This document shows positions 1 to 34,647 of a stretch of 34,647 bases of DNA, piece after piece. How positions within the stretch are numbered: the stretch's first letter is position 1; the number at the start of each line of letters is the position of its first letter. A program made the position numbers and the translations under genes. The stretch spans positions 62,001 through 96,647 of the forward strand of contig NW_024704953.1 in assembly GCF_018977255.1 (NCBI RefSeq), in the 5' to 3' direction. The notes below the pieces were generated by a model that did no database searches, was not told where the DNA came from, and saw nothing but the letters and a program-made list of their open reading frames with translations. The DNA is from Callorhinchus milii. Its lineage: Eukaryota.

Positions 1-279
1 GGATTTAACAGCGCAAATGTGCTGCCGTGTTATCCTTCAAAGCACATAGCAACTCAACTTTACCGTCAAACTATGTGAAGAGCTTTAAGTTACACTACAA
101 ACCGAAATATATATAAGGACTATTGTTCCTTCATCTCCAAGATTTATTTTCTATGCTGGATTGTCAAAAAATCAACCTTGTGTTCTAACGTAGGTCAAGT
201 AACACACAATTCTGCCTCAAACACCATATATTTCTAAATTCCAGTTGTCCATTCAATGGCATTTCAAATCAGTGATTGT

Positions 280-555
280 AATCATTGCATTTGATGGAGT
301 GTTGTATATTTTCAACTATAATGCACAGCAGTGTGCTACAAATAATCGTAGATTGAGTAGCAAAACTTATGTTTGCCAATTATTTTCGCAGGGGTTATTA
401 CCTCAGAAAATAATACGACAGTCGACCAACAACCGCGTTCCTGCTTACTGCAAGCAAAAGAGAGACGCGAGTTTTGAGTAAAGAAACTTGTCCAACTTTT
501 CGCACTGCCTGGGATTCGAACCCAAGTCCTCTCACTTAAAACTGAGGTTCAAATC
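280..555 (-). mobile_element. Degenerate tRNA-derived SINE, present at the same position in all three units (also about 16110-16400 and 29260-29510)
   Basis: B-box GGGTTCGAATCCC on minus strand near 511-523; body similar to the other SINE copies. Ends approximate. Confidence 0.65.
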
Positions 556-1006
556 TCCACTGACATCAAAATATCACTTTAAAAAACTTTGTGAAAATGT
601 ATGTCGCATCATTTTAAGAGCTCAATCTTACCAACAAAAACATTGACTGCTATATTTTTACTACAAAGTGAACAGTCAATTCAGTTTGCAGGATATTCTA
701 TGAAGCGCTTTGAGAATTCTCAATGACGTGCTGAAACGGAAAATCAAACGCAACAATAATTCTATTTGTTATTGAGTTGTTATAACTGTTATTTTCATCA
801 TGTCTAATTTCCCACGAACATGTATCACAACCTACTACCTGTCGGTGAAAAGTATCTCAAACATTCAGTAAGAAGTGCATCACATATTTTATTTGACTTG
901 ATATGAACTCAATAAGGTGAAAGGTATGGTGGCAGTTGGGAGAGAGTTTTGTTCATTGACTGTCACTAACATTACTGTGTTGTTTCTCAGCTTTGGTTGT
1001 GATGAG

Positions 1007-1045
1007 GGTTATTGTACGAGGCTTCCTATGATGTGTATCACTGTG
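1007..1045 (-). promoter_or_regulatory. 23-RSS of supporting V-delta 1
   Basis: CACAGTG (1039-1045), 23-bp spacer, ACAATAACC (1007-1015). Confidence 0.95.
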
Positions 1046-1347
1046 GTGCAGACTGAGTGCACAGTGGTACATAGCGGAGTCTGTCAGCCGCAGGTCGGCG
1101 ATGGTTAAAACGCTGATTTTCTTGGCAGTGTCAAGAGAAGCAGAAATATGACCTCCAGAGGGGTTCCCTCCCACTCCTGAGGGTTTTGTGTGGAGCAGAT
1201 ATTTGAGTTCCTCGCCAGGGGACTGACGGTACCAGGAGACGTTGAAATCCTTTCCACAGATTCCTGAATATTGGCAATGTAAATTTATCCTCTCACCAGA
1301 AAAAGCACTTTGCTCAGGCGGTGACTGGGAAACTGTTTCACGCGATC
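1046..1347 (-). CDS. Leaderless supporting TCR-delta V segment 1 (NAR-TCR membrane-proximal V)
   Basis: Acceptor CCTGCAG| at 1348, phase 1; (R)SRETVSQSPPEQSAFSGERINLHCQYSGICGKDFNVSWYRQ...DSAMYHCALSLH; canonical C/W/C plus extra CDR1 Cys; no leader exon seen before J1; followed by 23-RSS. Confidence 0.9.
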
Positions 1348-1564
1348 CTGCAGGATGCAAATTACAGGTTACTTAGAATTATGGCATCATGGAACCTAAC
1401 CCGACCACAACCCTTTCAGGCAGTGCATTGCAGACTGTAACAACTTTTTTGCAAAAAAAAAATCCTCATTATCTCACCTCTGGACCTTTTACCACTTAAC
1501 ATCAATTTGGGTTCACTGGTTACTGAAACGCTGACCAATGAGAATATTTTATATTGATCCACTC

Positions 1565-1760
1565 TATCACATCACCTCACAAATATGAACACTTCAATCA
1601 GATCTCCACTCAACCTTCGGTCTCTAAGCAGAACACTACCAGAGACCCGAGTATCTTCATTTGAATGAAGCCTCTCGCCCTGGGCATCATTCAAGAAAAT
1701 CCCCTTCGAACCCTGTCCACGACCATAGCACTTTCCCCAACGTGTCCGTGAAAACCTTTA
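1565..1760 (-). mobile_element. Old CR1-like LINE 3' fragment (homologous copies about 17570-17730 and 30620-30830)
   Basis: Similar to the better-preserved CR1 fragment at 24620-24830 (cacaattt...ctctaagga...ccctcatccctgg); heavily diverged. Confidence 0.4.
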
Positions 1761-1894
1761 TACTAAATGTAAGAATCACTGTTCAATCAACAGTAGAAAG
1801 AGACGAGGAATGGATAAATTTAGAGTGCTGCTCTGCACCGTCCAACCTGTGGCTATTGCTGTGACACCATTGTTATGATCGCTCATCAATGCAA

Positions 1895-2128
1895 CGTTTA
1901 ATTAAGCTTTTTTTATCTTATGCTTAGCCTATGTTCATGGGAATGTTTAGCAGAGAATCAGGTGTCAGATTGTGCCGTTAAATCAGTGGGTTTACAGTTG
2001 AGGCAAATGGAAATTTCCTGCTGTAAATGGCGTTACTTTATCACCGCTGCTGGAGGAGGTTTGTCTCTGACTTGTTGCCAATATCAGTTTCTCTCTCAGT
2101 CTGTGAGCTGCTCATTGAAGCAAAGTAC
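1895..2128. promoter_or_regulatory. Conserved non-coding element in the J to supporting-V intron, copy 1
   Basis: About 230 bp, by eye roughly 80% identical to 17889-18182 and 30958-31250, with a retained E-box (1959-1964). Function inferred only. Confidence 0.45.
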
Positions 2129-2500
2129 TCTCTCTCTCTATCTATCTATCTATCGCTCTCTCTCTCTCTCTCTGTCTGTTTTTTTTGTTTGTTTGTCTCT
2201 TTCTTTCTTACTTTCTGTCATNNNNNNNNNNNNNNNNNNNNNNNNNNNNNNNNNNNNNNNNNNNNNNNNNNNNNNNNNNNNNNNNNNNNNNNNNNNNNNN
2301 NNNNNNNNNNNNNNNNNNNNNNNNNNNNNNNNNNNNNNNNNNNNNNNNNNNNNNNNNNNNNNNNNNNNNNNNNNNNNNNNNNNNNNNNNNNNNNNNNNNN
2401 NNNNNNNNNNNNNNNNNNNNNNNNNNNNNNNNNNNNNTATCTCTTCCACCCTTTCGTTCTCTCTAAATCGCTTTTCTTTCTTTCTTCTACTTTCATATCT
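2128..2500. repeat. CT/TCTA/TTTC-rich microsatellite containing an assembly gap (N 2222-2437)
   Basis: Directly visible simple repeats flanking 216 N. Confidence 0.95.
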
Positions 2501-2635
2501 TACATATTCAGAAATCGCTGCGTATCAGCAAGCTTGATATTAACTTTCTTGTAGGTTAAGAATAAAACACTCAGCATATATGGGAACAGGAAAGTGGGTT
2601 AACTTTTCACATTGAATCGGAACTGGGGGACAAAG

Positions 2636-3136
2636 AAACAACAACAACAAGATTACATTTATAGAGCGCCGTTCACGTCGTGAGGAAGTCCCAAGGCGCT
2701 GGACCAAGTTGGGTCAGGACCCGAGCGGAGGAGAAATGGTCAGGGTTAGTGGAGGGAAGGGAGGGAGCGAGGAGGGGGGAAATGGTCAGGGTGAGGCGAG
2801 GGAATGGAGGCAGCGAGGAGGGGTTAGAGAGTCGAGAGGGGAGATGAAGGTACGGTCAAAGAGAAAGGTCTTGAGACCGGCCTTGAAGGAGGAAAGGGAG
2901 GAGGCGGCGAAGGCACTGGGGATGGAGTTCCAGAGCCTCGGGGCTGAGAGGCTGAAGGCCCGACCACCGATGGTAGGGCGGTTGGGGTGGGGGATGTGGA
3001 GCAGACCGGAGCCAGAGGAACGGAGCGTACGGGCAGTTATGTCGGGGGACAGTAGGTTGGAGAAGTAGAAGGGAGCAAGGCCGTGAATGGCCTTGTAGGC
3101 GAGGATGAGGATCTTGAATTCGATCCTCTGGGGCAC
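2636..3136 (-). mobile_element. 5'-truncated L2-clade LINE (ORF2 C-terminus, 3' UTR, (TTG)n tail), unique to unit A
   Basis: Peptide QRIEFKILILAYKAIHGLAP...RTLRSS...GGRAFSLSAPRLWNSIP...FKAGLKTFLF is typical of the L2 ORF2 end; tail AAGCGCCTTGGGACTTCC...GCGCTCTATAAATG plus TTG repeats. Confidence 0.85.
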
Positions 3137-3567
3137 GGGAGAAGTTTATATCATATTACACATTGGAGCCAGTTCAGTTCGAAAGAAACCCCACTTCCCG
3201 GGAGAATTGAGGAGGATAGGGATTTTTATCATTTCCTTTGACCCAAGATATATTGCTTCAAGTAAACACCGGAATTTACAGTCAACAATTCCTCTGGGTA
3301 TATCTCTTTGGAACCAATATCCAGACAAAGTTAGTGACTTTACAAAACATTAAATAAAAGCTGGTCATTTGAGGAACAGGCTTCATATTCGGAGCTCAGT
3401 AATCCTTTCTGCAACACAGAATGTATTTTTCTTCATAATTGCTAATGTCGGTTGTAGGAAAGGCTCAGTTGTAAATAATTGGGAGCTGTCGTTCAGAATA
3501 ATACACTTTGCAAATTGACTTGAATAAAGTTTCATTTTAGTACGAAAGAAGTTTTTTTCTCACTTAC

Positions 3568-3623
3568 TTTCAGTTACAGTTAAATTGGTTCCTGATCCAT
3601 CTTCTGTGTATTCATCGCAATAC
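3568..3623 (-). CDS. NAR-TCR J segment 1 (YCDEYTEDGSGTNLTVTE)
   Basis: GSGT-x-L-TV G-strand motif like IgNAR J (DGAGT); phase-1 donor GTAAGT at 3562-3567; RSS immediately 5'. Confidence 0.9.
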
Positions 3624-3662
3624 CACAGTAACACAACTCTCATCCTACACAGTGCAAAACCT
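3624..3662 (+). promoter_or_regulatory. 23-RSS 5' of J1
   Basis: CACAGTA, 23-bp spacer, GCAAAACCT, read on plus strand facing D1. Confidence 0.8.
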
Positions 3663-3974
3663 GTTGTATCAGATCATGGTTTAATACTGTCACAAATAAA
3701 ACTAGATGTTGACAAATGGGTCAATAATTTCGATTTGTCCAACACTTTCCAATCTTCAGACTTTTTATTTGTCCATATCATGTTTCTATTCATTGTTTCC
3801 ACCCAAATACTGACGAAGATGACGGCCCAGCGAACAGCTTTCTGCAAAATTTATACAAAATGTCAGTTTGAAATAAATAATATTGAAAGCAAGCTTTCGA
3901 CATATTCAGCAGCATAAAATAGGACATTAGTTTCAGTGATCAAGTCTCATGTATTTTCATGAAAATAGCTGTGC

Positions 3975-4046
3975 GGTATTTGTGCTGATGTTTTACACTG
4001 TGACCATTCCAAACACAGCACAGTATTTAATGTCAACACAAAAACC
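3975..4046 (-). other. NAR-TCR D segment 1 (coding 4003-4018, CTGTGTTTGGAATGGT) flanked by two 12-RSS
   Basis: Plus strand: ggtatttgt-12-cactgtg [16 nt] cacagta-12-acaaaaacc. All three frames open (LCLEW / CVWNG / VFGM). Confidence 0.92.
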
Positions 4047-4361
4047 AATGGTTTGAACAACAATTGATATGTGTTCTGCAATTTAAAATCAACCAATCAA
4101 TGACATAAGGTGTAAAATTCTTTTGAATGTTGTCCCAGTAGGACTTTGTTTGCCTCAGCAATAAATTGTTATTGATACGAAATCAAGCAGAATTCTTACG
4201 ACAGAGTCGTAATAATTTTTCCTAGGTATTCACAAATAATGGTCGTCTCTTAAAGGAAGTGATATTAAACATCACCGCATGTCTCACACCAATGAGGAAT
4301 GCGCAATGAACTCATTGACAAGTTCACATTCTCTGTGTTTTAACGGCGAGTTGGTGATTGG

Positions 4362-4399
4362 CCTTTTTGTATTGCTGGAAGCCCAGATACAGCATTGTG
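4362..4399 (-). promoter_or_regulatory. RSS of NAR-V1, 22-bp spacer
   Basis: CACAATG, 22 bp, ACAAAAAGG. Confidence 0.88.
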
Positions 4400-4705
4400 A
4401 ATCTCCACCAAAGCTAAAAGCGTGCCAGCAATATCGAGCCTTACAGTAATAGTCAGCGCTGTCTTCAACTTGCAAATCATTAATTTCCAGAGAAGAGGAC
4501 CACGATTCCATGTCTGTCTTGACAACAAACCGTCCTTCACGAGGGATGCGTTTCCAATCTCTTTCATTTGGAAACCGCCTATAAAACTCCATACTTTGGA
4601 ATGCGCTTTGATAACTTGCTGAGAAGACACAGTTGATGGTTAAAGACTCGCATTCTTCTTTTCTAACAGGAGACGGTGTCTGCGTTACTTTAGCGCTGAA
4701 AACAT
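4400..4705 (-). CDS. IgNAR-like V exon of NAR-TCR cassette 1, intact
   Basis: Acceptor TTTCAG|; VFS-AKVTQTPSPVRKEECESLTINCVFSASYQSAFQSMEFYRRFPNERDWKRIPREGRFVVKTDMESWSSSLEINDLQVEDSADYYCKARYCWHAFSFGGD. 61 aa between the canonical Cys versus 70-72 in the TCR Vs counted here, i.e. the C'/C'' deletion of VNAR; matches VNAR motifs QTP, ESLTINC, GR(Y/F), SL(R/E)INDL(T/Q)VEDS. Confidence 0.9.
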
Positions 4706-5092
4706 CTGAAAATTATTCACAATATTACATCAGTTTAACAGATCTTCAAATTTGACCACTTCTTTTGCAAATCCATAGCAAGCATTGGCTTGTTTTCCCT
4801 TGATATCAGCAAATATAATATAATCATGATTATGTAATATAATTATAATATTAATGAGTACATATCATTGTAATGTATAACGAAATTAAAGCAAAATAAT
4901 TGACTGCCGCGTTTCGCCCACAAAATACAAAGTTATTTCAGTACACAAACCAATGTTTGAAGCGACCTGAGACGTCCCATCCACATCTTAACGCTATACA
5001 TCAATTACGCGGATTATTTATATTGTGCAAATATAGTACTGATGACATTCACTGCTGCAGTGTAGTGCTGTGTTGTGGAAACATCCACTTAC

Positions 5093-5135
5093 ATTGTAAG
5101 AAGAGGAAGGAGAAGGAGACACAGAGGAGAGACAT
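5093..5135 (-). CDS. Leader exon of NAR-V1 (MSLLCVSFSFLFLQ)
   Basis: ATG, 43 nt hydrophobic, phase-1 donor GTAAGT; splices in frame to 4705; homologous leaders at 20505 and 33676. Confidence 0.9.
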
Positions 5136-5280
5136 TCTCTCACCGCTGGGAGTTACCGTCAGCCCCGGACACCTCAGAGTGAATGTGAGTAACACAGGGC
5201 TGTTCTGTAAGAGTGTTGGAGACTTGGTTTATTTGTGATGAACAGCGTCACATCATGGCTGGTGTCAGCGGCTTTGAGGG
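5136..5280 (-). promoter_or_regulatory. Conserved NAR-V 5' UTR/promoter block (copies 20548-20692, 33719-33860)
   Basis: Highly similar in all three cassettes; TGACG half-sites, GCTGACAC and an AT-rich AAATAAA/ATATGAA; no ATGCAAAT octamer seen. Confidence 0.55.
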
Positions 5281-5800
5281 GTGGGCGGGGGTTGGTTTGC
5301 GTGTGGAGCGGAAGAACATACATGAGGAAAGGGACTGACTCACTGTGCCCGAGAGCATTGGGCAGAGAGGGGAATTTGGTGAGAACTGTTGGACGCTCAT
5401 TCAGGTTTAAATAGACAATTGACGGGGAAGCCAACGAGAGAGAGTATAATCTGACACTGTGAGAGGAACAAAGGCTGTGTGATGTCGAGAGGGACTTCAT
5501 TGAGAATTGGGAAAGACAAATAAAGAAACTACTCACACGCCTTTGACTTGAAGTGAGTCCTGTTACAGTGACCAGCAGCTGGATGGGGAAGCCGGTCAAG
5601 GCAGCAGAGAGTGAGTGAGATATGGGAGATGATGGATGGGAAGGTGTAGGGAGAAATTGGAGTCAAGGAGTATGGCATGCGGTGGTTTTATAATTCATGG
5701 GAATAGAAGGGGTGACAAAGTGATGATGGAGGAGGAAGAGAAGGCAGCGAACATGATGGTCACTTTTCAGCGTATCGTGGGAAGACGTTTTTCACGATTT
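5280..5800 (-). mobile_element. Ancient degenerate LINE-like (possibly L2 RT) block upstream of the NAR-V promoters (homologs about 20690-20980, 33860-34360)
   Basis: Purine-rich plus strand; minus frames give weak L2 RT-like words (FLMYVLPL; nearby 6330-6520 DDS/DDT-like). Weak. Confidence 0.3.
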
Positions 5801-5869
5801 ACCGATATGGTAATGCACTGTATTATTATACAAGCAATATTATTAATTCCTGACTTGGCCTGTCTGTCT

Positions 5870-6045
5870 CTATTTCCGTGTGTCTGTGTATCTGTATGTG
5901 TGTGTGTGTGTCTGTCTGTCTGTCTGTCTCTGGCTGTCCGTCTGTGTGTGTTTCCCTCTAACTCTCCCTCTCTTTCTCTCTCTCTCTCTCCAGCTGTCTT
6001 TCTTTGAATCGTTAGTAAAGCTTCCTTGCTGCACACACACACATA
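5870..6045. repeat. (GT)n/(CTGT)n/(CT)n/(CA)n microsatellite cluster (homologs 21090-21140, 34460-34647)
   Basis: Directly visible. Confidence 0.9.
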
Positions 6046-7140
6046 CGCCTCTGTTTAATGGTAAGTGCAACCCGCTTGTTTTTCGAATGCTTCACCTCTT
6101 TCCAGCGGTAAAAATTCTCTGCCATATAATAATAATAATTGAATTATTAATCCATCACTAAATATGGGACGCCGCCTCTTATAGGCGAAACGTGCCAATG
6201 GTTTCGCCTAAAAAACAGTCTCGACGCTTTACAGTATATTTGTGAAGTGTTTGTTGGCGTCTCGTTGACGTGATGGGGCACTGTATAAAATGCAAAGATT
6301 GTTAGTTTTGTTTATTCTTTTCAGAAATATCATTGGTCTTGAGCATTGTGGTGATTTAGCGGTGTGAGGAGGAGCTAATCACTATTGGAATCAGAAGTTT
6401 GGGATTATTTTTTGACTTGAACGATGGACTGGGAGAGCAAAGCAGTTTGGGGATGTTTGTGAGGGAGAGGCGGTAGGTTGATCATGTTGGAGTCCACTGT
6501 CATCTTATAAGCCTTATAATCCTTGCATCGTATATGGATCCTTGTCACGACGCAAAGAGATTCAAAAATAGACTGAAGAGTTGATTGATATTATATTTTC
6601 GTGGAAAAATAAATCATCCAATTGTGCACAGCAGTATCCCCAAAACAATCGCAGATTGAGCGATCGAATTAATATTTTACTCATTTATTTATTTTCTTGC
6701 TTAAAAAAATCAATGCATGTGTTTTCTTTTTTAATTAAACATAGATTTAATTATCTACGAATCGAGTACAAGTGGGATCCTACGTATTTTTAGGTAAACA
6801 AAGAGACGTGTGAAGTAAGGACAATTGCCTATCATTTTTTTTCCACGTTATGTGCAGTGCTCAGCACTAATAAGGTTTCCTCCTGAAGCGAAAACTGCTG
6901 CATAAAAATGAGATGTTTGTCTTGTTATACAGCGACATCTATTGGCATTTCAGGAGAATGTCAGGAGTTGAAGTATCAAACCTAAAATCTTGGTTAGAAT
7001 TACCAGAGTGTGCATTGTGGACTGTACACCATTAATATGAATATTCAGATTAATACCCTCCACTTCAACAGCACCTTCATCAAACTCTACTTACGATATC
7101 TTTCCTCCGCGAATTCCCCCCACCATAACAGGACTTGTTA

Positions 7141-7240
7141 AATAGGTCAACTCTCAGACGAACATCTGTGCTGAGATCAAACCTTCTCTCTCCTCTTGAG
7201 TGATTTCGTTGCAGTGGTGTAGTCTGTCAATAACACGGAG
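7141..7240 (-). pseudogene. Orphan decayed RSS plus 3' flank of the pseudo-V family, V body missing
   Basis: Aligns with 15340-15437 and 28485-28579 (ggtcaact...aacatctgtgctgagat...cagtgrtgtagtctg); heptamer position reads cacggag (7234-7240). Paralog at 23870-23975. Confidence 0.55.
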
Positions 7241-7555
7241 AAATAATAATAATATTCCTTGCATTTGATACAGCGTCTGATCACATCTGCCAGAAGTCGC
7301 AAAGCGCTTCAAAGGATACGCTGCAAAATCGAGTGACACTATATGTTGTGGATGAAACGCGGCAGCCAATGGCATTCATCGAAGTCCCTCAAACTGTCGT
7401 GGATTGAAAAGTGTCATTACCCCAGAAAAAGCGATCCGCCAATCGACAAACGACCGCTTTCCTACTAACTGTGTTTTGCCCGATTGGGAATCAAACATAA
7501 ATCCAGTCGATTGCGAGGCGAGTGCTCTAACATCTAAGCTACAGGACTTCAATGG
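7241..7555 (-). mobile_element. tRNA-derived SINE
   Basis: (ATT)n tail at 7241, tail motif aagcgct, head remnant near 7490-7550. Confidence 0.7.
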
Positions 7556-7646
7556 ATTGAAATTGTCTTTGCAAGAACTTTTCGTTTATATGTAAAACAA
7601 CGAAAAAAGAGTTCTTTGGGGTAACATTGTACCTGGAGGTTAGTTG

Positions 7647-7685
7647 GGTTTGTGTACAGGGAAGTCATTGACTTGCAGCACTGTG
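7647..7685 (-). promoter_or_regulatory. 23-RSS of conventional V 'a'
   Basis: CACAGTG, 23 bp, ACACAAACC. Confidence 0.92.
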
Positions 7686-8592
7686 CATCTGATCTTAAGC
7701 CACAATAGTACGTGGCAGATTCAGTGACAATGACACTGAGAATGATTAATGTGGTTTGTTCCTGATTCTTGTCCAGATGTGAAGTGAAACGGCCTTTGGC
7801 GTAATCTGCAGTGTTGTCTACCCCATTGGTATGTCTGTAGAGAATGTATTGGGGAGCCAGACCTGGGTGATGTCTGTACCAGTACAGAGCAGCATAGGTC
7901 GAGCTGGTGGTATATGAGCAGCTCAGACTCACTGTGTCTCCCTCTTGTTTGCTCAGCCACGCTGTCTGCTGTCTGACTGAATCTCCCAGCACCACATCTG
8001 CAACCAGAGGAAAGGATCAACTTGAAACATGGCTCCATATTACTTCTGTAGTCCAGTGGACTCGCCTCGAAAGGGATGGGACTCGGGTTTTTTTCCCTGG
8101 CAGGACAGGGATTAACTTTGGGAAGTTTCCTATCTATACATACGCCTCTGTTTACCGAGCAGTAAGTAGGAACCCAGTTGTTAATCGATTGGCAAAATAA
8201 AGTGTGGTCACTCAATCCACGACTGTCTGTGGGGAAAATGCTGTGCGAATTTGGATGCCACTTTTCGCCCACTAAATACGGAATCACTATACCATCAAGT
8301 ACATACTTTTAAGTGGTTCGAGACACCTGCAAAAGGTGAAAAGACGCTATATCGAATGCAAGGAATTATAATAATATTATTATTATTATCATTATTATTA
8401 AAAATATTATGCATCCGCAACTAATAATTTGACTGCCAACCCACATCGGGAGACAAAACCAACAATGTTAAACACCTTGAGACTTCCTCCAGATGAGACA
8501 GTCTCTATATAAATATTAATCTGTATTATATGCTACACAGCCTCACCTGACAAAAAGCTCAACAGGAGAAGGTAATCCGTGAACAGTCGCAC
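7686..8592 (-). CDS. Conventional TCR alpha/delta V 'a' (leader 8547-8592, V exon 7686-7997); leader starts GTG not ATG, so ORF or possible pseudogene
   Basis: V exon DSVRQQ...SLSCSYTTSSTYAALYWYRHHPG...ESATYYCGLRSD is open; leader VRLFTDYLLLLSFLS|GTGAGG is homologous to MRLFAVCLVLGTFMS of V 'b'; in-frame TGA just upstream, no ATG. Confidence 0.82.
8043..8400 (+). mobile_element. Full-length degenerate SINE in the V 'a' leader intron
   Basis: tRNA-like head (tgtagtccagtgg), body, tail gtgaaaagacgctatatcgaatgcaagga plus (ATT)n. Confidence 0.7.
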
Positions 8593-8899
8593 TGTCGCCG
8601 TTCAGGAGGAAGCCTTTCCCACCAGAGTTTGACGTTGGAAAGTGTTTACCAAAGGTGACGAGTTTCAGCATCACATCCGTGATCCCACAGCAGTGTTTCC
8701 TTGACAAGTTTACGTGACCTTGTTGTCAGGCTAATAACTATGGGCGTTGGGCTACACTCAATTATATGTTCAGTGGCTTTATCTCCACCAAGTTGAAGAC
8801 AATATTGATGTGAATAAAGTTTTGGTGAGGAAGAATCAAAATAATCCTTGCATTATTTAGAGCTTATTTTTGACAACAATTGCAACAATAAATTACATT

Positions 8900-9130
8900 A
8901 CGCAGCGATTTTCACAAATCGCTTTACAATGAAGGCTTTTGCGCTGGATCTGCAGTTTATGATGAGAGAGGGGCGGAGAGCATGGAGAGGGGAGGAGGGA
9001 TAATCGCTTAAGACACGGTTTAAAACGGTTGTCTTGAAATGGAGGCGAGAGGACCGATAAATTTTATTGGATGCTTTAGATCCTCTTCCACCTTTAAATG
9101 CTACCAATGTCACTACCGCCCACCCTCAGC
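8900..9130 (-). mobile_element. Degenerate L2 3' fragment
   Basis: Minus frame GGRG...HFKTTVLNRVLS...PSSPL parallels the L2 end at 2786-2990. Confidence 0.35.
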
Positions 9131-9721
9131 GAATGGTACAAATATTACCCACCCGGACATTGACTTCGCTCTGTCAGGATATCGCTGTTGTTTCGAGTCG
9201 TTCCGTGGGATCTTTATTATCCAACTGAACATTCAAGGTTTGAGTGATCAACATTAATTTGAAGGGATTATTACATAATTATTATTATTATTATTGTATT
9301 TTTTGATTATTATTATTATTTCTTGGAAAAGCGACCCGTTGATCGATTTACAATCGGGTCCTTAGTCACTCCTCGGTAAACAAAAGCCTGTGTGAGGAGC
9401 GATGAAACTTGCCTATGGTTTCACCAGGCTCGGGATCCAACCCGGGTCCTCTCGTTTGAGAGTCGAGGATTATTCCCACTCCACCACAGTGCTCCATTCA
9501 ATTAATAAAACAAAAGAAACATGATTTCTTTTATTACAATCCCAAATGAAAGTAAATCAATAGCAGCTGGAGGTCTAATACCTAACTCAAGCATGCATTG
9601 TGTTCTGCATTTATTGTAACATATAATGGCGTGAAACATTAGCTGACAATTTGGTGTGAGGTTAATGTGGTTTCCTCTGAGTCTGGCTGCAGGCAGATCA
9701 TCCTGTGTAAACAGTGAAGGC

Positions 9722-9760
9722 AGTTCTTGTACGAGTCTTGCGTTGCAGTCTATCACTGTG
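9722..9760 (-). promoter_or_regulatory. 23-RSS of conventional V 'b'
   Basis: CACAGTG, 23 bp, ACAAGAACT. Confidence 0.92.
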
Positions 9761-10749
9761 GTGAGACTTAAGGCACAGTAATACACAGCGCTGTCAGACA
9801 CCACCAGCTCTGAGATGGATAAACTGGTGGATGAATTGGATGTCTGTAGCTGAGCAGAGAAACGATTTCCAAATCCTATTCCTTTTACTTGATCGTCATT
9901 CCCAGAATATCTCCAAATTATAAACTCCGGCTGTTTGTCTGGGTAATGTCGGTACCAAAAGAGATAGTAATAGCTTTCAGTCGTGGAATAAGTACATTGC
10001 AAAATCGCAATTTCTCCTTCTTTCTTCACCATCGTGGCAGCTTTCTGACTGACGGAATCACCAACACAGAGTTCTGTAATAAACATGGAACAGCACGAAC
10101 ATATTATTCACTCAGTGCCTGAGTTATTTTTGGAGTGCCTTTGAACGTCCTCCCGACGAGAAATGCGCTATGCATAAGTACTATGTTAACAATGAAATTA
10201 TACTATTCAATGTATTTTATATAAAGCATTATCACATTGTTGGGAGGTCTTGATACGCTTCACAGAATTTGCTGTCGAGTTAAGTGCTGTGTATTTTGGG
10301 GGGAGAAACCCGATAGCCAATTTCGCACAGCACTGCCTAAAATAAAACAGTGCTGGAATGTATTACCAAATAGTTATTTCTTAAAAAAGATTACTTTCCT
10401 TGGAAAATGGATCAGACAAACCACTAAACACGTTTTTGAATTGAGTTATTATTTGAAAAGTTATTACCTCCGGGTTGCAAATCAAGGGGGATTCTACTTA
10501 CTGCTGTTTAAACAGAGGCATGTGTGTGCTTGAGCAGAGAGGAAACAAGCTTATGTATTCATCCTGCCCGGGAAACGAATCCCTGTCATCTCGCTTGCGA
10601 GGCGAGAACTCTAACCCCTGAACTAAAGTTTTCTCTCCACCAGTTGTTGTTGAAACGCAGTTGACAATCAGCATCGACATGAATTAGTTCAACGCGGCCT
10701 CACCTGACATGAAGGTTCCCAGCACAAGACAGACAGCAAACAGCCTCAT
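9761..10749 (-). CDS. Conventional TCR alpha/delta V 'b' (leader 10704-10749, V exon 9761-10073), intact
   Basis: MRLFAVCLVLGTFMS|ELCVGDSVSQKAATMVKKEGEIAILQCTYSTTESYYYLFWYRHYPDKQPEF...SDSAVYYCALSL; GT/AG phase-1 intron; 23-RSS. Confidence 0.93.
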
Positions 10750-10814
10750 TGCTGCACTTCAGTCTGTGTGGTTGTATCTGTGCCATTACTTTGCTGATTA
10801 CCCGCAGTGATTGT

Positions 10815-10850
10815 CGGCATTGGCGGAGCCACAGTCTCACGTCACGTCAA
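10815..10850 (-). promoter_or_regulatory. V 'b' promoter: tandem CRE-like TGACGTGACGTGA plus CCAAT
   Basis: tcacgtcacgtca 10837-10849 and attgg 10819-10823, 70-100 bp above the ATG; conserved in the paralog at 26165-26195. Confidence 0.55.
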
Positions 10851-11396
10851 TGGCATCTTAGCCGCGTTTCAACACAACAAACAATTGCTTTTATACAGTG
10901 GCTTTCACCAGGCACTGGGGGCAAGGAACCACTCAGCTCCTGGTAACTCTGCAAGCCAAAGCTTCGATGTAGGGACTAACCAAATTTTCCAGGTATCTCA
11001 AAGCGCTTCACAGCATCTGTGATCAGGTGCAGTGACTCTATATTTTGTGAGCGAGATGCGGCAGATTATTTTATTGAAGGTATTATTATCGGCGGAAAAG
11101 CAATTCCCAAATCAGGTTCCTACCTACTGATAAGTAAACATTGGCGTGTACAGTTAGGAGGCTTGCCCAACATTTCTCCCTGCCGAGAGTCGAACCCACC
11201 TCTCGATTGCGATGCATGTATTTTCACCACGGTTATGGCAAGAATATGTCATCGTGGGATCAATTAATTGTTTGTGTTACAATCAGAATTGCTGTTAATG
11301 TTATGTTCTCTTTGTGTCTTTTTCTCGTCTCCTTTCCCACAGGAAATCGCTGCTGCGGCCAAGAAAGACAGAAGCACAAACCCACTAATGGCTGTT

Positions 11397-11435
11397 AGTT
11401 TTTGAACGAGTCTCTGACTGGTACCCATCACTGTG
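11397..11435 (-). promoter_or_regulatory. 23-RSS of conventional V 'c'
   Basis: CACAGTG, 23 bp, TCAAAAACT. Confidence 0.9.
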
Positions 11436-12213
11436 TGGTTGGAGAGCACAGTAATACACAGCGCTGTCAGACAGCTGCAGCAGGGAGATGGTTAAACTGC
11501 TAAATTTTGTCGAGATTTGGAGCTCAATAGAGAACCGCTTTTTAGCAAAATCTGCTTTATATGTACTACCACCGGAATGCTGTTGAAGCACATACTGTGG
11601 TTGTGTTTCTTGTTTTTCTCGATACCATTTTAAATAGTAGTTGCTCAGAGACGTATCATAATGACATTCCATGGTCACACTTCCTCCTTCTTTCCCAATC
11701 ACTGAAGCCACCTTCTGTGTCACAGAGTCTCCCAGGGTCAGGCCTGAAAGACAAGAGCGTGGAGTCCTGTAGCTCAGTGGTTAGAGCGCTCGCCTCGCAA
11801 GTGAGAGGACCCGAATTCGATTCCCGGTCAGGACAGAATCTTAGGCAAATTTCTTTAACCACACACCTCTAGTTACACAACACGAAATAGAAAACTGTGT
11901 GTTACTCAATCAGCCGAATAGTTCTTTCTTAGCACACACACCTACGATTAGTCAACCGTAACTAGAAAACTATTTGTGAGTCAATTAGCCGATTGCTTTT
12001 CGTGGATAAAAATCCCTTCAAAAAGAATAGAAAAGCCTTTTAAAGTGTGTTCAGTAAATCCTTGAGTATTTAGGGGACCTTTTTTGCATGAAATTAGCTA
12101 CCATTCAGTTAAATGATTTTAAAAAATAATTGAAAGATGTATAATTGTTATAATAAATTACCTATTAAGATGGCAGCGAGAACCAGACACAAACTGGCTC
12201 CCTCCAACCCCAT
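11436..12213 (-). CDS. Conventional TCR alpha/delta V 'c' (leader 12162-12213, V exon 11436-11743), intact
   Basis: MGLEGASLCLVLAAILI|GLTLGDSVTQKVASVIGKEGGSVTMECHYDTSLSNYYLKWYREKQ...SDSAVYYCALQP; donor GTAATT, acceptor TTTCAG. Confidence 0.9.
11764..11860 (+). mobile_element. SINE head with tRNA-Ala(CGC)-like cloverleaf, in the V 'c' intron
   Basis: GTCCTGTAGCTCAGTGGTTAGAGCGCTCGCCTCGCAAGTGAGAGGACCCGAATTCGATTCCCGGTCAGGAC; A and B boxes; T-stem mismatched; continues into SINE body. Confidence 0.75.
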
Positions 12214-12237
12214 CACTGACTTCACAACTGAGCTCTT

Positions 12238-12320
12238 GATTGGATAAGTTATTGGTGTTGATCGTAGGAGTATGGCTTTGAGTCTGGTTGGCACTTGATC
12301 GCTATGACCTCACTTCCTAA
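12238..12320 (-). promoter_or_regulatory. V 'c' promoter: AGGAAGTGAGGTCA (Ets plus TCR-V decamer/CRE-like) and CCAAT boxes
   Basis: tgacctcacttcct at 12305-12318 resembles the AGTGAYRTCA TCR V decamer; attgg at 12239 and 12251. Confidence 0.5.
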
Positions 12321-12399
12321 TCAAGTGACGCGAGCATCGTCTGCTCAACGTTGGAGGGAAGTTAAAGTGTCACAATTCATCTTCTGGGGGGAAGTAAGA

Positions 12400-12620
12400 G
12401 TGAATTTCCTTCGAGCCCATTCAATTTAGTGACAGGCTTGACACAGAAAGGAAGACCAGATTTGTTGGTTTCCATGATATCAGAGAGGTAGGATTGTAAA
12501 TAACCAAATAGGCATTTAAAGGTGAGTGTGAGGATCTTGAGTTCGGTCTGAGGCGGTTGAATTCGCTGCCGAATGGGAGCGAGTAGATTGGGATAGGTTC
12601 AGATCCAAAACTAACGTAAT
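12400..12620 (-). mobile_element. Degenerate L2 ORF2 3' fragment
   Basis: Frameshifted similarity to the L2 HWLP...RI.FKIL region. Confidence 0.35.
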
Positions 12621-12899
12621 CGTGTGTGAAAGTAACAGAACATACAGATTTTTGGATAGTATGCAATTTGTGAAGGGAAGGGGCAGGTTATAGAGTAAGC
12701 AGACACTTTGTGTAATCTTGCCTGGACATGATCAACGCAAGAATTTAGATGAAAAATCAAGGAAACCAGCAGCCGAGCCTGAAAGAATAAATGTTCGCCT
12801 TCCATTACATTACATTACATTCTCATAATATTCATAGAAGCGCTCCAGTCTGGGCACTCCAAAGCCCACGGGTGGCTGAAGATATTTCTTCACCAAACT

Positions 12900-13260
12900 G
12901 TACTGAAGGGGTGGTCCCAAGCTGGACGAGCAGTGAGAAACCTTGCCAGATGGTGATATCAATAGCAAGCTGTGCAGTTTTAGCTGGTTAGACTCCAGCA
13001 GTTACCCCCAACTCACGCTCTGGGGTCCCCAAGCCTTGGCTCTTGCCAACGTGCACCTAGAAGGTTCTGGAATTAGGTTCACAGGATGCATCCCTCCAGG
13101 GAGAGAGTGCGCATTTCATTCCGATAATCTATCTCTGGGATTTCCATGTGTAGGGGGGGCTGCGTGGAATTCTCAGTTCGGTTGGGATACTCTTAAGAAT
13201 GGTGATGGGTTTTGGCACGTGTCGGGCACCCGGCTGACCAAAAAAAGGATATTTCCATCC
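12900..13260. repeat. Unclassified interspersed repeat (other copies about 23200-23545 and 26370-26600)
   Basis: Shared words (gactccagcagt, ggggtccccaagcc, gttgggatactcttaag, gatgggtt, gaccraaaaaaa); family not recognised. Confidence 0.6.
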
Positions 13261-13374
13261 ATCTATTCCTTTATCATGGCTCATTGGCTATTTGATTTCC
13301 TTTCTTCCCAAATACCAGTATCCAGTCTCTGCTTCACACAGAGCCCAACAGCATTGATACATGTGACAGTTTGG

Positions 13375-13568
13375 GTAATAATAATCCCTCCAAAATAAAA
13401 CAATAATAAATTGGTCATTTTCAATCTACGACTGTTTGTGGGACATTGCTGTGCGCAATTGGCTGCCGCGTTCGCCCACAAATATACAGTCAATTCACTT
13501 TACAGTCTATACTGCGAAGCGCTTTGGGACGTCCTCCCGACGTGAAAAGCGCTATATCAAATGCAAGG

Positions 13569-13598
<30 letters not shown>
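13375..13598 (+). mobile_element. Young 5'-truncated SINE with (ATT)n tail
   Basis: Near-identical to the 3' two-thirds of the copy at 26792-27118. Confidence 0.8.
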
Positions 13599-13599
<1 letters not shown>

Positions 13600-14299
13600 C
13601 ATCATCTGAGGTGACATACTTTTAGTTGTACGTTCTCTTATCTGTCAGAATGCTTTTGGTTCAGGATTCAAGTTGACAATTTGAGATCAAATTCTAGATT
13701 GAAATTCAAATCCATGAAACAATAAATCCTCATAAACTGTCATTCATGACAGCCGTTGCTCCCGTATCATAATGGAAACTAAAAGAGTAATTCGCAATTA
13801 TTTTGCCAAAAGTCCTATGCGATCATTATCTTCCACGTGAACAGACAAGTCAGTACCTCAGTCGAATAACAGTAACAAACCTTTCATTTGATAAAGCACA
13901 TTATCTCGTGTTAGAGACGTCTTAAAGAGCTGCATTGAAAATATTGTAAAGTGAATTCATGGTACGTTTTGCGTCATCCAAGAATTGAATTTTTTTTATC
14001 TTTTATTTCCAGGATTTATTACCGACCCGGAAAAGTGATACAAAATGTTGGAAGGCCGCCGGATATGCTTATCTCTTCCAAATGCTCCTCGACTTCAAAA
14101 TACTCCACTTCAAATCCCCTTCTGGATTAAAGAGGACAATTTGTAAATGCTTAAATTTAGCTGGCAGCCTTCTTTGATTTCTTGATCAGTTGGACATAAA
14201 TAGTAAAGTGTCGCCCTCTGAAGGCCAATGTGCCACAATTCATCACTGCTTCATATTTCATGGCAAACTTGAAGTAAAGCAGTGATTGTAATAATAATG

Positions 14300-14460
14300 T
14301 GTTGAGGTTCCCAGTGGCTTATATTACTGAGGCTCAGAGTACAGTAACACTCCCCGCTGTCAGACACTGTGAGACCACAGACACTGAAGCCCCCCCTTCC
14401 ACACACCAAATCCTCGCCTCACAATTATGTTGATCTGTTCTGAGCCCCAAAGGGCCTTTT
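14300..14460 (-). pseudogene. TCR V relic (FR3 plus decayed RSS); paralog about 27700-27880
   Basis: Minus frame ...GAQNRST*...FSVCGLTVSDSGECYCTLSL resembles GFGNRFS...SELVVSDSAVYYCALSL; heptamer decayed to CTCAGTA. Confidence 0.6.
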
Positions 14461-15398
14461 TCATTATAATACTTTACATTGCAACACAGAATTGAGCCAA
14501 ACTTGCCAACGGCAATTGTACATTGTTGTACTTGCGGACTATTTAACCAGTAATAAATAGGAATCCGTTGTTATTCGATTGGCGAACCACTTTCCGGGTT
14601 AATAATCCCTCCGAAAGTTGTTGGTCACAGCTCTACGCCAATCGACAAACTGATGAGTTCCTACTTGCTGCTATTTAAACAGAGGTGTGTGGAATAAGGA
14701 AACTTGCCCATCGTTTCCCCCACCGTGAGTCGAACCCAGGTCTCTCACTGGCGAGATGTGTGTTCTAACAACTGAGCTACTGGACATCGCAGATATAACC
14801 TTTGAATCAATATTGGTCATATATTAGAACATTGGCATATTGAAATACAATACATTTGTTTCTCAGTCTGAAGCTTTAGGAAACCCATCGCAAGGTTATA
14901 GGGACTACAAATATTGCTACCTCCCACTTCCTCATGGAAATTACTGAAATAGTCTTTTTGAATTGAATGAGCATTCTCCTCCCTGATGAAACTATGCAGT
15001 TTAGCTAAATCCGTCAATGATTAGCCGCAAGTTGGCGAGAACCAAGGCTTGAGGACCCCCACATTACGCTTTGGGGTAACTGTTGCTGTATAACCAGCTA
15101 ATGCCACATAGTTTCCCGTTCACACCGCCAATTCGCAGCAACTTCTTTTAGCAGTATATTTTGTGAAGCCGTTTGAGACATCTCGAAATCGCGATAAGGC
15201 GCTACATTAAATGTAAGATTCACTATTAATTCGTTCACTCTTTCCCTACACGAACTGTTCCATCACATTTTGATTGTGGTTGGCAATCAGCCGCGTGTTT
15301 CCTCTGAGAGACACAGGAGCAAAGTAAAAAATGTGAATTAGGTCAACTGTCAGCATTAACATCTGTGCTGAGATGAGACCCATTCTCTACTCTTTGGG

Positions 15399-15863
15399 GG
15401 TTTATGCACAGTGATGTAGTCTGACAGTAATACTGTGTGTGTGATGGCACAGTAATGTTTGACCATGTCAGATAGCCTCGTGGAGCACAAATGCAGTGGA
15501 TATCTTCTTGCCCGTGTACATATTTGGCGTTGAACTTTGCGTTGTAAATCCACTAATGAATATATCCCCATTAGAATCACGTCTCCTTGTGTACAGAGGA
15601 GGTTCCCTTGGATACTGACGGTACCAGAATATTAAAACATTGGGGGAATCAGCAGAGGAGGTGCAGATCCGGGTTACAGTCTGGCCTTCAATAACAGACA
15701 CTTCCATCTCTGATGGTTCAATACTGACTCCATTCCCTGTCCCTATAGCCAGAGAAAACATGTTTACCAGTGTCACACAAAGCCCAGAGGTAAATCCACA
15801 TATTGTTTTAAGAGTGAGGGAGAAAGACTTAAACATCATGCCCAATAACAGTGAATGTAACAT
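15399..15863 (-). pseudogene. TCR V pseudogene 'd' (RSS 15399-15437, V exon 15438-15742, dead leader about 15830-15863)
   Basis: C, FWYRQYP and HYC retained; 2-nt deletion versus the paralog gives TGA at 15468-15470; leader MLHSLLLGMM has donor GTAAGT mutated to TTAAGT; RSS CACAGTA-23-GCATAAACC. Confidence 0.85.
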
Positions 15864-16839
15864 CGCAAAGGATTTAACATCGCAAACGTGCTGCCCTGTT
15901 ATCCTATAAAGCACATAAGAACTCAAATTTACAATCAAAATATGTGAAGAGCTTTAAGTGATACTCCATACCGAAAAATATATAAGGACTATTGTTCCTT
16001 CATCTCCAGGATTTATTTTCTATGCTGGGTTGTCAAAAAATCAACCTTGTGTTCCAACGTCGGTCAAGTAAAACCCATTGATTATCTTGACTTCATCTGT
16101 TACAAGTAACATAATATGAATCGTTGCATTTGATATAGAGATTCTACATTTTTAACTGGAGCGCACACGTGTGTCGTACAAAAACAGTCCTGGATCAAGT
16201 AACAAAATTATTATTTGCCAATTATCTTTGCACCGGTCATTACCCCAGAAAATAATCTGACAGTCGAACAACAACCGCTTTCCCACTTACTGGAGGAAAA
16301 ATAGAGACGAGAGTATGGAGTAAGTAAACTTGATCAACTTTTCGCACTGCATGGGATTCGAACCCACGTGCTCTCAATAACCATTAAGGTACAACTCTAC
16401 ACTTCCATTAAAATATCACTCTAAACAACTTTGTGTGAAAACATATGGAACACCATTATTTATGTGCCCGCTCCAACCAACAAAAAATTGGATTGGGCAT
16501 TTTTACTGCAAAATATACAGCCAATTCTATTGAAAGAATATTCTTAGAAGCGCTTTGTGCAGTCTCAATGACGTGCTGCAATAATGTAAAGATTATGTTA
16601 TTTGTTACTTTCTTTTTATTACTCTTATTATCAATATGTCAATCTTCCAACAAACATTTCTACAATCTTCTATCTGTTGATGAAGAGCATCTCAAATATA
16701 CAGTGGAAAATTATCACATATTATAACTGAATTGATAAACCTCGATAAGTTGTGAGTTACGCTGTCAGCTGGCAGAAGGTTTGTTATACTGTCTGTCACT
16801 AACGGTACTGTACTGCTTCCCAGCTTTGGTTGTGATGAG

Positions 16840-16878
16840 GGTTATTGTACGAGGTTTCCTATGATGTGTACCACTGTG
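16840..16878 (-). promoter_or_regulatory. 23-RSS of supporting V-delta 2
   Basis: CACAGTG, 23 bp, ACAATAACC. Confidence 0.95.
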
Positions 16879-17180
16879 GTGCAGACTGAGTGCACAGTGA
16901 TACATAGCGGAGTCTGTCAGCCGCAGGTCGGCGATGGTTAAAACGCTGATATTCTTGGCAGTGTCAAGAGAAGCAGAAATGTGACCTCCGGTGGGATTTC
17001 CTCCCTCTCCTGAGGGTTTTCCGTGGAGCAGGTATCTCAGTTCCTCGCCAGGGGACTGACGGTACCAGGAGACGCTGAAATCCTCTCCACTGCATGCTGT
17101 AACTTTGCAAAGTAATGTAATATTCTCACCAGCGAAAGACATGTGTTCAGGCGGTGACTGGGAAACAGCTTTACTCGATC
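16879..17180 (-). CDS. Leaderless supporting TCR-delta V segment 2
   Basis: Acceptor CCCCGCAG|; (R)SSKAVSQSPPEHMSFAGENITLLCKVTACSGEDFSVSWYRQ...DSAMYHCALSLH; CDR1 Cys; no leader seen in the gap-free intron to J2. Confidence 0.92.
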
Positions 17181-17888
17181 CTGCGGGGAGCAGATTATAA
17201 GCTGTTTTAAATCATGGAATAATATAACCTTATTGCACAGAAAAGGATTCTTCGGCCCACCGTTCCTTCGCCGTCTCTATGAAAGAGCTGCCCATTTATT
17301 CCCGCTCCCCTTCACACATCGCTTCCATATTATTTATTTTTACTATTATTTAATAACAGTAATATTTATATTATTTAATGTTTTTGTTTGCAGCTTATTG
17401 TTCATCTACTTGTACCGCAATTTCAAGCAGTGCATTCCAGAATATATAAGCTTTGCGGTAAAATTTAAAGTTTTCCTCATCTCCCATCTGAGCTTTTAAC
17501 AATTACCTTAAACTTGTATTTGGTCTAACGACCCACTCGCCCGTGGAAGAATTTTATCTATTCTATCAACAACCCTCACAATTTTAAACACTTCACTTAA
17601 ACCTGCCCTTAACCTAAGTTGCTCTTAGGAGAACGTTTCCATATACTAATCGCTTCCTATCAATGAATTCCCTCATCCCTGGTTTTATTCTGTTAAATTT
17701 CCTTTGCTCCCTGTGTAAGTTGAAGACAAACTACTTAATATGTCTACGAAAGGCTTTATACCAATGGTAAGTATTGCTGTTATGTCAAAAAAAGGAAGAG
17801 CAGAGGAATGGATTAAATTAAAGAGCTGCTGTAGCTGAGACAGTTAACATGTTTACAGTAATGAAATGATCTCCCATAAACGCACAGA

Positions 17889-18182
17889 TTAATTAAGCTT
17901 TGTTTGTCTAGTTTTACATTTGTTTGCTGTAGTGAATTGTCCACATTGAGACTTTGTGTGTGTGTGATCATGGGAATGTTTAGAAGGGAATCAGGTGTCA
18001 GTTTGCACCGTTAACTCAGTGGGTTTACAGTTGAAGCAAATGCAAAGTTTCCCTTCTGTATATGTTGTTACTTTTACATCGCTGCTGGAGGAGGTTCAGT
18101 CTCTGGTTTGTTGCCAATATCAGTTGCTCTCTCAGTCTGTGAGCTGCTCAATACAGTTTCACTTGGGCCAGAAGCAAAGTGC
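17889..18182. promoter_or_regulatory. Conserved non-coding intron element, copy 2
   Basis: See copy 1; E-box CAGGTG at 17992-17997. Confidence 0.45.
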
Positions 18183-18385
18183 TTTCTTTCTTTTTTTCTT
18201 TCTTTCTTTGTTTCATTCTGTTTTTCTTTCTTTCTTTCCTTGTTTCCTTATTTCATTCTTTCCTTCTTTCATTCTTTCCTTGTTTCCTTCTTGCTTTCTT
18301 GCTTTATTGATTTCTTGATTTCTTGATTTCTTGGTTTCTTGCTTTCTGTCTGTCTGCTTTCTCTGAAATCCTTTTTTCTTTCTTT
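18183..18385. repeat. TTTC/TTTCTTG low-complexity microsatellite
   Basis: Directly visible; homologous position to the gap in unit A. Confidence 0.9.
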
Positions 18386-18994
18386 AACCAACATTCATCT
18401 TTCATTTTGACAGCTCGTAGTGTGTCCTCGCACTCAGATATGATAATTATTGGTTTATTGTGTTGGTGTAGAATAAAACAGAAGTCACTTGGGGATCTCA
18501 GCTTCTAAGGAGTGGGGAAAGTTAATGAACTTATCAGTTCGATGACATTGATTCAGAAACTGCGGTGTGATGGAATGGAGCAGGTTATACAATAGTTCAC
18601 ATTGGAGCCAATTCAGTTCGAAGGATCACACTACTTCACGGGAAAATTCAGGATGTTAGGAGTTTTTAAAATTTCGATTGACCCATCATGTGTTGCTTAA
18701 ATAACTTACCTGAGTTTACTTTCGAGAGTCCGTCTGAGCATATGCCTTTGGCAGCAATGTTGTGACTTAACAAAACAAAGATATAAAAGCTGTTCATTTG
18801 AGAAAGAAGCTTCAAAGCAGGAGCTGTTCAACCTTTTCCAATTTACAGATATATATATGTACGGAATCTTGCAAAATCGGTCAAAATAGTTTGTTGAAAT
18901 GGTAAATAATTCGATACAAATTGCTACAATAACGCGTTTTACAAAATCCCGTAAATCACGTAAATTTACTTTTTTAGAAATTGTTTTCACTCAC

Positions 18995-19086
18995 TTCTTG
19001 TTATAGTTACTGCGGTTCCTGATCCGTCAATGGTTCTTTCATAACAACACAGTGACACAATTCTCCTTCTTCAAAGTACAAAAACT
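18995..19086 (-). CDS. NAR-TCR J segment 2 (18995-19047; CYERTIDGSGTAVTITR) with 23-RSS (19048-19086)
   Basis: Donor GTGAGT phase 1; plus-strand CACAGTG-23-ACAAAAACT. Confidence 0.93.
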
Positions 19087-19410
19087 GTTACAATAGTCCA
19101 TGATTTAATGTTGGCACCAGTACACCCAATGCTGAAAAATTGGTCATTGATTCACTTCACTGAACCTCATCAAACTTCATAACTTTCATACGTTGCATTT
19201 GTCCAAATCATTTAATTTCAATATCATTTTGTCCCAACAGAGGCAAAGTGCATGGCACTTTCTGTCTGTACATCTTTCTGTAAATAGTTCAAGACAGTTC
19301 TACTTAGAGTAATTAATTTCGAAATCAAGCTTTTGAAACAATCAACAGCATAAAATAAAACAGAGCTGTCAGTTTTTACGGCATCTGAATATCCATGAAA
19401 ATATTTGTAC

Positions 19411-19484
19411 AGTATTTGTACTTATGTTTTCCAATGTGGCCTCTCCAGTTATCCACCACGGCATTTAATGTCAGCACAAAACGC
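19411..19484 (-). other. NAR-TCR D segment 2 (coding 19439-19456, GTGGATAACTGGAGAGGC) with 12/12 RSS
   Basis: Plus strand: agtatttgt-12-caatgtg [18 nt] cacggca-12-acaaaacgc; homologous to the D1 flanks. Confidence 0.85.
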
Positions 19485-19811
19485 ACGGATTTGCCAAACA
19501 GTCCAACTGTTTTCCGCAACTTAGAAATGATCACTCAATGATATTCCATATAGAGTTATTTTGAATATCGTCCCAGTGGGATTTGACTTGCTGCCTCTCT
19601 CATGTAATTAAATCAATACGCATATGAATCGCAGAAAATTTCCAATGGCCATTCCTGTTCACCATAATTTCCTAAATATTAATAAACAGTTGTTATCCCT
19701 TACAGGAAATATGAGTAAACATAATTTTATATCACACTTGAACGAGGAATGTGCATCAAGTACACTGACACGTTCACATTCTCTGTGTTTTTACTGTGAG
19801 TCGGAGAAGGG

Positions 19812-19849
19812 GCATTTTGTATTGCCGGAAGCCCAGATGCAACACTGTG
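19812..19849 (-). promoter_or_regulatory. RSS of NAR-V2, 22-bp spacer
   Basis: CACAGTG, 22 bp, ACAAAATGC. Confidence 0.88.
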
Positions 19850-20547
19850 CTTTACAAGTAATCGTATCGAGCTTTACAGTAGTAGACAGCACTGTCTTCA
19901 ACCTGCAAATCATTAATTTTCAGGGAAGTCGACTTTGATCCCTTTTCTATTTTTAGAACAAACCGTTCTTCACGAGGGATGGGCCTCCAATGTCTGTCAT
20001 TTGGAAACCATCTATAAAATACGATGCTCTTGAGAGTGTCGTAATACCCAGCTTCAAAGTCACAGGTGATGGTCAAAGAGTGGCATTCTTCTCTCCTCAG
20101 AGGGGATGGCGTCTGATTTACCGACCGACTGAAAACATCTGAATTTTTAACATAATATGACATTAGTTTAATAGAGTTCATGTCTTCACCGCATCAATGA
20201 TAATTTATTGTAAAATGCAATCAAGATAAATAATACAGTTTTCATATATTTCAACTAATTAATTATAGTGCGTCATGGAATATAACTATCATGATATAAA
20301 TAATCTGAATTGGCTGCTAAGTTTCGCCCCCAAAAGAAAGCCAATTCACTTTGCAATATATTCCGTGATTTGCTTTGAGACGACTCATCCACGTGATAAG
20401 GCGTTATATTAAATGCAAGAATTATTGTTATTTTTATTTCGCAGACTGTATTGATTATATTCACTCATGCTAGGTCTTGTTGGGTAATGCAAAAGAACAC
20501 TTACATTGTAAGAAGAGTAAGGAGATAGAGATATAGAGGAGAGACAT
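19850..20547 (-). CDS. NAR-TCR V2 (leader 20505-20547 MSLLYISISLLFLQ; V exon 19850-20138)
   Basis: RSVNQTPSPLRREECHSLTITCDFEAGYYDTLKSIVFYRWFPNDRHWRPIPREERFVLKIEKGSKSTSLKINDLQVEDSAVYYCKARYDYL*; open except a TAA at 19852-19854 in the trimmable tail. Confidence 0.9.
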
Positions 20548-21093
20548 TCTCTCACCGCTGGGAGATACCGTCAGCCCCGGACACCTCAGAGTGACTGTGA
20601 GTAAGACAGGACTGTTCTGTAAGAGCGTTGGAGATTTGGTTCATATGTGATGAACAGCGCTTCTCAACATGGCTGGTGTCAGCTGCTTTGATGGGTGGGT
20701 GGGGGATGGGGGGAAGGTTGATATGGGACGAGTGATAGCACCTACGTGAGGAAATGGACTGACAGACAGCGTCCGAGAGCAAGTCAAAGCAGCCGGAAGT
20801 TAGCGACATATGGGTGATGATGGGTGAGAAGGAGGAGGGAGTAATTTTGGTAAAACAGCATAGGGTGGGGGTGGTTATAGGAGTCTCTGCGGTAGAGACG
20901 GTAATACAGGATTGTGTGGCTGCAGAGGGACATACAGGAGGAAGCGGAGGCAGCGAACCGTATGTTCACGTTTCACTCTATTCTGTGAAGCGCTTTGACA
21001 AGTCTGATCTACATGGTTCGGCGCGGTATCAAATACAAGGATTATTATGTATCTGTGTCGGACTGTCTATCTGTATGTGTGAGTTCGTGTGTT

Positions 21094-21138
<45 letters not shown>

Positions 21139-21234
21139 GTCTCTATCTTTGTCCCTCTGTCTGCCAGTGTTTCACACCTTACACATAAGTGCACACACAG
21201 ACACTCACAGACGCACACACAAACAAATCAATTC

Positions 21235-21495
21235 CAGGCAGGGCGAAACCTTCGGCAAGTTCCCTTACTCCACACGCCTAATAATAATCCCTCAAAAAAA
21301 CAACAATAATGAATTGGTTATTTTCAATAGGTGGCTCTTTGTGGGACATTGCTTTGCGCAATTGGCTGCCGCGTTAGCCGACAAATATACAGTGAATTCA
21401 CTCTGCAGTATATTCTGTGAAGCGCATCGGGACGACGAGAAGACTTGAAAAGCGCTGTACCAAATGCAAGGATTATTATTATTATTGTTATTATT
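21235..21495 (+). mobile_element. SINE (head truncated) with (ATT)n tail
   Basis: gggcgaaaccttcggcaagttccc...attggctgccgcg...gtgaagcgc...aaagcgctgtaccaaatgcaaggattatt. Confidence 0.78.
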
Positions 21496-22659
21496 ACACA
21501 CTGTTTACCTACCAGTAGATACGAACCCATTTGTTAGACGATAGGCGGAGCGTTTTCCAGTGGTAATAATTCTTTCAGAAACGTAATAAATTTTAACGAT
21601 CAATCCACAATTATATGTGGGACGTCGCTGTGTGAAATTATCTAACGGGTTTCGCACACAAAAAGCACTGTGGCAATGCTTGACTGTCCACGGTGTGAAG
21701 CGCTTTGCGAAATCTAGATGGCGCGTTGAGGCTCTATATCATGTGCAAGAATTGTTTTTATAACCATACCTATTATTATGCTGTCTATTTTGGCACTAAG
21801 CTTTCGTCTTCACAATTGGCGTTAATGTTGGTGATCGAGGTGATTGAGGGGGAGTGAGAAGCTGATCAGTTGTTCTAACAATATTATGTGATTTTGGTTA
21901 ACTTCCACGATACAGGTGGACAATGCTGTTTAAGGCTGTGTGTGAGGCAGAGGTGATTGTTTCGATGATGCTGCATTCATATTTATACTTATAGTCATAC
22001 TATTTCTCGGATTTCATATTATGCTTTATCATATCATTGAGTCGTCTCAAATTGCTTGTAAAAGGGGAAACTTTGTGTTTTGGTTGTGGTTGTGCAACGC
22101 TGCATCCAACTGCATACAGCAATGACGTTCAAACAGCGATGGTTTGCGAGATCGCATTACAGCTTGATTTATTTGATGTATCTTTTTCATTCACTTATTT
22201 CTTTGGATATTTATTTGTTTGTTCGGGGGCTTATTATTGTTGGAGGAAATATTTCCACCGCAAGCGATCCACCAGTCGACTAACAACCGTGTTTCAATTT
22301 ATTGCTTGGTAACTGGAGACATGAAGCATCAGGAAATTTGCCTAACTTTTACGCCTCCTCCCGGAACCGCACCCGAGTCTTTTCCAATCCGACTTTAGCG
22401 CTCCAACCAACAAGCTACAGGTCTCCATATCACTTGCAGTGCTCAGCGTTAATGGGCTGTACTCCCAATGTGAAAGGCGCTACATAACAGTGAGTTTTAT
22501 TTCATTGTGATATGGAGACATCTATCGGTGTTTCAGGAGAATGACAGTGTATGTGATTTATCGGTATGAGTTGATTCATGTTTAGAATTACTCAGGTATC
22601 AATCAAGTGCAGGAAAAATCGATTAACATTAAAACTCCTCTCGGATAGAGATATTCTTT

Positions 22660-23200
22660 CTCAATACCTTCTTCCTCAAACACCCGTTCCCAACGTCCTT
22701 TCCCCCAGTATATAACGCCAGCCTACCCCGCCCCAGCTTCCAGCCCCTCCTCCCAACACACCACCCACAGATCCAACCGCCGCAAACCTAAAGCCGAGCT
22801 CCCACACCCTGAAATCTCCCATCCCCACGGCCACTCTCTCCAGCTCGGGATTATCCATGTTTTGGGACATCCGCTCGAAGGAGAGTGAACTTTATTCATC
22901 TAAGTTAGTTGTTGTTTTGAAGTGTAAGCGGCAATAGTGCTGAGCTTGTAAATGGGGCGCAACTTGGTACTGAAATGGCTCCAAGTTGACAAGCCTGGCA
23001 ACGGAAAGGGGGAATCGATCCAGCCCTCCCTCACGATCTCTGGTCCGGTTCCTATGCCATGCGGGTCCGCAGCAGTCCAGGCCGCCGTTGATGACATGAC
23101 TGCGCTGCTGGCTCCATGGCTGGATCCGGAAGGGCAGAAAAGTCAGTGGAAAAGCGAATACACACACTGAGCTCATGCCAATCCTCAAGCCATAATGCTA
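22660..23200. other. Unit-B-specific GC/CpG-rich insertion of unknown origin
   Basis: No counterpart at the homologous site in unit A (about 7050-7140); C-rich first half, CpG-rich second half; no recognisable protein. Confidence 0.4.
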
Positions 23201-24339
23201 CCAAGTAATATGGTCCAACCAGGTCAAGCAGTGAGACAGCTGCCAGACAACAATATCAATGACAAGCTATGCATTTGTAGATGGTAAGATTGCTGCAGTT
23301 ACACCAGCAGTACCAACGGGGGTCCCCCCAAGCCTGGACTCTTGCGAGCCTGCGCCAAATACTTTCCGGAATTGGTTGTCTCTCTCATGGAGACAGTGTG
23401 CATTTCATTCCAGCAGTTTATTGCTGGGATTTTCATGTGCAGCTGGGATGCGCGCATATCTCAGCTTTGGTTAGATACTCTTAAGCATAACGATGGGTTA
23501 TGTTGTCTGTCAGAGAACCGGATGACCGACCCGAAAAAAAAGTGTAATGAAGTGATGGAGCAAAGGTTTCTCAGATTGTTATACAATACACCTTGCACAT
23601 CTTTGCATAAACAGACGTAAAGACAAAGATTAATTTAACATAATGGATGACTGGCGAGGAACATACATAAATTTTACAGTGTATGCTTTGAAGCTGTTTG
23701 AGGAGTCTCGAAGACGTGATAAGATACTTTACCAAATGCAAAGTTTAATATTGTTGTTGTTATTATAATTTATTTCACTCTTTACCTAAATGAACCACTC
23801 CATCGCATTTTGCTGGTGGTTTGAAAGTCACGTGTTTCCTCCGAGAGACTCAGCAGGAAAGTCACAATTTATCAAATAGGTCAACTGTCAGGAATAACAT
23901 CTGTGCTGAGATGAAACCTTTACTCTCCTCTTCGGAGGTTTACATACAGTGGTGTATTCGGACATGAGAAGTGTACATTTAGTGATAGGGTTCAATATCA
24001 ATCACAAGAATCATTATGTTTGAAATGTCTCAAACACTTGACAGAACATACTGTCATGAAAAGAGTAATAATCCTTGCGTTTGGTATAACGACTTATCAC
24101 CTCTTCTGGATGCAACAATGTACTTCACCGAATACACTGTATCGTGAATTGACTGTATTATGTGGGCGAAAATGGTAATTGCACTTTGTATGTATCCTCG
24201 TTTCCTCTTCTTGCTTAGCTTCAACCAGATATTGCCCCAATTGGTTTTGTATCTTTGCAAATGCAGAAGACAGTAATTCAACGCAATATCATAGAACATA
24301 TGAGGAAGGAGACCAATTAGGCTATCGTGTCTGTGCCGG

Positions 24340-24960
24340 CTTTTTTAAAAAAAACTATCCAGTTGAAAACTGCACTACACCACCAGCCACTTGCCGTGCA
24401 AACTTATCTTTCCCAAACTTATCTATTTCTTTCTTAAAATTTTATATCGAATCAGTTTCAATGTCAGGCTACGGATTCCAAATGCGAACAGCACGTTGTG
24501 TGAGAAAAGTTCTTCTCACCTCCGCTCTGTTTCTTTCAAAGTCTACTTTAAATTGGTGTCCTTGTTGACGCAACCGCCAGTGGAAATACTTTCGAAATGT
24601 TTACCCTCTCGAATCCCATCACAATTTTCAAAACTTTTTTTAATCTCCTCGATAGATACTCTGCTCCAAGGACAACAATGCCTGTTTCTCTAGCCTCCCT
24701 TGATAGCTGAAATCCCTCATTCCTGGTACCATCCTGGTCAATCTTATTTGACACCTTTCCAACGCCTTGACATGGTTCCTGATTTATGAGCCCAGAACTG
24801 AACAGAATATTCAGCTGAGGCCTATCCCATGTTTTATGCAAAGGTTCACTATAACTTCCTGGCCTTTGTATTCTATGCCCCCATAAACAAAGCTTCCTAG
24901 CCCGTATGCCTTTTAGAAGTTTTAACTGCCTGTCCGGCCACGTATTTCGTTATACCAGGT
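24340..24960 (-). mobile_element. CR1-clade LINE 3' fragment
   Basis: Minus strand RGHQFKVDFERNRAEVRRTFLTQRAVRIWN...FKKEIDKF matches the CR1 ORF2 C-terminal RGH...FTQRVV..WN.LP...FK..LD motif. Confidence 0.75.
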
Positions 24961-25151
24961 GGACTGTTGCATCTAACTGAGTGTTTATTTTACCCTCAGT
25001 AAATTAAGACACAAATTATGCGGACGTTCAGCATTGATTGATTTGTGGTGAATGGTGAAAGTGGCTTCCCCTGAATCTCGTTGCACACAAAACCTGACTC
25101 TGAACAATCTGAATTGATCAGATGGATAGACCAAGCTCCCACAGCCGGGTT

Positions 25152-25190
25152 AGAATTTGTACGAGGCTGTAACTGATTTGCATCACTGTG
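25152..25190 (-). promoter_or_regulatory. 23-RSS of conventional V 'e'
   Basis: CACAGTG, 23 bp, ACAAATTCT. Confidence 0.9.
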
Positions 25191-26099
25191 AGAAGAGAGG
25201 GAGTGATAGCACAGATATACATAGAGCTGTCAGACACCTGCAGCTCAGAGATGGATAATCTGGTTACAGATTGGGAACTGTCAAGCTGAGAAGAGAATCG
25301 ATTTCCAATTCCAGCTCCTTTGGTTTCCTTGTTATTGTATGAGAATCTCCAAACCATAAACTCTGGTTGTTTGACTGGATATTGGCGGAACCAGAACAGA
25401 ATGAAAGCGCTCTCATTCGTGAAATAGATACAATCAAAAGTCACAGCATCTCCTTCTTTCTTCAGCAGCGTGGCAGCTTTCTGACTGACAGAGTCCTCTC
25501 CACAGAGTTCTGTAATAAACATGCAAGAGCACGACAATATATTATTTACTGCTGACCTGATTTATTTTTCCAGCGCCTTTGGATCTCCATCGGACCCAAA
25601 AGCCATTCCGAACATATCATTTGGTAATGCTGAGATAATAATACTCAGTGAATTTTCGTAGTGCATTATCTTGTCGTCCAGACGTTTGAATCTGCTTCGC
25701 TGAGTATACTGTGAAGTGTATCTTCTGTATTTTCATGGGCGAAACGCGGCAGCTGTTTTAGCACAGGAGTGTTCCACAAACAATCGTGAAATGAGTGAAC
25801 AAATTATTATTTGGTTTTCATTGCTACCCCTGCGTTCAGCAACAGGATAACTATTGCTCGTGGGTAAAGAGAGGCATGTCGTGGAGTAACGAAAATTGTC
25901 CAAGATTTCACCCTGCCCCGTAATCAAACCAAGATTCTCTCTCTTGTGTGGTGAGCTCTCTATCCTCTAAGTTAAACTACTCCCTCCACCAATTGCTGTA
26001 GAAATTTATTTGATAATCAACAGCAACTCTGAATTAGCTCAGCAGGACCTCACCTGACATGAAGGTTCCCAGCACAAGACAGACAGCAAACAGCCTCAT
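25191..26099 (-). CDS. Conventional TCR alpha/delta V 'e', paralog of V 'b' (leader 26054-26099, V exon 25191-25509), intact
   Basis: MRLFAVCLVLGTFMS|ELCGEDSVSQKAATLLKKEGDAVTFDCIYFTNESAFILFWFRQYPVKQPEF...SDSSMYICAITPSL. Confidence 0.92.
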
Positions 26100-26791
26100 T
26101 GCTGCCCTTCAGTCTGTGTGGTTGTGTCTGTGCCATCAGTTCGCTGATAACCCGCAGTGATTGTCGGCATTGGCGGAGCCACAGTCTCACGTCACCACAT
26201 TGGCATCTCAGCCGCGTTTCAGTACAATAACCAATTGCTTTGATACAGCGGCTTTCACCAGTCACCGGGGTAGAGAGTCCTATCACTCAGCTACTATTAA
26301 CCATGCAAGCTATAGCGCTAACTCGAAGCGTGCTGACAGATGTACAAACAGCGGGAACGTTTGCCGGACAGCTCTATCGATGGCAAGTTATGGGCATTTT
26401 GCTGGCTAGACTCCAGCAGTTCGCCCGACGTATACTCTGAGGATCCCCTGCCTTGCCTCTGGCCAACGTTAGCCGAATGCTCTCTGAAAATAAGAACGAG
26501 GAATGCGGTCCTCCAAGAATTGTATTGCTTTGCAACTATCTATCTCTGGGTTTTCCGTTTGTAGGTGGCATGCATGGAAGTATCAGTTATGTTTGGAGAC
26601 CCTGAATCACGGTGATGCCTTTTCTTAGTTGCTGTCCAAAAGAAAACACCACAGAGAGAAAGTGGAATAGCAGTATTGTAAGTTGCAATTCTATCCAGGG
26701 GATGGCTTGGAAAGTCGTCTCACTATTCGCATGTAATTTTAATGCAATTTTCGCAACGTCATATAACGGTAAACCAATAATTCTTCGTGAA

Positions 26792-27118
26792 GTCCTGTAG
26801 CTCAGTGGTTAGAGCACTCGCTTTGCAACTGAGAGACCTGAGTTCAATTCCAGACAGGGTGAAACCTTGGGCAAGTTTCCTTGCTCCACACGCCTAATAA
26901 TAATTCCTCCCAAAAATAAAAACAATAATTAAAATGGCCATTTTCAATCCACGACTGTTTGTGGGACATTGCTGTGCGCAATTGGCTGCCGCGCTCGCCC
27001 ACAAATATACAGTCAATTCACTTTACAGTGTGTTCTGTGAAGCGCTTTGGGACGTCCTCCCGACGTGAAAAGCGCTATATCAAATATAAGGATTATTATT
27101 ATTATTATTATATTATTA
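26792..27118 (+). mobile_element. Full-length tRNA-derived SINE (best reference copy, about 325 bp)
   Basis: A box TAGCTCAGTGG, B box GAGTTCAATTC, body, L2-like tail and (ATT)n. Many more degenerate copies are scattered through the window. Confidence 0.88.
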
Positions 27119-27699
27119 TAAACTGTCATTCACGCCAGCCGTTGCTCCCGTTTCTTAACGGAAAATAAAAGAGTAATTTGCAATCATTTTACGGAAATTT
27201 CATTGCGATCATTAACTTCCACGTGCACAGACAAGTCAGTACCTCAGTCGAATAACAATAACAATCCTTCATTTATTAAACCACATTTTTACGTGGTAAT
27301 AAAGAGTATAAAATATTAAATAATCATTACGTCTTAAATAGCTTCACTGAAAATATTGCAGTGAATTCATGGTGCGTTTTACGGCATCCAAGAATTGAAC
27401 ATGGTTTATCCTTTATCTGAAGGATTTATTACCCCCCTGAAAAGTGATACAAAATATTGGAAGTCCGCCGGATATTCTTATCTCTTCCAAGTGCTCCTCG
27501 ACTTCAAAATACTCCTCTTCAAATCCCCCTGTGGATTAAAGATGACAATTTGTAAATGCTTCAATTTAGCTGGCAGACATTTTTGATTTGTTGATCAGTT
27601 GGAAATTAACAGTAGCCTGTCACCCTCTGAAGGCCAATATCCCACAGTTCAGCATTGCTTCATATTCCATGCCAAACTTGAAGTAAAGCAATTATTGTA

Positions 27700-27880
27700 A
27701 TAATAATGTGTCGAGATTCCCAGTGGCTTACATCACCTGAGGCTCAGAGTACAGTAACACTCCCCGCTGCCAGTCACTGTGAGGCCACAGACACTGAAGC
27801 CCCCCCCCCCCCCCCCCCCCCACACACTGAATCCTCGCCTCACAATTATGTTGATCTGTTCTGAGCCCCAAAGGGCAATT
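27700..27880 (-). pseudogene. TCR V relic (paralog of 14300-14460) with an expanded C22 run at 27800-27821
   Basis: LTVTGSGECYCTLSL; decayed RSS. Confidence 0.55.
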
Positions 27881-28540
27881 TGTCACTATAATAGTTCACA
27901 TTGCAACAATGAATTGAGCCAATATTGCCACTGGCAATTGTATATTCTTGTATTTACGTACTATTTACCCAGCAGTATATAGGAATCCGTTGTTATTCGA
28001 TTGGCGAATCACTTTCCGAGTTAATAATCCCTCCGAAATGTGTTGGTCACTGCTATCCGCCAATCGACTAACAGATGAGTTACAAGTTACTGCTATTTAA
28101 ACAGAGGTGTGCGGAATAAGGAAACTTGCCTATCGTTGCAGCTTAGCTAAATCCGTAAATGAATAGCCGCAAGTTGGCGAGAACCAAGGCTTGACAACCC
28201 CCACATTATGCTTTGGGGAAACTGTTGCTGTATAACCAGCTAATGCCACATAGTTTCCCGTTTACATTGCCAATTCGTAGCAACTTCTTTCCACAGTATA
28301 TTTTGCGAAGCCGTTTGAGACATCTCGAAGTCGCGAAAAGGCGCTACATTAAATGTAAGATTCACTATTAATTCGTTCACTCTTTCCCTACACGAACTGT
28401 TCCAACACATTTTGGTTGTGGTTGGCAATCAGCCGCGTGTTTCCTCTGAGAGACACAGGAGCTAAGTAAAAAATGTGAATTAGGTCAACTGTCAGCGTTA
28501 ACATCTGTGCTGAGATGAGACCCTTTCTCTCCTCTTTGGG

Positions 28541-29003
28541 GGTTTATGCACAGTGATGTAGTCTGACAGTAACACTGTGTGTGTGATGGTACAGTAATGT
28601 TTGACCATGTCAGGTAGAGCCACGGGGAACACAAATAGAGTGGATCTCTTCCTGCCCATGTACAGATTTGGCTTTAAATTTTGCGTTGCAAATTCAGCAA
28701 TGAATACATCCCCCTCAGAATCATGTCTCCTTGTGTACAGAGGAGGTTCGCTTGGATACTGACGGTACCAGAATATTAAAACATTGGTGCAATCAGCAGA
28801 GAAGGTGCAGCTCAGGGTTACAGTCTGTACTTCAGTAACAGACATTTCCACCTCTGATGGTTCAACACTGACTCCATCTCCTGTCCCTATAGCCAGAGAA
28901 AACATGTTTATCAGTGTCATACAAAGCCCGGAGCTAAATCCACTTATTTTAAGGGTTAGGGAGAAAGACTTAACATCATGCACAATAAAAGTGAATGTAA
29001 CAT
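28541..29003 (-). pseudogene. TCR V 'f', paralog of pseudo-V 'd' (RSS 28541-28579, V exon 28580-28886 open but degenerate, leader donor broken)
   Basis: GTGDGVSVEPSEVEMSVTEVQTVTLSCTFSADCTNVLIFWYRQYP...DMVKHYCTITH; RSS CACAGTG-23-GCATAAACC; leader MLHSLLLCMM followed by TTAAGT, no phase-1 GT. Confidence 0.75.
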
Positions 29004-29954
29004 CGCAAAGGAATTAACAGCGCAAATGTGCTGCACTGTTATCCCACAAAGCACATAGCAACTCAAATTGGCAATCAAAATATGTGAAGAGCTTTAAGTT
29101 ATACTCTATACCGACAAACATATAAGGACTGATGTTCCTTCATCTCCAGGATTTATTTTCTATGCTGGGTTGTCAAAAAATCAGCCTTGTGCTCCAACGT
29201 AGGTCAAATAATACCCATTGATTATCTTGACTTCATCTACTGCAAGTAACATAATAGCAATGATTGCATTTGATGGAGTGATTGTACATTTTCATCTTTA
29301 GCGCACAACAAAATTATTATTTGCCAATTATTTTTGCACCGGTCATTACCCCAGAAAATAATTTGACAGTCGACCAACAAACGCGTTCCCACGTACTGCA
29401 AGAAAAACACAGGCGCGAGTATGGAGTAAGGAAACTTGACCAACCTTTCGCACTGCCTGGGATTCGAACCCATGTCCTCTCACTAATGATTAAGGAACAG
29501 TTCTCCACTGACATTGTAATATCAATTTAAAACAACTCAGTGTGAAAACTTATGTTACAGCATTTTAAGTGCCCGCTGCTAACAAACACAAAATTGGATT
29601 AGGCATTTTTACTGCAAAATATACAGTCAATTCAATTTAAAGAATAATCTGAGAAGCGCTTTGAGAAGTCTCAATGACGCGCTGCGACAAAAAGTCAAAT
29701 GGAAAGATTATTTTATTTGTTATTTTCTTTTTATTGCTGTTATTATTAACATGCGAAACTTCCGAAAACATTTATCACAATCTTCTCTCTGTTGGTGAAG
29801 AACATCTCAACTATACAGTTAGAAAAGTATCTCATATTTTAGCTGACTTGACAAATCTCAACAAGATGTGAGCTACGGTGGCATTTGGCAGAAGGTTTGT
29901 TACACTCTCTGTCGCTAACACATTGTGTTGTTTCCCAGCTTTGGCTGTGATGAG

Positions 29955-29993
29955 GGTTATTGTACGAGGCTTCCTATGATGTGTATCACTGTG
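29955..29993 (-). promoter_or_regulatory. 23-RSS of supporting V-delta 3
   Basis: CACAGTG, 23 bp, ACAATAACC; identical to the RSS of supporting V1. Confidence 0.95.
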
Positions 29994-30295
29994 GTGCAGA
30001 CTGAGTGCACAGTGATACATAGCGGAGTCTGTCAGCCGCAGGTCGGCGATGGTTAAAACGCTGATTTTCTTGGCAGTGTCAAGAGAAGCAGAAATATGAC
30101 CTCCAGTGGGGTTTCCTCCCTCTCCTGAGGGTTTTCTGTGGAGCAGGTATTTCAGTTCCTCGCCAGGGGACTGACGGTACCAGGAGACGCTGAAATCCTG
30201 TCCACAGAATCCTGAATATTGGCAATGTAAATTTATCCTCTCACCAGTGAAAGCCGCTTGTTCCGGCGGTGACTGAGAAACTGTATGACTCGAAC
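29994..30295 (-). CDS. Leaderless supporting TCR-delta V segment 3
   Basis: Acceptor TACCGCAG|; (R)SSHTVSQSPPEQAAFTGERINLHCQYSGFCGQDFSVSWYRQ...DSAMYHCALSLH. Confidence 0.92.
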
Positions 30296-30957
30296 CTGCG
30301 GTATGAAAATTATAGTTAACTAGAATCATGGTACAACTGAATCTTGCAAAACAGAAGGAGGCCATTCGCCCCATTGTGCCTATGCTCAATGAACCTCCTT
30401 TGTAAGGAGCGATCCAATTGAATCCCACTCCCCCGCTGAAGTTTATTATCGAAACTGTTTCCACCACCCATTCAGACATTGCATTGCATGCAATAACACA
30501 TTTCGGTGGAAATTAATTCATCTCACCGCTGGTTCTTTTACTAATTCTTAAATTACTGTTTCGTGGTTACTGACCAACTGGACTGGGCAAACAGCTTCTT
30601 CTGATCTGCTACAAAAAAGTACTCTCACAATTTTGAATGCTTTCAATAAATCACCACTAAATGTTCGCTGCTCTTAGGAGAATATTTTCAGAATTGGTTT
30701 CTTCATGTACATGAATCCCTTCTTCCCTGGTAGCACTTTGGTAAATCTTTCTTCCTCCCTGCCCAAGGCCTGGAGATCCATCCTTTTGTGCCCGCGAAAG
30801 GTTTTATGCCAAATGTAAGGATTCTTGTAATAACAATGGGAGAGCGCAGTTGAATGCCATAAAGTACAGAGCACTTCCAAGCGAGGCAAACTTTAGTGCA
30901 GACACAAACCGTGTAGCTATTTTTATGGCAGAATAGATAAAATATAATAAATCAGCC

Positions 30958-31250
30958 GTTTAACTAAGCTTTGTTTTTCTTATCTTATGTTTGTTTGCTG
31001 TAGAGGATTGTCCACATTGAGGCTTTGGGTGTCTTTGATCATGGGAATGTTTGGCAGAGAATCAGTTGGCAGTTTGTAGCGTTAAATCAGAGGGTTTAAA
31101 GTTGAGACAAATGGAAATTTTCACTGCTGTAAATGTCGTTACTTTAACATCGCCGCTGGAGAAGCTTTAGTCTCTGGCTTGTTGTCAATATCAGTTGCTC
31201 TGAGTCTGTGAACATCTCAATTCAGTTTCACAAGTGCCAGAAGCAAAGTG
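30958..31250. promoter_or_regulatory. Conserved non-coding intron element, copy 3
   Basis: See copy 1; E-box CAGTTG at 31063-31068. Confidence 0.45.
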
Positions 31251-31459
31251 GTTTTTGTCTCTCCCTCTCTTTCTCTCTCTATTTCTTTCTCACCGTTTTA
31301 TATTTTAATCTTTTCATCATTCTGTCGTTCTTTCAATGAATTGCTTTCTTTCAGGAGCAGTCTCATTGCACTGTTGTGTGAAGTAAGGTGCAGTCTGTCT
31401 TTCTCTGTCTTTCTGTTTCTTTATTTCCTTGTTGCTTTCTGACTTTCTTGCTCCCGCAC

Positions 31460-31740
31460 AACCACCCCACCCACGCCACACTGTTTGCTCCATCTTCAAC
31501 TGCAGGGCCTGAATTCTGTGCCAACCTGACAATGTGTCTGCTTCAAAAAAATCACACAATCTTCCGACTAGGGACGCATTCTGCCAAACTTGCTATGGAA
31601 AACTTTGTCTGGCAATCTAACCCGCTGCTTGTCCGGCTTGGAATGTCCGACCTTATGTTGCACATTTCCTTGCAGGAGTATGGAAGCTGATTGGTTTGGG
31701 ACACTGCCCCCAGTGACTGGTCTGCCAGCCCAACTCATGT
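31460..31740 (-). mobile_element. Possible RTE-like LINE C-terminal fragment, unique to unit C
   Basis: Minus frames WAGRPV...ILLQGNVQHKVG... and ...WHRIQALQ...VWRG weakly recall the RTE end (RWAGH...LLYG...W...A.DR..WR). Weak. Confidence 0.3.
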
Positions 31741-32164
31741 AACATTGGAGCGAATTCATCTCCGAGGATTGCGCCATCTCCTTTCGCTCTGGAGGACAGA
31801 GGAGAATAGGGACAAGATTTATATCCGACACAGGCTCCATAAATTGATTACCCGAATTTAAACGAAATTGGTCATCTGGGCATTGTCCTTTGCAACTACT
31901 GTCCAGAGAATATCAGCGACTTTGCGTAAAACAAAAAGAAAAGCAAGTCAATTGGGAACAAAAGCTTCGTAGTGGAATCTGATTATTTTTTTCCACATCA
32001 AAAACATATAGCTTTTTCACGATTGGTCAAGTGGATTGCTTCAATAGAACAGTTGTAAATAGCAAAGTTGCAGATCATTGGGAGCAACTTGTTCGAATAA
32101 TGCGTTTTAGTAATTCATCTAAATAAAGTTTTGTTTTAAATCAATAGAAGTTATTCTCACTCAC

Positions 32165-32260
32165 GTTTAGTTACTGTTACTTTGGTTCCTGATCCATCTT
32201 TCGTTTCAGTTCTCCATTGTACCACAGTCATTCAGCTCTCACTCACAATGTCCAAAAACA
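32165..32260 (-). CDS. NAR-TCR J segment 3 (32165-32222; VQWRTETKDGSGTKVTVTK) with 22-RSS (32223-32260)
   Basis: Donor GTGAGT phase 1; plus-strand CACAGTC-22-CCAAAAACA. Confidence 0.88.
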
Positions 32261-32562
32261 TCATAACTTTAACACAGGCATAAAAACAACTAAATGCTGA
32301 CAAATTGATCATTAATTCGTATGTCTCCTCCGCTGTCACTTCTCCGTACTCTTCTTTTGCCAAGTCATGTTTACTTTCAATAATATTTCCACAGAAACAC
32401 ATAAAAGTGCCTGGCAAAGAGAAACTCTTTCTTTAAATAACTCCCGAAATTTCTGGTTGAAATAATTAACTTGGGATCCAAAATTCGACAAATTGAACAA
32501 AATGGAAACAGGAGCACTAATCAGTATTCACATCCAATGTTTTACGATGAAAATAGTGAAAC

Positions 32563-32635
32563 TGTATTTGTACTTATGTATACCAACGTGGCTTCCGAAT
32601 ATACCGCCACGGTATCTAATGTCAATGCAAAATAC
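32563..32635 (-). other. NAR-TCR D segment 3 (coding 32591-32607, GCGGTATATTCGGAAGC) with 12/12 RSS
   Basis: Plus strand: tgtatttgt-12-caacgtg [17 nt] cacggta-12-gcaaaatac; heptamers non-consensus. Confidence 0.8.
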
Positions 32636-32958
32636 CTGGTTTGCGAAACAATTTAAATTATTTCTTCCTTTCAAATGATCAATCATACACATACAGTGTA
32701 ACATTTTATGAATATTTTCCAAGTGGAACTTGACAATCCACCTGTCTGTTATGATTAAATAGTTATCTATTTATAAACGAAGCGAACTACCAATGTCCAA
32801 TCATACACACTCTCTTTTGCTAACTATTAATAAATAATGATTGCTTCTCGACCGAAGTGTTATTGAACGTCATAGCTAATCACACATGAATCAGGAAGGT
32901 GCTTTAAGTCAAATGAAAAATTCACATTCCCTGTTTTTTTCCTGTGAGTTGGTGAGAG

Positions 32959-32996
32959 GGTTTCTGTCTTGTCGGAAGCCCAGATACAGCATTGTG
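32959..32996 (-). promoter_or_regulatory. RSS of NAR-V3, 22-bp spacer
   Basis: CACAATG, 22 bp, ACAGAAACC. Confidence 0.88.
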
Positions 32997-33718
32997 GAAT
33001 ACCAATACTCGTATCGAGCTCTACAATAATAATCAGCGCTGTCTTCAACCTGCAATTCATTAATTTCTAGAGAAGACGTCTTCGATTGCTTGTCTGTCTT
33101 TACAAGAAACCGACCACCACGAGGGATGGGCTTCCAATGTTCCTCGTTTCGAAAATGCCTAAAATAGTCCATGCTGTTGAAACGGTCATCATATCCCGCT
33201 TTGTAGACACATGTGATGGTGAAGACTCGCATTCTTGTTTCCTAACAGACGATGGCGTCTGCTTTACTGATGCACTGTAAACATCTGAAAATTATACATA
33301 ACATGACATTAGTTAAAAAGATCTTCAACACTGACCAGTTCTCATAAAATTGCATCCCTTCCTTAGCTTGTCTTAGTTGATATCAATTGATATAATCTAA
33401 CCATGACGTATAATATAGGCACAATATCAATTCACAAAAATAATTTTATAAATGATTAAATCAGGCTATCATAATACGTTTTACACCAAACGGCTGCCAA
33501 GTTTCGACCACAAAAAATATACTTAATTCACTTTACAATATATAACTTGAAGCGCGTTGTGGCGGCTCTTCGACGTCGATATGCGATATATCAAATTCAA
33601 GGATTATTATTATTAAGAATTTATCGCATATTGTAATGATGACATCCACTGGTGCTGTGTAATGTAAACACTTACATTGTAGGAAGAGGAAGGAGATGGA
33701 TACGCAGATGAGAGACAT
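32997..33718 (-). pseudogene. NAR-TCR V3 (leader 33676-33718 MSLICVSISFLFLQ; V exon 32997-33284) with a 1-nt frameshift at about 33222 (pseudogene or sequencing error)
   Basis: ASVKQTPSSVRKQECES / FTITCVYKAGYDDRFNSMDYFRHFRNEEHWKPIPRGGRFLVKTDKQSKTSSLEINELQVEDSADYYCRARYEYWY; GAG TCT TC ACC versus GAG TCT TTA ACC in V1. Confidence 0.85.
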
Positions 33719-34454
33719 TCTCTCACCGCTGGGAGATACCGTCAGCCCCGAACAACTGAGAGTGACTGTGAGTAACACAGGGCTGAGGGTAAGAGCGTTG
33801 GAGACTCGGTTTATTTGTGTTCAACAGCGTCACATCGTGGCTGGTGTCAGCAGCTTTGAGGGATTGGCGGTGGTTGGTTTGGAGGTGGAGTGGAAGAGCA
33901 TACATTAGGAAAGCTACTGACTGACTGTGCACGAGAACTGGGAGCAGAAGAGGGGTGGCTTTTGGGGGTGACTTTTCACCACTCAATTAGGATTAAATGG
34001 ACAAATAGCCAGGAGCCAATGGGAGGAATTATAAGCAGACGCTCGGATTGGGACAAAGGCTGTGTGATGTTGAGAGGGGCTTTACTGAGAGTTGGGAAAG
34101 ACACATAAAGAAGCAACTAACACACCATTGACTTGGAGTGAGTTTTATTACAGTGACCAGCAGCTGGGTGTGGATGCCGGTCAAAGCAGCGGGGAGTTTG
34201 TGTCATGTGAGTGTTTGGGGGTAAGAGGGAGTTATTGCGGTAAACGATTATAGGTTTGGGGCATTTGTAAGAGCCCTGGGTATTAGAGAGGGTGATACAG
34301 GAATGGAGGGGCTGTATGGCGCATAGCGGGGAAGAAGATGAAGTCATAAGGATGCTTAGTATACACTATTTCCTGTGAAGCGCTTTAAGACGTCACAAAG
34401 ACATAAGGTGCAGCATTCATCAGAATTATTATTATTGATCTTTGTCTCTGGCAT

Positions 34455-34647
34455 TCAGCTTCTCTGTCCGTCTGTCTGTCTGTCTGTCTGACTGTCTGTC
34501 TCTCTGTCTTTCTCTCTATCTGTCAGTCAGTCTGTCTGTCTTTCTTTCTCTCTGTCTCTCTGTCTTTCTCTCTATCTGTCAGTCAGTCTGTCTGTCTTTC
34601 TTCCTCTCTGTCTCTCTCTCTCTCTCTGTCTGTCTGTCTGTTCTGTC
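34455..34647. repeat. (CTGT)n/(CT)n compound microsatellite
   Basis: Directly visible. Confidence 0.95.

What the first reader, a model, noticed from the sequence alone, without database searches (positions are those of the whole stretch)
1007..33718. Three complete doubly-rearranging NAR-TCR cassettes embedded among ordinary TCR V genes
Seen: three times, in the same order and spacing, leader > VNAR-like V > 22-RSS > (about 315-330 bp) 12-D-12 > (about 300-325 bp) 23/22-RSS-J > phase-1 intron > leaderless V-delta > 23-RSS. Established: NAR-TCR of sharks (Criscitiello, Saltis and Flajnik 2006, PNAS) is a TCR-delta chain with two V domains, each made by its own V(D)J event. Inference: each cassette encodes an antibody-like VNAR domain stacked on a supporting V-delta that joins D-delta/J-delta outside the window. 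The D, J and leader parts are invisible in the ORF track and would be missed by automated annotation.
Basis: partly seen in the sequence, partly recalled or inferred. Interest (0 to 1): 0.8.

Follow-up and report, generated by a model that had tools for sequence, protein, structure and literature searches.

The report
Germline NAR-TCR gene cassettes, chimaera

Summary
All three cassettes lie on the minus strand and share one layout. A 43-nt leader exon is followed by a VNAR-like V exon with a 22-bp-spacer RSS. A single D follows, flanked by 12-RSSs. Then comes a J with a 22/23-RSS and a GTRAGT donor, a 1.8-2.2 kb phase-1 intron, and a 302-nt leaderless V exon with a 23-RSS.

- **RSS enrichment:** 17 strict RSS sites were found against 0.48 expected from shuffles, and 16 of them sit on segment borders.
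- **Family placement:** the N-terminal Vs group with IgNAR and elasmobranch NAR-TCR Vs (support 100/99). The second Vs group with elasmobranch supporting Vs (98/94).
- **Diagnostic residues:** all published ones are present.
- **Source:** closest proteins are Callorhinchus milii, up to 97% identical, a species where NAR-TcR was reported in 2007 and 2014.

"Three complete" is too strong. Cassette A is intact. Cassette B has an in-frame TAA 2 nt before the V heptamer. Cassette C has a 1-nt deletion in FR1 that frameshifts the NAR V as assembled.

The N gap (2222-2437) lies inside cassette A's J-to-supporting-V intron, within CT-rich low-complexity sequence more than 870 nt from either splice site. 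Reading frame is therefore not at stake. Continuity is supported by colinearity with B and C but is not proven.

Verdict: correct identification of an already known system.

The parts
5093..5135 (-). Cassette A: NAR-V leader exon (MSLLCVSFSFLFLQ + 1 nt, donor GTAAGT)
4400..4705 (-). Cassette A: VNAR-like V exon, intact ORF. Carries a 17-nt 3' extension relative to B and C that encodes an extra Cys.
4362..4399 (-). Cassette A: V RSS, CACAATG / 22-nt spacer / ACAAAAAGG
3975..4046 (-). Cassette A: 12-RSS, D (4018-4003, CTGTGTTTGGAATGGT), 12-RSS
3568..3661 (-). Cassette A: 22-RSS (3661-3624) plus J (3623-3568, YCDEYTEDGSGTNLTVTE + 1 nt, donor GTAAGT)
1348..3567 (-). Cassette A: phase-1 intron of 2220 nt as assembled. 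Contains the N gap 2222-2437 inside CT-rich low complexity, and a repeat insertion at about 2700-3140 that B and C lack.
1007..1347 (-). Cassette A: leaderless supporting V exon (1347-1046, 302 nt, CDR1 Cys) plus 23-RSS (1045-1007)
20505..20547 (-). Cassette B: NAR-V leader exon
19812..20138 (-). Cassette B: VNAR-like V exon (20138-19850) with in-frame TAA at 19854-19852, plus 22-RSS (19849-19812)
19411..19484 (-). Cassette B: 12-RSS, D (19456-19439), 12-RSS
18995..19086 (-). Cassette B: 23-RSS plus J (19047-18995, ...DGSGTAVTITR + 1 nt, donor GTGAGT)
16840..17180 (-). Cassette B: leaderless supporting V exon (17180-16879) plus 23-RSS. The preceding intron 18994-17181 is 1814 nt.
33676..33718 (-). 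Cassette C: NAR-V leader exon
32959..33284 (-). Cassette C: VNAR-like V exon (33284-32997), frameshifted by a 1-nt deletion at about 33222-33223, plus 22-RSS (32996-32959)
32563..32635 (-). Cassette C: 12-RSS, D (32607-32591), 12-RSS
32165..32260 (-). Cassette C: 22-RSS plus J (32222-32165, ...DGSGTKVTVTK + 1 nt, donor GTGAGT)
29955..30295 (-). Cassette C: leaderless supporting V exon (30295-29994) plus 23-RSS. The preceding intron 32164-30296 is 1869 nt.
7647..7992 (-). Context: ordinary V gene V1 (V exon about 7986-7686, 23-RSS heptamer at 7685)
9722..10068 (-). Context: ordinary TCR alpha/delta-like V gene V2 (23-RSS heptamer at 9760; candidate leader 10749-10704)
11397..11738 (-). Context: ordinary V gene V3 (23-RSS heptamer at 11435; candidate leader 12213-12162)
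15399..15743 (-). Context: V4, a V pseudogene with a frameshift and stop in FR3, RSS heptamer at 15437
25152..25500 (-). Context: ordinary V gene V5, a paralogue of V2. RSS is CACAGTG / 23-nt spacer / ACAAATTCT, heptamer at 25190.
28541..28887 (-). Context: V6, a paralogue of V4 with an open frame but atypical FR3, RSS heptamer at 28579

Best explanation
These are three tandemly duplicated germline NAR-TCR units in the TCR alpha/delta V region of a holocephalan, most likely Callorhinchus milii or a very close relative. The mechanism below is inferred from the cis-elements and from the published nurse-shark system.

1. In a thymocyte, RAG joins the NAR V (22-bp-spacer RSS) to the single D (12-RSS), and the D (12-RSS) to the J (22/23-RSS). 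The D is obligatory because V and J both carry long spacers. The joins delete two intervals of about 0.3 kb each and produce a VDJ exon.
2. Independently, the leaderless supporting V (23-RSS) joins by deletion to D-delta/J-delta. These should lie downstream on the minus strand, that is below coordinate 1.
3. Transcription starts at the conserved promoter upstream of the NAR leader.
4. Splicing then joins leader to NAR VDJ (phase 1), NAR J to supporting V (phase 1), and J-delta to C-delta.
5. The product is a three-domain TCR-delta chain. Its membrane-distal VNAR-like domain is thought to be unpaired and to bind antigen like a single-domain antibody. It may be tied to the supporting V by the a-b-loop Cys and the CDR1 Cys.

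As assembled, cassette A is functional. Cassette B is usable only when junctional trimming removes its terminal TAA. Cassette C cannot make an in-frame NAR domain.
For: Shown in the sequence:
- All leaders, exons, RSSs, donors, acceptors and phases, three times over.
- RSS enrichment of 17 sites against 0.48 expected, located on segment borders.
- Colinear paralogy of the three cassettes.
- A roughly 200-nt block upstream of each ATG that is largely conserved across the three copies; the aligned ~330-nt region including the leader averages 85% column identity.
- No conserved leader-like exon in the J-to-supporting-V intron, while the same scan recovers the true NAR leaders.

Homology:
- The NAR V's best solved-structure matches are VNARs.
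- The tree places the NAR Vs with IgNAR and elasmobranch NAR-TCR N-terminal Vs at 100/99, and the second Vs with elasmobranch supporting Vs at 98/94.
- dN/dS of 0.28-0.45 shows purifying selection on all three NAR Vs.

Cross-species evidence:
- Hemiscyllium ocellatum LOC132808260 has the same leader (43 nt), V, RSS, D, J, 2.7-kb intron, supporting V and 23-RSS layout.
- More than 60 two-V gene models from about 20 shark, ray and skate species matched. Two Mustelus models continue into a J and a TCR constant/transmembrane region.

Species: a C. milii protein is 97% identical over 143 aa, including translated non-coding flank.

Literature:
- NAR-TcR has two V domains made by separate VDJ rearrangements, and it is present in C. 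milii with the same diagnostic residues (PMC1845163; PMC3964593).
- Also PMC5931798 and PMC12227049.
Against: - No transcript, coding joint or signal joint from this locus was available, so rearrangement and the J-to-supporting-V splice are inferred here.
- D-delta, J-delta and C-delta are not in the window.
- Cassette C is frameshifted and cassette B ends in a stop.
- V-RSS spacers are 22 rather than 23. Several heptamers and nonamers deviate, for example the 5' D heptamers of B and C (CACGGCA, CACGGTA), so efficiency may be low.
- The assembly gap in cassette A's intron leaves a formal possibility that A's V-D-J part and its supporting V were joined by scaffolding.
- The elasmobranch two-V gene models read through the V heptamer. 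They are germline-based predictions, not rearranged cDNAs.
- The primary paper (Criscitiello et al. 2006) could not be read here.
Confidence: 0.92

Rival explanations
1. The cassettes are mostly decaying relics. The architecture is NAR-TCR, but few or none of these three copies contribute to the expressed repertoire.
For: - Cassette C's NAR V is frameshifted and cassette B's V ends in an in-frame TAA.
- One neighbouring ordinary V (V4) is also a pseudogene.
- Some RSS heptamers and nonamers are degenerate.
- Cassette A's intron carries a repeat insertion and an assembly gap.
Against: - Cassette A is fully open, with good RSSs and splice sites.
- dN/dS of 0.28-0.45 indicates past purifying selection on all three NAR Vs, including the 75 codons downstream of C's frameshift, which stay open.
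- C's defect is a single base in a T-run and could be recent or an assembly error.
- B's stop lies within the last 5 nt, where junctional trimming normally acts (established knowledge of V(D)J joining).
- All three supporting Vs, Ds and Js are intact.
Confidence: 0.2
2. They are IgNAR-type immunoglobulin clusters, or fragments of them, that happen to sit beside TCR V genes rather than forming part of a TCR chain.
For: - The N-terminal V is closest to VNAR domains.
- The RSS pattern is IgH-like: V long spacer, D 12/12, J long spacer.
Against: - No constant-region exon follows any J. Each J is followed by a V exon in matching splice phase.
- There is a single D.
- The Vs carry the NAR-TCR markers, a-b-loop Cys and no Trp in 'WYRK', which the IgNAR sequences lack.
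- IgNAR was not found in the C. milii genome (PMC3964593).
- The second V clusters with elasmobranch supporting Vs.
Confidence: 0.02
3. The supporting Vs also, or instead, work as ordinary stand-alone V-delta genes. A cryptic in-exon start or a distant leader would then make the NAR module optional.
For: - In cassette C an ATG-initiated ORF (MGRMASFCFARFSCTMILVNYNF...) runs from the intron into the supporting V.
- A C. milii database model uses exactly that start (P0002).
- Another model (P0005) joins an ordinary-V-type leader (MRLFAVCLV...) to a supporting-type V.
Against: - The upstream ORF is absent from A and B, where stops intervene, and is not conserved.
- Conservation among cassettes ends 17-37 nt upstream of the acceptor.
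- Those database models are automated read-throughs that also translate the RSS.
- Lack of a leader is a published hallmark of NAR-TCR supporting Vs (PMC1845163).
Confidence: 0.05
4. The threefold repetition is an assembly artefact, with one cassette over-expanded or haplotypes placed in tandem.
For: An assembly gap exists in cassette A, and the region is repeat-rich.
Against: - The copies differ by 10-28% in nucleotide sequence. They have different D and J sequences, different intron lengths and private lesions.
- That is far beyond allelic or assembly-error divergence.
Confidence: 0.01

Closest known systems
NAR-TcR (NAR-TCR) of nurse shark, Ginglymostoma cirratum (Criscitiello, Saltis and Flajnik 2006, PNAS 103:5036; cited through PMC1845163, PMC5931798, PMC12227049)
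   Same: - A TCR-delta chain with two V domains, each made by its own V(D)J event.
- N-terminal V related to IgNAR V, with its own leader.
- Dedicated leaderless supporting V-delta.
- Cys in the NAR V a-b loop and in the supporting V's CDR1, and no Trp in 'WYRK'.
All of these sequence features are met here.
   Different: - The lineage differs (holocephalan versus elasmobranch), with about 45% amino-acid identity to elasmobranch two-V models.
- Expression is not shown for this locus.
- I could not read the primary paper, so germline details such as spacer lengths and D number cannot be compared point by point.
Elephant shark (Callorhinchus milii) NAR-TcRV and associated TcR-delta V genes (Venkatesh et al. 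2007, PMC1845163; 2014, PMC3964593)
   Same: - Most likely the same species and gene family. C. milii database proteins are 80-97% identical to the supporting Vs here.
- The same diagnostic residues are described.
   Different: Those papers, as far as I could read them, describe the V peptides and the presence of the family. This window adds the resolved D and J segments, RSSs, splice phases, tandem arrangement among ordinary Vs, and the lesions in copies B and C.
IgNAR heavy-chain clusters of elasmobranchs
   Same: - Homologous single-domain V (clade 100/99).
- IgH-like RSS pattern.
   Different: - IgNAR V-D-J is followed by constant exons and uses several D segments (my knowledge). Here there is one D, and the J splices to another V exon.
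- The IgNAR V sequences keep the Trp of WYRK and lack the a-b-loop Cys.
- IgNAR was not found in C. milii (PMC3964593).
TCR-mu of marsupials and monotremes
   Same: A three-domain TCR chain with an antibody-like, presumably unpaired N-terminal V on a supporting V (PMC3457774). The supporting V here weakly matches the opossum TCR-mu chain structure 7k0z.
   Different: - Regarded as convergent rather than related by descent (PMC3457774).
- Its V is VH-related, not NAR-related.
- Its supporting V is germline-joined or lacks a D.
- It sits at a separate locus.

Membership tests
NAR-TCR (doubly rearranging TCR-delta) | The N-terminal V belongs to the IgNAR/NAR-TCR V lineage | tested here: met
   The best solved-structure matches are VNAR domains, E 8.5e-15 and below. 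It sits in a 100/99-supported clade with IgNAR V and elasmobranch NAR-TCR N-terminal V, separate from the ordinary Vs.
NAR-TCR (doubly rearranging TCR-delta) | The NAR V has a typical leader peptide on its own exon | tested here: met
   43-nt leader exons (MSLL.../MSLI...) with GTAAGT donors and phase-1 junctions give ...FLQYVFS|AKVTQTP.
NAR-TCR (doubly rearranging TCR-delta) | Cys in the a-b loop and no Trp in the 'WYRK' motif of the NAR V (PMC1845163) | tested here: met
   A has KEECESLTINC and EFYRRF. B has REECHSLTITC and VFYRWF. C has QECES(F)TITC and DYFRHF. The IgNAR sequences have KETGESLTINC and WYRK.
NAR-TCR (doubly rearranging TCR-delta) | The NAR V has its own D and J segments, with RSSs that allow an independent VDJ event | tested here: met
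   V 22-RSS, 12-D-12 and 22/23-RSS-J occur in all three cassettes. RSS count is 17 against 0.48 expected by chance.
NAR-TCR (doubly rearranging TCR-delta) | The NAR J is spliced to a dedicated supporting V-delta exon that lacks a leader | tested here: met
   Sequence level only. J donors are GTAAGT or GTGAGT, phase 1. The supporting V has a CAG acceptor, phase 1, with an open frame across the junction. There is no conserved leader-like exon in the intron. Actual splicing was not observed.
NAR-TCR (doubly rearranging TCR-delta) | The supporting V carries a conserved Cys in CDR1 (PMC1845163) and belongs to the supporting-V lineage | tested here: met
   CQYSGICGKDF, CKVTACSGEDF and CQYSGFCGQDF. 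The clade with elasmobranch supporting Vs has 98/94 support.
NAR-TCR (doubly rearranging TCR-delta) | The supporting V rearranges to D-delta/J-delta and is expressed with C-delta | not testable with these tools
   A consensus 23-RSS is present on each supporting V, but D-delta, J-delta and C-delta lie outside the window and no transcripts were available. Two Mustelus gene models link the two Vs to a J and a TCR C/TM region, but they are predictions from another species.
IgNAR immunoglobulin cluster | V-D-J followed by IgNAR constant exons, with no second V exon | tested here: not met
   Each J is followed after 1.8-2.2 kb by a V exon in matching phase. tblastn and ORF scans find only V-type Ig domains in the window.
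TCR-mu (mammalian) | VH-related N-terminal V, and a supporting V that is germline-joined or lacks a D, at a separate TRM locus | tested here: not met
   The N-terminal V is NAR-type, not VH-type. The supporting V is an unrearranged segment with a 23-RSS.

The most novel reading that the evidence does not exclude
The two halves of each cassette may have separate histories.

- Synonymous divergence is 0.57-0.86 between the NAR V exons but only 0.11-0.18 between the supporting V exons of the same cassettes.
- Non-coding V-D-J DNA is about 25% diverged, against 10-20% around the supporting V.
- One reading is that the supporting-V scaffold is homogenised by gene conversion or was duplicated more recently, while the antigen-binding module diversifies.
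- All segments share one orientation, so an upstream NAR V could join a downstream cassette's D or J, which would add combinatorial diversity.
- Cassette A's germline 17-nt V extension, which encodes an extra Cys paired with a Cys-encoding J, could template a disulphide-braced CDR3.
Probability: 0.25. Interest if true: 0.4.

Novelty: already known. Interest (0 to 1): 0.25.

Why it matters
NAR-TCR is a well-known oddity of cartilaginous-fish immunity: a T-cell receptor carrying an antibody-like single-domain binder made by a second V(D)J event. It bears on whether the single-domain V began in a TCR or in an immunoglobulin (PMC3964593, PMC12227049).

This window adds nothing conceptually new. 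Its practical value is as a base-resolved germline map for a holocephalan, covering leaders, single Ds, Js, RSSs, splice phases, tandem duplication and pseudogene status. That map could:
- correct public gene models, which currently truncate or misname these genes;
- provide germline references for repertoire sequencing.

Tried and rejected
- **Primary paper:** Criscitiello et al. 2006 (by DOI and as PMC1458790) and Ott et al. 2021 (PMC7909615) are not held. I relied on papers that cite them.
- **Supplement:** the supplement of Venkatesh 2014 is not held.
- **Second assembly for cassette C:** I looked up the locus of the C. milii protein P0002 to see whether C's frameshift appears in another assembly. 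No gene with that product is on record, so real deletion and assembly error cannot be separated.
- **Two-V gene models as transcript evidence:** rejected as cDNA evidence. They translate through the V heptamer (NTVM, THSD), so they are germline-based predictions.
- **Classifying the supporting V and V3:** the PDB search gave mixed VH and TCR matches inflated by multi-domain chains. The tree was more informative.
- **Bacterial promoter/terminator scan:** found nothing, as expected for a vertebrate locus.
- **Upper flank of the gap:** 2438-2720 has no significant match in the B or C introns. Continuity rests on the lower flank, the more distal upper block and the shared microsatellite.
- **Germline-joined V-D in cassette A:** considered because of the long V 3' end, and rejected. 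A's D is intact with both RSSs, and the extension is a 17-nt insertion in an otherwise aligned V end.

Full report
**What is there**

All V-type reading frames in the window lie on the minus strand. The minus strand shows the same series of elements three times, and scripts fixed the borders.

Each cassette opens with a 43-nt leader exon: MSLLCVSFSFLFLQ, MSLLYISISLLFLQ or MSLICVSISFLFLQ, plus one base, with donor GTAAGT. A 366-391 nt intron follows. Then come:
- a V exon beginning ...YVFS|AKVTQTP, followed by a heptamer, a 22-nt spacer and a nonamer;
- after 315-327 bp, a 16-18 nt D flanked on both sides by 12-bp-spacer RSSs;
- after 302-324 bp, a 22- or 23-bp-spacer RSS and a J encoding ...DGSGTxxTxTx plus one base, with donor GTAAGT or GTGAGT;
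- a 1.8-2.2 kb intron;
- a 302-nt V exon entered through a CAG acceptor in the matching phase;
- a consensus 23-RSS (CACAGTG, 23 nt, ACAATAACC).

Its end (33718) is the ATG of cassette C's leader.

**Is it more than chance?**

A strict RSS scan required CAC, at least 6 of 7 heptamer bases, at least 7 of 9 nonamer bases, and a spacer of 12, 22 or 23. It finds 17 sites, against 0.48 +/- 0.61 (maximum 3) in 100 dinucleotide-preserving shuffles. Sixteen of the 17 sit exactly on a V end, a D flank or a J start.

The cassettes are colinear paralogues. Nucleotide identity is 72-76% over the V-D-J part, 78-90% around the leader and promoter, and 85-90% over the second V. tblastn finds exactly three NAR-type Vs, three supporting-type Vs and three Js, plus six ordinary Vs, all on the same strand.

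**The assembly gap**

The only N run is 2222-2437. It lies inside cassette A's J-to-supporting-V intron, 1130 nt from the donor and 874 nt from the acceptor. No exon abuts it, and reading frame across it does not matter.

Both flanks are CT-rich, (CTTT)n-like sequence. At the paralogous place in cassette B there is a (CTTTCTTT)n array at 18182-18355.

Homologous blocks keep their order and orientation on both sides:
- above the gap, A 3385-3138 matches B 18814-18577;
- below the gap, A 2114-1935 matches B 18150-17968 and C 31211-31039.

The simplest reading is a gap inside an intronic microsatellite. Continuity is likely but not proven, because the 283 bp directly above the gap have no match in B or C.

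**'Complete' is only partly true**

- Cassette A: the spliced leader and V reads open to the heptamer.
- Cassette B: the frame ends ...YYCKARYDYL-TAA-AG|CACAGTG. An in-frame stop lies within the last five bases of the V, at 19854-19852.
- Cassette C: one T of a T-run is missing relative to A and B (GAGTCTT-CACC versus GAGTCTTTAACC, at about 33222-33223). The leader frame hits a stop, and the Ig-like frame is reached only after the shift.

The 75 codons after the shift in C stay open. dN/dS among the three NAR Vs is 0.28-0.45. The lesion is therefore recent or an assembly error. I could not check another assembly.

All three Ds, Js and supporting Vs are intact.

**What the domains are**

All of these are V-set Ig domains. 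The best solved-structure matches of the first V are shark VNAR domains, E 8.5e-15 downward.

In a maximum-likelihood tree:
- the three first Vs fall in a 100/99-supported clade with two IgNAR Vs and the N-terminal Vs of five elasmobranch two-V proteins;
- the three second Vs fall in a 98/94-supported clade with the second Vs of those same proteins;
- the ordinary Vs of the window fall outside both clades.

The residues published as diagnostic (PMC1845163) are all present:
- a Cys in the a-b loop of the NAR V (KEECESLTINC);
- loss of the Trp of 'WYRK' (FYRRF, FYRWF, YFRHF);
- no leader on the associated V-delta;
- a Cys in the supporting V's CDR1 (SGICGKDF, TACSGEDF, SGFCGQDF).

A scan for leader-like exons recovers the three true NAR leaders. 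It finds nothing conserved in the three J-to-supporting-V introns, and nothing at all in B.

**Source and relatives**

A conceptual leader-V-J-supporting-V product finds Callorhinchus milii proteins at 80-87% identity. It also finds a Hemiscyllium ocellatum model covering both domains.

One C. milii entry (P0002) is 97% identical over 143 residues to cassette C's supporting V, including translated intron and RSS. The window is therefore from C. milii or a very close relative.

Those C. milii entries contain only the second V and translate the RSS (HHSDTHHRKPRTITLIT).

The H. ocellatum locus has the same layout:
- a 43-nt leader;
- a V with an RSS;
- a D with the core TTTGGAA, flanked by a 12-bp-spacer RSS on its 3' side and an RSS-like signal on its 5' side (read by eye; its spacer was not counted);
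- a 23-RSS J encoding DGTGT;
- a 2.7-kb intron;
- a supporting V with a 23-RSS.

A profile search then returned more than 60 two-V models from sharks, rays and skates. Most are labelled 'uncharacterized' or misnamed. Two Mustelus models continue into a J and a TCR constant and transmembrane region. These models read through the V heptamer, so they are germline predictions and not cDNAs.

**Mechanism**

The sequence shows the cis-elements and their compatibility. The remaining steps are inferred from them.
- V and J of the NAR module both carry long spacers and the D carries two 12-RSSs.
- The supporting V's 23-RSS fits a D-delta 5' 12-RSS. This rests on established knowledge of TCR-delta loci.
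- All segments share one orientation, so joining is deletional. D-delta, J-delta and C-delta should lie beyond coordinate 1.
- Transcription from the conserved promoter block, followed by three splices, would give leader, NAR VDJ, supporting VDJ and C-delta.

This matches what the literature describes for NAR-TcR (PMC1845163, PMC5931798, PMC12227049, PMC3457774), including the model of an unpaired, antibody-like distal domain.

**Comparison and novelty**

This is the NAR-TCR system, and every family-defining feature testable in sequence is met.
- It is not an IgNAR cluster. There are no C exons, there is one D, and each J is followed by a V exon.
- It is not TCR-mu, which has a VH-type V, a different supporting V, and is regarded as convergent (PMC3457774).

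NAR-TcR genes were reported in C. milii in 2007 and 2014. [quoted passage not shown] The finding is therefore a correct recognition of a known system.

What the window adds is detail:
- D, J and RSS anatomy and splice phases;
- a roughly 13-kb tandem repeat unit made of one ordinary V plus one cassette;
- the lesions in B and C;
- a hint that the V-D-J and supporting-V modules have diverged at different rates.

**Verdict**

- Novelty: already known.
- Interest is low to moderate, mainly as an annotation resource.

Noticed in passing
window 13376-20695 versus 26895-33862; also 1-202 versus 15870-16071 and 29010-29211: There is a tandem duplication with an offset of about 13.1-13.5 kb. The unit is one V4/V6-type V gene plus one NAR-TCR cassette. 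The first 202 bases of the window match the region upstream of V4 and V6, so another such V probably lies just beyond coordinate 1.
   Followed up: partly
window 15438-15737 (V4) and 28580-28881 (V6), minus strand: V4 has a frameshift and stop in FR3 and is a pseudogene. Its paralogue V6 keeps an open frame but has an atypical FR3 (…PDMVKHYC) and scores only weakly against the V-set model.
   Followed up: partly
window 11764-11835 (+) and 26791-26862 (+): Both ARAGORN and Rfam call two tRNA-Ala-like sequences here. The first lies inside the leader intron of ordinary V gene V3. Both sit in repeated DNA, so they are probably heads of tRNA-derived SINEs rather than tRNA genes.
   Followed up: no
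window about 2700-3140: Cassette A's J-to-supporting-V intron has an insertion of about 440 bp that B and C lack. It carries a long ORF-like stretch typical of a fish retroposon tail and a 46-nt x2 tandem repeat (2733-2823). It accounts for most of A's extra intron length.
   Followed up: no
window 5860-5949, 21094-21163, 34463-34647: A (CTGT)n/(TCTG)n microsatellite sits 550-750 nt upstream of each NAR leader, so it is part of the duplicated unit.
   Followed up: no
NAR V exons (4400-4705, 19850-20138, 32997-33284) versus supporting V exons (1046-1347, 16879-17180, 29994-30295): Divergence is mosaic within the same cassettes. dS is 0.57-0.86 between NAR Vs but 0.11-0.18 between supporting Vs. 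This may reflect gene conversion or a younger duplication of the supporting module. The site numbers are small, so it is only a lead.
   Followed up: partly
window 4400-4440 (V of cassette A), 3568-3623 (J A), 18995-19047 (J B): Cassette A's V has a 17-nt 3' insertion relative to B and C, giving a germline ...YYCKARYCWHAFSFGGD with an extra Cys. J(A) and J(B) also encode a Cys, as do two frames of D(A). This recalls the extra CDR3 cysteines of some IgNAR types.
   Followed up: no
public proteins P0002-P0010 (C. milii) and P0013-P0078 (elasmobranchs): Database models of these genes are systematically wrong or unnamed. C. milii models hold one V and translate the RSS. NCBI two-V models carry names such as 'Down syndrome cell adhesion molecule-like', 'immunoglobulin gamma-1 heavy chain-like' and 'T cell receptor alpha chain MC.7.G5-like'.
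   Followed up: partly
L002 16997-19357 (Hemiscyllium ocellatum): A 7TM receptor gene (7tm_1 / Srw hits) lies 2.5 kb downstream of the shark NAR-TCR cassette. This recalls the olfactory-receptor genes that border the mammalian TCR alpha/delta locus, a point I recall from my own knowledge.
   Followed up: no
L002 14250-14300 (Hemiscyllium ocellatum LOC132808260): The supporting V of this shark copy has Tyr in place of the second canonical Cys (…AVYYYALS). Its J-to-V junction needs a weaker donor to stay in frame, so this copy may itself be defective.
   Followed up: no
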